Shown: in pieces, positions 1-30,470 of the stretch
Numbering within the stretch: position 1 is the stretch's first letter
How the letters are laid out: each line of letters starts with the position of its first letter
Source: Prasinococcaceae sp. CCMP 1430
Lineage: Eukaryota > Plantae > Prasinodermophyta
Direction of reading: 5' to 3'
Length of the DNA: 30,470 bases
Assembly: GCA_013416795.1 (NCBI GenBank)
Contig: RQSC01001226.1
Span: 4,613 to 35,082 of the forward strand
Made by a program: the position numbers and the translations under genes
The notes under the pieces: model-generated
Seen by the model: only the letters and a program-made list of their open reading frames with translations
What the model was told of the DNA's origin: nothing
Databases searched by the model: none

Positions 1-1250
1 CGCGCTGGGCGGGGAGCCGGCGTCGCGCCGCGGTGTGCTGGGCGGCGCTGCGCTCGCCGCGGTCGCCGTGCTGTCCGCCGCGCGCCCCGAGCCCGCGCTT
101 GCGCTCTTCGGAGGCGACGAGGCGCTGCAGGAGGAGTACACCACCGACACCACGGCCATCATCACCCTCGTGCAGTCCAACCTCGCGCTCGACACGAAGG
201 ACCCGTCGCGCCCGGAGTCCATTGCCGCGGTGCGCAAGGCCACCGCCGATTGGGTCGCCAAGTACCGGTGCGTTGCTGCCGTCGCATGCCACAACGAGTC
301 GCCGCCGGATGGCGCGCGCGTGTATGGCCGCCGGTGCGCCAGACACAACTGGCATGGATGCAGTGCGCGAAACGCGCCGCCGCGCTTCAACGGCGCGCAC
401 CTGTGGCGGCCTATCCGGCCCAGTGCGGTGCTCTGGGCGAGGATCGGCCGATTGCCGCGCCTCGGCAATCGCCGGTTCCGACCGCGTCGCGTTTGCTCCT
501 TCGAGCAAGCGCCCAGGCCCCGTATTGACGGGGTGTTGCGAGTCTGGCTGGCCGCGCGAGGCCGTGATGTGCGCCTCTGACGCGTCGCGCGCGCGTCTCC
601 TCGCGTGCCGCGCGCTCGTACTCGCGCGCAAATGTGCCCCTCCCCAACATCCCGCAACCCTCCTACCCCCCGCGCGCCCTCTGTCGCGCGCCCTCTCTCG
701 CGCCACCTCCTGGGCCGGCGTCCCCGACATGAATAGGCGCGAGGCCCGCGTGCAGGCCAAGCCTTCGTACAGCCAGTGCTACACCGCGCTCAATGCCGTC
801 GCCGGCCACTACAACTCCTTCGGTACGTCGCCGCCGCGCGAACACTCGGCTGCCCCCAGTGCCCACCTGTTCAGGCCGCGGCAACGTCCAGGTTGGCTTC
901 GGGCGTTGCCTAGGGGCACGACCGAGACGCGTGGCCCCCGCGCCCGCGCGCGTGCTCTCATCGCTTCCCCGTGTGAGCGAATGAGTCCTGCGCGCGCGAG
1001 CATACGCGCACGCGCGAACGCGAGTGCGAACGCGAGCGCGAGCGCACATCCGATACACATCGCGCACGGCCTTACGCGCTTGCGCGCTGACACCCCCCCC
1101 ACCCACCCGCCCCCGTCCGCAAAACCTCACAACGCACACGCGACCGCGCGCGATCCCGCAGGTACCAAGTACCCTCTGCCGCCCAAGCGGCTGCAGCGCG
1201 TGAACAAGGAGCTGGCATTCGCGGCCAAGGCGGTGGCTGCTGGCAAGTAG
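1..1250 (+). CDS. psb27: Photosystem II assembly factor Psb27, 5' end outside the window. Exons <1-267, 737-822, 1162-1250
   Basis: GT-AG introns 268-736 (CG|GTGCGT...AATAG) and 823-1161 (G|GTACGT...CGCAG) join in phase to give WVAKYRREARVQAKPSYSQCYTALNAVAGHYNSFGTKYPLPPKRLQRVNKEL, the Psb27 C-terminal signature. The N-terminal SRRGVLGG...hydrophobic...PALA resembles a twin-arginine thylakoid signal. Confidence 0.92.
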   Translation, partial: RWAGSRRRAAVCWAALRSPRSPCCPPRAPSPRLRSSEATRRCRRSTPPTPRPSSPSCSPTSRSTRRTRRARSPLPRCARPPPIGSPSTGALLPSHATTSRRRMARACMAAGAPDTTGMDAVRETRRRASTARTCGGLSGPVRCSGRGSADCRASAIAGSDRVAFAPSSKRPGPVLTGCCESGWPREAVMCASDASRARLLACRALVLARKCAPPQHPATLLPPARPLSRALSRATSWAGVPDMNRREARVQAKPSYSQCYTALNAVAGHYNSFGTSPPREHSAAPSAHLFRPRQRPGWLRALPRGTTETRGPRARARALIASPCERMSPARASIRARANASANASASAHPIHIAHGLTRLRADTPPTHPPPSAKPHNAHATARDPAGTKYPLPPKRLQRVNKELAFAAKAVAAGK

Positions 1251-1657
1251 AGAGCCTCGGCGTATCGGCAGGCGCGTTGGTGAGGTGCGCGCGTGTACGC
1301 ACCCCGACTTGTGCCCAGTAAAATACGCCGCCGCTGCGGCGCGCCCTGTCTAGTCACCATTCCCCGGTACGAGGACACTAAAGATCGGGGTCCAGTGAGA
1401 AAGCGCGCAGTAGGAGGGGTGGACAGGCGAGACCGGGATGCTCGCGCGTCGACGCGCGTGCGGCGGTTGCTCTGTCGTGTGGTGCGCGCACCACTGCAGG
1501 TGCATGAGCATGTGTGTGGCGCCGCGGCGCGGCGGCGCGCCGCCCGCGCCATGCAGATCGTAGAAGGACGTATTTATTATTACTTACACATGGTGTGTCA
1601 CGCTACATACAACGGGAGGCAGACAGAACTGCCCCAGCGGGTGAGGTGGCATGCGCT

Positions 1658-2115
1658 CTACAGGAGCGAGTGGCCGGAGAGCTGCTCGGTCGCGAAGAGA
1701 GCGACCAGGCCGACCATGGCGGCGCGGCCGTTGAGGAGCTCAGTGGACGGCTTCCACATGCCCTCGTCCTTGCGCGTCTCGGGCTTGGCCGTGATGCCGC
1801 CCACGAGGCGCGGCATGAGCGAGGCCAGCGAGATGAGCGCCGACGCGAAGATGAGCGCGCCAGAGTGCTCGCCGATCTGGGTGGCGAGGGTCTCGTGCGT
1901 CGCGACCTCAGCGCCGATGGCGGCGAGGAAGGCCACCTGGCTCACGCGGCCGTTGATGAGCTCCGGGCCGTACGAGGAGAAGCCCATGATCTCGTTGAAG
2001 GTCTCCGGCTTGGGAGGCACCGGGGCAGCCGGCTCGGCGGCGGGCGCCGCGGTCTCGGTCGTGGCCGTCTCCGGGGCGCAGCACACGGTCGCCGAGCGGC
2101 GCGCGGCCGCGCGCG
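1658..2115 (-). CDS. ELIP/CBR-like chlorophyll-binding stress protein, paralogue 1; start lies in the gap
   Basis: Two LHC motifs (PELINGRVSQVAF and TELLNGRAAMVG) flank a middle helix. Upstream RAAARRSATVCCA looks like the end of a plastid transit peptide. Confidence 0.88.
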
Positions 2116-2332
2116 NNNNNNNNNNNNNNNNNNNNNNNNNNNNNNNNNNNNNNNNNNNNNNNNNNNNNNNNNNNNNNNNNNNNNNNNNNNNNNNNNNNNN
2201 NNNNNNNNNNNNNNNNNNNNNNNNNNNNNNNNNNNNNNNNNNNNNNNNNNNNNNNNNNNNNNNNNNNNNNNNNNNNNNNNNNNNNNNNNNNNNNNNNNNN
2301 NNNNNNNNNNNNNNNNNNNNNNNNNNNNNNNN
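2116..2332. other. Assembly gap (217 N)
   Basis: Run of N. Confidence 0.99.
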
Positions 2333-2485
2333 TGGCGCCGCGTGGCGCCGCGTGCGGCGAGGGGGAAATTCGCGGCCGCGAAATGCGTCGCCGGACCGCG
2401 GTTTCGAGCGGCGCCGCTCGGCTCGCGCGCGACCGCACGGCCCGTGCCGTGTGCCGCATCGCTACAATGCTAATGATATTATATT

Positions 2486-2581
2486 TACCCACGGGAAACT
2501 CCTTCCCGGGTGTGTTTTTGTGCGTGCCACGCGGGCGTTCCTTTTAATATTCGTTTTAAAGATCATAGCTACCCACGGGAA
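2486..2581. promoter_or_regulatory. AT-rich patch with a 12-bp direct repeat TACCCACGGGAA between the divergent ELIP genes
   Basis: Identical copies at 2486-2497 and 2570-2581. A regulatory role is inferred from position only. Confidence 0.45.
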
Positions 2582-2719
2582 TCTTTTGTTTGGGCGCGCA
2601 TGCGCGCGTGTGTTTTGATGAGTTTCTCGGGCGGTGCGCGGGCGGCCTCGCGGCGCGGCCTTCCCCCCCTCGCGTTGGTGCGCGCGCCGAAAGCGCCTTC
2701 CGCGGCGCGCTGGGCGCGC

Positions 2720-2778
2720 NNNNNNNNNNNNNNNNNNNNNNNNNNNNNNNNNNNNNNNNNNNNNNNNNNNNNNNNNNN
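2720..2778. other. Assembly gap (59 N)
   Basis: Run of N. Confidence 0.99.
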
Positions 2779-3187
2779 CGCGCCCGGCGGCGAGCCCGCC
2801 GTTGAGGCCGAGGCCGCGCCGGCGCCGCCGGCGCCCAAGAAGGACAACTTCGATGACTTCTTCGCCTTCAAGTCGTGGGGCCCGGAGATCGTGAACGGCC
2901 GCCTCGCGATGCTCGGCTTCGTGTCGGGGGCCGCCGCGGAGATCACCTCGGGTGAGACCACCCTCTCGCAGTTCTCCGCTCACCACTGGGCGTTCGTGCT
3001 GGCGGCCGTGCTCTTCACCGCCGCGTCTTTCATGCCGCGCTTCCAGGGTGAGACCACCGCCAAGCCCGAGTCGAAGGAGAATGGCATGTGGAAGGCGTCC
3101 ACTGAGCTCCTCAACGGCCGCGCCGCCATGGTGGGCCTCTCCGCCATGTTCGTGCAGGAGGCCATCACCGGCAACCCCGTCTTCTAA
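2779..3187 (+). CDS. ELIP/CBR-like chlorophyll-binding stress protein, paralogue 2; start in or before the gap
   Basis: PEIVNGRLAMLGF ... TELLNGRAAMVG, collinear with paralogue 1, ends at TAA 3185-3187. Confidence 0.9.
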
Positions 3188-3565
3188 GCAGCGCGCGAGT
3201 GCAGCGCGTGGTTCTAAGGGACCAGCAGTACCATATGTCGACCGACGGCGCGAAGGAGAGAGGACCGCGCACCGAGTGCGCCATGCCCCACTGTAAACAT
3301 ATCACCATTATTGCAACCCACGAACATTCCGCTCACCGCGACCGATGCTCGCGCATTGCCGCACATTTACCAGCTCAGGCGCGCTCGGCGCGCGGGAGCA
3401 GCGCCCGGCGGGCTTGCCCCATTCGTCACCAACCCACAGACCCTTTCGGCACTGGCCTCCCCCAGTCGGGGCGCGTGGTGGCGAATGGCGGCGGAGCTGC
3501 CAAGTGCCGACCGGCGGTGACTCATCCGACGTCCATCACAGGCAAAAGCGGCAGAGCGGCGTGGC

Positions 3566-5445
3566 TCAGGGCGAGTGGGCGAGCGAGGCAGGGTCTTGCC
3601 AGGCCTCGAGTGGCTCTCGTGTCGAAGCCTCCTCCCCAGATGGCCTCTCCTCGCCTTCGTCGGCGTTTTCTGCGCCTCTCAATGGGTCCAGCGCATGCGC
3701 CCAAAACGGCGTCTGCAGTGGCCACATGAAGCGCAGCCGCGCGAAGTAGTGGAGGGCTTTGTCCCCGAGCACTTTTTCGCAGCGCTCAACCGCCGCCAGC
3801 AACTGGGGAGTAGGCTCCTCGCTCCAGCGCTTCTCCAGCGTGGTATAGCCCTCGGCACCGAGCGATTCCTCGTGGCGTTTGCATGCCTCCCAGTCGAGCA
3901 GCTTGAGTTTATAGGGCAGCGAGGACTTGACATCGCGAGCGAAGTACTCCGCGACCTGCCGCTGCCACCACCTCAGAATCGACGTGCCATTTTTGTGCAA
4001 GTACCTCCCTCGGCCGACGTACTGCCACAGCGCGGCGACCATTGAGCACGGGTCGGACAGAAAGAGCTCGAAAGGCATCAGGAACAGCCGCCCACAAGGC
4101 ACCGAGTGCGCCAGCAATTCCACGTTGGTGTACGCCACGGCTTGCTGTCTGAGCTCCAGCTCGAAGGCCGCATCTGAAAAGGGAGGCACCTCGGTCTCGA
4201 CGCTGTACCCGCTTTCGTTGTCCTTGCCGGAGACCGTTGTGTAGAAGCGCCCGAGATTGGAGAGGACGCTTCGCACCGGGTCCCTCGCCAACACAACGAA
4301 GAGCACGCGCGGATCGCGAAAGCGGTCCTCAAAATTATACGCCTTGCTCTCCGATCGCCACACGCGCTCGTACGGGTACATCTTGACGATCGTTCGGTCA
4401 GTGCGAGACAGGTAGCGCTAAAGGAGGCGTGAACGGGTGCGACTTGGTCAGCGCTCGCGCGTCCGTGAGCTGTCAAGTGTGGAATGCATGCGGTGCCGTC
4501 TGGGTTTGCTCGGCGGCCTGGTGGCCGCCACTCGAGCGCGTGTGCGCACTCGATGCCACTCATGCGCACGGGCGGGCGGGGACGAGACCCACACACCTGC
4601 CCGAACTTGCCATCAGCGCGGTAGTGGCCCCCGCGCACCCCCGCCTTCCCTTCGAGCCTCGAGGAGTACGGAAAGCTCAAAGTCTCGAGCACCGTCAGGT
4701 TGAGCTTGGCGAAGACCTGCACGGGTGCCTGCCACAGCACTCCGGAATTGAACGTCGTCATCTGCGAGAGTGCGCGCCGTCGCCGTCGCCGTCGCGCGCG
4801 TGGAGACGCGCGCGCAGTCCACAACGGTCGCAAGCGCGAGCGCGCGCGACGCGTGAGCACGCGGGGAACGTGCGGCGCCAGCATGCGAGCGCCCCAGGAG
4901 CGATGGCCCGCAAGCGCAGTAAGCGCTACTCAACAACTCACATGGTGTCCCGTGCCCTCTACGCCCATGACGGAGAGGCCCAGAGGCCCGCTCGCGGGCT
5001 CGCCGCGACGCCCGCCGTGGAGCGCGTGCCAGCCGAGCTGCCGCTGCTGCGCGGCACACAGGTGATGCTGCTCGAACAAACGCGTCGGCGAAGGCCGCGA
5101 GTCGCGAGCGGCTGCCTGCTGCTGCGCGCTGTTGCCATCATAGTATTCCTCGACCCGCGCCCAGTAGCGTTCGAGCGAGCACGCGGGCGTCTGTGACACA
5201 CCGCGAGGCGGCGCCCGCGCCTCGTCGCGCGCATTGCGGTGGCCGCCCGCAACGTCCGCATCTTGCAACCGCACCGCGTGCACGGCATGCCCCCCGGCTG
5301 TGCCATCGGACTCGTCCACTCCTCCGCGCTGGATCCCAAACGCGGTGCACACCGCCACCGCCACCCCCAGCGCCCACAGCGCCGCTGCCGCCGACGAGCA
5401 CGTCCGACTGCGGGCCCGGGCCCTGCCACGGGGTGGCTGCCCCAT
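3566..5445 (-). CDS. Type II membrane sulfotransferase-like (P-loop fold) protein, about 506 aa. Exons 5445-4942, 4761-4597, 4417-3566
   Basis: Two phase-0 GT-AG introns (4762-4941, 4418-4596). There is an N-terminal hydrophobic anchor (AAAALWALGVAVAVCTAFG), a putative 5'-PSB loop SVMGVEGTGHH and a 3'-PB motif FVVLARDPVRSVLS. The start codon is uncertain. Confidence 0.72.
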
Positions 5446-5607
5446 CCCACACCCGGCCCCCTGTGCGGCCCTCAGCCCCGCACCCCCTCCACCCCCCACC
5501 ACGCCCCCCTTTGAGAGCGCGCACAGTGTGGCCCCAGCGCCCTGTAACAGCCCAACACCAACAGCTTGCGCGCCTGCGCGCCAAGCAGCGGGGCCCAAGC
5601 GCACACG

Positions 5608-5656
5608 TACATGTACATTCAGTACCATCACGATTGGACTGAAGTACCATCGGTAC
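5608..5656. repeat. Degenerate member of the TACATGTACA / GTACCATCATGATGGTAC intergenic palindrome family
   Basis: TACATGTACA 5608-5617, GTACCATCACGATTGGAC 5622-5639, GTACCATCGGTAC 5644-5656. Confidence 0.5.
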
Positions 5657-5873
5657 ACCACTACCAGCACTTTAGTCGAACACTTTCGCTGACAGGCAAC
5701 ACTTGTGCAGGTGCAGGAGTAAGGAGCTCCATATTATAGTAGCGCGGGCGCAGCTGCGCCTCTTTCGCCCGGGCGAGCTTGCGTGCGCCCCTGCGCCCGC
5801 CCACCCGAGCGTGCGGGCGCCCAGGTCCTGCGCACAGCTTGCGCGAGGGATTGCCTCCGGTTCCACTGACAGC

Positions 5874-6719
5874 TCAGGCGTTGGGGTCCGCCTTGATCTC
5901 CCCCTTGCCACCGCCCTTGATGAGCCAGCTCGAAGACTGGATCTTGTCGCCGAGGCCGTCGAGCAGCGCAATGCCGAGCTTCTCGCAGACGGGCCTCTCC
6001 GGGATTGTGTTGTTGTTCTGGTCGCCGCCGTTGCAGAAATAATCGGGCGGCGGCGTGATGCACGCGATCGACCTGCAGCAAGTCCGGTCCTCATCGACGG
6101 CCACAAAGGCCTCGTCGACGCAACGCAGCGCCGCGACGATCTTGCAGCGCTCCGCTGCGGGCATGAACGGTTTGCCCTTCTTCAGCGTCGCCTGGTGGTC
6201 GTTGTTCACAATCACGATCAGGTGCGCGTTCTTGTCGCCACCCGCGGCCTCCTTGGACTTCTCGAGGTACTCAAGGTGGCCAACGTGGAAGGGGTCGAAG
6301 TAGCCCGACACCTGATGGCGGCGATGCGACGGGCGCGCGGAGGGTGACCAGCGCACGGCGAAACCCGCACCGCCGCCGCAGGAGCGCCGCAGGAGCGCCG
6401 CAGTGGCGGGGCGCGCAAAGCGGCGCGCGAGCGCGCATCGGATGCGCGCACGTCAGCGCCAAGCACTGCGAGCGGCCGCTCCGTCGTCATCGCGCTGTCG
6501 CACACTGCGAACGATATTCCCGCGCGCTGCGACCGCGCTGCTGGGCCAACGCCCCCTTCCCCGCCCCCCCCAGCAACCCCTAGCTGCTCTGCCGCGGTCG
6601 CGGTCTAGCGCGCCCCGCCGCCGGCCTACGCCACGCACCACGACGCGCTTCTTGCGCTCGGCGCCGTAGCCCGCTCCCACCTCGGCGCCAGTGTCTGCCA
6701 TCACCTTGGGCGCCACCAT
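5874..6719 (-). CDS. Cytidylyltransferase-like nucleotidyltransferase (HxGH family; glycerol-3-phosphate cytidylyltransferase/RfaE/RibL-like), 172 aa. Exons 6719-6639, 6311-5874
   Basis: The phase-0 intron 6312-6638 (GTGCGT...CATCAG) yields RVVVSGYFDPFHVGHLEYL. Further motifs are IVIVNND, KKGKPFM...ER, NGGDQ and KIQSSSWL. Confidence 0.9.
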
Positions 6720-7451
6720 CGCTGCCGTTGGCGGGGATGGGCGATTGGGAGGGGGGGGGAGGGGGCTGGGCGCGCGCGTGCGGGCAGGCGCACAGAGACA
6801 CGCATGTGGTGTGCGGTGCTCGTCCGCAATGCAGCGCGCGGGCCCGCCGCATGTATTCGTACTTTTGGTGGCTTCCGCTGCTGCCCTTTTCTCACGGCCA
6901 CGGCAAGATGATGGAAATTGGACAAGGGCGTGCTCACTTTGCGACCCGCACCAGTGTAATAAACTGAGCTCTGAAAGATCCACCCGTCCGGGACCATTTC
7001 ACGGAATCGAATCCTCTCAAATGGGTGGATTCCTCGAAACCCTTCGAGCCCCCCCTCATGCCACTCCCGCCCGCGAAATCCCCTCCCGCACACACCGCGC
7101 GCGGCGTGCGCGCGCGGCGCCCCCTCGCCCTTCCCCTGCCTTCCAGGTCGTTCCAGCACGGGAGCGCAGGAAGCCGCCCGGTGGTGCAGCCTCGGCGAGG
7201 GAGGCGAGAAGGCGGCGCGGCAGTGCGCGCAACTCCCACCGTTTCCACCCGTGTGTTGTGGTCAGCCGCGGGCGAAGGGGGGTTCGGGACGTGTGCGGCA
7301 GTTGCAGGCGAGGGCACCGACGCGTGCTCGGGCGGCGCGCGTCCGCGCAAGGGCTAGGGACGGGTGTGCATCGGCAGCAGCGGTGGGACGGGTGTGCATC
7401 GGCAGAAGGTGTCGAGAGGTCCGACGCCGCCGACTTCGAGGGTGATTGCGT

Positions 7452-8846
7452 ATGCTGCCAAGGGGAGCTGCGAGCAGGTCTCGTCGGGCGCTGCAGCCGG
7501 CGCTGCGGCAAAGGCATCGGCGTCTGCTGCTCGCGTTTGCTGCCGCGGTGGCGCTGCTGACGGCCGCGACGAGCCCGGGGCCTTGGTGGAGCAAATTTCT
7601 CACAACGTGCATAGAATGGGCGGATGGGTGGTCTTTGAGGAATTGGCAGGGGGTGAGTTTGCAGGGGGACGGAGCTCGCGAGGGGCTGTGGACAGAGCAA
7701 GCCATGCTGGAGAGCGAGAGCACCAGGGAGCGCGCCTTGTTTGAGAGCCGCCGAGCGCTGCTGTGCGACGCAGCGGCCGCAGAGAGGGCAGGTCTATCAG
7801 CACTACCAGCAGCTACGGACTGTGTCTGCTCTGGACTGCGGCCGTGCTTCGAGGACATCGGGGTCAAATTCTTCATCGCAGGCTTCCCAAAGTCGGGCAC
7901 AACACAACTGGTAGCTCTTTTGAATGAGCACGAAGGCACCAGCGTCCATCCGTTGATGGCAACGACTGAGCACCTGGATCTAAGCCTCTATGGACGTGTT
8001 GGACCGTCAAGAGGTCTCATTCCGAACGACAACGAGTCGTACTTCTTTCGCCCCTCGATGGCCGCGGGGAGGGACCCTATCGAGTTCATCTCGGCGCGCA
8101 AGCGTGAAGTTCATGACACAGTTGCTCGTGGAGCGCATCAGCAACTTCCTGTCGTCGGCATTAAAGACCCCGACATGGCGTACGATGCGGGTGCCGTGCT
8201 GCACGCAGCCTCAGTCCCCCGGAGCAAGGTCATTCTCGCAGTCCGAGACCCCCTCGACTGGATCGTCTCCTTCTACAACTATCGCCTCGAGGAGTATGAA
8301 TACATCCGGCCTGAGTGGCTTCGTGGCCCCGACGGCGACCTCCGGCATCCTGTGAGTTGTCCATCGGGAGTTCAGCACTCAGGGGAGTACCCGCCGACCT
8401 TCAGAGACATTGCTGCGGGCTGCTGTTGGGTCGGAGTGTGCCGCCATACCGGCGCGCAGATACGCCACATCATCGAGCAGAATGTGTTGACTGCACTGCC
8501 ACGAGAACGAGTGCTCCTGATAGATATGGACTCGCGCTTCCGCCACGACTCCTCCATGGTGTACGAGGTCCTGTCTAATTTTTTGCAGATTGGGACCATC
8601 GAGTTTAAGCACCACACCCATCGTGTGCGGCATAACGCCGCGATGGACGGGCATGAGGACCGCATCGTTGACATCTGCGCGGAGGAGCATCGTGAGGAGA
8701 GAAAGGCTCTGTGGTGTTTCTTCAGTGAGGAAGAAAGCCCGACTGACATTGCGTTTTACGATTCGCTCTCGCGTGGACTCATCGATCACCTCAACGATCC
8801 GCGCCCGTGCGATGAGACCATACATTGCGAGGAAAGAGCACGCTAG
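7452..8846 (+). CDS. Intronless type II membrane sulfotransferase (Sulfotransfer_1/3-like), about 464 aa
   Basis: N-terminal RRLLLAFAAAVALLTAA anchor, 5'-PSB FFIAGFPKSGTTQL, GIKDPDMAY, and 3'-PB ILAVRDPLDWIVSFYNY. Confidence 0.85.
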   Translation: MLPRGAASRSRRALQPALRQRHRRLLLAFAAAVALLTAATSPGPWWSKFLTTCIEWADGWSLRNWQGVSLQGDGAREGLWTEQAMLESESTRERALFESRRALLCDAAAAERAGLSALPAATDCVCSGLRPCFEDIGVKFFIAGFPKSGTTQLVALLNEHEGTSVHPLMATTEHLDLSLYGRVGPSRGLIPNDNESYFFRPSMAAGRDPIEFISARKREVHDTVARGAHQQLPVVGIKDPDMAYDAGAVLHAASVPRSKVILAVRDPLDWIVSFYNYRLEEYEYIRPEWLRGPDGDLRHPVSCPSGVQHSGEYPPTFRDIAAGCCWVGVCRHTGAQIRHIIEQNVLTALPRERVLLIDMDSRFRHDSSMVYEVLSNFLQIGTIEFKHHTHRVRHNAAMDGHEDRIVDICAEEHREERKALWCFFSEEESPTDIAFYDSLSRGLIDHLNDPRPCDETIHCEERAR

Positions 8847-9020
8847 CGGGGCTCATGGTGCTCTTGGATGTGAACGTCGCCGTTTACGGGCACCCTCAGC
8901 GAACGCAGCGATGTGCTCGCTGGAGACGCGCGGCCGTACGGCTATGGCGTTAAGCAGCGCAGCGCTCGCGCGCATTCTCACAAACAGCAGATACTCCCAC
9001 GAGAACCTTGGCACGACATC

Positions 9021-9058
9021 TACATGTACAGTGCATCATCATGATGGTACATGTACAG
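9021..9058. repeat. CATCATGATG palindrome core flanked by TACATGTACAG direct repeats
   Basis: TACATGTACAG at 9021-9031 and 9048-9058; CATCATGATGGTAC at 9037-9050. Confidence 0.65.
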
Positions 9059-9644
9059 CACGGCGACCTCCGGCATCATGTTGATTGTCCATCGGGAATT
9101 CAGCAGTCAAGGAAGTGCCCGCCGACCTTCCAAGAAATATGAAAGAGAGCACTTGGGTCGCAAAAAAACGGTGCCCTCGCTCTTCGTAGTGCAGCAACAG
9201 ACAGCTGTGATCTCCCAAGTATCAAAGCATATTTCGACTGCTCGCGTCAGGTACCCTGGCTGGGAGTCACGGGCCGCTGGTAGATCATCCTGGTCTGCTC
9301 CCAGGCCCAAGCGGCGGCCCATAGGACTAGAACACGGGACGGCACCGCAATCAACTCTCCACAAAGTGATCAATAGGAAAGCCGTCAGCGATAAAATCGG
9401 GAATAGGCGTTAGAGATTCGATTACGTGACGCCCTCATTGCTTGAGAATTTCTTGAAATATGTTGGCGCGCTGCCGCCCAGGTCCGCATCGCCCGGAGGC
9501 GAGACGTGTGTGCGACATCAGCTCGAGGTAATTGGCTTGCGGCGCGCGCTACAAGAGTTCAGCATTCGCTGCGCTGCAGAAGAATCGCCGCGTTGTCCAG
9601 GGCGCCCGGTCGGCAGCAACTCCGCGCTTCTTCAATGTGACCAC

Positions 9645-10230
9645 TCAGCTCTCCTGCCAGTCATTCCCATCACATCGCCAATGCATGTCCGGCGCAACGA
9701 ACTTGTAGAAGCCTTCATGGCCCTCGCTATGGAGCTCACATCCTGCCTTCCACGATTTGACGAAGCGGCTATCTTTGCGGAAGACGACCAGGTCATCGCC
9801 CACCTTGCTCACATGGTGATAGAGACCAGTCTGTGCCATGAAGTCGATAGTTTCCTGCTCGTGAGAGCACTCCACGAAGAATATGTCGATAATGACGGTA
9901 TGCAGGTCGATCGAGCGCAACACGTTGAGTTCAAGGCTCTCGACATCTAGAGAGAACACGTCCACGCGGGGTACCTCACCGAAGGCCTCCACGAGGCCAT
10001 CCTTGGGGGTGACGCATCTGATAGGGTATTTCGCCTTAATCTTCACAGTACCGTCTGCAATCAGCTGGTCGAAGCGTGCACGCTTGTCAGCATTCATGAA
10101 CTCCATGACGCTACTTTCTTGGTCGTATGGCTTCTCAAGCTGTACGAACTCAAATGTGCCGGTGTGCTGCCCATACGTAGCGGGTGGGTGGCCAGGGCGC
10201 ACGCGCGCATGCTTGACAACGCGGGCTGCG
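9645..10230 (-). pseudogene. FkbM/Methyltransf_21-like SAM methyltransferase, C-terminal half only (truncated gene, pseudogene or misjoin); 5' boundary approximate
   Basis: GTFEFVQL...YPIRCVT...PRVDVFSLDVESLELNVLRSIDLHTVIIDIFFVE matches the FkbM C-terminal pattern. No N-terminal GAxxG SAM-binding segment is visible upstream. Confidence 0.65.
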
Positions 10231-10394
10231 AACGCGCCGTGTATGAAGGCGCCCCTGGTCGTTGCAGTGACGGCGGCGTGGGTGGCAGCGGCGATGGTGG
10301 TGGGGAAGGTGGCAGTGGTGTCGATGGCGCAGGGGTGCACAGTCGTGCCGCAACGGTCGCCGGAGCCGCTCCACATAGAGTCGGCAGCCCCTTC

Positions 10395-13300
10395 ATGAGC
10401 GGAGATGGGATATTCTGCATGGCGGACGGCAGACTGCGCGAGCTCATGATCAGCAAGACACAAGCGCCCTTCCTCTCATCTGCGCTGGAGAGCAGAAAGC
10501 GCGACGCGCTTGAGACGCTTACGGGCTGCATGGGCGAAACGTCTCGCGAGGTTGGCTTCGAGTACGCGTTGTGGTCTTTCCTGCGTGAACTGGCGGGCAA
10601 GGCGGGGCCGAGGCCGCTGCGACCACTCGTCAGTCCCAAAGCGCCATTCGTGGAGAGCGTCTGCAGTGGTGGGTACGATCCTGTCGGCCTACAGTCACTG
10701 TATCCGAGCACGTACTTCGTACGCATGTCCTACTACGATCAGGTCGCTGCTCGTATGCAGCTCGAGGGGCTTGTCTACTACTACGATGAGGCCGCCGCTC
10801 TTACCCAGCTCGAGGGGCTTGTCGGCGAGAGCAAACGCTCCGGGCCTGTCGGAGGACGCAGGGCGGGTAGCACGTTGTGCCATGGAGACGTGGACGCGTT
10901 GAACTGGTCGGCACCTGACACGGGGGCGCCCAGCGGCCAAGAAGACGCGTCCTTGCTGCGCCATATGGTTTTTGAGGCCGTGCCGGCCGCTGGCGCGTGC
11001 GAGGATGATATGGTCATCCAAGTGGTCAGGGGCGATCTTGAGTCGTCGCTCACCCTGTGCATGCGCACGCCAGGCTGTGTTGGCGTGGCACATTCCAATG
11101 CTAGGAATGGCACGCGACTGTGCTACGCCCTGTCGCATTCCCGATTGCAGCCGAGTGCCGACCTACACAGGAGTGCAGCGGTGGGGCGTGAGGAGAGTTG
11201 GACGGTACTAGGCGTGCGGTCTTGCAAACATATGACCCAGAAGCTGGCTTTGATGAACCATGCCGCCGGCGTGTCTTCCAGGTGCGCTGCATCTGAGCTC
11301 GGTGACTTCACGTTGCTACGCACAAGTGTCTTGGCCGCTTTGGAGCTGCAGCAGAGCCAGTCGTGGAGTTGCTGGAGGGCGAGCGCTCCTCATATGGTAT
11401 CCTCACTTGCGCGCTCTTGCGCTGATTACCAGATGTGCTCAATCTTCATGCAAAATGACGCAGGCGTCGGTATGATGTGCTCAGCGAGCTCATCGCGCTT
11501 CGCCGAGGCCTATCGCGGCAACAGAAAGCCGGTATGTCTCAGCGCAGGTGCGCTGGGAGAGGGCTGGATCTTAGGCTGCAAGCGCGGCGAATCATTCTGC
11601 TCGCTCGCCCAGCAGCGAGGTGCCTCCGAAATTGCATCAGACCTCCTGTACCGCGAAATGCGGGCGGGCGAGCGCAGGCCGATGGACGTTGCCAAGGGCA
11701 CACTTGCCTGTGTGGAAACACTGGCAGAAGTGATCACCCCGAGCGTCTCTGAGGCGAGCACATTCTGCTCTGTCGAGCCGCTCTGCACGGCTTTCGTGCG
11801 CAACGCTGGATCCAAGGCGACATCGTTCTGTCAAGGTTACAAGAAGCTGGCTCTGTCGCCGCTAGATGCGGAGTTCCATGCAGGCATCAAGGTGGGCTGC
11901 GAGTCGTATATTGCTCGTGATGCGAACCCGGATGTCCAGCGTGGCAGCGCACCAGGTTGCGCCGCAAGCTGGGGGGGCGCAATCAGCTGCACAGCTGCGC
12001 GCGTGCACGTGCCGATGACTTCTACGCGGCCGCTCTTGCCACACACTGTGTGCGCCGACTGCCCCGACAATGCCGTTTGCCCGGCTCTACGCACTGTTGG
12101 TGCCCCTGTAGACGCACCAGGATACGCTCGGACGCTTGATGACGCGGCGAAGCGCATGATGGCCGAGGGCGGGAGCGCGGTGAATTTCAACGCTGGCGCG
12201 ACAAACCCGTCGGTGGTGAGCATGGGCAACGAGTGGTGGGCCGTGCTTAGGACGACCGACGCTCTGCGATGCGCAGGCGATACCATCGACGGCACTTTTG
12301 AATTGGATCGCAGAGGACGCCGTCAGTACATCTCGCGTATTGTGATGTGTCGGCTCAGTGGTCCAGATGCGCTCGACCAGCCCTATGCGTGCCGCATGCT
12401 CCCACGCCTGCGCCAGAGTATGGTCGTCAATCTGAAGGATGGGTACACGATTGACAACGGCCTCTTCGCTGGCGAGGAGGACGCGCGCGCTTTCGCGGTC
12501 GGCGATACCATGTACACCTTGTTTAATGTGGGCATTATTTTGCCCGAGTCTGACCTGGATGACCTGCAGCTCAGCCGCGGCGAGAAGATCTCAGTGCGAC
12601 GCATGGTGCTCGCGACGGTTGATGTCAACACGGCCACCTACACAACGGCGGTACTCGTCGAGATTCCCGACACGCACCTGCTTGACGACGTGAAGAATCT
12701 GATACCTCTTGTGCGCGAGCACGGGAACGTCGCGCTCGTGCACTCGTGGTCGCCATTTGCCGTGTGCTCGCTCACCTTAAGAAGTGGCGCGTGTACAGCA
12801 GAGAGGGTGTCGGACGAGACTGGCTTTTTGAACGCCGGAGGCACCGGCCATGGCCCGTCGTACAGTGGCAGCACGCCGCTTGTACGCGTGCCACAGGGCT
12901 ATCTCGGTCTCGTGCACAGCAAGGCGCAGATGGAGCTTGGGCGGCTCTACAGCCACGCGTGGGTGCTTGTCTCGCACGCGTCGCCGCACCACACGCTCTT
13001 GTGGAGGTCTCCGTCCTTCCGCCTGCCAGATGTTGACGCAAGCTTCCGTGTCAAGGCGGGCTCGAGCACGGAGACCTTCAGGGTGCTTGGGGACATCCAG
13101 TTCGCTGCCGGGCTGGTGGTAGATGTGGCTTCGAGCACCGCTACCGTTACGTACGGCGTCCAAGACTGCATCTCTTGGATTGCGCGGGTGCCTCTACCTG
13201 CTCGCGCGCTCGGCGGGGGCGGGCCCGGGAGTCCGTCCAGCGCCGCGGAGTCATTCATGCACACGCTGAAGCCCGTGCACGATGGCGCCACGCCATCGCG

Positions 13301-14456
13301 TCCAGTGGTACGGTGGGATGGCCCAGTGTCCGATATGAGCGGCTTCGCGACCGCGGCGCGCGGCCTCCTCTCGCGCATGCGCGCTGATGAGTCCATATCG
13401 CTTCAGATAATGGACCTCAATCGCAACCGCGGCGAAAACGCGTTGGTAGCTGAGTACGGCAGCCTCTATGACACAGCGATACGTTCGCAGCTCGACATGG
13501 CAAGCCCTCCCGACGTGACGATTCGAATGCACTGGCCACCCAACTTCAGCAAGCCCGGATCGGGCAAGCTGGTGATGTACCTGCCGTGGGAGTTTGGCAT
13601 CATCCCTCGCGAATGGGTCAACGCGATCAACGCACACGTCGACGAGGTTTGGGTGCCTGCCAAGTCTGTGAAGAAGGGCTTCGAGAAGAGCGGCGTCACG
13701 GCGCCTATTGCTATCGTGCCGCACGGCGTGCCGGAGGCCTCGTGCCACGGTAGCGCACCTGAGCGCCAACCTTCTGAGAACGCTCGCTTCCAGTTCCTGT
13801 ACCACGGTGGCTTGCTTTGGCGCAAGGGCATCGACAACCTGCTGGACGCCTTTGAGATAGTGGCGCGCGCCCTGGGTGATCGCGTTGAGCTGCTCGTGCA
13901 CTCTGTCTACGGTGACGCCGAAATTTACGAGCTCATCCGCCGCCGCATGAGCACAGCGCGCGACAGTGGTCTGCGTATGCGTCTTTCGGAGGAGCACCTG
14001 ACTAGCGAGGGCGTACAGGACCTCTACGCGCGCGCTGACGTATTTGTGCACTCTGCGCGGTCACAGGGCTTCGGCCTGGGCATCTTCGAGGCTATGTCCA
14101 GCGGCCTGCCTGTGGTCGTGTCAAATTATGGGCCACCTGCGGAGTATATTACCAATGAGACTGGCTTTCTTTTCAACGCTCACCCAGTCGTTTGCACACG
14201 CGAGCCATGCAGTGCAGACGCAAGGATGCTCTTCAGCAGCGACTACACCGAGCGCACCCCTTTCACATGGGGTGGCTACGAGGCGGAGGATTTGGCTCAG
14301 GCAATGCTTCGCGCGTATCACAGCAAAGCTCAGCTGCCGTCTATCGGCATGCGTGCGAGGCGGTACATCTGCGCAGCGCTGAACTGGACCGACATCTATG
14401 CCACCGCCAAGCAGAGGCTGGACGCCCTTCTTGACCACACACACACAGGCAGATAG
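10395..14456 (+). CDS. Large intronless multidomain glycosyltransferase: Cys-rich PAN/apple-like modules, a GH130/GT91-like five-bladed beta-propeller and a C-terminal GT4 (GT-B) domain. The listed ORF starts at 10119; the true start is uncertain
   Basis: The propeller motifs are NPSVV...LR, GEEDARAF, DVKNLIPL, YSGSTPLV, GLVHSK...YSH, QFAAGL and TYGVQD (about 12190-13190). The GT4 motifs are HWPPNF, LPWEFG, VDEVWVP, IVPHGV, HGGLLWRKGID and SQGFGLGIFEAMSSGLPVV (about 13300-14440). Confidence 0.85.
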   Translation: MSGDGIFCMADGRLRELMISKTQAPFLSSALESRKRDALETLTGCMGETSREVGFEYALWSFLRELAGKAGPRPLRPLVSPKAPFVESVCSGGYDPVGLQSLYPSTYFVRMSYYDQVAARMQLEGLVYYYDEAAALTQLEGLVGESKRSGPVGGRRAGSTLCHGDVDALNWSAPDTGAPSGQEDASLLRHMVFEAVPAAGACEDDMVIQVVRGDLESSLTLCMRTPGCVGVAHSNARNGTRLCYALSHSRLQPSADLHRSAAVGREESWTVLGVRSCKHMTQKLALMNHAAGVSSRCAASELGDFTLLRTSVLAALELQQSQSWSCWRASAPHMVSSLARSCADYQMCSIFMQNDAGVGMMCSASSSRFAEAYRGNRKPVCLSAGALGEGWILGCKRGESFCSLAQQRGASEIASDLLYREMRAGERRPMDVAKGTLACVETLAEVITPSVSEASTFCSVEPLCTAFVRNAGSKATSFCQGYKKLALSPLDAEFHAGIKVGCESYIARDANPDVQRGSAPGCAASWGGAISCTAARVHVPMTSTRPLLPHTVCADCPDNAVCPALRTVGAPVDAPGYARTLDDAAKRMMAEGGSAVNFNAGATNPSVVSMGNEWWAVLRTTDALRCAGDTIDGTFELDRRGRRQYISRIVMCRLSGPDALDQPYACRMLPRLRQSMVVNLKDGYTIDNGLFAGEEDARAFAVGDTMYTLFNVGIILPESDLDDLQLSRGEKISVRRMVLATVDVNTATYTTAVLVEIPDTHLLDDVKNLIPLVREHGNVALVHSWSPFAVCSLTLRSGACTAERVSDETGFLNAGGTGHGPSYSGSTPLVRVPQGYLGLVHSKAQMELGRLYSHAWVLVSHASPHHTLLWRSPSFRLPDVDASFRVKAGSSTETFRVLGDIQFAAGLVVDVASSTATVTYGVQDCISWIARVPLPARALGGGGPGSPSSAAESFMHTLKPVHDGATPSRPVVRWDGPVSDMSGFATAARGLLSRMRADESISLQIMDLNRNRGENALVAEYGSLYDTAIRSQLDMASPPDVTIRMHWPPNFSKPGSGKLVMYLPWEFGIIPREWVNAINAHVDEVWVPAKSVKKGFEKSGVTAPIAIVPHGVPEASCHGSAPERQPSENARFQFLYHGGLLWRKGIDNLLDAFEIVARALGDRVELLVHSVYGDAEIYELIRRRMSTARDSGLRMRLSEEHLTSEGVQDLYARADVFVHSARSQGFGLGIFEAMSSGLPVVVSNYGPPAEYITNETGFLFNAHPVVCTREPCSADARMLFSSDYTERTPFTWGGYEAEDLAQAMLRAYHSKAQLPSIGMRARRYICAALNWTDIYATAKQRLDALLDHTHTGR

Positions 14457-14555
14457 AAGCTTTGCCATTCAGCCTGAGATACAGAGAGCAGGGCGGGTGG
14501 CCAGACTCGTATGGGGGCAATCTGGAAGACCGAATCTATGAAGACATACGGTACT

Positions 14556-14573
14556 GTACCATCATGATGGTAC
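14556..14573. repeat. Perfect 18-bp palindrome GTACCATCATGATGGTAC between convergent genes
   Basis: Read directly; 100 nt after the + strand stop at 14456 and 195 nt after the - strand stop at 14768. Confidence 0.8.
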
Positions 14574-14617
14574 GTGCACAAGCGGTGGAGCTTGGCTAAG
14601 CGAATGCAATTTGATTT

Positions 14618-14722
14618 TTACATTTCCGTGCCGGCTTTTCCATGCAAGAATCACGTTGGCAGTGTTGCGTTTTTAGGTCAAAATGAACCAGCGCTGGCGG
14701 GGTGCTGGAGCGTATCTTGTAA
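14618..14722. terminator. Putative UGUAA-type polyadenylation signals for the convergent pair (TTACA 14618-14622, TGTAA 14718-14722). Similar TGTAA at 3292-3296 and 20300-20304
   Basis: Each lies downstream of a stop codon on the matching strand. UGUAA is the known chlorophyte signal, but a 5-mer is weak evidence. Confidence 0.3.
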
Positions 14723-14767
14723 TTGTATTGTTCGTGTGTGGTGGTCTCGTTGTGGCAGTCGCTCAGG

Positions 14768-15882
14768 TCATGAATGAAATTGCCTGACTGCCCAGTGATA
14801 GAGGATAATGTCGTCGGCGTTGTGCTGGACAATTGCGTGCTTGATGTCATCGCGAAGCAGGTCAAAACCTGTGTTCCCTCGCGTCCTGTGTGAGTGTTTA
14901 GGCTTAGCTGTGCGTGTCAACCCAAAGAGAGCCTCCCACGCATTCAAGGTAGGGATCATGTCATCCAGAAAGCCGACCCCATCAAAGCCCAGAAGAGTGT
15001 TCTTGGCACTCTCCAGGTCGCACGGGTGCCAATCTGCGCCGTCGAAGGCGCGCATGTAAAGATCAGTGAACTGTATACACATGCCGTTGTGGAGGCCGAA
15101 GTGTCGTCCTGGCCTCAACTCATGCCCATGGATATCCTCGCGTGTCCAATCTTTGCAAGGGCCAGCGCTCGAGCGGTGCCCTCCTCCTCTGCTCGGGCTG
15201 ATGCAGTCGATGAATGTGTCGTCATCCATGCCCGGGTATGTATAGTACCGCAGCGAAGTGACGAGATCGAGGGGCTCGCGAAGCACAGTCCACTCCTGGC
15301 ACTTTCGCTGAAAGCCCGCCACGCGCAGCTCTTCCAGCAGCTGACCATCCGTGTAGTTGGGTCCAAAGTGGCCCATGATCACGTCAGCGTCCTCGAGCAT
15401 CACACGCTCTGGGAAACCCACAGGCCGGTCGCTGGGCGGCGCAAGGAAGGCCTGGTCTGTCCTTGAGCTCGGGTAGTGGGTCCAAAGCTTGAGACCACGA
15501 TCAACAAACCACTGGTGCAGCGACATGCCGCCACTCTTTGGCACGTGATACCTGCGCAAGGCGTGGCATTGGTGTGGTGCGGTTGTGTGCGAGAGACGCG
15601 TAGGGAGCGGACGATTGCTGCGTCAGCACAGTCGTGGTCGTGGCGGGCAGCCACGCCCTCAGCCCTGCTTCGTCACTGGTACCGGGCGGCCTTTGGCAAC
15701 GTCCACCCTGTCCGCACGCACATGATGATGCAGGGCTTGCTCGTTGTCTGCTCACGGTCCGCCTGATCGGACCCAATAAGCAAGCTTCGCGATGCTTCCG
15801 TCGTACGAACGTGAACAGCTCCTGCAAGCATCACCAGCGCCGCTGCTGTTGCAACAAGGGCGCGCCGGTAGCCTTGCCGCAT
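14768..15882 (-). CDS. Type II membrane sulfotransferase (Sulfotransfer_2/Gal3ST-like), 314 aa. Exons 15882-15722, 15551-14768
   Basis: The phase-2 intron 15552-15721 (AT|GTGCGT...CGCAG|G) gives KPCIIMYHVPKSGGMSL (5'-PSB). Also TVLREPLDLVTSL (3'-PB) and an N-terminal anchor RRALVATAAALVMLAGAV. Confidence 0.88.
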
Positions 15883-16372
15883 GGCGCACGCGCGCGATCG
15901 GCCCGTCGCGGTGCCGCAAACGCCCCCTGCGACCCGTGCGCAGCACCAGCAAGGCCACGACCAGAAGCGTTGTGTTGTGCAGCAGGAACATGCGCGAGCT
16001 CGGCGTCAGAGACTGCGAGAGTGCGCGCCGGGGCCCGCAGACCCTGCATCCCTCCCCCGCGCACGAGACACAGGCGCCTGGCGGAGCGACGCGGGCGCGA
16101 AAATGCGTCCACGCGCGGCCGTGCGCTGCACGGCCCTTAGGTTTCCTCGCTGTCCGGCCGCGCACGCCACCCGCAACACCCCTCATGCCCCTCGCCCTCA
16201 CACGCTCATCCTTGCGGCCACATGCACGCACCTCCCACCGGCGAAGGAGGTTGTCACACGTCCGCGGTTTGGCAGCGTGATCACCACCACGTTGCTTTCC
16301 GTCCAGCCAGCGCCCGTCGCGGGGCCGGGAGATTGGAATGCGTGCAACCCTCTAGCTAGAGAAGATACCGCG

Positions 16373-16515
16373 CGCCCAGCCGCGGCTGGGCGGGTGTAGC
16401 CCGGAGGGGTGTGCCGGGTGGCGGAGCCGAGCGCGCGAAAAACCTAGCTAGCCCCCGCTCTAATTTTTTTTTTCTTTTTAGAGAGTGTGCCGGAACAGTA
16501 CAGTATATTGTACTG
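16373..16515. repeat. Two 20-bp palindromes and a poly-T tract in the long divergent intergenic region
   Basis: Perfect CGCCCAGCCGCGGCTGGGCG at 16373-16392; CAGTACAGTATATTGTACTG (one mismatch) at 16496-16515; T-run at about 16464-16479. Confidence 0.6.
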
Positions 16516-17210
16516 CAGTGTACCCTGCCTTGATGCCTGAAAGTCACTTTTACGGTAAAACACTGTTATTTTTGATCTAAAATGCTGCTGATTGTCCTCC
16601 CAGTGGGTGACCACTTGGCCCCTCAGCTACAGATGTCTCCAAAAAAATCGTTCGCCTCGCCAGGCGCATTTACGCCCGCCTAAAAGTCGTTACAGCGCGC
16701 GCCGCTTGGCCAGGGCGCCCAGTTGTGCCCGCGCTACTTGCGCGCAGTAGGAGTGACCTCGATAGGCCATTCGTAAAGGCGTTGGGTCGTATCAAATTCA
16801 GTTGCAAAAAAGTGCGTTTTGCCGTTTATGCGGCAAAGTCGACTATGAAAGGCAATGGGACGCGGCGCCGCCGGAAGCGCCTCGCCGCCCTGGCCACGGC
16901 GTCGCAGGGATGGGCAGAGAGCGGCTACCGCCGCGGGTAGCGCCCTCCTTTCGACGCACGGCGCATGCGCACCCACAAGCGAGGGCCGCCACAAGAAGCA
17001 CAGCGCTGCGCGCGGGCCGTGCTGCTGCGCGATCCGCACGTGCCCGACGCGCTGCCGGCGCTGCCGCACAGCCGCGCGACTCCAAGCTACACCTGCAGCA
17101 GCCCGATCTGCGGGACGGCCGCTGCCTCCCACCCACAGAGTCGGCTCCCCGCTCCTTTCCGCCCTGTCATGGGCACGCCGTGCGCGGTGCGGCGGCCCTG
17201 CCGCGAGGCC

Positions 17211-20200
17211 ATGGCTTCGGTGCGAGTGGGCGCGTGGGGGGCAAGCCGGGCAGGGCGCACGCGCATGGTGCCCGCACTCATGCTGGCGCTGGCAGCGTTC
17301 GCAGCCCTGCCGCCAGCGGCGGGTGCCAACGCGCCTGCGCAGGAGCGGGTGCACGCCCAGGCACATACTCAGACGCTGGCCACAGATGCAGCGGGTGGCG
17401 CAAAGGCAGGAGGCAAGGCACGCAGTGCTGCGGCTGCCACCGCAGCCACTGCCGCCGATAGTCTCGACGTCTTTGCCGACCACATTGGCGCACTCGGTGA
17501 CAGCCGCGCCTCAGGAGTCGGCGTGGCGACCCATGAGAGCGCAGGGGTCCTCCACGCAGGCGCCATGCACTCAGGCCACGCCACCCACGACCCAGGCTCG
17601 GGGCTGATGAGTGCGCACTCCGCTGCTGGAGCGACCGGGGGCGCAACCGCAGGCGCGGGCGCTGCTGTCGGGGCCGCGGGCGCTCCGTTTGCTGGTGCAG
17701 CTGTTGGCGCAGTGAAGTTGGGTGCTGCAGCTCATGCGGAGGCGGCCTTGTCAGCGGCCTTAGAATTGAACGAGTCGCCTAGGCAGCTTCTGCCATTCCT
17801 GGAGCCGACGCGCGCTGGCGGCTGGGTCGCTCTGTCGCATCACGCGCTCCACGCGCTCAGCAGCACCGTTGAGGTGCAGGTCGGTGAGCCAGACGCGTCG
17901 GCGCGCATGGTGGTGAGCTTCCTCGGCGGCTCGGGTGCGCGCACTCGCGCCCTCATGCGAGCGGTCTTGGCTCGCTTGCCCACACGCCCAGCGAGCACGG
18001 CCACCTCGGCGGATCGAGCTGCGTTCGAGGCACTGCGGGCGGGGGGGCTTTCGCTGGGCGCGCTTTCTCCGGATCACGGCTCGGAAGCCTACTCGGAGGT
18101 GCCGGAGCTCGATTCGCCTGGGAGTACAGTGGAGGATCCCGTGGACCCGGCCGTGATCGCTTCCTTCGATCCCGTGTGGCGTGTCCTGGGCGACCCTGAG
18201 ATGGATAGCCACGTGCTTGCGTTGATGGCGGAGGTGAGTCTCCCCGACCTGTACGAGCAGGGCGGCGGCGGGCTTGCTGCCAACTACCGAGGAGCAGCAC
18301 TCGCGATCTCGAACGTCGTTGTGCTCCACGTCAGTTACCGCAGCAGACTGGACACTGTTGCTCTGCGGGCAGTCTTTGAGCAGATGCGTGCCACCAGCGA
18401 GCGCATCGGCCTCGTGCAGGGAGTGGCAACCAGGATGCAACAGCAGGGGCAGCTTATACTGGTGATTGAGGCCGATGAGCAGTCGGCTGACGGTGTCAAT
18501 GTGCGTTCTGTCTCCCATGAGGTGTCGCAGCTGATGTTTGAAACGTTCTCACCAGGTGGTGGCGAGTCCCCCTTTTGGCTCACGCGCATCTTCGTGCTGC
18601 ACGGGCAACCCGTCGACTCAGTGGCCGCCAAGCTGACAAGCACCCTCAAGTCCATGAGTGAAATGGTTTCGACTGACGCGGACTCCGTTGAAAGCCTCGG
18701 TGAGCTCTTGGACGTGCAATTGCATGCAGGGCAGCCAGTGCCCCTGAGCTCGCAAACTCTGGCATTCGGCAATGGCAGGCTTTCGTTTCTTCAAGGCGCC
18801 GAGGTTGATGCTTTCGACTCGATGGCAGTGTACCTCCATGGCAAGGGCAGTGCGATACTCCAGTCCGAAATAAGAGCGCACCTGACCGCAGTCTCGACAG
18901 CCGTGCTTACGGATTTTCGAGTGTTTGGTGAGATATATGCCTTGCTTGACGAAGGCGTGGGGCAGGTCGCGCGACGCCAGTACGAGGAGTTGAGGGATCA
19001 GCTCGACCAGAGGGTGGTGCATGCCTCGGCAGATCTAAAGTTGTACGTGTCTACAGATGTGCGCACCTTGGTGCAGGGCGCCTTCGACGATCTGGCCACG
19101 GCGCTCGATACAGCACGGGCCAATGTGGCAAAGAGTGACAAGAAGCAGCGCGATGGTAAGTGCTGCGCCCCGGGTATCGCATACGCGTACAATGAATTTA
19201 AGGAGGTGGTCGACCAGCAGCAATCATTCGCAATGGAGCGCATACATACCGCATGCACCAGGCATCGCGGGCGCTGCGGTGGTGCCGTCGACGCGGAGAA
19301 TTTGGGGCGGCTCGTCGAGGCAGCCAAGATGGAGGTGGACATAGTCGTGCAAGAAAATCTCAGGCACAACATTGCATCGGTCTTAGGGGAAGTCGAAGCC
19401 CGTGTCAACGAAGCTGCGAAAGACTACGTGGAGCGGGCGATTGTCGGCGACGGCACGGCCAAGGCGCCCGGATTCGGTGAGCTTAAGGCCGCGTTGGTAG
19501 GTATCCACAAATGGAACAACTTGACGCCCGAGCTTGAGGACGAGGCACGTGCTCGGGTCCGGCGGGTGACGTCTTCGCTCGCGACGTACATCAAGGTACC
19601 AGACCAGTGGCACGAGGTACTCAAGGAGGTTGAGGAGTTGAAGCTTGCAGCGACGGTGCAGCTCGCCGAGGCTGGCAAGCACCCCTCTTCCCATGCCAAG
19701 GAGCAGGAGGCGATAGCTGCTCACGTCGTCTACAGCCTGCGTGAGGACGTCGCGGAGATATCAGAGACCTTTGATAGGATTCTGGAGCCCATGTCACTCC
19801 TCAACGAAGTGAGGGACCATTTCAAGAGCGAGCTGCAGGCATCTCTGTCAACAGTAGAGAAGGAGGGTCGCGCGGCCGTTGCGAAACGGGTCATCGAAGT
19901 ACAGAGGGAGGCACGCGTAGCCGGTTTCAAGATGCTGAAGCAGGCCGCCCGTCCGGTGGTTGACTCTTCGGATCCGCTGTCTCTTGGGAGGGCCTTTCTG
20001 CAGCGCGGTGACATGGTGCGCGAGGCGTTGGCGGCTGCCCTGCAAAGCCTGAACGCCACGGCGCTCGAGTTGGGCATCCCCTTCGACAAGGCTTTCTTTA
20101 CGCGCGAGGCCAAGCGCCTCCAAGAGGAGGCCGACGACAAATTCAGGGTGTATAGCCGTGGGCTAAGTGTGTCGTTGGCCATGCTCTTCGTGGGGATGGC

Positions 20201-20264
20201 ATATCATTGCTACACGTATCTCCGCTCCCCGCCGACGCTGGCAGCTCAGCGCAAGCAGAGGTGA
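17211..20264 (+). CDS. About 1017-aa intronless membrane protein: signal-like N-terminus, Ala/Gly/His-rich linker, degenerate RHD3/Sey1 (atlastin-like) GTPase domain, long helical region, C-terminal TM helix
   Basis: The long ORF is clearly coding. Segments VVSFLG, ALAISNVVVLHV, LRAVFE and LILVI fall in RHD3/Sey1 order, but G1, G3 and G4 residues are lost. The TM is GLSVSLAMLFVGMAYHCYTYL. The confidence value is for the family call. Confidence 0.55.
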   Translation: MASVRVGAWGASRAGRTRMVPALMLALAAFAALPPAAGANAPAQERVHAQAHTQTLATDAAGGAKAGGKARSAAAATAATAADSLDVFADHIGALGDSRASGVGVATHESAGVLHAGAMHSGHATHDPGSGLMSAHSAAGATGGATAGAGAAVGAAGAPFAGAAVGAVKLGAAAHAEAALSAALELNESPRQLLPFLEPTRAGGWVALSHHALHALSSTVEVQVGEPDASARMVVSFLGGSGARTRALMRAVLARLPTRPASTATSADRAAFEALRAGGLSLGALSPDHGSEAYSEVPELDSPGSTVEDPVDPAVIASFDPVWRVLGDPEMDSHVLALMAEVSLPDLYEQGGGGLAANYRGAALAISNVVVLHVSYRSRLDTVALRAVFEQMRATSERIGLVQGVATRMQQQGQLILVIEADEQSADGVNVRSVSHEVSQLMFETFSPGGGESPFWLTRIFVLHGQPVDSVAAKLTSTLKSMSEMVSTDADSVESLGELLDVQLHAGQPVPLSSQTLAFGNGRLSFLQGAEVDAFDSMAVYLHGKGSAILQSEIRAHLTAVSTAVLTDFRVFGEIYALLDEGVGQVARRQYEELRDQLDQRVVHASADLKLYVSTDVRTLVQGAFDDLATALDTARANVAKSDKKQRDGKCCAPGIAYAYNEFKEVVDQQQSFAMERIHTACTRHRGRCGGAVDAENLGRLVEAAKMEVDIVVQENLRHNIASVLGEVEARVNEAAKDYVERAIVGDGTAKAPGFGELKAALVGIHKWNNLTPELEDEARARVRRVTSSLATYIKVPDQWHEVLKEVEELKLAATVQLAEAGKHPSSHAKEQEAIAAHVVYSLREDVAEISETFDRILEPMSLLNEVRDHFKSELQASLSTVEKEGRAAVAKRVIEVQREARVAGFKMLKQAARPVVDSSDPLSLGRAFLQRGDMVREALAAALQSLNATALELGIPFDKAFFTREAKRLQEEADDKFRVYSRGLSVSLAMLFVGMAYHCYTYLRSPPTLAAQRKQR

Positions 20265-20498
20265 CACGTGTCGCTCGGGAGCTCGATCATTCTCAGGGGT
20301 GTAAATCTGACAAATTCCGACAGTGCGGGAGGTACCGAGGGCAGGCGCTCGCCGTGTGTGGCGGCAGGTGCCGGGGGCAGCGCGGCCGCACACTGAGCGC
20401 TAGCTAGGGATGAGTCGTACTGCAAATGTGTCTTTTTGAATCGTTACCCTCGAGCTCCCAAAAACGCGTTCTGTGGCGCCGGGCCACGTCCATTTACT

Positions 20499-20514
20499 TA
20501 CCATCATGATGGTA
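20499..20514. repeat. Perfect 16-bp palindrome TACCATCATGATGGTA
   Basis: Read directly; 235 nt after the stop at 20264. Confidence 0.8.
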
Positions 20515-20958
20515 GGTGACGAAAAAGTGACATCCCCCAACTGCGGCTTTTTTTTTTCACGGCCGCCACCATTTTTTTAAACCAAGATTCCGAGCGCCCG
20601 GGGCGCATACTGCGGCAAGCGCTTGGAAAATGCCTGGGCCCTCCATGCTCCAGATACATAACTTCGAAAAGTCTTGTGTGCGCGTGCGGCGTCCGTAAAA
20701 GGCGCCGCGGAAGCGCGGTGACGTGGCGCGAGCGGGCCGCCGCCTGGCGCTGTTTGAGGTGCGGAGGGGGGGCGGGGAGAGGGTGCCGCCCTGCCCCTTC
20801 CTTCTTCCCCGACTCCCCCTCCTTACCCCTGACAACCACCCGCGTCGGCCCGCCCCCCCTCCCCCTCCCCTGAGCCCCCCCTTCATCCATCCCCTGGACC
20901 TCCCGCCCGACACCCCGCGTGCGCGCGCGCGCCGATCGTCGGCCTCCCGGCCGCCGCC

Positions 20959-22209
20959 ATGCAGCGCCTGCGCTGCGTGGCGCAGAACTACGCATGGGGG
21001 CGGCGTGCGGCCGAGGGCAGCGCGGTCGCGCGCCTCGCCGCCGCACAGGCCGGCGAGGCCGCCGATGGCGCCGCGCCGTACGCCGAGCTGTGGATGGGCG
21101 CGCATCCGAGTGGCATGAGCACCGTCGCCGACGGCGGCGTGCCGCTCGCCGAGTGGATCGAGAGCTTTCCCGGTGGCGCCGCTGCCGCGCTGGGCGAGGC
21201 CGTTGCCAAGCGGTGGGGTGGTAAGCTGCCCATGCTCTTCAAGGTGCTGAGCGTCGCCAAGGCGCTCTCCATCCAGTCGCATCCGGATAAGGCACTCGCG
21301 GAGCGCCTCCACGCCGAGCGGCCAAACGTGTACAAGGACGACAACCACAAGCCCGAGATGACGCTCGCGGTGGAGCCCTTTGAGGCGCTCTGCGGCTTCG
21401 TGGCGCATGAGGAGCTGCGCGCAGCGCTGGCAGCGACGCCCGAATTCGCCGAGGTAGTGGGCGCCGAAAATGCCGCCGCGGCTGCTGCCGCAGCCGGTGA
21501 CGCCGATGCAGAAACCGCCGCGCTCAAGGCGTGCTTCGCGGCAGCGATGACCGCCGTGGACGACGTGCGCGTGCGCACGATTCGCGCGCTGCGCGCGCGG
21601 CTGGCCGCTGCGCCCGAAGGGTCGCTGTCTCCCAAGGAGCGGCTCTTCCTCCGGCTCTACGAGCAGTATCCAGATGATATTGGCACGATGGCCGTGTTCT
21701 TCCTCAACTTCGTCACGCTCGAGACGGGCGAAGGACTGTATCTGGGTGCCAACGAGCCCCACGCGTACTTGTCTGGGCAGTGCGTCGAGTGCATGGCGAC
21801 CTCGGATAATGTGGTGCGCGCGGGACTGACTCCCAAACTTCGTGACACGGACGTGCTGTGCTCGTCGCTCACGTACCGCACGGGTGCGCCGCACGTGCTG
21901 CGGGGCGAGGCCGTCGACGCGTGCAAGCGCCTCTACGCGGTCCCCGCACCCACTGACGAATTCGAGGTCGCGGCGGTCACCGTCGCGCCTGGTGGCACGT
22001 ACGATCTCGCCCCCAACGCGGGCCCACAGCTGGTGCTCGCGTTCGGCGGCTCTGGCATCGCTGCGCCCGTCGGGGGCGAGCCGCTTGCCGTCGGGGAGGG
22101 TGCCGTCTTCTTCGTGCCCGCGGGCGTCGCCGTGGGCCTCACGGCTGCTGCTGGTGACGCCGCGCTCGTGCTCTACACCTGTGCTGTTAGCAGCCGCGTT
22201 TTCGAGTGA
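20959..22209 (+). CDS. MPI: Mannose-6-phosphate isomerase, type I, intronless, 416 aa
   Basis: YAWG, YAELWMGAHPS, LPMLFKVLSVAKALSIQSHPDK, YKDDNHKPEM, EPHAYLSG, ECMATSDNVVRAGLTPK. Confidence 0.97.
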   Translation: MQRLRCVAQNYAWGRRAAEGSAVARLAAAQAGEAADGAAPYAELWMGAHPSGMSTVADGGVPLAEWIESFPGGAAAALGEAVAKRWGGKLPMLFKVLSVAKALSIQSHPDKALAERLHAERPNVYKDDNHKPEMTLAVEPFEALCGFVAHEELRAALAATPEFAEVVGAENAAAAAAAAGDADAETAALKACFAAAMTAVDDVRVRTIRALRARLAAAPEGSLSPKERLFLRLYEQYPDDIGTMAVFFLNFVTLETGEGLYLGANEPHAYLSGQCVECMATSDNVVRAGLTPKLRDTDVLCSSLTYRTGAPHVLRGEAVDACKRLYAVPAPTDEFEVAAVTVAPGGTYDLAPNAGPQLVLAFGGSGIAAPVGGEPLAVGEGAVFFVPAGVAVGLTAAAGDAALVLYTCAVSSRVFE

Positions 22210-22299
22210 GCGCGTGCGCGGCGCGTTAGTGGTGGGCGGGGCGTGCGGATGCAGGGAGCGTGAGTGCGATCTGGCACACGTAATGACAACAATGCACAA

Positions 22300-22656
22300 T
22301 TATACAGTGGCGCCTCCCATTGCCTCTCTCTCCCTGCGCAGGCAGCGACGGCGGCTCGCAAGGGCGCGTCGGGCCCACGCCAGCTCCATCTCGACGCGCG
22401 CGATGTCGCGCAGCACGGATTCGCGCTCATCCTCCCGTGCTCGCGCCTCCTCGTAGACGTCCACGGGTGCGGACCTGCCGACGCCATCATGACGCTCCCC
22501 CGCTCCGCGCGTGCCGTGTCCCTCTTCCTCACGCGTCATTACCCTCTGGCCCGCGACAGCCCGCGCACCCTCGGTTGCGCGTGCCGCGTGCGCGCCAGCC
22601 TCTGCGCCGCCCTCGAGCCGCGCCGCGAGCGCCTCGAAGCGCGCCCACGCGCGTTC
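22300..22656 (-). CDS. IQCC-like protein, C-terminal part; 5' end lost at the single N
   Basis: WARFEALAARLEG and a C-terminal RVEMELAWARRALASRRRCL resemble the two conserved blocks of IQ-domain protein C as I recall them. The IQ motif itself is not visible. Confidence 0.45.
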   Translation of the reverse strand, partial: ERAWARFEALAARLEGGAEAGAHAARATEGARAVAGQRVMTREEEGHGTRGAGERHDGVGRSAPVDVYEEARAREDERESVLRDIARVEMELAWARRALASRRRCLRREREAMGGATV

Positions 22657-22657
22657 N
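22657..22657. other. Single N, probably a contig join of unknown length
   Basis: Apparent coding identity and strand change across this base. Confidence 0.6.
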
Positions 22658-22815
22658 TCGCGCGCAACGCCGCGCTGCTCGCGGCGAGGGTCGCGGCGCA
22701 CGCCTCGGCCGCGGCAGAGGGGGGAGGCGTGCGCGTGCGCGCGCACGCCAAGGCGCACAAGTCGAGCGGCGCGGGGCGCGCGCTGCGCGCACCGGCGTGC
22801 GTGTACACAGCGTGA
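22658..22815 (+). pseudogene. Fragment resembling the N-terminus of a fold-type III PLP enzyme (D-threonine aldolase/D-serine dehydratase family)
   Basis: ARNAALLAARV...GVRVRAHAKAHKSS matches the RN...GVxLRPHxKxHK PLP-lysine motif. The frame stops about 15 codons later. Confidence 0.45.
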
Positions 22816-22922
22816 TATGATGATATATGTACATGTACGGGGGAGCGGGGAGAGGGGCGCTGGCGTCGTCCTGGACCTTGACGGCGAGGCAGACCATCGA
22901 GGCTCTTCTGCGAAAGTCGGAG

Positions 22923-23882
22923 TCACTTCTTGCCCTTCTTGCCCTTCTTGCCCTTGCCCTTGCCCTTGCCCTTGCCCTTCTTCTCCTTCTTTGGGGCAAT
23001 GGACTTCTTGTATGCGCGCCAGACGTTCTGGATGGTGGCCGCCGCGCGATCGAGGCGAATTTCATGCGCTTCGCGCTCCTTGCGCTCAATCTCCTCGGCA
23101 AGCTCGCGCGCCTCTCGCGCCTCGGCCTCAGCGCGCAATTGTGCGTAGTGCTCGTCGTACTCGCGCAGCTGGCGCACCACCCGATCATAGACCATCCTCT
23201 CCTCAACGAGCACCGCCTCCTTTGCACCCATGTCCTTGTCGTACTCGGCGAGCCACTGCACGACCTCGTCCTCCGCCTTGGTCTTACGCTTGCGCAGCTT
23301 GCTCTCTGCCTCGCGGTTGGACTGTTGTACCTCACTCAGTTCCTCAAGCAGGCGCGCCGCCTCGCGCACGAGATTGCCCTCCTCTGTATTGAAGGCTTCC
23401 GCCTCTGCCTCGACCTGCTGCGACTTTTGTGCGGCGAGCGCACGAGCGGTAAGTGCGGCGTGCGTTTCGACACCATCGAGCTCGGCACGCGCGCGCGCTT
23501 CGGCCTCGGCCATCGCCGCCGACTGCCGCGCGCGCTCCCGTCGCTCGGCACCGAGCTGCTGCTGTAGTGACAGGCACTCCTTGCCAGCCTTCTCCTCGCG
23601 CGTCTGCACGTCGTTAAAGTACTCGTTGGTCCTGTTTTCCTCCTCCACCGTGGTGCTCAGCCTCTGTCGCGCCGTGGTGCGAAGGCTGGAGAGCGTCCTC
23701 AGCAGCGCGGCCATGGACGGGCTAGGAGCCATGTCAAGCGACATGAACGAGGACGCCGCGGCGGGGTCACTCGCGGCGACGCGCAGCAGCGATGTTCCGA
23801 CAGACTCGGCACCCTCAATGTCGCCAGCCTGTTCGCACTCGCGGCTTCGCACCAGCAGCGAGCTCAGCTCAGCTCCGACCAC
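22923..23882 (-). CDS. DRC10: Dynein regulatory complex protein 10 (IQCD), main 3' exon; upstream exon(s) unresolved
   Basis: Coiled coil with LRKRKTKAEDEVVQWLAEYDKDMGAKE, IQ motif AATIQNVWRAYK and a KG-rich tail. The acceptor is GCACGCAG|GTG at 23883. A possible small exon (MVSCEGVDTLG|GTGCGT) lies near 24007-24039. Confidence 0.8.
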   Translation of the reverse strand: MVGAELSSLLVRSRECEQAGDIEGAESVGTSLLRVAASDPAAASSFMSLDMAPSPSMAALLRTLSSLRTTARQRLSTTVEEENRTNEYFNDVQTREEKAGKECLSLQQQLGAERRERARQSAAMAEAEARARAELDGVETHAALTARALAAQKSQQVEAEAEAFNTEEGNLVREAARLLEELSEVQQSNREAESKLRKRKTKAEDEVVQWLAEYDKDMGAKEAVLVEERMVYDRVVRQLREYDEHYAQLRAEAEAREARELAEEIERKEREAHEIRLDRAAATIQNVWRAYKKSIAPKKEKKGKGKGKGKGKKGKKGKK

Positions 23883-24233
23883 CTGCGTGCCGCAGAGCGC
23901 GCGCGGGCGAGAGTGTTGGCGTCAGCGCGAGCGCCCATGCAGGTGATGACACACACCATGACCACATGACGCCGCGGGGGTGCGTGTGTGCAGTGCTCAC
24001 ACGCACGCCCAAGGTATCAACGCCCTCGCATGATACCATAGGACCGCGCAAGCGCGCACGCGCGCGCGCCGATTTGGGCACGCCCTTCGCGCGCCCTCGG
24101 GGCCATGTGCTGCGCCTGAGACTCTCCCTTGGCACCATTGCCTCCCCACTGACCCATTTCGCGTGGCTGCGCCACCCGCACCCGCAGTCTCTCCCCCCCC
24201 GCGCGCGCCCCGTCCCCCCCCCCCACCCCCCCC

Positions 24234-24284
24234 NNNNNNNNNNNNNNNNNNNNNNNNNNNNNNNNNNNNNNNNNNNNNNNNNNN
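24234..24284. other. Assembly gap (51 N)
   Basis: Run of N next to a C-rich tract. Confidence 0.99.
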
Positions 24285-24417
24285 NGCGCATGCGCGGGCC
24301 CGCGCCCCCCACCCGCGCGCGGCGCGTCCGGTTTTGGCCCATGCGGGCGCCCCTGCGCCGCGCCGTTCCCCGAGCGCATGCGGAGACGCATCCCGCGGGC
24401 ACGCCAGGCGCTGCGCA

Positions 24418-24477
24418 CGCCCGTGGGTACGTTACTCCTTCTTGCGCCATTCATATACATTTTACGCGCCCGTGGGT
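24418..24477. promoter_or_regulatory. Paired CGCCCGTGGGT motif in the AT-rich patch between divergent DRC10 and Inturned-like genes
   Basis: Copies at 24418-24428 and 24467-24477. The reverse complement contains ACCCACGGG, the same core as the ELIP intergenic repeat. Confidence 0.45.
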
Positions 24478-24824
24478 GTTTTATATTTCTGATCGGGAAG
24501 GGGTTTGAAATGCGAAGGGTTGCCCGCAGTGCGCCCGCGGAGGGCCCGGTTCTTTGCGGTTCCCCGACCGACGGCGCACGCGACTGTTGCAGCGGGGGCG
24601 CGGGGGCGCGCGAGTACGAATGGGCGCGCGCGCGCGGGGGGGTGGGCGCGCGGGCACGCGAGCGCGCGCGGAGCCTCGCGCACGCGCGGGGAGCGCGGTG
24701 CGGGATTCGCAAGGACGTGTGGACGAGGGGCCCAGGCGGGGCGTGCGGGCCATCGCACGCGCGCGGGGGACGAGGGCCACACCGCTCGCTGCGCACGGTC
24801 GGCCACGCGGCAGGCCGGCGCGCG

Positions 24825-27800
24825 ATGGCGCCCCGAGAGGACGCGGGCGCTCCGCCGGCGGACTCGCCGCTGCAGCTGCCGGCGGTGCTCGTGCTCGACC
24901 TGATCGGCGAGGGAAGAGGGAGCGACCAACTGGGGGGTGACACAGGCGCCACGGTTGAGTACGTGTATCCGCGTGCTGCGGCAGCCGAACTCGCTCCGCT
25001 CGGTGGGGTCATGCTTGCCGCAGCCAGCGCGGCGGCCCGCCTGGCCGGTGGTGGCGAGGCCAAGCGTGGCACCGCGGCGCGAGACGGGCTGGCGCGCTCG
25101 GTTGTCCTGCGAGGGTCGCCCCCGCTGCTGTGCGTCTTCGCCGCAAAGGGAGAGCGCCGAGCGTGCGCGGTGGTGCAGCCTTGGGATGCACGCGCGCGCG
25201 GCGCCGGCGCAGATGCAGATGCTACGATGGCTGTGTGCGCCGCGCTCGTCGACGACGCGCAATTCGCTGCAGGCCGCCTCGATGACTGGAGGCTCGAATG
25301 TGCGCGCACACACTCCGAGAGCGGCAGCCACGATGCACTCACTATGGACAGCGCAGCTCCGACGAGTGACAGCGATGCCCTCGCTCTGGATGCCATATTC
25401 GAGGCGCTCCTCGAGCGCGCGTTCCCGCCCGAGCTGCGGCGCGTGCCCGCACACACTCTGGGGTCGTTCGGCGGGCGCTGCTTGATGCCGACACTTGACT
25501 CGGGCGAGGCCATGCTGGCAACGGTGGGAATGGACGCACGAGTGCATGCTCGCCCGCACTCGAGCGCTAAAGCAAGCAACGCCCTGCCGCATGTGCCACC
25601 GCCAAACGAGACGACAGCAGCAGCGGTGCGCGTGGCGCTCGCGGCCGCCGAGCGCGCTCACGCACCCGATGCCGACGCCGGCATGCTCGGGTGCACGCTA
25701 GATGCGCTCGCCAGGCGTGGGGGGGGCGATACGGCGAGCAGCAGGTGAGAACATGCCCTCGTTTGTCGGTGTGGGGACATTCACTCGCTCGCGCGCCCCT
25801 CGCATGCGCCCGCGCGGCTAGGCGCGTACTCTTTGTGCATTTGATGTACCAGAGACACTGAGTGCGGACCGCGCGTGAACGCTGACTGGCTCACTCACGC
25901 ACTGTACACTCCAACACTCACACCGGTGACCATGATGGGGGCCTTCCCGCTCTCCGCCGCGCTCTTCGCCGCCAACGACGCGCAGCGATGCTGTGCGTCA
26001 GCGGCGCAGTGGTGGGGACGTCGATGGCGCCCTCGGATGCGCGCCGCTGCTGGCGTGCAGCGCGTCTGCGCGGGCTGCTCGCGCCTCACCAGCACACCGC
26101 CACGGGCGCAATGGCAGTGCACTGTGGTAGTAAGCGTGCAAGCAAGCGCACGCCCGCTGGCGGTGGGCCGCGGACGCTCCTAATGCACGCGAGCGGCTCG
26201 GTGCTCCTTCTCGTACTAGCGGACGGGCCCGATCCTTCGGAGATGGAGGCGCCCGCAGCATTCACGCGGGTGCAACACGCGAGCATCGAATCATACACGG
26301 ACCTTTCGCCCCCATCGCCGTCGCTAGGATTCTCACCTCCTCCATCGCCACCGGCGGGGGCCGCCAGCGGAAGTGCGTGGGGCGCCGGGACCGTCGGCGG
26401 TGCCGACGATGGCGGAGGTGACGTGCCAAGTCTGGCTGCCGCTGAGGAGGAGGAATATGTCTACTATGAGGACGACGAGGGCAATGCTGGCTACACTGAC
26501 GCTGCGGGAAATTATTACCCTCTGGACGATCTGCATGGATACTACACAGCAACCGGCGACTACGTGCTGTACGACATTCCGGGCTCCTCGCGGCGCCCGC
26601 ATAGCACACACAAGCGGCTGACTCCGGGAAGCTCGCGCTTCGGCAACTTCCGCGCGCGCGCGGCAGAATCGGAGGGGCGAGTGATGGCCAAGAAGAGCTT
26701 CTCCCTTGCTAAGGTTCCCGTTGGCGCCAAACTGAGCGCGCACAAGCGGCTAACCCCCGGTAGCTCGCGCTTCGGCAACTTCCGTGCGCGCGCGGCAGAA
26801 TCGGAAGGGCGAGTGATGGCCAAGAAGAGTTCTTCTCCTGTTGGCGTCCGCAGCCCACGCAGTTCAGCAAAGCCGGGCAACCCTGGTAGCGTTCATGTGC
26901 GGCTCACCGCCGGGAGCGGACGCTTTGGGAATTTCCGGGCGCGTGCTCAGGGTTCCGCCGAGAAGGTAAAGGTGCGGCGGCGGCTTGAGATTGCCGAAGG
27001 CGACGCAGAGGCAAGCGAGGAGGCGCCCCAGGAGGAGGCCGAGGGCGCGTCTGCTGCGGCTGCAGACTCCGTGACTGCTCCACATGAGGCCGTGCCTGCG
27101 CCCGCACCCGATGGTGGAGCGGCGCCCACGAGCCCGCTCGAGATTGCCGAAGGCGACGCAGAGGCAAGCGAGGAGGCGCCCCAGGAGGAGGCCGAGGGCG
27201 CGTCTGCTGCGGCTGCAGACTCCGTGACTGCTCCACATGAGGCCGTGCCCGTGCCTGCGCCCGCACCCGATGGTGGAGCGGCGCCCACGAGCCCAAAGAG
27301 CCGCTTTGCGGCATTTCGGAGTCGCGCGGCTCGCTCTGAGGAGCGCACAACAGCGCGTCGACAGAGAGATGGATCCTCGTCAGGACAGAGCAGCTCGATC
27401 TCCCACGAGGTGAGTTCTCGCGCGTGCGCCTGAGTGTCGTCTCGTGCCATCGGAAGCGGATGCGTCTCAGTGCGTGCCTGCAGAGCCTCTGATACCCCTG
27501 CGCGCATATCTTAGGCTTCGAGCGCCAACGAAAGCGACACCACAGCGTCCGCGTCCGCGCATGCGAGCGCGTCTTCCCAGAGCGGCAGCGACACGCTGGC
27601 CACGCGCCTCGACGCGTTGCTGGCAGCTCCGCGCGTGCATGACGCCGATGCCGAAGCGCTTAGCGCGGCAGTGTCAGAGTTGACGGCATGCGGTGCGCTA
27701 GCAGAGCTCGAGGACGCGGTGGCAGCCGCAGAGATGGAAGCAATGCGCCTCATTGCGGGTGGTGGTGGCACGGGGCGCGCGGCGGCAGGCGATGTCGTGC

Positions 27801-28183
27801 TGGCGTGCTATGAGCCGCTCTCAGGTTTCTTAGCAGCGCCGCTGCTTCTTCCAGGCGTGGCCACTGCGGCGAGTGTGGCCGACATTGGCGCTGGCTCGGA
27901 AGACGATGCTCGTGTCCCTCGGAGCTATCGCTACGCGGCGCTCAGCGCGGCGGCCGCGGTCCGCACGGGCGCCGCTCGCGCAGCGTGCGCGACGGAGGGA
28001 GCCAGCGCTCCCGAGGAGATCGTCACGAGCGTGGCCGTTCCCGCGCGCGCTCATGCGCTGCTTCACTCGCGGCTCGACCGCTGCGGGCGCGAGACCTACG
28101 TGATGGGAAGCAGCGCTGCGCCAGCGGGCGTGCGCATGGCTGTCGCGGCCGTCAGGGCCCGCAGGGCCCTGAAGTCTGTTTAA
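24825..28183 (+). CDS. INTU: Inturned-like tri-longin protein (CPLANE/CCZ1 family). Likely exons 24825-25744, about 25986-27409, 27515-28183
   Basis: Longin 1 is VLVLDL...VEYVYP...ELAPLGGVML and LDAIFEALLERAF. Longin 2 is AAMLCVSGAVVGTSMAPSD...LRGLL. Longin 3 is VLACYEPLSGFLAAP...EEIV...GRETYV. Intron 27410-27514 is in phase 0. The first junction has an unresolved phase mismatch. Confidence 0.65.
26609..26947 (+). repeat. Intragenic peptide repeat HKRLTPGSSRFGNFRARA, three copies
   Basis: Copies at 26609-26698, 26741-26830 and 26894-26947. Confidence 0.9.
26987..27294 (+). repeat. Near-perfect 153-bp in-frame tandem duplication encoding an acidic Ala/Glu/Pro linker
   Basis: 26987-27135 and 27140-27294 are identical except for a 6-bp insertion (CGTGCC). 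Confidence 0.93.
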
Positions 28184-28252
28184 GGTACCCTCGCAGCGAC
28201 AGGGCGCGACACGTACGAGGCGGCGAGAGTGGCGAGCGGTGCGCGCGTTCGC

Positions 28253-29701
28253 TTAGAGCAGTGTGACGACGATTTGCCTCTCCGAGCCCCCTCCCCAGCC
28301 ACCGCCATCGTGATGTTCAACAAGTAGTACACCGGCCCCCTCGGGAAGTGCGAGCTCACCGCCGCGTACGGGCACGCACACGCTGACGCCCAGTAGCGTC
28401 GATTTGATGTGCCCGACCATGTCATCCTCGCCCTCCGCCGTGTGTCGGAAGAACTCATAGTGCCACGCCCGCGGGACCACCGCGCTGGCAGCCTCCTCAA
28501 GTTCTCGCGCTGAGCGGAGCGCGCCCAGCACCAGCGCGGCACTGGTGTGGCGTACGAAGACGTGCACGGCCCCACTCTCGCTACCGCCCGCCGCTGCGCT
28601 CACGGCATCGCGTACTTTCTCAGTGATGTCGACTGCGCCACGGCCGCCGGCGCTCACCGACAGCGTCGTCTGTGCGCGCGCAGGCAGGAGCTGCGCGGCG
28701 ATGCGAGCATCTTGCGCGCCTTCCGCGTGCCGTGCAAGCCACACGCCTTGCCACGTTCCGGTGAGCGGTCGTCCATCCGCGAGCGGCACGCAAACGCTGC
28801 CGCCAATCATTGCGCCCAGTGCGCACACGCCGGCGCGCTCGTCCGCGGGCGCTGCAGACGCGCCGAGCGCGTTGGCAGCGACGCGCGCGAGCGCCGCAGC
28901 CATGTCGACGCGCACATCTGGGTCGCAATTTTCGTTGAGCGTGAGGCTCGCAGCGCGCGCGGCCGAGTCGTTCACATCGTCGAGAAGGCTCATCGTGAGC
29001 ACGCCGCGCTCGTCGACCGCCCCTGTAGCGCGGGCGCCGCGCGTGTCGCGTGAGGGTACGGCTGCGAGGGCGTCGCGGTGGACGAGCGCACAGCCCGCGG
29101 CGTCGGAACGCGCGGAAGGGAGCGAGGTCACTCCAGACGACCCCGCACCGCCGTCGAAGAGCGTCACGAGCACCTCTGCGTCGCGCGAGCTATGCCGGCA
29201 CAGCGGTGGGTCAGGCGGGCACCTCCATTTGGGGTTCGGGGAATGCGGCCGGCGCGTGCGCGTGCTCGCGCGTCCAACTGCACGCTGGCGGGCACGCACC
29301 TGCCACCACCGAAGTCGAACACCCACACGCCCGGTGCCCCGCCCAGTTGCACCTCGCCATCGACCACCCGCAGCTGTAGCGTCGGCCCAACGAGCGCAGC
29401 GAGGAAATCGGCAACGCTGGAATCGCGAAGCGCTGCGCTGGCACACGCGCCGACACCACCGAGCACCGCGGCGATGCCCTCGCCGTCGCATCCCGCGAGC
29501 CCTAGGGCCGTGCCAGCGGCGCGCGCACACAGAAGGACCTCGCCGCTTCCCACGCGCGCGAGCGCCTCCGCACCCACCGCTGTCGTGAGCGCGCCGGCGT
29601 GGATGGTTGCAGCTGTGCTCCCACACCCGAAATCCTCGCGGCCTTCGATTTCATCTTTTCTGCCGTCGCATCTGCCATCTGGCATCTGGCCCGCATCGGC
29701 A
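28253..29701 (-). CDS. Protein of three fused YjbQ/UPF0047 (secondary thiamine-phosphate synthase-like) domains. Exons about 29701-29300 and 29189-28253; 5' exon unresolved, possibly near 30200-30260
   Basis: The phase-2 intron 29190-29299 (AG|GTGCGT...CATAG|C) gives FDFGGGSSRDAEVLVTL. Domain 2 has ASLTLNENCDPDVRVDM and GTWQGVWL. Domain 3 has FVRHTSA and RHTAEGEDDMVGHIKSTLLG. Confidence 0.82.
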
Positions 29702-29779
29702 CTGCACGCAAAAGACTGAAAAGAGCCAACGACGTGCACAACAGGCAACGAGAGCGAGCGCCTGTGGCTGGCCGGAGCC

Positions 29780-30150
29780 GATCCGCCCCGAACCGACCGA
29801 CCGATCCGGGCGCGACCGATCCCGCGATCCGCCCCGCGTGGTGTGCCGCTGCCGGCTCGGTTGCCCGGACGCCACCCACCCTCCCGGCAGACAGGCAGGC
29901 AGGCGCTCGACTGACCGACCGATGGTGAGCGAGGGAGGGCGCGCGCCCGTCCGCGCCCGCGCTCGCGCGCCCCCACCCAGAAAGCGACCCGACACGCCGC
30001 GCCGCGATCGTCCGAGCCGGGGCGAAGGCCGGCCCGCGGGAATGGCTGGCACGCGGACTGGCTGAGATGGTGAGGGAGAACAGCTTCCACGACCAGGCCA
30101 GCCAGCGAGCCAGCGAGCCAGACCAGCCAGCGCCGGCCAGCCTGCCAGCA
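29780..30150. repeat. Low-complexity CCGA/CCAG simple repeats, probably intronic or upstream of the YjbQ-like gene
   Basis: CCGAACCGACCGACCGATCC at about 29787-29806; CCAGCCAGCGAGCCAGCGAGCCAG at about 30097-30120. Confidence 0.55.
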
Positions 30151-30470
30151 CACACCAGTCCACCGCACGCCCATCCCTTCACCCATCCGCTCACTCATCA
30201 TCACATCACCTTCGTGGTTGCCTTGCACCGTCCCACGGGCGAGCAAATCCTGACATGCCAGAAACGCTGCAGCGCGCTGTGTGATGAAACAGAGCCTACG
30301 AGTGGTGTCAAAGTGAAAGGCTTCAAACTTGGGGGTTGTTCGTTCGTGATGACGAGAACGAGAAGAAATGCACGTCGCACGCACGCCGCGCGCCGAGCGC
30401 GCGCCGGTTTTGGGGCGGGCGCGGCGTGTACCCGCACCCCCGTGGGCGCCGGCCGCGCCCCAGCCAGGGG

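Follow-up and report, generated by a model that had tools for sequence, protein, structure and literature searches.

A candidate glycan-tailoring gene neighbourhood in a structurally variable low-GC block of Prasinoderma coloniale, broken by a deletion in strain CCMP1413

Introduction

Do adjoining genes for unrelated sugar-modifying enzymes in a eukaryotic alga form a working pathway, or have they fallen together by chance? The question is raised by a stretch of approximately 19 kb in which several such genes lie side by side, within a window of 30,470 nucleotides (the whole stretch of DNA analysed), all of it nuclear DNA of the marine green alga Prasinoderma coloniale, strain CCMP1413. A preliminary description had read this stretch as a candidate operon-like cluster for a sulfated, possibly methylated, mannose-containing glycan. 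Profile, feature and structure matches bear out the listed genes, gene by gene, at the places where they had been put (Table 1). What is new is that a 3.1-kb deletion truncates the two central genes in the sequenced laboratory strain, and that both are intact in wild populations. On balance, the stretch is probably a glycan-tailoring neighbourhood within a structurally variable low-GC block, from which CCMP1413 has lost a methyltransferase/glycosyltransferase pair.

Table 1. Features of the neighbourhood, in positions of the whole window
Feature	Coordinates	Strand	Evidence or place
ST1 (PRCOL_00000233), sulfotransferase-like type II membrane protein	3566..5475	-	exact protein match and tblastn exon map
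Cytidylyltransferase-fold nucleotidyltransferase ORF, HxGH motif	5874..6356	-	PF01467, E 5e-14
ST2, single-exon sulfotransferase with N-terminal anchor	7452..8846	+	Pfam above cut-offs, motifs
Palindrome ATCATCATGATGGT, one mismatch	9035..9048	.	3' region of ST2
FkbM methyltransferase remnant, reduced to most of exon 2	9645..10168	-	Methyltransf_21 partial match
Junction of 3,104-bp deletion, breakpoint 10168/10169, GTGCT microhomology	10164..10173	.	blastn and base-by-base comparison with L001
5'-truncated propeller-GT4 glycosyltransferase fusion ORF	10169..14456	+	alignment A1, wild proteins
Five-bladed beta-propeller, GH130/GT108/GT91 type, inside fusion	12087..13244	+	AlphaFold2 and Foldseek
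GT4 (GT-B, Glycos_transf_1) domain	13287..14453	+	Pfam, E 1e-16
Palindrome ACCATCATGATGGT	14558..14571	.	between convergent glycosyltransferase and ST3 genes
ST3, Sulfotransfer_2-like	14768..15882	-	atlas features, motifs, predicted splice sites
Membrane protein with N-terminal hydrophobic segment (signal or anchor)	17265..20264	+	hydropathy
Palindrome ACCATCATGATGGT	20500..20513	.	downstream of membrane-protein gene
Type I phosphomannose isomerase (PMI), single exon	20959..22209	+	TIGR00218, PF20511

Base composition and gene content

Between 7.5 and 20.5 kb the GC content falls to 0.55-0.62, against 0.68-0.72 in the flanks and a genome mean of 0.698 (PMC7455551). GC3 follows, at 0.67-0.72 in the block versus 0.78-0.88 elsewhere, and the genes of this block of ~13 kb are intron-poor. 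The impression, first gained by eye, that the genes from 7452 to 20264 are intron-poor and less GC-rich is thereby confirmed, in GC3 as well. Gene orientations alternate along the neighbourhood, so the layout is not operon-like, and that part of the preliminary description is abandoned. Between the window and the wild relative, dN/dS is 0.13-0.40, indicating purifying selection. In its wild form the neighbourhood holds five type II membrane enzymes inside ~12 kb: three mutually unrelated, PAPS-type sulfotransferase-like proteins, an FkbM-type methyltransferase and a two-domain glycosyltransferase.

Sulfotransferase motifs were sought as a 5'-PSB loop reading PKxGTT or HxPKxGG and a 3'-PB motif reading RDP/REP...R/S. 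All three sulfotransferase-like genes were located, firmly for ST2 and more weakly for ST1 and ST3, which fall below Pfam thresholds. ST2 exceeds the cut-offs of both Sulfotransfer_3 (E 4e-8; 34.2 bits, cut-off 27) and Sulfotransfer_1 (E 3e-6; 27.2 bits, cut-off 22), its translation contains PKSGTT (5'-PSB loop) and RDPLDWIVS (3'-PB), and its 464-aa sequence is found identical in MMETSP/UniRef. ST1 has three exons (approximately 5475-4936, 4764-4549 and 4417-3566 by tblastn) and matches EukProt and UniRef proteins exactly (P0017/P0018; UniRef A0A7R9TQU0). Its match to Sulfotransfer_3 is below the cut-off of 27 (E 0.003-0.012, 16-18 bits), its atlas features reach 0.96 to chlorophyte Sulfotransfer_1 (PF00685) clusters, and its translation carries the 3'-PB motif RDPVRSVLS; the 5'-PSB lysine is not evident there, the loop reading GVEGTGHH. 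ST3 matched no Pfam profile, its atlas features reach 0.96 to Sulfotransfer_2 (PF03567) clusters, with feature neighbours that are mostly bacterial and one viral cluster, and its translation holds HVPKSGG and REPLDLVTS. With splice sites read off the sequence, ST3 is predicted to comprise exon 1 (15882-15722, with the anchor), an intron (15721-15552, GTGCGT...CAG) and exon 2 (15551-14768). The N-terminal anchor proposed for each of the three is found as a hydrophobic segment in ST1 (residues 30-48), in ST2 and in the predicted exon 1 of ST3. BLASTP among the three proteins found no mutual similarity, so they are not tandem duplicates, in agreement with the earlier view that the genes are non-paralogous.

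Two genes fit the glycan reading less well. The nucleotidyltransferase had been taken for a cytidylyltransferase acting on carbohydrate precursors; the generic fold (PF01467; TIGR00125, 50 bits, above cut-off) stands, but the sugar role is not supported; its nearest solved chain is ethanolamine-phosphate cytidylyltransferase (3elb, E 2e-11). None of the equivalog profiles was reached (RfaE domain II, 57 bits against a cut-off of 181). The ORF, with dN/dS 0.15 against the wild relative, contains no ATG in frame and probably has a further exon upstream. The isomerase is of type I (222 bits for TIGR00218, whose cut-off is 116; PF20511, E 3e-43) and is found identical in EukProt. With GC3 0.82, it sits outside the low-GC block and looks like a housekeeping gene. 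Both may be bystander neighbours. The membrane-protein ORF is open from 16965 (1099 codons, 16965-20264) and matched no family in Pfam or NCBIfam; read by eye, the protein combines a long helical part with a hydrophobic stretch at the C-terminus. The palindrome occurs three times in the window against 0.05 matches expected, and a piece of ~80 bp carrying the copy between the glycosyltransferase and ST3 genes is absent from wild scaffold L009.

A propeller joined to a GT4 domain

The proposed fusion of a propeller and a GT4 glycosyltransferase holds for both of its parts. The GT4 domain is above threshold in Pfam (PF00534, 60.9 bits; PF13692, 61.6 bits), and among named proteins it comes closest to cell-wall glycosyltransferases of bacteria, with 37-38% identity. 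The propeller matched no Pfam profile (PF04041 and PF12141 included), and distant relatives of it match PF12141 (BMT) weakly, below cut-off. An AlphaFold2 model of the domain (pLDDT 86.9) was compared with the PDB by Foldseek, and each of the top 37 matches is either a GH130 beta-mannoside phosphorylase/synthase or a GT108 mannosyltransferase of Leishmania (E 7e-10 to 1e-6, TM 0.5-0.6 over these ranks). An ED(A/P)R motif is conserved in alignment A3, with an invariant Asp, which may be the catalytic one, and a nearly invariant Arg. In structure, the modelled domain groups with enzymes whose substrates are all beta-mannosides, in keeping with the idea of a mannose-containing product. An exhaustive search returned 76 relatives, many joined to GT4; the combined architecture recurs in dozens of long relatives with several domains, one of them adjoining a GT32-type gene. 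Fusions of GT4 with FkbM occur in other organisms (P0037) and would, by analogy, fit a methylated glycan.

A deletion truncates the central gene pair

Wild TARA scaffolds hold 3,104 bp more than the window at the junction in Table 1. Exon 1 of the FkbM gene lies on this extra DNA, together with the promoter region from which the two wild genes are divergently transcribed and, for the glycosyltransferase, its start codon and membrane anchor. The intact form is present in five TARA samples (scaffolds L001, L003 and L007-L009), some of these scaffolds being 99.3-99.7% identical to the window, and the deletion junction is crossed without differences by contigs from two independent DNA projects. 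What remains of the methyltransferase covers only positions 89-163 of the 173 in the Methyltransf_21 profile (PF05050), the C-terminal half; exon 1 and the first ~11 codons of exon 2, including the N-terminal SAM-binding part, are gone. A complete two-exon gene with an anchor lies on L001; the window copy is a remnant, as the preliminary description had called it. The fusion is 1628 aa long in the wild (P0031, P0044, P0046); the window ORF lacks the first ~198 codons with the start and the anchor, and hydropathy accordingly finds no anchor in it. There is no named protein within its 90% cluster.

The glycosyltransferase appears to carry a second lesion. Codon 14064-14066 of the GT4 domain reads CAG (Gln) where all relatives have Glu, at the first Glu of EX7E. 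The region reads SQGFGLGIFEAM in the window, versus SEGFGLGI(F/V)EAM in all wild copies and in the 80% and 37% relatives, in a comparison of seven wild variants plus those two. As judged from the assembled sequence, the motif is changed in the window copy and intact in the wild form. Because the 5' ends and promoter region are deleted and EX7E is changed, the methyltransferase/glycosyltransferase pair is almost certainly non-functional in CCMP1413. Derived replacements are no more common on the window branch (17 versus 21), so the loss is recent. In two probable RNA assemblies (two runs, compared as assembled contigs over 7400-13399), contigs cover 7400-9406, and ST2 is still transcribed in CCMP1413; no contig falls on 9407-13399, which takes in the methyltransferase remnant and most of the glycosyltransferase ORF, and this argues weakly for their silence.

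It is therefore highly improbable that all seven genes still cooperate in CCMP1413 with the fusion completed from an internal start at 10395: its ORF does stay open over 4.3 kb with in-frame ATGs, and selection between lineages appears purifying, but the truncation of both central genes by one deletion, the replaced EX7E Glu, and the missing transcript contigs and annotated fusion protein contradict an intact cluster.

Linkage, chance and origin

Is the neighbourhood then more than an accident of gene order? Several observations support a chance grouping. First, sulfotransferase and glycosyltransferase genes may be abundant enough to fall together unlinked, the low GC merely reflecting low expression or recombination. 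In a permutation whose P values are conditional on the assumed genome-wide sulfotransferase count, three sulfotransferases in eight genes are not unlikely by chance at ~120 per genome (P ~0.47), but are unlikely at 60 or fewer (P<0.08). Second, in a wild lineage 97.7% identical to the window (L001/L013) the ST3 segment is swapped for unrelated DNA, so ST3 and the glycosyltransferase need not adjoin; synteny, which the preliminary description had proposed as a check, thus fails for ST3 even at this distance. This comparison covers relatives of at least 97% identity, the contigs of more distant ones being too short to include neighbours. Finally, orientations alternate, and the isomerase and nucleotidyltransferase are generic. 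Against chance, a run of three sulfotransferase-like genes plus one glycosyltransferase in eight genes has a genome-wide P<0.05 up to 120 sulfotransferases and P<0.01 at 60 or fewer, and the methyltransferase gene forms a divergent pair with that of the glycosyltransferase, domains of these types being fused elsewhere. We regard chance as the less probable account, though the most serious of the alternatives.

Recent horizontal transfer of the block, as part of a bacterial or giant-virus polysaccharide locus, is improbable. GC and GC3 below the flanks, single-exon long genes, the bacterial affinity of GT4 and the mainly bacterial, partly viral, feature neighbours of ST3 would suit such an origin. 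However, neither the fusion nor ST3 has a relative among the viral contigs of IMG/VR, and phage records match only the generic GT4 domain (22-28% identity). The spliceosomal introns of FkbM and ST3 share the GTGCGT donor, all five enzymes bear eukaryotic type II anchors, ST1 has chlorophyte feature neighbours, the propeller-GT4 architecture recurs in the long relatives described above, and GC3, though lowered, is still high.

We therefore retain the reading of a glycan-tailoring neighbourhood: it is real yet structurally unstable, and partly dead in the reference strain. Of the cluster first proposed, non-paralogous, mostly anchored and adjacent enzymes stand, but the intact pathway does not, since 5' ends and a promoter region are lost. 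Because the 3.1-kb deletion has broken the central genes, a shared pathway can only be proposed. A sulfated capsular polysaccharide is reported for Prasinococcus, a related alga (Sieburth et al., 1999, as cited in PMC5066984). For the wild form, it is plausible that the enzymes share one product, a mannose-containing glycan bearing sulfate and methyl groups. We hypothesize that the enzymes, for which we infer a common substrate, would most likely act in the Golgi, where they would assemble and decorate a surface or mucilage glycan that contains mannose and is partly methylated and sulfated. The glycosyltransferase joins a beta-mannoside propeller of GH130/GT108-like type to GT4, a retaining domain, and in CCMP1413 a microhomology-mediated deletion has removed the shared promoter region together with the 5' ends of both genes.

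Comparison with known systems

The middle domain of the fusion shares its five-bladed propeller fold with GH130 beta-mannoside phosphorylases, with the GT108 mannogen transferases (MPT/MTP) of Leishmania and with fungal GT91 beta-1,2-mannosyltransferases. Alike in fold but without a Pfam match, it differs from them in being fused to Cys-rich modules and GT4 behind a membrane anchor. Among bacterial loci, the E. coli O8/O9a polymannose O-antigen operon places wbdA-D with manB/manC and an ABC transporter in one direction, without sulfotransferases. It resembles the present neighbourhood in its multi-catalytic-domain GT4 mannosyltransferases, chain-modifying methyltransferase and nearby mannose-supply genes; unlike it, the algal genes are monocistronic and eukaryotic, with introns, Golgi-type anchors, alternating orientations and sulfotransferases. 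The galactosaminogalactan genes of Aspergillus fumigatus likewise form a physical cluster of eukaryotic, non-paralogous genes, in that case serving one secreted polysaccharide, co-regulated and genetically required; the algal neighbourhood is a candidate cluster.

In Mamiellales, a small outlier chromosome (such as chromosome 19 of Ostreococcus tauri) offers a close parallel, with glycan genes in a lower-GC region (Yau et al., 2016, PMC5082852). Since glycan clusters were already known there, the claim that such loci are rarely described in algae was overstated. That chromosome combines lower GC with an enrichment in genes for glycosyltransferases and methyltransferases, for sugar metabolism and for membrane proteins of the cell surface, and with rearrangements and deletions between lines; the present block likewise has reduced GC, is enriched in genes of the glycosyltransferase and methyltransferase classes and varies in structure between lines. 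Unlike the Mamiellales chromosome, it measures only ~13 kb, belongs to another phylum and has sulfotransferases as its main class, and the gene number PRCOL_00000233 points to, without proving, a place within an ordinary chromosome region. By analogy, the block could be a small Prasinodermophyta counterpart of the Mamiellales 'viral immunity' outlier chromosome, a reading that, taken with all its parts, we consider unlikely. It would be a low-GC, fast-rearranging surface-glycan island whose presence/absence variants would be kept by pressure from viruses or grazers on a cell coat that is sulfated and methylated and contains beta-mannosides. The ST3 swap in one wild lineage and the methyltransferase-glycosyltransferase deletion in CCMP1413 would be such variants, and the shared 16-nt palindrome would serve as a cis element in common or mark a site prone to breakage.

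Gene content and base composition

The window is algal nuclear DNA of high GC. The genome of strain CCMP1413 comprises 25.3 Mb at 69.8% GC, with 7,139 genes and 83 glycosyltransferases (PMC7455551); the same paper gives the wall chemistry of Prasinoderma coloniale as unknown and makes no mention of sulfotransferases, and its supplementary tables hold no sulfotransferase or gene-level data. GC falls to 0.55-0.62 in two stretches, 8-15 kb and 18-20.5 kb, while the flanks have 0.68-0.72, and GC3 agrees (0.67-0.72 in genes of the low-GC block, 0.78-0.88 in ST1, the nucleotidyltransferase and PMI), bearing out the preliminary description of the genes in this region as less GC-rich. The gene inventory given there is also largely accurate, each listed gene lying in its place, except that the FkbM-like methyltransferase and the propeller-GT4 fusion are broken by a deletion in this strain. 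Searches of the window for tRNAs and Rfam members found no family. Assembly gaps (N runs) lie in the flanks at 2116-2332, 2720-2778, 22657 and 24234-24285, one within an ELIP-like gene and none in the core genes.

Genes and palindrome copies located in the window
Feature	Position	Strand	Description and basis
ST1, sulfotransferase-like	3566-5475	-	three exons; tblastn with transcript-derived protein
Nucleotidyltransferase	5874-6356	-	160-codon ORF, cytidylyltransferase fold
ST2, sulfotransferase	7452-8846	+	single exon; firm assignment, both PAPS motifs
FkbM methyltransferase remnant	9645-10168	-	Pfam
Propeller-GT4 fusion	10169-14456	+	open frame of 1,428 codons, GT4 domain at end
ST3, sulfotransferase-like	14768-15882	-	features match Sulfotransfer_2 at 0.96; HVPKSGG and REP motifs
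PMI, type I phosphomannose isomerase	20959-22209	+	Pfam and NCBIfam profiles
Palindrome ACCATCATGATGGT, copy 1	9035-9048		window search
Palindrome ACCATCATGATGGT, copy 2	14558-14571		window search
Palindrome ACCATCATGATGGT, copy 3	20500-20513		window search

ST1 was identified as PRCOL_00000233 (EukProt) and UniRef A0A7R9TQU0 through an exact protein look-up of the ORF at 3566-4381. Its Pfam scores for Sulfotransfer_3 are sub-threshold only, its language-model features neighbour chlorophyte Sulfotransfer_1 clusters (0.96), and it has the 3'-phosphate-binding motif with no evident lysine in the 5'-PSB loop. The exact ST2 sequence is present in MMETSP. ST3 had no match in a Pfam search; its predicted first exon, read from the sequence, encodes an anchor and is followed by a canonical GTGCGT...CAG intron. 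A single N-terminal hydrophobic anchor is seen in ST1, ST2 and predicted ST3, as had been claimed, and BLASTP among the three proteins found no mutual similarity, in agreement with their proposed non-paralogy. Word-based protein searches with ST2 and ST3 returned near-identical Prasinoderma sequences only, and PDB sequence searches with all three returned no matches. A 79-nt direct repeat (85% identity) relates 9060-9138 to 8332-8410; the copy in the ST2 3' region reproduces 26 codons of ST2 coding sequence (tblastn E 1e-6) and may be a relic of partial duplication.

The nucleotidyltransferase passes the generic TIGR00125 model and none of the specific equivalogs; among solved structures it is closest to human ethanolamine-phosphate cytidylyltransferase. 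Because it is so unspecific, its membership in the locus is doubtful. Its ORF lacks an in-frame ATG before the HxGH motif, so an upstream exon is needed, perhaps in 6218-6505. A 1099-codon ORF matched no family in Pfam or NCBIfam, and exact protein look-ups with several of its possible starts found no match.

A deletion breaks the core pair in CCMP1413

The core pair of methyltransferase and glycosyltransferase is almost certainly dead in CCMP1413. The TARA metagenome scaffold L001 is collinear with window 2779-14511 at 97.7% identity and carries 3,104 extra bases at 10168|10169, a junction with GTGCT microhomology. The extra DNA includes FkbM exon 1 (anchor and SAM-binding start), some 1.8 kb of intergenic DNA between the divergent genes, and the opening ~198 codons of the glycosyltransferase with its start and membrane anchor; splicing of the FkbM intron (GTGCGT...AG in L001) restores the FEPNRDLFEQ... 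motif. The 1628-aa fusion form is found on scaffolds from five TARA samples, and since three scaffolds with it are 99.3-99.7% identical to the window, the deletion is specific to the CCMP1413 lineage. Assembly collapse was rejected as its cause because two DNA sequencing projects (2020, 2024) assembled the same junction, on contigs spanning 7400-13399 with zero differences from the window; the 2024 project probably represents mutation-accumulation lines derived from CCMP1413 itself (PMC11884799).

The window's fusion ORF differs from the nearest wild copy at 3 of 1,428 residues, and one difference replaces the first Glu of EX7E with Gln (codon CAG, 14064-14066, in the window assembly), a position invariant in all fusion relatives compared, down to 37% identity. 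Exact look-ups of the shortened glycosyltransferase product in protein collections gave no match, and the fusion's protein cluster has no EukProt, UniRef or MMETSP member. Over the region compared (7400-13399), assembled contigs from two probable RNA assemblies lie on ST2 and its 3' region (7400-9406), with none on 9407-13399. Derived replacements number 17 on the window branch and 21 on the other, hence no excess on the window branch, and dN/dS between lineages is 0.13-0.40; together these values indicate that the genes are constrained in nature and that the loss is recent.

Further structural variation and a repeated palindrome

The L001 lineage also carries ~2.0 kb of unrelated DNA, with no recognisable genes, in place of the 2.35-kb ST3 segment (window 14512-16861). 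A chimeric scaffold was rejected as the cause, because the same junction is found in a second data set, on the independent Logan contig L013. Three copies of a 14-16-nt palindrome, (T)ACCATCATGATGGT(A), are present in the window, where 0.05 would be expected. Each falls in a 3' region within the low-GC block, 100-240 nt past a stop codon, with no conservation of the sequence on either side. The one at 14558 is 47 nt from the L001 synteny break, and the ~80-bp piece bearing it is missing from the wild scaffold L009. The palindrome may act as a signal at 3' ends or as a cis element common to these genes, or it may mark a fragile site.

The propeller domain and a possible link to mannose

No Pfam family matches the fusion ahead of its GT4 domain. 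An exhaustive profile search with this region recovered 76 relatives, many likewise fused to GT4, the farthest of which show a sub-threshold match to PF12141 (fungal beta-mannosyltransferases). An AlphaFold2 model built on a 37-sequence alignment reached pLDDT 86.9 (an earlier one with three sequences, at pLDDT 45, was unusable), and its best 37 Foldseek matches belong without exception to two groups, GH130 beta-mannoside phosphorylases/synthases and Leishmania GT108 GDP-mannose-dependent transferases, confirming the proposed propeller. These matches are the sole direct support for the claimed link to mannose. The membership of PMI is doubtful, since it lies outside the low-GC block and has housekeeping-like GC3.

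Inside the glycosyltransferase ORF, a tandem 46-48-nt duplication at 10730-10823 (YYDQVAARMQLEGLV / YYDEAAALTQLEGLV) lacks its first copy in an 80%-identical relative, P0032. A 5.5-kb Logan contig (L004, SRR29950796) holds a full-length 1679-aa fusion orthologue (80% aa identity) and nothing else but short flanks, and therefore resembles a transcript from a different Prasinoderma-like species, in which case that species expresses the intact fusion. In a metagenome organism (L010 3127-5385, minus strand), a GT32-type glycosyltransferase gene (Gly_transf_sug, DXD) and P0051, a distant relative with the propeller-GT4 architecture, stand tail to tail. The contigs that bear the more remote fusion relatives are too short for gene-order comparison.

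Clustering, origin and likeness to known systems

Whether the clustering exceeds chance depends on how many sulfotransferases the genome is assumed to hold. In permutations over 7,139 genes, any eight-gene run with at least three sulfotransferases arose with probability 0.004, 0.076 or 0.47 for an assumed 25, 60 or 120 sulfotransferases, and with one of the 83 glycosyltransferases also included, 0.0003, 0.009 or 0.048; three sulfotransferases in eight genes would thus be improbable at 60 or fewer but not at about 120, and a run that also has a glycosyltransferase stays below 0.05 even then. A foreign, horizontally acquired origin of the block is unlikely, given that its genes carry introns and type II membrane anchors, that viral scans were blank and that GC3 is still high. 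A viral source was rejected, IMG/VR containing no relatives of the fusion or ST3 and phage records matching the generic GT4 domain only.

The locus is best read as a real, though unstable, group of neighbouring genes for glycan tailoring in the Golgi. In its wild form it could make a surface glycan that contains mannose and carries methyl and sulfate groups. Capsulan is a sulfated polysaccharide. It is described as a capsular product of a related alga (Sieburth et al. 1999, as cited in PMC5066984), and together with GT4-FkbM fusion elsewhere (P0037) it makes such a glycan a reasonable proposal. The locus supplies concrete candidates, namely a transferase with propeller and GT4 domains, a methyltransferase and three sulfotransferase-like genes. 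In CCMP1413, the reference strain, the core pair that wild populations retain is naturally knocked out, so glycan analyses of this strain may overlook a polymer made by wild cells, and CCMP1413 and an intact-locus strain would together form an existing genetic contrast for testing the proposed pathway.

Of the systems described so far, the nearest is the outlier chromosome of Mamiellales, which is lower in GC, rich in glycosyltransferases and methyltransferases, and rearranging (PMC5082852). The P. coloniale block is like a miniature of it in these features, and would carry the idea of a variable glycan-gene island beyond Mamiellophyceae.

What the first reader, a model, noticed from the sequence alone, without database searches (positions are those of the whole stretch)
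28253..29701. Single-chain YjbQ pseudo-trimer with complementary motif loss
YjbQ/UPF0047 proteins are normally single domains of about 140 aa. To my knowledge they form homotrimers with metal or active sites at subunit interfaces. After splicing, this gene encodes three tandem domains. Domain 1 has lost all signature motifs. Domain 2 keeps NENCDPD and GTWQG but lacks the HTS and HxK histidines. Domain 3 keeps HTS, H..EG.DDM.GHIK and EH but lacks NENxDP and GTWQ. This reciprocal pattern is what would be expected if only one composite site survives, at the domain 2/3 interface, in an asymmetric fused trimer. I do not recognise this architecture.
Basis: partly seen in the sequence, partly recalled or inferred. 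Interest (0 to 1): 0.7.

Follow-up and report, generated by a model that had tools for sequence, protein, structure and literature searches.

The report
Three YjbQ domains fused into one
This algal gene joins three copies of a small, normally trimer-forming protein (YjbQ) into one chain and keeps only two complementary halves of the conserved residues. Dozens of relatives in marine algae and alveolates show the same pattern, which suggests the YjbQ active site is built across the border between neighbouring units.

Summary
A minus-strand, two-exon gene (exon 1 29685-29300, GT..AG intron 29299-29190, exon 2 29189-28256, stop 28255-28253) encodes three tandem YjbQ/UPF0047 domains.

- **Domain 1:** all motifs are lost, but it is still a YjbQ domain (hhalign 97%).
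- **Domain 2:** keeps only NENCDPD and GTWQG.
- **Domain 3:** keeps only HTS, H..EG.DDM..H.K and EH.

A 432-aa intronless homologue folds as one compact body (pLDDT 93, pTM 0.93). About 60 multi-domain relatives from Chlorophyta and Alveolata show 50 cases of "NEN/GTWQ-only domain followed by His-only domain" and none of the reverse order. The least decayed forms read [N-only][complete][H-only]. Two colinear derivatives each lost both halves of one further site. The window is of the [dead][N][H] type.

The architecture is not unique. An ESM Atlas cluster holds 160 members, all auto-named "secondary thiamine-phosphate synthase". I found no paper that describes it.

Limits:
- The first about 28 codons differ from a wild (Tara) contig.
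- The joined exon 1 + exon 2 protein was not built.

The parts
29300..29685 (-). Exon 1 (ATG at 29685; 128 codons + 2 nt). It encodes most of decayed YjbQ domain 1.
   Evidence: Translation. Weak PF01894 hit, E 0.13. The domain-1 alignment against single-domain YjbQ gives hhalign 97.2%. BLASTP to P0002 residues 65-113 gives 39% identity. The 5' part (29601-29685) is not shared with Tara scaffold L002.
29190..29299 (-). Intron, 110 nt, GT...AG, length 3n+2.
   Evidence: ends GTGCGTGC / CGGCATAG; junction codon AGC. The exon 1 and exon 2 frames differ. The homologue P0002 on contig L001 is one uninterrupted 432-codon ORF across the equivalent point.
29147..29189 (-). Start of exon 2. It holds the last beta-strand of domain 1 (EVLVTLFDGG, 29147-29176).
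   Evidence: It aligns with P0002 EVVCTLFEGG. That stretch is strand E135-144, the last strand of domain 1 in the P0002 model.
28682..29146 (-). Domain 2, the 'N-only' YjbQ domain. It has NENCDPD (28916-28936) and GTWQG (28745-28759). The HTS, H..EG.DDM and H.K histidines are lost.
   Evidence: PDB phmmer aligns exon-2 residues 77-167 to 1xbf and 1vmh, including NEN.DPD and GTWQG.
28256..28681 (-). Domain 3, the 'H-only' YjbQ domain. It has HTSA (28538-28549), HTAEGEDDMVGHIK (28403-28444), EHHD (28307-28318) and GGGWGGG (28286-28306). NENxDP and GTWQ are lost.
   Evidence: (iE 2e-34 to the YjbQ HMM, positions 4-137). The equivalent domain of P0002 superposes on 1ve0, 1vph and 1vmf with Z 10-11.4 and rmsd 1.3-2.0.
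28253..28255 (-). Stop codon (TAA).

Best explanation
The gene encodes a single-chain pseudo-trimer of the YjbQ/UPF0047 fold. Free-standing YjbQ proteins are homotrimers. I infer that in them each of three equivalent sites is built from the 'N-set' (NENxDP + GTWQG) of one subunit and the 'H-set' (HTS, H..EG.DDM..H.K, EHR: three histidines plus acidic residues, probably a metal centre) of the next subunit round the ring. In an ancestor of green algae and/or alveolates the three subunits were fused head to tail with 2-5-residue linkers. Once fused, the sites could decay independently. The site between domain 3 and domain 1 was lost first, giving the extant [N-only][complete][H-only] forms. One of the two remaining sites was then lost in different lineages. 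The window's protein is the [dead][N-only][H-only] form. Domain 1 survives only as a structural wedge that closes the ring. One composite site remains, made of domain-2 N85/E86/N87/D89/W146/Q147 and domain-3 H214/H249/E252/D255/D256/H260/K262/E291/H292 (exon-2 numbering). Its chemistry is presumably that of the YjbQ family, whose physiological reaction is still unknown; weak thiamin-phosphate synthase activity is the only one reported. Shown: the three domains, the motif states, family-wide co-retention and co-loss, and compact predicted folds. Inferred: the site lies at the domain 2/3 interface, it is metal-dependent, the intron is spliced, and the order of losses.
For: - **Domains and motifs:**
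- **Splice model:** P0002 is a 432-aa homologue (53% identical over exon 2) on an intronless Tara contig. It has the same three domains and the same motif pattern.
- **Predicted folds:** AlphaFold of P0002 gives pLDDT 93.2 and pTM 0.93, with domain linkers of 2-5 residues. The window's own exon-2 product gives pLDDT 87.4 and pTM 0.89.
- **Fold matches:** domain 3 of P0002 matches solved YjbQ chains at Z 10-11.4. An ESM Atlas cluster of 160 eukaryotic proteins matches the whole model at TM 0.90.
- **Motif census:** there are 50 N(i)->H(i+1) neighbour pairs, 0 H-only->N-only pairs, and no [complete][dead][dead].
- **Least-decayed forms:** [N-only][complete][H-only] occurs in P0004, P0005 and P0006.
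- **Colinearity:** both derived types align colinearly over their full length with those proteins (P0014 vs P0004 E 3e-100; P0002 vs P0005 E 2e-72). They are therefore alternative losses, not permutations.
- **Intermediates:** P0014, P0020 and P0010 keep remnants such as NDxxDP and PHTSA in the decaying halves.
- **Conserved columns:** the motif-bearing invariant columns of alignments A2 and A5 are the domain-2 N-set and the domain-3 H-set.
- **Geometry within a domain:** HTS sits in the turn before, and NEN at the far end of, a 7-residue beta-strand (DSSP). The two motifs of one domain are therefore about 20 A apart and unlikely to share a site.
- **Homotrimer state of free YjbQ:** 3 or 6 chains per PDB entry; 1vmf is used as a homotrimer in PMC10857811; 2cu5 is in a trimer set in PMC7582526.
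- **Conservation gradient, window vs P0002:** domain 3 67%, domain 2 48%, domain 1 34%.
Against: - No coordinates were available, so no distance between domain-2 and domain-3 residues was measured, and no overlay on a crystallographic trimer was made.
- The relatives share ancestry, so the 50:0 count is not 50 independent events.
- The domain tree groups domains by motif state rather than by position and is poorly resolved (55 of 103 inner branches open). The order of losses therefore rests mainly on full-length colinearity.
- No RNA evidence supports the intron or the 5' end.
- The assembly has His where more than 90% of relatives, and the wild contig, have Arg in the EHR motif. It also has a different 5' end, so this copy might be impaired.
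- The physiological reaction of any YjbQ protein is unknown.
Confidence: 0.75

Rival explanations
1. There is one shared site on the pseudo-threefold axis. In YjbQ trimers the conserved residues of all three subunits would line a single central pocket, as in the Toblerone-fold cyanuric acid hydrolases. The fused protein would simply have trimmed redundant copies, and the surviving N-set and H-set would meet at the centre rather than at a pairwise interface.
For: The whole P0002 model gives weak matches (Z 4.4-5.0) to Toblerone-fold enzymes, whose single active site is central and built from three concatenated repeats (PMC3758960). Any two domains of a three-membered ring touch, so adjacency alone does not exclude a central site.
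Against: A central pocket does not explain why losses always come as N(i) together with H(i+1), nor why [complete][dead][dead] is never seen. HTS and NEN of one domain lie at opposite ends of a 7-residue strand, which fits two peripheral sites better than one point on the axis. The Toblerone matches have rmsd about 5 A and 7-13% identity, so they are analogy only.
Confidence: 0.1
2. The protein is a non-catalytic derivative. The fused protein would be a pseudoenzyme that has kept one ligand- or metal-binding pocket and works as a sensor, chaperone or scaffold rather than carrying out YjbQ chemistry.
For: Two of three sites have been discarded and one whole domain is dead. The assembly's copy even carries His for the near-invariant Arg of EHR. 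No physiological reaction is known for the family.
Against: Every residue that is invariant in single-domain YjbQ is still invariant in the surviving halves across Chlorophyta and Alveolata at 30-40% overall identity. This is what is expected of a working catalytic site.
Confidence: 0.1
3. It is a gene-model artefact. The intron would not be removed, or exon 1 would not belong to the gene, and only a two-domain protein (domains 2 and 3) would be made in this organism.
For: There is no RNA evidence. Prokaryote-style gene callers produce a 306-aa product starting just inside exon 2 (P0001). The 5' end of exon 1 differs between the assembly and the wild contig.
Against: Exon 1 encodes a recognisable YjbQ domain 1 that is colinear with domain 1 of the intronless homologue. 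Its last strand lies in exon 2, right after the proposed junction. The splice sites are canonical and restore the frame. All full-length relatives have three domains.
Confidence: 0.05

Closest known systems
Single-domain YjbQ/UPF0047 proteins (Pfam PF01894, TIGR00149; solved as homotrimers: 1VE0, 1VPH, 1VMF, 1VMJ, 1XBF, 2CU5, 2P6C, 2P6H)
   Same: The fold is the same (Z 10-11.4, rmsd 1.3-2.0 for domain 3 of the homologue), and the conserved residues are the same. The three units presumably form the same ring.
   Different: The three units are in one chain. No single domain carries the full motif set. Only one N-set/H-set pair is left in the window, or two in the least decayed relatives, so the particle is intrinsically asymmetric.
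Other fused YjbQ proteins of marine protists: [N-only][complete][H-only] (P0004, P0005, P0006) and [N-only][H-only][dead] (e.g. Bathycoccus prasinos CAL6329870.1, Amoebophrya CAD7946326.1, Perkinsus KAF4674807.1)
   Same: Same family, colinear over the full length, and the same rule that an N-set is followed by an H-set.
   Different: The window, like Vitrella brassicaformis CEM28744.1 and P0002, kept the domain 2/3 site and lost the domain 1/2 site. The [N][H][dead] forms did the opposite.
[quoted passage not shown]
   Same: It follows the same evolutionary route: a homotrimer turned into a single chain with pseudo-threefold symmetry. There is weak whole-model similarity (Z 4.4-5.0).
   Different: The repeat comes from a different superfamily. 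The three repeats jointly form one central site and all stay functional, and no reciprocal half-site decay has been described.

Membership tests
YjbQ / UPF0047 (PF01894, TIGR00149) | Sequence match above the curated family threshold | tested here: met
   For the exon 2 product, PF01894 gives 118.5 bits (cut-off 27) in 2 stretches, and TIGR00149 gives 118.8 bits (cut-off 67.75). Domain 1 is recognised only by profile-profile comparison (97.2%).
YjbQ / UPF0047 (PF01894, TIGR00149) | YjbQ fold | tested here: met
   The P0002 model (pLDDT 93) has domain 3 matching 1ve0, 1vph and 1vmf at Z 10-11.4, with 123-133 aligned residues and rmsd 1.3-2.0. Foldseek TM by target is 0.77-0.86. The window's exon-2 model was predicted (pLDDT 87) but not itself searched.
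YjbQ / UPF0047 (PF01894, TIGR00149) | Full set of conserved residues (HTS, ENxD, H..EG.DD..H, GxWQG, EHR) within one domain | tested here: not met
   No single domain has the full set. Domain 2 plus domain 3 together have it once. The protein is therefore a derived member of the family, not a canonical one.
YjbQ / UPF0047 (PF01894, TIGR00149) | Homotrimeric assembly | not testable with these tools
   Here it is replaced by an intramolecular three-domain body (pTM 0.93 for P0002). The oligomeric state of the fused protein is unknown.
YjbQ / UPF0047 (PF01894, TIGR00149) | Weak thiamin-phosphate synthase activity / thiE complementation (Morett et al. 2008, cited in PMC3020362 and PMC3010111) | not tested
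   This needs a bench assay. The original paper is not held in the library.
Toblerone-fold cyclic amide hydrolases | Significant structural or sequence similarity of the repeats | tested here: not met
   Z is only 4.4-5.0, rmsd about 5 A and identity 7-13%. There is no Pfam hit. It is analogous, not homologous.

The most novel reading that the evidence does not exclude
The fused YjbQ proteins form a natural half-site complementation series, going from 3 sites to 2 to 1, with the last step taken in two alternative ways and probably more than once. This would show that the unknown YjbQ active site is assembled from the NEN/GTWQ face of one subunit and the tri-histidine face of the next. It would also show that fusing a homotrimer released its sites to decay one whole composite site at a time.
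Probability: 0.6. Interest if true: 0.65.

Novelty: new variant of a known kind. Interest (0 to 1): 0.6.

Why it matters
YjbQ/UPF0047 is a family found in bacteria, archaea and eukaryotes. Nine or so structures have been solved, yet no physiological function has been agreed.

The fused algal and alveolate proteins act like a mutagenesis experiment done by evolution. They show which conserved residues work together, namely the N-set of unit i with the H-set of unit i+1. This places the site at the subunit border and shows that one site per particle is enough.

That gives concrete targets for mutagenesis, metal analysis and ligand soaking.

It is also a clean new example of a homo-oligomer becoming an asymmetric single chain, alongside the Toblerone fold, but with stepwise and alternative loss of redundant sites.

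Tried and rejected
- The exons were handled separately by reference, and the full-length natural homologue P0002 stood in for the whole protein.
- **Model coordinates:** they are not exposed, so the residue-distance test and an overlay on a crystallographic trimer could not be done.
- **Original YjbQ paper:** Morett et al. 2008 is not held. Searches by PDB code gave only evidence of trimer status.
- **Metagenome scans:** two exact-match scans for the two versions of the 5' junction both came back empty, which is uninformative.
- **Domain tree:** the tree of 106 domains grouped them by motif state and was largely unresolved. I did not use it to order events and relied on full-length colinearity instead.
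- **Circular permutation between [dead][N][H] and [N][H][dead]:** considered and rejected, because both types align colinearly with [N][NH][H].
- **Domain 1 as an unrelated leader:** rejected by hhalign.
- **First word-indexed protein search:** it found only 3 relatives. The exhaustive search was needed to find the family.

Full report
**What is there.**
The finding lies on the minus strand of a GC-rich (about 65-72%) eukaryotic window. I did not test that name.

- The in-frame ATG is at 29685, and exon 1 runs down to 29300.
- A 110-nt GT...AG intron occupies 29299-29190.
- Exon 2 runs from 29189 to 28256, followed by TAA.
- The intron length is 3n+2, so the exon 1 and exon 2 frames can only be joined by its removal. 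The junction codon is AG|C.

Each exon was used by reference.

**The three domains.**
- The exon 2 product hits PF01894 twice (E 2.3e-34) and TIGR00149 (E 1.3e-34).
- Against PDB sequences, residues 77-167 align with the C-terminal two thirds of YjbQ chains, including NEN.DPD and GTWQG. Residues 184-292 align with a whole YjbQ chain, including HTS.
- Exon 1 alone is barely recognisable (E 0.13). However, an alignment of the first domains of seven such proteins matches a single-domain YjbQ alignment over almost the whole domain (hhalign 97.2%, E 4e-11).
Domain 1 has nothing. Domain 2 has NENCDPD and GTWQG only. Domain 3 has HTS, HTAEGEDDMVGHIK and EH only.
- Script-derived coordinates are listed under parts.

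**Support for the gene model.**
The best evidence is P0002, a 432-aa protein that is 53% identical over exon 2. It is encoded as one uninterrupted ORF on a Tara Oceans contig. It is colinear with exon 1, the junction and exon 2, and it has the same three domains with the same motif pattern.

A second Tara scaffold (L002) is 99.4% identical to window 25310-29600 and carries the identical intron, so it says nothing about splicing. It also loses all similarity upstream of window 29600, inside exon 1. The wild version reads MASASAAATP... there, starting MAS like P0002. The true 5' end in this organism is therefore open.

**Structure.**
- With a 48-row alignment, AlphaFold gives P0002 a mean pLDDT of 93.2 and pTM of 0.93. 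The three alpha/beta domains are joined by 2-5-residue linkers.
- Domain 3 superposes on 1ve0, 1vph, 1vmf and others with Z 10-11.4 and rmsd 1.3-2.0 (Foldseek).
- The whole model matches an ESM Atlas cluster of 160 eukaryotic, mostly chlorophyte, proteins at TM 0.90.
- The window's own exon 2 product gives pLDDT 87.4 and pTM 0.89.
- Weak whole-model matches (Z 4.4-5.1) go to engineered single-chain trimers and to the Toblerone-fold cyanuric acid hydrolases. That fold is itself described as a concatenated YjgF-type trimer (PMC3758960). This is an analogy, not homology.
- Free YjbQ proteins are homotrimers (chain counts; PMC10857811 and PMC7582526).

**The family.**
An exhaustive search with P0002 found 1477 proteins at E <= 1e-3, including dozens of 370-490 residues. 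Named members come from Vitrella, Bathycoccus, Amoebophrya, Perkinsus and Lankesteria. Where sources give a name at all, it is the automatic "secondary thiamine-phosphate synthase enzyme".

Coding every domain for its N-set (EN + WQ) and H-set (three histidines) gave three arrangements:
- [N-only][complete][H-only]: P0004, P0005, P0006.
- [dead][N-only][H-only]: the window, P0002, P0007, Vitrella P0009, P0011, P0015.
- [N-only][H-only][dead]: the majority, including Bathycoccus.

There are 50 neighbour pairs in which an N-set is followed by an H-set. There are none in which an H-only domain is followed by an N-only domain, and there is no [complete][dead][dead].

Both derived types align colinearly over their full length with the [N][NH][H] proteins (for example P0014 vs P0004 E 3e-100, and P0002 vs P0005 E 2e-72). 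They are therefore alternative decays, not circular permutations. P0014, P0020 and P0010 still show remnants (NDxxDP, PHTSA) in the decaying halves.

In alignments A2 and A5, the invariant and near-invariant columns that carry the family motifs are the N-set of domain 2 and the H-set of domain 3.

**Reading.**
What is lost is always the N-set of unit i together with the H-set of unit i+1, and what is kept is always such a pair. The simplest explanation is that one functional site is made of these two halves from neighbouring units.

This fits the model's secondary structure. HTS lies in the turn before, and NEN at the far end of, a seven-residue strand. The two motifs of one domain therefore point to opposite sides.

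The window's protein would thus have one site, at the domain 2/3 border, with domain 1 kept as a structural third of the ring. Identity to P0002 falls from 67% (domain 3) to 48% (domain 2) to 34% (domain 1).

The three histidines plus acidic residues suggest a metal centre; that is inference. The chemistry is unknown, as it is for the whole family.

**Limits.**
- Coordinates of the models are not exposed, so no inter-residue distance was measured.
- The relatives are not independent samples.
- The domain tree was confounded by motif state.
- There are no RNA data.
- The assembly's copy has His where relatives and the wild contig have the near-invariant Arg of EHR.

**Novelty.**
The proteins themselves are in public databases, so the architecture is not new as data. 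What is new is the recognition of a single-chain pseudo-trimer with ordered, complementary half-site loss, and what it implies for the YjbQ active site.

Noticed in passing
window 29601-30470 vs L002 1-1841: A Tara Oceans scaffold is 99.4% identical to window 25310-29600 but shares nothing with the window upstream of 29600, which is inside exon 1 of this gene. So the assembly and the wild population differ by a rearrangement or replacement at the gene's 5' end. The wild version starts MASAS..., like homologue P0002.
   Followed up: partly
window 28310-28312: In the EHR motif of domain 3 the assembly has His (EHHD). The wild scaffold has Arg (CGC), and more than 90% of relatives have Arg. It could be a strain-specific substitution at a near-invariant site or a sequence error.
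   Followed up: partly
window about 26980-27300 vs L002 4148-4516: BLAST of the wild scaffold against the window gives several overlapping hits of 46-159 bases here. This suggests a short repeat whose copy number or arrangement differs between the two.
   Followed up: no
P0008 (565 aa): A five-domain relative reads [N-only][H-only][dead][H-only][dead], with the last two units nearly identical to the preceding two. It is either a recent internal tandem duplication or an assembly artefact.
   Followed up: no
P0048 (Perkinsus chesapeaki KAF4674807.1, 1153 aa): Here the fused YjbQ module is followed by about 800 further residues with no YjbQ similarity. This is a possible gene fusion or a merged gene model.
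   Followed up: no
window 27617-28183 (+): A 188-aa ORF converges on the YjbQ gene, ending 70 bases from its stop. It is also called on the wild scaffold (182 aa) and has no Pfam family on record.
   Followed up: no
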